Below, one piece after another: positions 1-20,000 of a stretch of 20,000 bases of DNA. Source of the stretch: Chiloscyllium plagiosum. Its lineage: Eukaryota. The notes below the pieces were generated by a model. That model did no database searches. It was given only the letters and a program-made list of their open reading frames with translations, and had not been told where the DNA came from. Both the position numbers and the translations under genes were made by a program. Every line of letters starts with the position of its first letter. Positions within the stretch are counted from its first letter, which is position 1. The stretch is from positions 50,356,326-50,376,325 of the forward strand of contig NC_057718.1 in assembly GCF_004010195.1 (NCBI RefSeq), given 5' to 3'.

Positions 1-219
1 TCTCCCGCCGAAGACAACGGTGATCATTTGGCAAAACAAATGCACTCGACCTTCCGCGGTAAAACCGCACCGTAACTAAATTAACTGGGCACAAAGAAAA
101 CACTTCATAAAACTTAATGGCCAGGTCTTTGATTATTGAAACATAAATAGCTGCAAGTGTTATTTTAGTTATAAATCACACAACACCAGGTTATAGTCCA
201 ACAGGTTTAATTGGAAGTA

Positions 220-254
220 CACTAGCTTTCGGAGCGCTGCCCCTTCATCAGGTG
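220..254 (-). ncRNA. Minimal type I hammerhead ribozyme, intact core
   Basis: Minus strand reads CAC-CUGAUGA-A-GGGGC-AGC-GCUCC-GAAA-GCUA-GUG: stem I CAC/GUG, both core boxes, 5-bp stem II (one G-U), palindromic AGCU stem III, predicted cleavage after CUA. Confidence 0.8.
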
Positions 255-493
255 GTTGTGGAGTGTAAAATTGTAAGACACAAAATTTATAGCAAAAGTT
301 TACAGTGTTATGTAACTGAAATTATACATTGAAAAATGCCTTGATTGTTTAAGTCTCTCATCTGTTAGAATAACCACGTTAGTTTCACTTTTTTAAAAAA
401 CGTTATATTCTCAGGTTAACTTTAACAATTGGTGCCAGCCCAGATAATGTTTTGAAGGTGTTAGCCCCCTGCGTGCTGCTGTCTGTGCCTCAA

Positions 494-778
494 TTAGATT
501 CCCTACAGCATGGAAACAGGCCCTTTGGCCCACACTGACCCTCTGAAGAGTAACCCACCAAGATCCATTCCCCTATATTTACCCCAACTAATGCACCTAC
601 CACTATCGGCAATTTAGCATGGCCAATTCACCTGATCCACCCATCTTTGGATTGTGGGAAGAAGACCACGCTGACACAGGGAGAATGTGCAAACTCCACA
701 CATCCTGAGGTGGGAATCGAACACGGGTCCCTGGCGTTGTGAGGCAGCAGTGCTAACCACTGAGCCACCATGCTGCCC
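494..778 (-). mobile_element. tRNA-derived SINE, HE1/V-SINE type, nested in the PLE
   Basis: Reverse complement starts gggcagcatggtggctcagtggttagcac (A box), then gtgttcgattccc (B box), V-domain-like gtgtggagtttgcacattctccc, and a CR1-like 3' end gggcctgtttccatgctgtagggaatctaa. Homologous to 1527-1846. Confidence 0.9.
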
Positions 779-896
779 CTAACGTTTAGACTGATTCTAA
801 TCTAAAATGATGAATTAACAGAGTCTTACATGGATTCATGTAGTTTTTGAGCAAAGTACAATGTAACTCTGCAAGTATAAATTCATCTCACAAATG

Positions 897-1120
897 TATA
901 TGTGTGCATGTGGGTTTGTGTGTGTGTGATGGGGGGTTGTGAGTATCTGTGAGAGAGAGTGTATATGTGTGTGAGCGAGTGTAAAGGAGTCTAAGTCTGT
1001 GAGAGGGTGCATGTGTGAGTGTGTGTCTGTAGGAGTTTGTGTGAATGTCTGTGTGTGTCTGTGTATCGGAGTGTCTGTGTGTATATGTGTGTGTATAGGA
1101 GTGCCTGTGTGTGTGTGTAT
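897..1120. repeat. Degenerate (GT)n-rich microsatellite inside the PLE
   Basis: Interrupted tgtgtg/gagaga runs; explains the H/T-rich and C/V-rich spurious ORFs. Confidence 0.9.
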
Positions 1121-1236
1121 AGTGCAATGAGAGACTTAACAAACAATCAAGGTGCTTTTCAATGTATAATTTCAGTTACATCACACTGTAAACTTTTGCT
1201 ATAAATTCTGTGTCTTACAATTGTGTACTCCACAAC

Positions 1237-1271
1237 CACCTGGTGAAGGAGCGACGCTCCGAAAGCTAGTG
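1237..1271 (+). ncRNA. Minimal hammerhead ribozyme, core-mutated copy
   Basis: CAC-CUGGUGA-A-GGAGC-GAC-GCUCC-GAAA-GCUA-GUG; same fold as 220-254 but CUGAUGA>CUGGUGA, probably impaired. Confidence 0.7.
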
Positions 1272-1526
1272 CTTCCAATTAAACCTGTTGGACTATAACC
1301 TGGTGTTGTGTGACTTTTAACTTTGAACACCCCAGTCCAACACCGGCACCTCCACATCAGTGTTATTTTAAGTCTGTTTGATAGTTCAAAATCTGTATTG
1401 TTCAGCCACAAATAGCTTGGATGGAACATCATGCATTTTTTTTTCGGTAAAAGGGAGAAATGTTTACTGGGATCAATTTGGAATTGTAAAATGTTGCCTT
1501 CCTGAGATTTGGGTTCAAACTTGGGG

Positions 1527-1846
1527 GGGTGGCACGGTGGCTCAGTGGTTACCACTGCTGCCTTATAGAGCCAGGGACCCGGGTTCGATTGGACGATTGT
1601 CTATGTGGAGTTTGCACATTCTCCCCATTTCTGTGTGGGTTTCCTCCAGGTGCTCTAGTTTCCACCCACAACCCAAAGATATGCGGCTTAGGTGAATTGG
1701 CCATGCTAAATTGCCAATAGAGTTAGATGCATTAGTCAGGGGTACATACAGGGAATGGGTCTGGGTGGGTTACTCTTTGGAGGGTCAGGATGGACTTGTT
1801 GGGCCAAAGGGCCTGTTTCCATACTGTAGGTAATCTAATCAAATCT
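1527..1846 (+). mobile_element. tRNA-derived SINE, HE1/V-SINE type, near full length
   Basis: A box tggctcagtgg (1538-1548), B box ggttcgatt (1582-1590, 3' part deleted), central gtggagtttgcacattctcccc...gtgggtttcctccaggtgctc, CR1-like tail gggcctgtttccatactgtagg + (aatct)n. Confidence 0.9.
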
Positions 1847-1939
1847 CAACACAGCCTCTGAAGAGGTCAGTTAATTATATATATGGATTTTGCTGCTTTA
1901 AAAGCTACTTAAATCAGTAATAACAACTGCAATGTGATA

Positions 1940-2162
1940 AATCCCATCCGGTTCACTAATATCCTTTGAGGAAGGCAATATGCCATCCTTACCCAGTCTA
2001 GCCTACGTGTGACTCCAGATCTACAACAGTGATTTTTCAATACTCTCCAAAATGGTTTAGCCAATTACTCGGTTCTCAAGAAGATGGCTCACCTTCCCCA
2101 AGACAATTAGGGATAGACAATAAATCCCAACCTTGCCTCCAATGCGCACACTCCACGAATTA
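1940..2162 (+). mobile_element. Old SINE 3' portion (family unresolved)
   Basis: Shares colinear blocks with 11270-11442 (gaagg..atat, agatc.a.a.ca.tg, aaatgg, aattagg.ata, a.tg.gcacac..cca.gaat) and resembles a widespread fish/shark SINE tail. Confidence 0.6.
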
Positions 2163-2309
2163 ATTTAATGTTTGAATTATGGAGGATGTTGAAACTGTCA
2201 GATTAAAGTGAACATGAAGCTGCAAAGAACATACTGGTAATTATTCTGAATGAGTGAATTATTCCTCCAATTTACAGAGGAATATATGAGCATCATGTCA
2301 CCTCCATGA

Positions 2310-3010
2310 TAAATGGACATATGGATGAAATTGATTCAATTGGGAATAATCAGCATGGATTTGAAAATAGATAATGACGTTTAACAAGCCTGGAGTTTTT
2401 TCACAATGTTATGAACAAAATTGATCAAGGGAGTCAACAGATATAGCTTATTTAGATTTTAAGAAAGGTTTTGATGAGATCCCCCACAGGAAGTTTGTAG
2501 CAAAATTAAAGCACATGGGATAGGAGGGAATGTACTGGCATGTATTGGAGATTGAAAATAGAGTAAAACTAAATGGGTGATCTTTGCACTGCGAGACTGT
2601 GACTAGTGTGGTACCATAAGGATCAGTACTTGGGCCCCAGCTGTTCATATGCAGATCAGTAATTTGGATGTGTGGACCAAATGTAATATTCACTAATTTG
2701 TGGATGAGACAAAGCTAATTAAGAATGTTTGTTGTTCGGAAAATGCAAAATATTTTTCGGACAATTTGGACACGCTTAATAAGGGAGAATGAATGTGGTG
2801 GGTGGAATATAATGTCGAAAAACATGAGGTTTTATTCCGGCTCAGCTTTTGAATATTTTTAGAGTAGAGGTTGATACATTTTTGAGTATTAAATGATGTA
2901 AAGGGTTACGGGGATAAGGTGAGGAAAAAAAACATTGCAGTGATTGATCAGTGACAATTGTATTAAACAGTGGAGCAGTCTCAATGGTCTGAATGCTGTA
3001 CTACTTTTCA
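2310..3010 (+). mobile_element. Decayed CR1 LINE: RT fragment, internal deletion and 3' end
   Basis: Translatable motifs QHGF (2351), YLDFKKGFDEIPHR (2449), VTSVVP*GSVLGPQLF (2599), FVDETKL (~2697); stops and indels present; CR1-like 3' UTR at 2840-3010. Confidence 0.85.
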
Positions 3011-3802
3011 CCTGAACCAGAAGAAGAAATTGAAAAAGAATTAAATATTGCTGAAAGAGAAAGGTACTGTTGAAGCCTTTTCCTCTTGTATACGTCAGGT
3101 AAAAGGAAGAATGCAAAATTCCAAACAATTGTAGCAATAGATCCTACAGGAGAAAGGGCTGCTGATTACTTGGCAAGTTGATCCTGATTGCTTTCTTCAT
3201 GGAAATGCCTCAGCTCCGCGAAACACTTGTTCCTTGAGCTCCCAGGTAGTTCACAAAAGGCCTAATGCTTGAACATATTATTTTTACTTGTATTGAATGG
3301 ATCCCTGCACAAAAATGTAAGCAGTTTTAGCAAGCAGAAATGAGCCATGTTATCTGCTCAACTAATTATCTGAAATTATTTGATTTTGTACCTATAAGCA
3401 TGAACTGGATTATTCACAAGCGTTTCCCAATTGTAGAAGTGTATCTAGCAGAAGTCATTTTATTTTGGAGTTTCGTGGCTCGTTGAATGCAGACTTTACT
3501 CTGGCTGTTAGAAGCGATTGAAAGAACATACCATTTGATTTACTCTTGCCAATCATTAGAATGTACAGACAACATTGCAGTTGTATGGAACTTCATTCAC
3601 AACACGGTTGCATTGTGTCTTAAGCAGATTTTATTTTTGGGCTGATGGCAGTTTTTTGGTGTGTGTGTAAAATACCACTCACATAGCTATGATAGCAGCC
3701 TGAAATGGCTTACTTAACATGTTGATTTATTTTTTAAGAGTCCATGCCTTTTCATAGTAATTTGAGGAAGACCTGGCACTTTTCAGGTCCAAATGTAATG
3801 CC

Positions 3803-4285
3803 CTTCAGTGCAGTACAATGCCAGATAATTGGGCTTTACGTCCACATAGTCAGTTGATTGAATCAAACAGGATGTTCCTTTGTTTGTTAGTAATAAGCAG
3901 AGTACCGACCATAATCAAGCAGCTTGCGCAAGCACAACACAAAGTAGTACATCTGCTGAATACTTGACGAACCATCCTGAATGTAATCATAATTACATGA
4001 ACAACCAACACAAGATAATCTGTCAATTTTGTAATATAGATCATTTAACTTATGTTCAAAATTTATATGCTTTTTAAATATTACCGAGCCTTTTGAGGAA
4101 TCTACGTTTCGCCGCTGCTTCCTAAATGTCAATGCTGCAGCCAATGATAACTTGTCAACCAATCAATAGCAGGGATTGCTGTGATTTTATTGAAAATTGA
4201 AATTCTTGCATTTGTCCTGATGTGTGCAAGATGAAAAGCTTCAACAACATAGCTCTCATTTCAGCGATATTCAAGTTCTGTAATT
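3803..4285 (+). mobile_element. Old PLE 3' end: decayed GIY-YIG endonuclease region followed by pLTR with hammerhead relic
   Basis: Conceptual translation QC/YNAR*LGFTST*SVD*IKQDVP resembles the PLE GIY-YIG CxC..YVGxT.R.L..RIxxH motif. It runs in frame into ORF 3880-4077 (..EYLTNHPEC..NY....KII). A hammerhead-like motif lies at 4212-4247. Confidence 0.65.
4212..4247 (+). ncRNA. Degenerate hammerhead ribozyme relic (third sequence class)
   Basis: UUGUC-CUGAUGU-GUGCAAGAU-GAAA-AGCUUC-AACAA. Three substitutions (two CpG-type) restore UUGUC/GACAA stem I, CUGAUGA and GU/AC stem II; the AAGCUU palindrome is present. Confidence 0.55.
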
Positions 4286-4369
4286 CATTACTTCAATACA
4301 ATTGAAGTGGAATTCTTTAATAGTAAAGACTTTAAAATTGTCAGGAATAAAATTTATGGTCATACAATA

Positions 4370-4785
4370 AACAACAAAGAGCTTCCATATACACAGAGCT
4401 TTTGAAATGCACAATATGCTCAGAAACACCTTTGAGATAGGCTCTCGGTTGTGTTGTACAGAACCACAGCAGATTATCCAGATACAAAATCAATGACCGG
4501 TGCATTTGTTTTTGTGGTGTTAGCTAAGGGAAAATCCTGTTCAGGACAGGGGGAAATTTGCCATTGTACAATAAAATGAAGCAATGGGATCTTTTACTTC
4601 CATCTGAGGAGGCTGCTGGGGTCATTAATATCTTTTTAAAAATACAGGATCTCTAACTCTACAGCATCCCCTGAGCATTACCCAAAAGTATTAGATTAGA
4701 TTTTATATTCATTCCCCTAAAGTATCATATGAATCATTAATCTTTCTATTTAAAGGCAGTTAAGCTCACTGAGCCATATCTGAAA
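4370..4785 (-). mobile_element. Ancient Deu-domain-type SINE (SacSINE1/AmnSINE-like), highly diverged
   Basis: caggaca..ggg.aa, atgggatcttttacttccatctgag and cagcatccctgag resemble the Deu domain on minus; ends in a tRNA-like head (cactgagcca = tggctcagtg). 4583-4597 is inverse-similar to ~10113-10127. Confidence 0.6.
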
Positions 4786-4791
4786 TGTGAA

Positions 4792-4930
4792 GTAGACAGA
4801 CAGGTCTTCAGTTTAACAACGAGGTCTGAAAGATGGTATCTTTGCAATGCAACACCTTCACAAAAATAATTGAGACTTGAGCCTTTAAACATCTGGTTCG
4901 GATGAGAATGCTACCCCAGAGCCAAGATAG
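4792..4930 (-). mobile_element. Second, partial Deu-domain-type SINE fragment
   Basis: gtttaac....tctgaaagatggtatct...aatgcaacac, then gagacttgagcc and gagaatgctacc..agagcca (reverse B and A boxes). Confidence 0.5.
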
Positions 4931-4964
4931 TAACATATCAACATCAACAATAGTCTCTGTGGGT

Positions 4965-5270
4965 TTAAAAGGGGAACATCTTGACGAATCAATCTACTTG
5001 ACTTTTGAGAAATTAATTTCAAAGATGCCAAAAGGAAGAGAATAAAGCTTCATGTGAAATGGTAATGTGAGAGAGTTCATGGTGAGCATGGAAATCAGAT
5101 TGAAACATTCGTTGAAAGAAAGCAAATAACGGTTATTTAAAAGAGATGATATAGGAGTTCACCTCTAAGGTTGTGGTGGTGAAATCACTTCAGTATCTGT
5201 TTACAGCAAAGAAAATGGAGTCAGATATTCATAGCAAATGTGGCGATGATCCCACACTAAGAAGAATGGA
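4965..5270 (+). mobile_element. Very old CR1 RT relic
   Basis: IYLTFEK (~4992, cf. IYMDFSK), a GVPQGSVL-like remnant (~5153) and SKCGDDPTL (5233, cf. SKFADDTKL) in CR1 order and approximate spacing. Confidence 0.5.
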
Positions 5271-5612
5271 TGATTTTGATAAGGCACCTCAGAAAGTGAT
5301 CTCCAAAAGTGTACAGCTACTCACACAGCTCCCTTAAGTTATTGAAATTAGGCTCAAAGCCCTGTTCAGGGCAAGCATCACGTCTCTAGGTTTAGGTTCC
5401 TGTGGGTCATAATAGATTTCTACATGACTATGTCTCTATTAGTTCCATATAATCAAAGTGTTCACATCTTATGAAAGAGCAACTATGGGTTTGTTTGGCA
5501 TGGTGAGTTAAATAGGATTTAAATTATGGTGAATGGAATACCAAAATAATCAGTAATTCAATAATTCAAATAATAGATTAACATATCTAAGCAATTGTCA
5601 CCGTGACTAATG

Positions 5613-5803
5613 AAAAAGTGAGGCCTGCAGTTGCTGGAGATCAGAGTGTGGTACTGGAAAAGCACAGGCAGGTCAGGCAGCAGCTGAACAGCAGGAGAAT
5701 CAACGACCTATATCAGGATGAAGGGCTTATGCCCAAAACGTCGATTCTCCTGCTCTTCAGTTGCTGCCTGACCAGCTGTGTTTTTCCAGCACCACACTGT
5801 CAA
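5613..5803. mobile_element. 191-bp fold-back PLE-derived mini-element with 16-bp TSD
   Basis: 5645-5705 is inverse-complementary to 5739-5798. TSD gtcacc(g/a)tgactaatg at 5597-5612 and 5804-5819. Sequence is homologous to the termini of 14965-15967 and 19607-19770. Broken hammerhead at 5717-5746 (GAUGA-AGGGC-UUAU-GCCC-AAAACGUC). Confidence 0.85.
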
Positions 5804-6825
5804 GTCACCATGACTAATGTGTATATTTAAACATTTATAATAGTTGCAATCTGCTATTTTCATCAGTCAAGGAAAATTGTGTCATACTCTGAAAAGCTAA
5901 CCTAACAAACAGCATATCCACTTCAAAAAATCATTGCAAGATGTAAGTTACTACAGCAGTGAACATTTACAATGGAAGGCATGGAGAAATGATGAGTAAA
6001 GGGAGCAGTGTTTCTGTTTATAAATGAACAGGTCATTTGGAGCTCGGTTTCATTTTGCAGTGTGCCTGTTTTAGACAAGACCAAAATTCCACAAAATATA
6101 CCAAAGAGATAGCCCAGACTCTAGCTTTTATTTTATTTAGGGGCAGGTGTAATGTGCTGTGTTCCATATGTGATTCAATTGGTGCACTACTGGGCTGTAT
6201 GCAAAGTATGTTTTATTTGTATGTCATAGTTAAAATACAAACAAAAAAAACTCGATTGAAATAGCTTTAAAATAGTATTCAACTACTTATCATGTTATAT
6301 TAATATTTCAATGTAGCAGCATCTCATAAGCACACCCTTGGCAAAGACAAATTCATCAAAACTGATTTTCCACATGTGCTATCTTCTCGACAGTCCAGGA
6401 GAAAGGAACACTGATAAAGCAATATAACAGCAGAGAGAGAACTCAAGCTTTTTGCTGCAGCAGAGAGCAAATCTGCATCTATCAACAGCCAACTCCAAAA
6501 TCCCAAATGAAAGCAAAACTAAAATACTGGCTCTGAGTTAGCCTGATACTGCTCACACATGCTTCTTTTGTCTAATTAAAAAACATTCAGGAAACTCAAA
6601 TTTGATTATCCACTGCGTCTATGAATTTGACATTCTGGCACCACTGTGGCATCATCTCCATGCAAGAGAAACAGCACACAATAATCCTTTCTTAAAGGCC
6701 CATTACTGTCAAAGCCCTCTTGGAAGGTACAGGGGTATAAACCTTAATGTATCTGCATTCAAACAAAGGCCAGTCTCGCCAAGAAACCACATCTCCATAC
6801 ACGCAGAAATGGAAGAAGATAGTAT

Positions 6826-6865
6826 GAGGATTCAGATACCTTTCATTTCAGGTATCTGAATCCTC
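6826..6865. repeat. Perfect 16-bp inverted repeat with 8-nt loop
   Basis: gaggattcagatacct (6826-6841) / ttcatttc / aggtatctgaatcctc (6850-6865). Confidence 0.9.
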
Positions 6866-7023
6866 CAGGATCTGAGCACACAATCGAGACTAGCACTGCT
6901 GTGTTGCACTGAAGGAACAAAGAAGAACAAAGAACAAAGAAAATTTACAGCCCAGCAACAGGCCCTTCGGCCCTCCAAGCCTGAGCTGATCCAAACGTAC
7001 TGTCTAAACCTGTCGGTCAATTC

Positions 7024-9800
7024 CTAAGCATCTGTATCCCACTGCTCCCCACCGCTCATGCATTTGTCCAGAAGCATCTTAAATGAATCTATCGTGCCTG
7101 CCTCTACCATCTCTGCTGGCAACGCATTCCAAACACCCACCACCCTCTGTGTGAAGTTCTTACTGCGTGTATCCCCCTTAAACTTTCCACCTCTCACCTT
7201 GAAAGTGTGACCTCTCATTATTGAATCCTTCACCCTGGGAAAAAACTTGTCTCTATCCACCCTGTCTATACCCTTCATGATTTGTAAACCTCAATCAGGA
7301 CCCCCCTCAACCTCCTTTTTTCTAATGAAAACAAACCTAACCTACTCAACCTTTCTTCATCACTAGCACCTTCCATACAAGACAACATCCTCGTAAACCT
7401 TCCCTCTCCAAAGCGTTCACATCCTTTTGGTAATGTGGCGACCAGAACTGTACACAGTATTCTAAATGCGGCCGAACCAATGTCTTGTACAATTTTAACA
7501 TGATTTGCCAGCTCTTATACTCAATACCCCTTCCAATGAAGGCAGGCATACTATATGCCTTTTTGACCACTCTATCCACCTGTGCAGCCACCTTCAGGGT
7601 ACAATGGGCCTGCACTCCCAGATCTCACTGCCCATCAACTTTTCTCAAGGCTCTTCCGTTCATTGTCTAATTCGCTCTAGAATTAGTCTTGCCTAAATGC
7701 ATCCACCTCACATTTGTCTGGATTGAAAGCCATCTGCCACTTTTCCGCCCTACTCTCCAGTCTATCTATATCCTCCTGTATTCTCTGACAATCCGTTATG
7801 CTTTCTGCTACTCCACCAATCTTTGTGTCATCTGCAAAATTGCTGATCATACCAATAGTGCCCTCTTGCAGATCATTTATGTATATTACAAACAACAGTG
7901 GCCCCAACACTGACCCCTGTGGAACACCACTGGTCACCTTTCTCCATTTCAAGAAACTCCCTTCAACTACTACTCTCTGTCTCCTGTTGCTCAACCAGTT
8001 TTTTATCCACCGAGCTAGAACACCCTGCACCCCATGTGACTTCAATTTCTCCATTTGTCTACCATGGGGAACCTTATCAAACGTCTTACTAAAGTCCATG
8101 TATATGACATCAACAGCCCTCCCTTCATCTATCAACTTGGTCACTTCCCCAAAGAACTCTAGTAAGTTGGTAAGGCACGATATCCCCAGCACAAAGCCAT
8201 GTTGCCTATCACTGATAAGCCCATTATTTTCTAAATATAAATAGATCCTATCCCTCAGTACTTTCTCCAGCAACTTTCCCACCACTGACGTCAGGCTCAC
8301 TGATCTGTAGTTACCCGGAATATCCCTACTACCCTTCTTGTACAGGGGACAACATGAGCAACCCTCCAGTGCTCTGGCACCTCACCTGTGTTTAAGGATG
8401 CCACAAAGATATCTGTCAGGGCCCCAACTATTTCCTCTCTCGCCTCCCTCAGCAACCTGGGATAGATCCCATTCAGTCCTGAGGATTTGTCCACCTTAAT
8501 AACCTCCAGTCTATGCAACACATCTTCCCTACTTATGTCAATATGATCCAGACTAATCAAACTTCTATCTCTAATCTCAACATTCATCATGTTCCTCTCC
8601 TCAGTGAATACTGATGGAAAGTAATCATTCAGAATCTCAACCATTCTCTCAGGTTCATCATCCTTTAGCGGACCAATCCTTTCTCTAGTTACCCACTTGC
8701 TTCTTATATAAGAATAAAATGCTTTGGAATTCTCCTTAATTCTGCTCGCTAAAGCTATTTCATGACCCCTTTTAGCCCGCTTGATTTCTCGTTTAAGACT
8801 TGTCCTACTCTTCCAATATTCTTCCAGGGCCCATTCTGTTCTTAGATGCCTAGACCTTATGTATGCTTCCCTTTTCCTCTTGGCTAGTCGTACAATTTCT
8901 CCTGTCATCTGCGGTTCACAAATCTTGCGCTTCCTATCCTTTGCCTTCAATAGGACATGTCTATCCTGCACTATCTTTAACCTATCTTTGAAAGCCTCCC
9001 ACATCTCAAATGTGGACTTCCCTGCAAATATCTGTGTCCAATCCACATTTCTGAGCTCCTGCCTAATTTTGATATAATTGACCTTGGCCCAGTTTAGTAC
9101 TCTTCCCTTAGGACCACTCTCATCTTTATCTACGAGTATTCTAAAACTTACAGAATTGTGGTCACTGTTCCCAAAGAAATCCCCCACTGCAACTTCTATC
9201 ACCTGGCCTGGCTCATTCCCCAGTACCAGGTCCAATAAGGCCTCTTCCCTCGTTGGACTATTGACAAGCTGCTCCAGAAAACTCTTCTGGACGCTTCTTA
9301 CAAATTCTACTCAATCCAGACCTCTGACATTAAGCGTATCCCAGTCAATGTTGGGAAAATTAAAATCTCCCATCACCACTACCCTATTGCCTCTACAATT
9401 TTCCCTAATCTGTTGACCTATTTGTTCTTCTACCTCACGCTCACTGTTGGGAGGCCTGTAATACAGCCCCAACAGTGTAACTGCACCCTTCTTGTTTCTC
9501 AGCTCCACCCATAATGCCTCACTACCCAAGACCTCCATAGTGTGCTCCTTTAGCACAGCCGTGATATCGTCCTTGACCAGCAATGCAACTCCCCCCCCCA
9601 CTTTTACTTCCTTCCCTGTCCTGTCTGAATGTCTATATCCTGGAACATTTAATTGCCAATCATCATGCCCTTCCTTCAACCAAGTCTCTGTGATTGCAAT
9701 AACGGCATACTCCCAAGCACCAATCCAAGCCCTAAGTTCATCTGCCTTACCCACTATACTCCTTGCATTAAAGTAGATGCATTTCAGGCCACCAGTTTTT
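7024..9800 (-). pseudogene. CR1 ORF2 (APE endonuclease + reverse transcriptase), split into five ORF pieces
   Basis: APE: CIYFNARS, IAITETW, YYRPP, MGDFN, DLVL, SDHN (ORFs 9311-10069, 8297-9235). RT: QHGF, YMDFSKTFDKVPH, GVPQGSVLGPLLF, FADDTK (7683-8300). C-terminal LVRPHLEYCVQFWSP and FTQRVVGVWNALP (7346-7615, 7024-7278). Confidence 0.95.
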
Positions 9801-9926
9801 TTGCGCTCATCTGCTCTCTGCCTACTCTTCCCTTTATTAATGCTATCTTCATAATTCTTACAGTCTCCAGTCTCCACCTCGCTGTCTACTTGTTTTCTCT
9901 TCTGGTTGCCAGTCCCCTGACACATT

Positions 9927-10030
9927 AGTTTAAAACCTCCCCAACAGCAGTAGCAAAAATTCCCCGAAGGACATTGGTTCTGGTCTGGTTCAGATGTAGA
10001 CTGTCCATTTTGTAATAGTCCCACCTTCCC
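9927..10030 (-). pseudogene. C-terminal fragment of CR1 ORF1 (SGNH esterase-like)
   Basis: Minus-strand translation WDYYKMDSLHLNQTRTNVLRGIFATAVG contains the DxLHLN motif typical of CR1 ORF1 esterases, directly upstream of ORF2. Confidence 0.75.
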
Positions 10031-10104
10031 CAGAAGGAATGTGGCATAGCTAAATGTGACATCTTTCACATGAGATGAAAAGCAAAGGAAACATCTGCAC
10101 TCTT

Positions 10105-10390
10105 AGATATATGTAAAAAATCCTAAAGTGCTATTTTGTAAAAGAGCAGGTGATTTAGTCTCCTTCTTGTGATCAATATTTATCCCTTACCCAAACTACT
10201 TACCATGACCGGAACTATTAATGTACATTAGCTAGCCATTGTTCCATTGCTTAATGCAAACTGGTTGGTGTGTTTTCTACAGTACAAAAGTGATGTAATT
10301 ATGATCCTATGAGAATCAATGTCCACTATGACTAATGGACATCTTGAGAGTTGCCGCAAAGCTGCAAATACAAGAACTCCCTTCCATCCC
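10105..10390 (+). mobile_element. Ancient Deu-domain-type SINE 3' part
   Basis: gtaaaaaatcc....gctatttt....agagcagg, caatatttatccct and gcaaactggttggtgtgttttctacagtacaaaagtga resemble Deu/L2-tail SINEs; inverse-similar to 4500-4600. Confidence 0.55.
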
Positions 10391-11220
10391 TTTAGGTTGC
10401 AGATTTTACTCTTATTTTATTTAACAGGAAGGTCTATTTTAAGGATTTCTGCACTGATGACAAAAGAGCCAATCAACCTCTTTTGAACCTAAAATAATAG
10501 TTTTTTTTTGTGTTTCTGCTATTGCTGTGGACTTATAATTCTTTAGTGAAGGAGGAAACGGATGAGCTGTTCACTTTATTCCTAAATCTATTCCATAGCA
10601 TGCTGAGATGTAATTTTGATTTCATAATCACATTTCTGATTTTAGATAGAATCATAGGAAGGAGAAACTGAATAAGGGAAGAAGACCCTGCAAGAGGAAA
10701 GTGCCTGTTCTACTTTCACGCAGCTTGTTAGGTTGTTTACATCTTCCAATTTGTTTAAAACTGTTGCTCACTTTAAATAGACATTTAAATAAGTGCAGAA
10801 TTATGTCTTTGTTTTTAACAAGCTCATGATACACGATCCAACATGAGCACTTCAACAACACAATGCATTTTTAACTGATTATTCTTTAAGATTGAGTTTG
10901 CAATTCACTTAGATTATTATATTAAATGAGAACTCGTAAAATGAGTTATCATTCCAACCTCTCTACAATGGATAATGGTTTCCACAAAATAATTTTATCA
11001 GTTCTATCTTTGATCTATAAACTCCATGCATGCCAATACAAAACTGACATTAATATATTATATATATTAACTGACAAATGGATAATTTAGATGGCAGTCA
11101 ACAAGGCCAAGATACACTAAGGGCCACCAATCCCTCTCAGTGATTTTGTCTAAAGTTTGAATCATTTTAGTGCCATTATCATTGATTAACCGATATGTTC
11201 CAGGCCTGTAAGACATGAAT

Positions 11221-11442
11221 GCAGTGGTGTTGGGGTAATGTCATTGGACAAGTAAGCTTGTTTGCCAATATTCTTTCTGGAAGGATATCTAATATCCCTA
11301 ATTGATGCAACTTTAGATCCATAGCAATGTGGTTGATTCTTAACTGCTCTCTGAAATGGCCACAAGGCATGCAGCTCAAGTGTAATTAGGAATAAGCAAT
11401 GGATGCTAGCATAACCAGTGATGCACACCTGCCATGAATGGA
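11221..11442 (+). mobile_element. Old internally deleted SINE, same family as 1940-2162
   Basis: tRNA-like head cagtggtgttggggtaatgtcattggac, then agatccatagcaatgtggttgattcttaactgctctctgaaatggcc and tail aattaggaataagcaat..atgctagc...ccatgaatg. Confidence 0.65.
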
Positions 11443-12017
11443 AGTAAGCCAAATATTTACTGATTTGATGGGAGTTGGTGCATCTTCCAGACAAACTAAG
11501 GTTTCCTCGATGTAATGTAAGAACAAGCAGACAAATTTATTAATCACACACTACACATAGTCAGTCTCCTATCCCAGCAATGTCCCATGTCTGGAATGCG
11601 GAGCTGATTAATTTATTTTTAGAACTCTTAATAAATGTTAATAAACTATACACTAAAAGGAAGTGGCTTTGTTTTGCAAGCCTCTAAAATTATCACTGGT
11701 CTGGTATACTAAGCTGCATTACTAAAAGGAGATTTCTGTAGCGCATACTTATTTTCATAATGATGTAATTGTTGTTACAAACATTAACTTGTAATTTGCT
11801 CCAAACTTTGGTTTCTATTGCTGTGGAGGACACTATTTACAGCAGAGCATTTACATACTAGAAATTATAATAAACATAGTGCTTCAAACAGATTTCAAAT
11901 TTCAGGCAAATGACTCCAACTCAACAATTACAGAGTACAAAACACCATAGGATTACACAGGATTTTCAGCACCAAAACTGGCAATTTAGCCCATTGTTCC
12001 CTATCATCCACAAATAA

Positions 12018-12478
12018 AGTCATAGAGATGTACAGCATAGAAACAGACCCGTCAGTCCAACTTGTTCATGCTGACCAGATATGCTAACCTAATCTCATCC
12101 CATTTGCCAGCACTTGGCCCATATCCCTAAAAACCCTTCCCATTCATACACCCATCCAGATGCCTTTTAAATGTTGTAATTGTACCAACCTCCATCACTT
12201 CCTCTGGCAGCTCGATTCACACACACACACACACTATCCTCTGTAAGTTGCCACTTAGGTCCCTTATAGATTTTTCCCCTCTCACCCTAAACCTATGTGC
12301 TCTAGTACTGGACTCCCCAACCCCAGTGAAAAGACCTTGACTTTTTACCCTATCCATGTCTCTCATGATTTTATAAACCTCAATAAGATCACCTCTCAGC
12401 CTCCAACGCTCCAGGGAAAACAGCCCCAGCCTAGTCAACCTCTCCTTTAGCTCAAATCCTCCAACCCTGGCAACATTC
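12018..12478 (-). mobile_element. 5'-truncated CR1 3' end
   Basis: Colinear with 13666-14118; ORF 12217-12438 encodes LGLFSLERWRLRGDLIEVYKIM; local (AC)n expansion at 12218-12233. Confidence 0.92.
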
Positions 12479-12518
12479 TCTTTTTCTAGTCTGCTTAATA
12501 TTGCATTCTATTCTTCTT

Positions 12519-12711
12519 AGAATCATAGAATCCCTACAGTTTAGAAAGAGGCCATTCAGACCATCAAGTCTGCACTTACTCCCACCTAGACCCACCCCTC
12601 CCCCATCTCTGTAATCCTGCTTTGATGATGGTTAATCCACCTAGCCTACACATCTCTGGACACGACAGGGCAATTTATCATGGCCAATCCACCTAAACTG
12701 CACATCTTTGA
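12519..12711 (-). mobile_element. HE1-related SINE 3' half
   Basis: (tagaatca)n tail + ccctacag; gggcaatttatcatggccaatccacct..ctgcacatctttg matches 608-649. Confidence 0.8.
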
Positions 12712-12789
12712 ATTCGTTCAAAACATTTCTCAAATCTCCATATTGGATTTGTTGGTGACTATGCTATATTCACAAACTGTAATTTTTGA

Positions 12790-12940
12790 ACTTCCCTTTG
12801 AACTTACCCTAAGTGGTAATATTTTATCCATGCCTATCCCATTATATGCTTTCATAATGTACGAGTTTTTTTATCAGGCCCACCCTCAGTTTTCTGTTTG
12901 AAAGCAAACAGCCTCAGTCACTTCAATTTCCATAATAGTA
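12790..12940 (-). mobile_element. Very old CR1 C-terminal fragment
   Basis: tttcataat....atcaggcccaccctcag....aaacagcctcagtc parallels 12361-12435. Confidence 0.45.
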
Positions 12941-15024
12941 TTTCTTTTCATTGGTGTTGGGACAAATAATAATCTCTTAATACTTCTGCTAAGTAGGTTG
13001 GACAACTTAAAATTTACTTAGTTTTAAACTAATATTACATACAATCATATCATCCTATTTAACTTTATAAATAATCATTCACGTTGCACCAAATTTTTAT
13101 TTATATAAACAGCTTAAATGATCCAGGGAAATATATTACTAACGTTATTTAATTGCTTCAAGTTTAAGTTATTGTACTTCTTTAATTACATATTTAATAT
13201 TTTTCTTCCTTCTTTCTCGAACTCTTCACCTTTCTCTTGGCATATAAAATATTCCAAATATATTTGCCAGGTGACTGCACAGTGAAGGAAAAGTATGTGT
13301 TCCTCTGGATCCAAGTATACATTCACAGCATGATATGCTTTTCATATATGTTAGAAACCATTGGTTTAATTGTGTGCATACATGAAAATTGACTGCATCC
13401 CCCAAATCATTACTATTCCTTTGCCTTACTACTCTGCTGCTCCAGTTCTAATTGAGGCTTAAATCCAGCGACCTACAGCAACCTTGTCTACAGCAACCTT
13501 CCATGCTTCTCATGGTATTTTCTGAGGCTCACATCAAGGCACCATCATTGCCATCTTACAAAAAGTAGCCCAAACTGTCCATCCTCTTCTTTTGGTAAAC
13601 TTCATGCGGTTTGATCTTGTGCATCGACTTACAATCCCATTCATTGATGCTACTTGAAGTCAAAGAGTCACAGAGATAGAGCACGGAAACAGACCCTTCG
13701 GTCCAATTCGTCCATGCTGACGAGATATCCAAACCCAATCTAATCCCATCTACCAGCACCCAGTCCACATTCCTCCAAACCCTTCCTGTTCATGTACCAT
13801 CCAGATGCCTTTTAAATGTTGCAATTGTACCAGCCTCCACAACTTCCTCGGGCAGATAGTACCACCCTCTGCATGAAAACGTTGCCCCTTAGGTCATGTT
13901 TATGTATTTCCCCTCTCGCCCTAAACCTATGCCCTCTAGTTCTGGACTCACCCACCCCAAGGAGAAGGCCTTGTCTATTTACCCTATCCATGCCCTTCTT
14001 GAGTTTATAAATCTCAATAATGTCACCCTCCCCCCCACCCGCCTCTGATGCTTCAGGGAAAACAGCCCCAGTCTATTCAACCTCTCCCTATAGCTCAAAT
14101 CTTCTAACCCTGGCAACATCCTTGTAAATCTTTTCTGAACCTTTTCAAGTTTCGCAACATCTTTCTGAAAGAAAGGAGACCAGAATTGCATGCAATATTC
14201 TAACAGTGGCCTAAGCAATGTCCTGTACAGCCTCAACGTGACCACTCAACTCCTGTATTCAATACTCTAACCAATAAAGGAAAGCATACCAAACACCTTC
14301 TTCACTATCCTATCTACCTGTGACTCCACTTTCAAAAAGTTATGAACCGGCACTTCAAGGTCTTTTTGTTCAGCAACACTCCCCAGGACCTTACCATTAA
14401 GTGTATAAGTTCGGCTAAGATTTGCTTTCCCAAAAGGCAAGACCTCACATTTATCTAAATTGAACTCCATCTGCCACTCCACAGCCCATTGGCTCAGTTG
14501 ATCAAGATCCCGTTGTAATCTGAGCTAAACTTCTTCGCTGTCTAATACACCTGAATTTTGGTGCCATCTGCAAACTTACTAATGATACCTCTTAAGCTCA
14601 CATCCAAATCATTTATATAAATGATGAAAAGTATGAAAATGATGGACCCAGCACCAATCCTTGTGGCACTCCACTGGTCACAGGTCTCCAATCTGAAAAA
14701 CAACACTCTGCCACCACCATCTGGCTTCTACCTTAGAGTCAGTTCTGTATCCAAATGGCTAGTTCTCCCTCTATCCCATGAGATCTAATCATGCTCACCA
14801 GTCTCCTATGGGGAACCTTGTCGAATGCCTTACTGAAGTCCATATAGATCACATCCATTGCTATGCCCTCATCAATCCCCTTTGATACTTCTTCAAAAAA
14901 ACTCAATCAAGTTTGTGAGGCATGATTTCCCATGCACAAAGCCATGTTGACTATCCCCAATCAGAGCTGAAAAATGTGTTGCTAGAAAAGTGCAGCAGGT
15001 CAGGCAGCATTCAAGGAGCAGGAG

Positions 15025-15060
15025 AATCGACGTTTCAGGCATAAGCCCTTCTTCAGGAAT
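15025..15060 (-). ncRNA. Minimal type I hammerhead ribozyme, near-intact
   Basis: AUUC-CUGAAGA-A-GGGC-UUAU-GCCU-GAAA-CGUC-GAUU; core boxes intact, stem II closes with G-U instead of G-C. Confidence 0.75.
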
Positions 15061-15168
15061 GAGGAGGATGTGCCAAGCAAGCTAAGATAAAAGGTAGGGA
15101 GGAGGGACTTGGGGGAGGGGCGTTGGGAATGCGACAAGTGGAAGGAGGTTAAGGTGAGGGTGATAGGC

Positions 15169-15601
15169 NNNNNNNNNNNNNNNNNNNNNNNNNNNNNNNN
15201 NNNNNNNNNNNNNNNNNNNNNNNNNNNNNNNNNNNNNNNNNNNNNNNNNNNNNNNNNNNNNNNNNNNNNNNNNNNNNNNNNNNNNNNNNNNNNNNNNNNN
15301 NNNNNNNNNNNNNNNNNNNNNNNNNNNNNNNNNNNNNNNNNNNNNNNNNNNNNNNNNNNNNNNNNNNNNNNNNNNNNNNNNNNNNNNNNNNNNNNNNNNN
15401 NNNNNNNNNNNNNNNNNNNNNNNNNNNNNNNNNNNNNNNNNNNNNNNNNNNNNNNNNNNNNNNNNNNNNNNNNNNNNNNNNNNNNNNNNNNNNNNNNNNN
15501 NNNNNNNNNNNNNNNNNNNNNNNNNNNNNNNNNNNNNNNNNNNNNNNNNNNNNNNNNNNNNNNNNNNNNNNNNNNNNNNNNNNNNNNNNNNNNNNNNNNN
15601 N
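15169..15601. other. Assembly gap (433 N)
   Basis: Run of N inside the PLE, flanked by G-rich sequence. Confidence 1.
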
Positions 15602-15838
15602 GCGGTTGCAGGGGAAGGTGCCGGGAGTGGAGTTTGGGTTGGTGGGGGATGTGGACCTGATGAGGGAGTCGCAGAGTGAGTGGTCTTTCTGGAATGCTGA
15701 TAGGGGAGGGGAGGGAAATATATCCTTGGTGGTGGGGTCTGTTTGGAGGTGGCGGAAATGCGGAGGATGATACGATGTATCTGGAGGTTGGTGGGGTGGT
15801 AGGTGAGGGCCAATGGGGTTCTGTCCTGGATAGTTCTC

Positions 15839-15874
15839 ATTCCTGAAGAAGGGCTTATGCCAAAAACGTCGATT
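15839..15874 (+). ncRNA. Minimal hammerhead ribozyme, inactivated copy
   Basis: AUUC-CUGAAGA-A-GGGC-UUAU-GCCA-AAAA-CGUC-GAUU; GAAA>AAAA removes G12. Confidence 0.65.
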
Positions 15875-16573
15875 CTCCTGCTCCTTGGATACTGCCTGAC
15901 CTGCTGCGCTTTTCCTGCAACACATTTTTCAGCTCTGATCTCCAGCATCTGCAGTCCTAACTTTCTCCTATCCCTAATCAGTCCTTGCCTTTCCAAATAC
16001 ATATATATCCTGTCCCTCAGGATTCCCTCCAACAACTTGCCCACCACTGATATCAGGTTCACTGGTCTATATTTCCCTGGCTTGTTCTTGCCACCTTTCT
16101 TAAATAGTGGCACCACATTAGCTAACCTCCAGTCTTCCAGCACCTCACCTGTGACTACCGATTATACAACTATCTCAGCAAAGGGCCCAGCAATCACTTC
16201 CCTAGCTTCCCACAGAGTTCTAGGGTACACCTGATCAGGTCCTGGGGATTTTTCCATTTTTATGCATTTCAAGACATCCAACAATTCCTCCTCTGTAATA
16301 TGGTCATTTTTCAAGATGTCACTATTTTTTCCTGATATTCTATATCTTCCATGTCCTTTTCCACAGTAAACACTGATGCAAAATGTTCATTTAGTATCTC
16401 CCCCATCTCCTATGGCACCACACAAAGGCTACCTTGCTGATCTTTGAGGGGCCCTATTCTCTCCCTAGTTACCATTTTGTCCTTAATGTATTTGTAAAAC
16501 CCTTTGGATTCTCCTTAACTTTATTTGCCAAAGCTATCTCATGTCCCCGTTTTGCCCTCCTGATTTCCATTTT

Positions 16574-18625
16574 CAGTATGTTCCTGTTAGGGAGAAAGGA
16601 AAGGCTGGTAGGTGTAAGGAATGCTGGATGATGAAAGAAATTGAGGGTTTGGTTAAGAAAAAAAAGGAAGCATATATAGGTCAGGTATATAGATCAAATA
16701 AATCCTTAGAAGAGTAGAAATGCAGTAGGACTATACTTAAGTTGGAAATCAGGAGGGCAAAAAGGGGACATGAGATAGCTTTGGCAAATAGAGTCAAAGA
16801 AAATCCAAAGGGTCTTTACAGATACATTAAGGACAAAAGGGTAACTAGGGAGAGAATATGGCCCCTCAAAGCCTTTGTGCGGAGCCGCAGGAGATGGGGG
16901 AGATACTAAACGAGTGGTTTGCATCAGTGTATACGATGAAAAAAAGGACATGGCAGGTATAGAATTTAAGGAAACATATGGTGATATCTTGAAAATGTCC
17001 ATATTACAGAGAAGGAAGTGCTGGATGTCTTGAAATGTATAAAAGTGGATAAATCCCCAGGACCTGATCAGGTGTACCCTAGAACTCTGTGGGAAGCTAG
17101 GGAAGTGATTGCTGGGCTCCTTGCTGAGATATTTGCATCATCGATAGTCACTGGTGATGTGCCAGAATACTGGAGGTTGGGTAACATGGTGACACTGTTT
17201 AAGAAGGGTAGTAAGAACAAGCCAGGGAACTATAGACCAGTGAACTTGACGTTGGTGGTGGAGGCAAGTTGTTGGAGGCAATCCTGAGGGATAGGATGCC
17301 CATGCATTTGGAAAGGCAAGGACTGATTAGGGATAGTCAACATGGCTTTGTCCATGGGAAATCATGTCTCACAAACTTGATTGGGTTTTTTGAAGAAGTA
17401 ACAAAGAGAATTGATGAGGGCAGAGCGGTGGACGTGATCGATGTGGACTTCAGTAAGGCATTCGGTAAGGTTGCCCATGGGAGACTGGTTAGCAAGGTTA
17501 GATCTCATGGAATAGAGGGACAACTAGCCATTTGGATACAGAAATGACTCCAAGGTAGAAGCCAGATGGTGGTGGTGGAGGGTTGCTTTTCATACCGAAG
17601 GCCTTGTGATTAGTGGAGTGCCACAAGAATCAGTGTTGGTCCACTGATTTCCATCATTTATATAAATGATTTGGATGTGAACTTAAGAGATATCGTTAGT
17701 AAGATTGCAGCTGGCACCAACATTGGAGGTGTAGTGGACAGTGAAGAAGGTTACCTCAGATTACAACAGGATCTTGATCAGATGAGCCAATGGGCTGAGG
17801 AGTGGCAGATGGAGTTCAATTTAGATAAATGTGAAGTGCTGCATTTTGGGAAAGCAAAGCTTAGCAGGACTTACACACTTAATGGTAAGTCCTGGAGAGT
17901 GTTGCTGAACAAAGAGAGCTTGGAGTGCAGGTTCATTGCTCCTTGAAAGTGGAGTCACAGGTAGATAGGATAGTGAAGAAGGCATTTGGTATGCTTTCCT
18001 TTATTGGTCAGAGCATGGAGTAGAGGAGTTGGGAAGTCATGTTGCGGCTGAACAGGACATTCGTTAGGCTACTTTTGGAATATTGCATGCAAATCTGGTC
18101 TCCTTCCTATCGGAAGGATATTGTGAAACTTGAAAAGGTTCAGAAAAGATTTACAAGGGTGTTGCCAGGGTTAGAAGATTTGAGCTATAGGGAGCGGTTG
18201 AATAGACTAGGGCTGTTTTCCCTGGACCGTCAGAGGCTGAGGGGTATTGTTATAAAGGTTTAGAAAATCATGAAGGGCATGGATAGGATAAATAGACAAG
18301 GCCTTCTCCTTGGGGTGGGTGAGTTCAGAACTAGAGGGCATAGGTTTAGGGTGAGCAGTGTAAAATATAAAAGGTACCTAAGGGGCAACTTGTTCACGCA
18401 GAGGGTGGTACGTACATGCAGTGAGCTGCCAGAGGAAGTGGTGGAGGCTGGTACAATTGCAACATTTAAGAGGCATTTGGATGGATATATGAGTAAGAAT
18501 GGTTTAGAAGGATATGGGCTGGGTGCTGGCAGGTGGGACTAGAATAGTTTGGGATATCTGGTCAGCATGGACGAGTTGGAGTGAAGGGTCTTTTTCCTGT
18601 ACACCTCCATGATTCTATGACTCTA
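16574..18625 (+). mobile_element. 5'-truncated CR1 of the same subfamily inserted antisense into the host CR1
   Basis: Plus-strand ORFs 17018-18542 give KSPGPD, QHGF, DFSKAF, WQMEFNLDKCEV and FTQRVV. It has its own tail gattctatgactcta (18611-18625), and the host resumes at 18628. Confidence 0.93.
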
Positions 18626-19696
18626 CATATACTCCTACTGCTTTTATACTCTTCTAAGGATTCACTCGATCTATCCTGTCTGTACTCGAAGTATGCTTCC
18701 TTCTTTTTCTGAACCAAAACCTCAATTTCTTTAGTCACCCAGCATTCTCTATACCTACCAGCCTTTCCTTGCACCCAAATAGGAATATACTTTCTCTGGA
18801 TTCTTGTTATCTCATTTCTGAAGGCTTTTCTTTTTCCAGCCGTCCCTTTACCTGCGAACATCTGCCCCCAATCAGCTTTGAACGTTCTTGCCTAATACCG
18901 TCAAAATTGGCCTTTCTCCAATTTAGAATTTCAATTTTTTGATCTGGTCTAACTTTTTTCCATCACTATTTTATAACTAATAGAAATATGGTCACTGGCC
19001 CCAAAGTGCTCCCCCACTGGCATCTCAGTCACCTGCACTGCCTTATTTTCCAAGAGTGGGTCAAGTTTTGCTCCTTCTCTAGTAGGTACATCCACATACT
19101 GCATCAGGAATTTTACTTGTACACTCTTAACAAATTCCTCTCCATCAAAACCCTTAATACTATGGCAGTCCCAGTCTATGTTTGGAAAGTTAAACCTTCT
19201 ACCATAACCACCCTATTATTCTTACAGATAACTGACTTCTCCTTACAAATTTGTATCTCAATTTCCCTCTGACTCTTACGGGGTCTATAAGTCAATCCCA
19301 ATAAGGTGGTCATCCATTTTTATTTCATAGTTCTACCAAATAACTTCCCTGGATGTATTTCTGGGAATATCCTCCCTCAGTACAGCTGTAATGCTATCCC
19401 TTATCAAACATGCCACTCTACCTCCTCTCTTGCCTCCTTTTCTATCCTTCCTGTAGCATTTGTATCCTGGAACATTAAGCTGCCAGTCCTGTCCATCCCT
19501 GAACCATGTTTCTGTAATTGCTATGATATCCCAGTCCCATCTTCCTAACCATGCCCTGAGTTCATCTGCCTTCCCTGTTAGGCCCCTTGCATTGAAGTAA
19601 ATGCAGGTAAAAACAATGACTGCAGATGCTGGAAACCAGATTCTGGATCAGTGGTGCTGGAAGAGCACAGCAATTCAAGCAGCATCCGAGGACAGG

Positions 19697-19758
19697 CAAA
19701 ATCGACGTTTCGGTCAAAAGCCCTTCACAAAATCGACGTTTCGGGCAAAAGCCCTTCA
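19697..19758. repeat. 31-bp tandem duplication covering the 3' part of the hammerhead
   Basis: caaaatcgacgtttcgg(t/g)caaaagcccttca at 19697-19727 and 19728-19758. Confidence 0.95.
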
Positions 19759-19766
19759 TCAGGAAT
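19731..19766 (-). ncRNA. Minimal type I hammerhead ribozyme, fully intact
   Basis: AUUC-CUGAUGA-A-GGGC-UUUU-GCCC-GAAA-CGUC-GAUU: both core boxes, perfect 4-bp stem II, ACGU palindrome, GUC cleavage triplet. Confidence 0.85.
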
Positions 19767-20000
19767 AAAGGCAGAGAGCCTGAAGCGTGGAGAGATAAGC
19801 TAGAGGAGGGTGGGGGTGGGAGAGAGTGGCATAGAGTACAATAGGTCAGTGGGGAAGGAGATGAAGGTGATAGGTCAGGGAAGAGAGGGTGGAGTGGATA
19901 GGTGGAAAAGGAGCTGGGCAGGTCGGACAAGTCCGGACAAGTCGAGTTACTGGAGGTTAGAAACTAGGATGAGGTGGAGGAAGGGGAAATGAGGAAACTG

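Follow-up and report, generated by a model that had tools for sequence, protein, structure and literature searches.

The window analysed here, a stretch of 20,000 nucleotides from Chiloscyllium plagiosum, holds hammerhead-derived sequence at all seven positions where an earlier reading of the sequence alone had claimed a ribozyme motif. The seven are not independent; they are the pseudo-LTR (pLTR) ends of five tail-out inverted insertions of Penelope-like elements (PLEs). The explanation in which we have considerable confidence has three parts. Each motif is a minimal type I hammerhead, located in a pLTR end of one of five truncated, mirror-image PLE insertions; the likely target of the ribozyme is the RNA of the element itself, and cutting probably requires a dimer or the protein of the element; and the scattered copies are probably passengers decaying by mutation.

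A strict descriptor of the type I minimal hammerhead (CUGANGA, stem II, GAAA, palindrome, U-H and a stem I of at least 2 bp) recovers three of the seven motifs, 223-251, 15029-15056 and 19735-19762, all on the minus strand, and nothing in 60 dinucleotide shuffles. Permitting one core mismatch adds 1240-1268 on the plus strand (A6G), with an average of 0.04 matches in 25 shuffles. The CUGANGA and GAAA boxes and the U-H triplet are intact in three window motifs and in the family patterns, and broken in the other four motifs:

223..251, minus strand: class AGCU minimal hammerhead, core intact; predicted cut after CUA, between 223 and 222
1240..1268, plus strand: class AGCU motif with the A6G core change (descriptor with one mismatch), likely inactive
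4212-4247, plus strand: class AAGCUU motif, broken by core rules (A9U and G10.1-U)
5717..5746, plus strand: class ACGU motif, 5'-truncated, lacking C3U4 and with G12A; inactive by core rules
15029..15056, minus strand: class ACGU motif, core intact, G10.1-U wobble; predicted cut after GUC, between 15029 and 15028
15839..15874, plus strand: class ACGU motif with G12A and C11.1A; inactive by core rules
19697..19758, minus strand: 31-nt tandem duplication that yields a second, partial core (19700-19730) without C3U4
19735..19762, minus strand: class ACGU motif, fully canonical core; predicted cut after GUC, between 19735 and 19734

The three classes, their palindromes (AGCU, ACGU and AAGCUU) and their cut triplets had been read correctly. 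That the cores are shared, however, is true of only three of the seven, since each of the other four has A6G, A9U, G12A or a loss of C3U4, and the stem I AUUC/GAUU, said to keep its pairing, contains a U.U mismatch. Four pieces were absent from the earlier list: 3037-3189, 5643-5705 and 19700-19730, all on the minus strand, and an intact copy past the end of the window. The motif density of the window is ordinary for this genome: there are six listed AGCU and ACGU ends where 4.3 are expected (P 0.27), and three intact motifs where 0.9 are expected (P 0.065), the latter occurring in pairs.

The insertions to which the motifs belong are as follows:

156..1373: insertion 1, tail-out inverted PLE stump of class AGCU, Neptune-type, arms 91% complementary
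156-169 and 1359-1373: target duplication of insertion 1
about 1322-1358: tail of insertion 1, on the right arm only
3037..3189, minus strand: decayed class-AAGCUU pLTR, inverted partner of the motif at 4212 (insertion 2), E 3e-15
3862..4074, plus strand: PLE remnant of the GIY-YIG endonuclease region, insertion 2
4113..4283, plus strand: old class-AAGCUU pLTR of insertion 2, bearing motif 4212-4247
5597..5819: insertion 3, 223-bp fold-back PLE stump of class ACGU, tail on the left arm
5597-5612 and 5804-5819: target duplication of insertion 3
5643-5705, minus strand: post-core arm
14951..15981: insertion 4, inverted PLE stump of class ACGU within a CR1-like LINE, arms 93% complementary
14951-14964 and 15968-15981: target duplication of insertion 4
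15602..15751, minus strand: PLE ORF remnant of insertion 4, Zn-finger linker preceding the endonuclease (tblastn to P0030, E 7e-8)
15935-15967: tail of insertion 4, 33 nt
19591..20000, minus strand: left arm of insertion 5, class ACGU, young, within a CR1-like LINE
19591-19606: 16-bp duplication of insertion 5, repeated exactly at L027:1205-1220, past the window
L027 about 1110, plus strand: right arm of insertion 5 with an intact motif, just past the window end

Inversion, a one-sided tail and a target duplication of 14-16 bp are found together in four of the five insertions. The fifth, insertion 2, has no recognisable target duplication and shows only the inversion; its decayed pLTR at 3037..3189 and the partner motif at 4212-4247 have A9U in common. 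A SINE occupies the inversion junction of insertion 1. Insertion 3 has no coding sequence and no clear microhomology, and insertion 4 shows 5 nt of microhomology between its left duplication and the start of its tail. The repeat names, HE1-like SINE and CR1, would suit a shark-type genome. An exon-like stretch near 3018-3066 was rejected as an exon, most of it falling within the tail of the decayed pLTR. No host gene was found: when 149 of the 424 non-repeat frames (110 kb) and a single candidate exon were searched against Pfam, every match was either weak or to a mobile element. For 2900-6900 of the window, no RNA run was among the sequencing runs listed.

That these are the minimal hammerheads of PLE pLTRs, a class already known, had been claimed beforehand, and the inverted arms, tails, duplications and RT/GIY-YIG remnants all agree with the claim. 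An RT with a C-terminal GIY-YIG domain is found at the level of the family, the window copies being remnants. The ORF at L038, flanked by two class-AGCU motifs, has 107 protein matches (best E 2e-116); RVT_1 and/or PF28514/PF26215 is listed for nearly all of them and GIY-YIG for many. Of these, 68 of the 107 closest relatives of class AGCU carry the Neptune-type Zn linker, CX2-5CxxC. A class-ACGU ORF in L031 has the same linker and a weak GIY-YIG match. By this linker, classes AGCU and ACGU would belong to the Neptune clade. Class AAGCUU, as judged from one relative (P0246) in which no such linker was seen, seems to be Penelope/Poseidon-like. The window's fragment of this class gave no match in a homology search, nor did three sister fragments searched directly against Pfam, but relatives of a sister copy of the 3862..4074 remnant give weak GIY-YIG matches, and one of them is a 771-aa RT+EN protein. 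The motif follows the PLE ORF on the same strand, within the pLTR, in L038, in L031, at 15602-15751 of the window and in eight of 11 related class-AAGCUU loci. No intact full-length master was found among 14 candidate loci.

The anatomy resembles that of EN+ PLE insertions as described in PMC8557442 and PMC3846280: head-to-head inverted arms, a 5'-truncated pLTR, a one-sided tail of 30-40 bp, a target-site duplication, an RT with C-terminal GIY-YIG and, in two of the classes here, the CX2-5CxxC linker. It differs in that the duplications are 14-16 bp rather than the 8-10 bp of the Adineta examples, and in that class AAGCUU seems to lack the linker, so far as one relative (P0246) can tell. The motifs themselves share with the PLE minimal hammerheads of metazoa (Cervera and De la Pena 2014, PMC4209133) a type I core, a helix III that is only a palindrome, a bulged base before stem II, G10.1-C11.1, several covarying consensus families, and dispersal mostly as single or opposite-strand copies of truncated PLEs. 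Here, however, stem I is weaker and stem II shorter, at 4-6 bp (only 2 bp for class AAGCUU).

The ribozyme load of the genome is very large, as had been proposed. Core-intact matches number 146,893 against 121 in the control, or one per 24 kb, and exact class matches 52,878, 13,192 and 63, with none in the controls. By comparison, about 4,000 are reported for coelacanth and about 9,000 for Xenopus tropicalis (PMC4209133), although the descriptors differ. The load is also missed by the Rfam models: none of 14 matches at E up to 10 was a hammerhead. The Infernal/Rfam scan put forward as a check would thus fail on real motifs. Among 90 genomic motifs chosen by imposing the core alone (copies counted, not independent events), the helices covary between families. 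Stem II pairs form in 83, 82 and 77, with G10.1-C11.1 present; the first pairs of stem I form in 77 and 79, and its third pair in 36, with U.U in 42. There is no stable helix III: the palindrome (15.2-16.2) occurs in 69 motifs, and 18 more are explained by CpG decay of CG. The reversed control gave 0.

Decay of the core looks neutral. At non-CpG core positions, 129 copies of class ACGU differ in 1-6% and 59 copies of class AGCU in 2-10%, like their flanks, and CpG core positions, including G12, differ in 20-26%. Among 299 sampled ends, 246 are broken or truncated, and 166 have within 1.5 kb an antisense copy in the tail-out arrangement (21 in the control orientation), with which they are predicted to pair.

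Whether and why the minimal hammerheads of PLEs cut in vivo is stated as open in PMC4209133, PMC8557442 and PMC11167929. The monomer is described as inactive and dimers as weak (PMC4209133), but cutting assisted by protein has been described, with both target strands nicked and extended and the tail bounded by two RT start sites (PMC11167929). In C. plagiosum, evidence comes from copies of U6 joined to pLTRs. A first, too strict U6 pattern gave no matches. A looser one gave 29 against 63 in the control, three of the 29 being real U6-pLTR joints. With a pattern that allows any joint over about 30 nt, all six matches, at five loci, join U6 at the first base after C17. One further joint (L234) and the sole U6 match of class AGCU have the same position relative to the predicted cut, which brings the count to seven loci in two sequence classes (triplets GUC and CUA), without microhomology, while among ordinary copies only one of 35 alignments starting in the same span begins at the cut base. 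At L134, whose U6-fused copy (L134/L252) shares a subfamily with window motif 19735..19762 (minus strand), the joint is present on both arms, as it is at the C31 locus. Among 30 U6 copies, two others joined to PLEs (L129 and L133) have their joints inside the ORF, away from the cut. The starts of SINEs are further partners of U6, which thus fuses to many kinds of end.

These joints offer indirect support for self-cleavage, as a dimer or with protein, and from such genomic traces we judge it likely that, in living cells, the RNA of the element itself is cut by its ribozymes. Cleavage would yield a 5'-OH, which a ligase of the RtcB type could join to U6, as RtcB joins U6>p to 5'-OH RNA (PMC6789731), and the chimera may afterwards have been retrotransposed. 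The U6/LINE-1 chimeras attributed to RtcB (Moldovan et al. 2019, PMC6789731) are alike in that U6, ending in five U, is joined to the 3' part of a retroelement and retrotransposed, but their joints are variable and their nuclease undefined, whereas the pLTR joints fall on one bond, the predicted cut. In Anolis, the Poseidon element PAc (Frangieh et al. 2024, PMC11167929) also has a minimal hammerhead in its pLTR and no RNA-seq ends at the cut, and its two RT start sites account for tailed and untailed arms; its cleavage, however, was shown in vitro with protein, while here there is the genomic trace of the U6 joints. Each stump may arise by priming from both nicked target strands: one would start to copy the element RNA at the end of the tail, the other just before it, and the two short cDNAs would then join head to head. 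Selection may preserve the fold only in active master lineages.

Perhaps there is no cutting in vivo: the fold would be a protein-binding or promoter element of the pLTR, and U6 would be joined by template switching at a structural pause. Stem I is indeed weak in the commonest class, for which folding does not predict the hammerhead (in class ACGU, stem I is 2 bp plus U.U, and the hammerhead is not the minimum-energy state of monomer or dimer). Ribozyme mutants left insertion in vitro unaffected, and no anole RNA-seq ends were found (PMC11167929), and Naiad PLEs thrive without hammerheads (PMC8557442). We nonetheless consider this quite improbable: at all seven loci, from two classes, the joint falls on the base that follows position 17, with no microhomology, and for the two loci whose arms share it, two switches at one base would be required. 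Very improbable, and already largely refuted, is the reading that the motifs come not from PLE stumps but from non-autonomous retrozymes or from a ribozyme family of their own that resembles SINEs. Copy number is very high, as in non-LTR retrozymes (PMC7229834; bioRxiv 10.64898/2026.07.22.740005), which are also type I, PLE-pLTR-related, dimer-dependent in vertebrates and abundant (126,247 in axolotl, about 1 per 220 kb, a density about a ninth of that here); units are short; and insertion 3 is non-coding. Retrozymes, however, are non-coding tandem repeats with canonical hammerheads, and the stumps are dispersed and inverted, vary in length, have one-sided tails, and retain ORF remnants in insertions 2 and 4. 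Tandem arrays of non-coding 150-450 bp units, each bearing a canonical type I hammerhead, were not found, the window containing only the 31-nt duplication, and a same-strand dimer partner lies within 1 kb of just two of 63 intact motifs (one of 64, a descriptor match without a palindrome (G6), having been dropped).

The remaining question is whether host transcripts that read through these copies are cut, as the sequence-only reading had claimed. One might suppose that intact copies are a burden or a regulator, cutting host pre-mRNAs by way of a far copy in the same transcript, another RNA or the PLE protein. The introns of 16 genes (myosins and ion channels only, 1.395 Mb) hold 64 intact motifs, about one per 21 kb, so a long pre-mRNA carries several, and 21 of the 63 intact motifs have an intact partner of the same strand and palindrome within 20 kb. 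The U6 joints indicate a fold able to cut. When RNA reads were mapped to one family copy (L043), the class-ACGU end drew 1,458 of the 12.96 million reads of run X5; both strands were represented, and 97% of these reads continue into unlike sequence (run X6 gave 0 reads; run X7 consists of contigs). Yet read ends do not accumulate at the cut site, in a fragmented poly(A) single-cell library where 5'-OH ends may be invisible. The density in introns matches the genome mean, cores decay as flanks do, and sense copies are not depleted (34 sense, 30 antisense); of the intact copies without an inverted partner 13 of 23 are sense, against 55 of 110 broken ones (Fisher P 0.65). SINE and CR1 controls are equally unbiased (74/137, 66/123 and 40/68), so the strand test has no positive control, and since intron cleavage need not block splicing (PMC4410947, citing Dye 2006), the missing bias is compatible with cutting. 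Finally, the arms are predicted to pair at -100 to -309 kcal/mol, burying 27 of 29 core bases in insertion 1. Taken together, host cutting of this kind is unlikely, and the claim of it is not supported. Equally doubtful is the broader proposal that this is the densest known vertebrate hammerhead load, that cutting occurs in living germ cells (the U6 joint at the scissile bond in two families being a fossil of the 5'-OH product), and that some 150,000 intact copies are protein- or dimer-switched RNA breakpoints that also nick host pre-mRNAs when the element's protein is expressed. On the explanation preferred here, that of decaying passengers, cutting of host read-through RNA would be rare, because a copy there would usually be a broken one, have no partner or be bound by its own antisense arm. 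The tests bound the effect, with slow cutting still compatible, and most copies probably do little to the host RNAs that read through them.

Minimal hammerheads in PLE pLTRs are of a known kind. For shark hammerhead counts and U6-PLE joints, no earlier report was found in the open-access literature, though supplements may list shark motifs, and the available text of PMC6155905 and of a Greenland shark preprint holds no shark hammerhead data. There is nothing unusual in the debris of the window itself, but across the genome intact and broken copies form a natural series of very large size, and the U6 joints, which mark the scissile bond, are indirect evidence of cutting in cells. The genome also shows that one intact hammerhead core per 24 kb is possible in a vertebrate without detectable strand bias in introns, at least in the 16 genes sampled.

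Hammerhead-derived sequence lies at all seven places in the window named by the sequence-only reading, within repeat-rich vertebrate DNA (genome 3.56 Gb) and at a motif density ordinary for this genome. That reading held the cores to be shared; by a strict descriptor, which gives 0 matches in 60 shuffles of the window, three of the seven are intact and four are broken, and its tally of working motifs was too high.

Hammerhead motifs of the window
223-251, minus strand: core intact by the strict descriptor
15029-15056, minus strand: core intact by the strict descriptor
19735-19762, minus strand: core intact by the strict descriptor
1237: core change A6G
4212: core change A9U
5717: without C3U4; G12A
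15839: G12A and C11.1A

An Rfam scan of the window returned 14 weak matches, none a hammerhead. At 19697-19758, a 31-nt tandem duplication puts a partial second core directly after the intact one; because it is without C3U4, it could supply just half a dimer.

The seven motifs are parts of five insertions, each two-armed with outward-facing tails.

Insertions
Insertion 1, 156-1373: 14-16 bp target duplications on both sides
Insertion 2, arms 4113-4283 (plus strand) and 3037-3189 (minus strand): both A9U; old
Insertion 3, 5597-5819: 14-16 bp target duplications on both sides
Insertion 4, 14951-15981: 14-16 bp target duplications on both sides
Insertion 5, 19591 to position 1220 of L027 (the locus continuing past the window end): 14-16 bp target duplications on both sides

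In insertions 1, 3, 4 and 5, one arm carries a tail of 33-38 nt that is absent from the other; in insertion 2, a target duplication was sought and none was recognisable. The minus-strand arm of insertion 2, overlooked earlier, has decayed and is the inverted counterpart of motif 4212; a GIY-YIG remnant lies between the two arms. The outward-tailed, two-arm layout is the one published for EN+ Penelope-like elements (PLEs), which the window insertions match as described (PMC8557442, PMC3846280). In a 1.395-Mb sample, 166 of 299 ends of classes AGCU and ACGU (named by the stem III palindrome) form tail-out pairs within 1.5 kb, and 21 the opposite arrangement. A minus-strand SINE at about 493-783, located where the arms of insertion 1 meet and without a visible target duplication, may have been captured during insertion. 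Several CR1-like LINE copies, nested and frameshifted and on both strands, occupy 6930-10040, 12020-12480 and 13660-19600; insertions 4 and 5 landed within such copies. A short, near-perfect inverted repeat at 6820-6859, seen by eye, is unrelated to PLE ends.

The original assignment to PLE pseudo-LTR minimal hammerheads was right, as this anatomy and the RT/GIY-YIG relatives attest. Between two class-AGCU motifs at L038 lies an ORF that matches 107 long proteins; these have RT-type Pfam domains and, in many cases, GIY-YIG, and 68 of the 107 carry a Zn linker of Neptune type, the clade name being assigned from that linker alone. In a class-ACGU ORF the linker is present along with a weak GIY-YIG match, and 15602-15751 (minus strand) of the window matches the linker region of that ORF (E 7e-8). 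In 8 of 11 related loci the class-AAGCUU motif lies downstream of an ORF remnant. Weak GIY-YIG matches occur in 6 of 13 scanned relatives of that remnant, and one relative is a 771-aa RT protein, without the linker, whose matched region is C-terminal.

A very large ribozyme load had been predicted, and the genome bears this out: a general core pattern has 146,893 matches vs 121 for its control, one per 24 kb, a density with which the strict descriptor agrees (64 matches in the 1.395-Mb sample, control 0). Exact class patterns match 52,878 (ACGU), 13,192 (AGCU) and 63 (AAGCUU) times, controls 0. By different descriptors, about 4,000 minimal motifs are given for coelacanth and 9,000 for Xenopus (PMC4209133), and 126,247 type I motifs for the 28-Gb axolotl genome (PMC7229834; bioRxiv 10.64898/2026.07.22.740005). 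With only the core imposed, 77-83 of 90 motifs have paired stems, the pairs alternating among G-C, A-U, U-A and C-G; 69 of the 90 keep the palindrome, and just 36 the third stem I pair. Since these motifs are copies of few families, the covariation reflects selection acting on the master lineages and not 90 separate events. Once inserted, cores decay at a flank-like pace, fastest at CpG sites, G12 and C17 among them, and 53 of the 299 sampled ends are intact. The intron sample holds at least three more hammerhead classes absent from the window (for example under the labels G4, G7, G9, G12 and G16), which have a longer stem II and ACGU palindrome or, in one case, an AUAU palindrome.

Four tests with limited power lent no support to the proposal that these ribozymes cut host read-through transcripts. 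In introns sampled from 16 genes for myosins and ion channels (gene strand from collinear Pfam matches), motif density equals the genome mean, and 34 intact motifs are sense and 30 antisense, a sense fraction whose interval of about 0.40-0.66 rules out only a strong effect. Sense ends make up 41 of 84 and 110 of 215 among all ends and, among unpaired ends, 13 of 23 intact vs 55 of 110 broken (P 0.65). Intronic SINE and CR1 controls are likewise without strand bias, so the strand test has no positive control; cleavage within introns can be tolerated, according to one account (PMC4410947). A same-strand, same-palindrome partner lies within 1 kb of 2 of 63 intact motifs, within 5 kb of 8 and within 20 kb of 21. 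Minimal monomers are described as inactive in vitro and dimers as weak (PMC4209133), and an anole PLE hammerhead as requiring protein (PMC11167929). Paired arms are predicted to form duplexes at -100 to -309 kcal/mol; in insertion 1, the duplex buries 27 of the 29 core bases. In run X5 (single-cell RNA), 1,458 of 12.96 million reads fall on one class-ACGU family copy, on both strands, 97% of them continuing into unlike sequence; depth spans the cut site with no end pile-up, intact and broken cores being pooled in a library that may miss 5'-OH ends. Run X6 has 0 reads on that copy, and a search for a host gene around the window found none. Dispersed copies are probably, for the most part, inert in host RNA. 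At position 2153 of the same family copy (L043), 302 RNA reads cease matching just upstream of C3, which subfamily differences explain in part.

Cutting in cells may have left its trace in joints to U6. Among 30 U6 copies inspected of 48 found, two are fused to a class-ACGU end with the joint at the base directly following C17; in two others (L129, L133) the joint falls inside the PLE ORF, in the endonuclease coding region, away from the ribozyme site. A pattern permitting any joint across about 30 nt gave six matches at five loci, all at the first base after C17 (control 0); another pattern found a sixth class-ACGU locus joined there, and the single match of a class-AGCU pattern is joined at the base after CUA. 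A stricter U6-PLE joint pattern gave 0 matches. Ordinary copies start at that post-cut base in 1 of 35 alignments beginning within the same span. The six class-ACGU loci represent differing subfamilies and show no microhomology at the joint; one fused copy shares its subfamily with window motif 19735. At two loci the joint is on both arms, in keeping with a ligated RNA copied twice. Hammerhead cleavage yields a 5'-OH. RtcB is described as requiring a 5'-OH acceptor (PMC6789731). Joints at the predicted cut are indirect evidence, from sequence, of likely hammerhead cutting in cells. About a third of the 30 copies are joined at or near a common SINE 5' start (L115, L122, L123, L127, L132, L135-L139); at L118 U6 is followed by tRNA-like sequence (by eye), at L120 by a LINE 3' end.

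Of the mechanism, the observed part comprises the anatomy of the insertions, their family identity, the copy counts, the covariation, the decay of cores, the strand parity in introns and the U6 joints. For the rest, both nicked target strands would serve as primers at the two start sites of the element, as described for PAc (PMC11167929); one arm with a tail and one without would result, joined head to head. The ribozyme, dimeric or inside a ribonucleoprotein, would process tandem transcripts of the element. A literature search of open-access main texts found no published shark hammerhead counts or U6-PLE joints. The motifs are a known kind of element at unusual scale, and the weight of the finding rests on the U6 trace and on that scale, not on the window.
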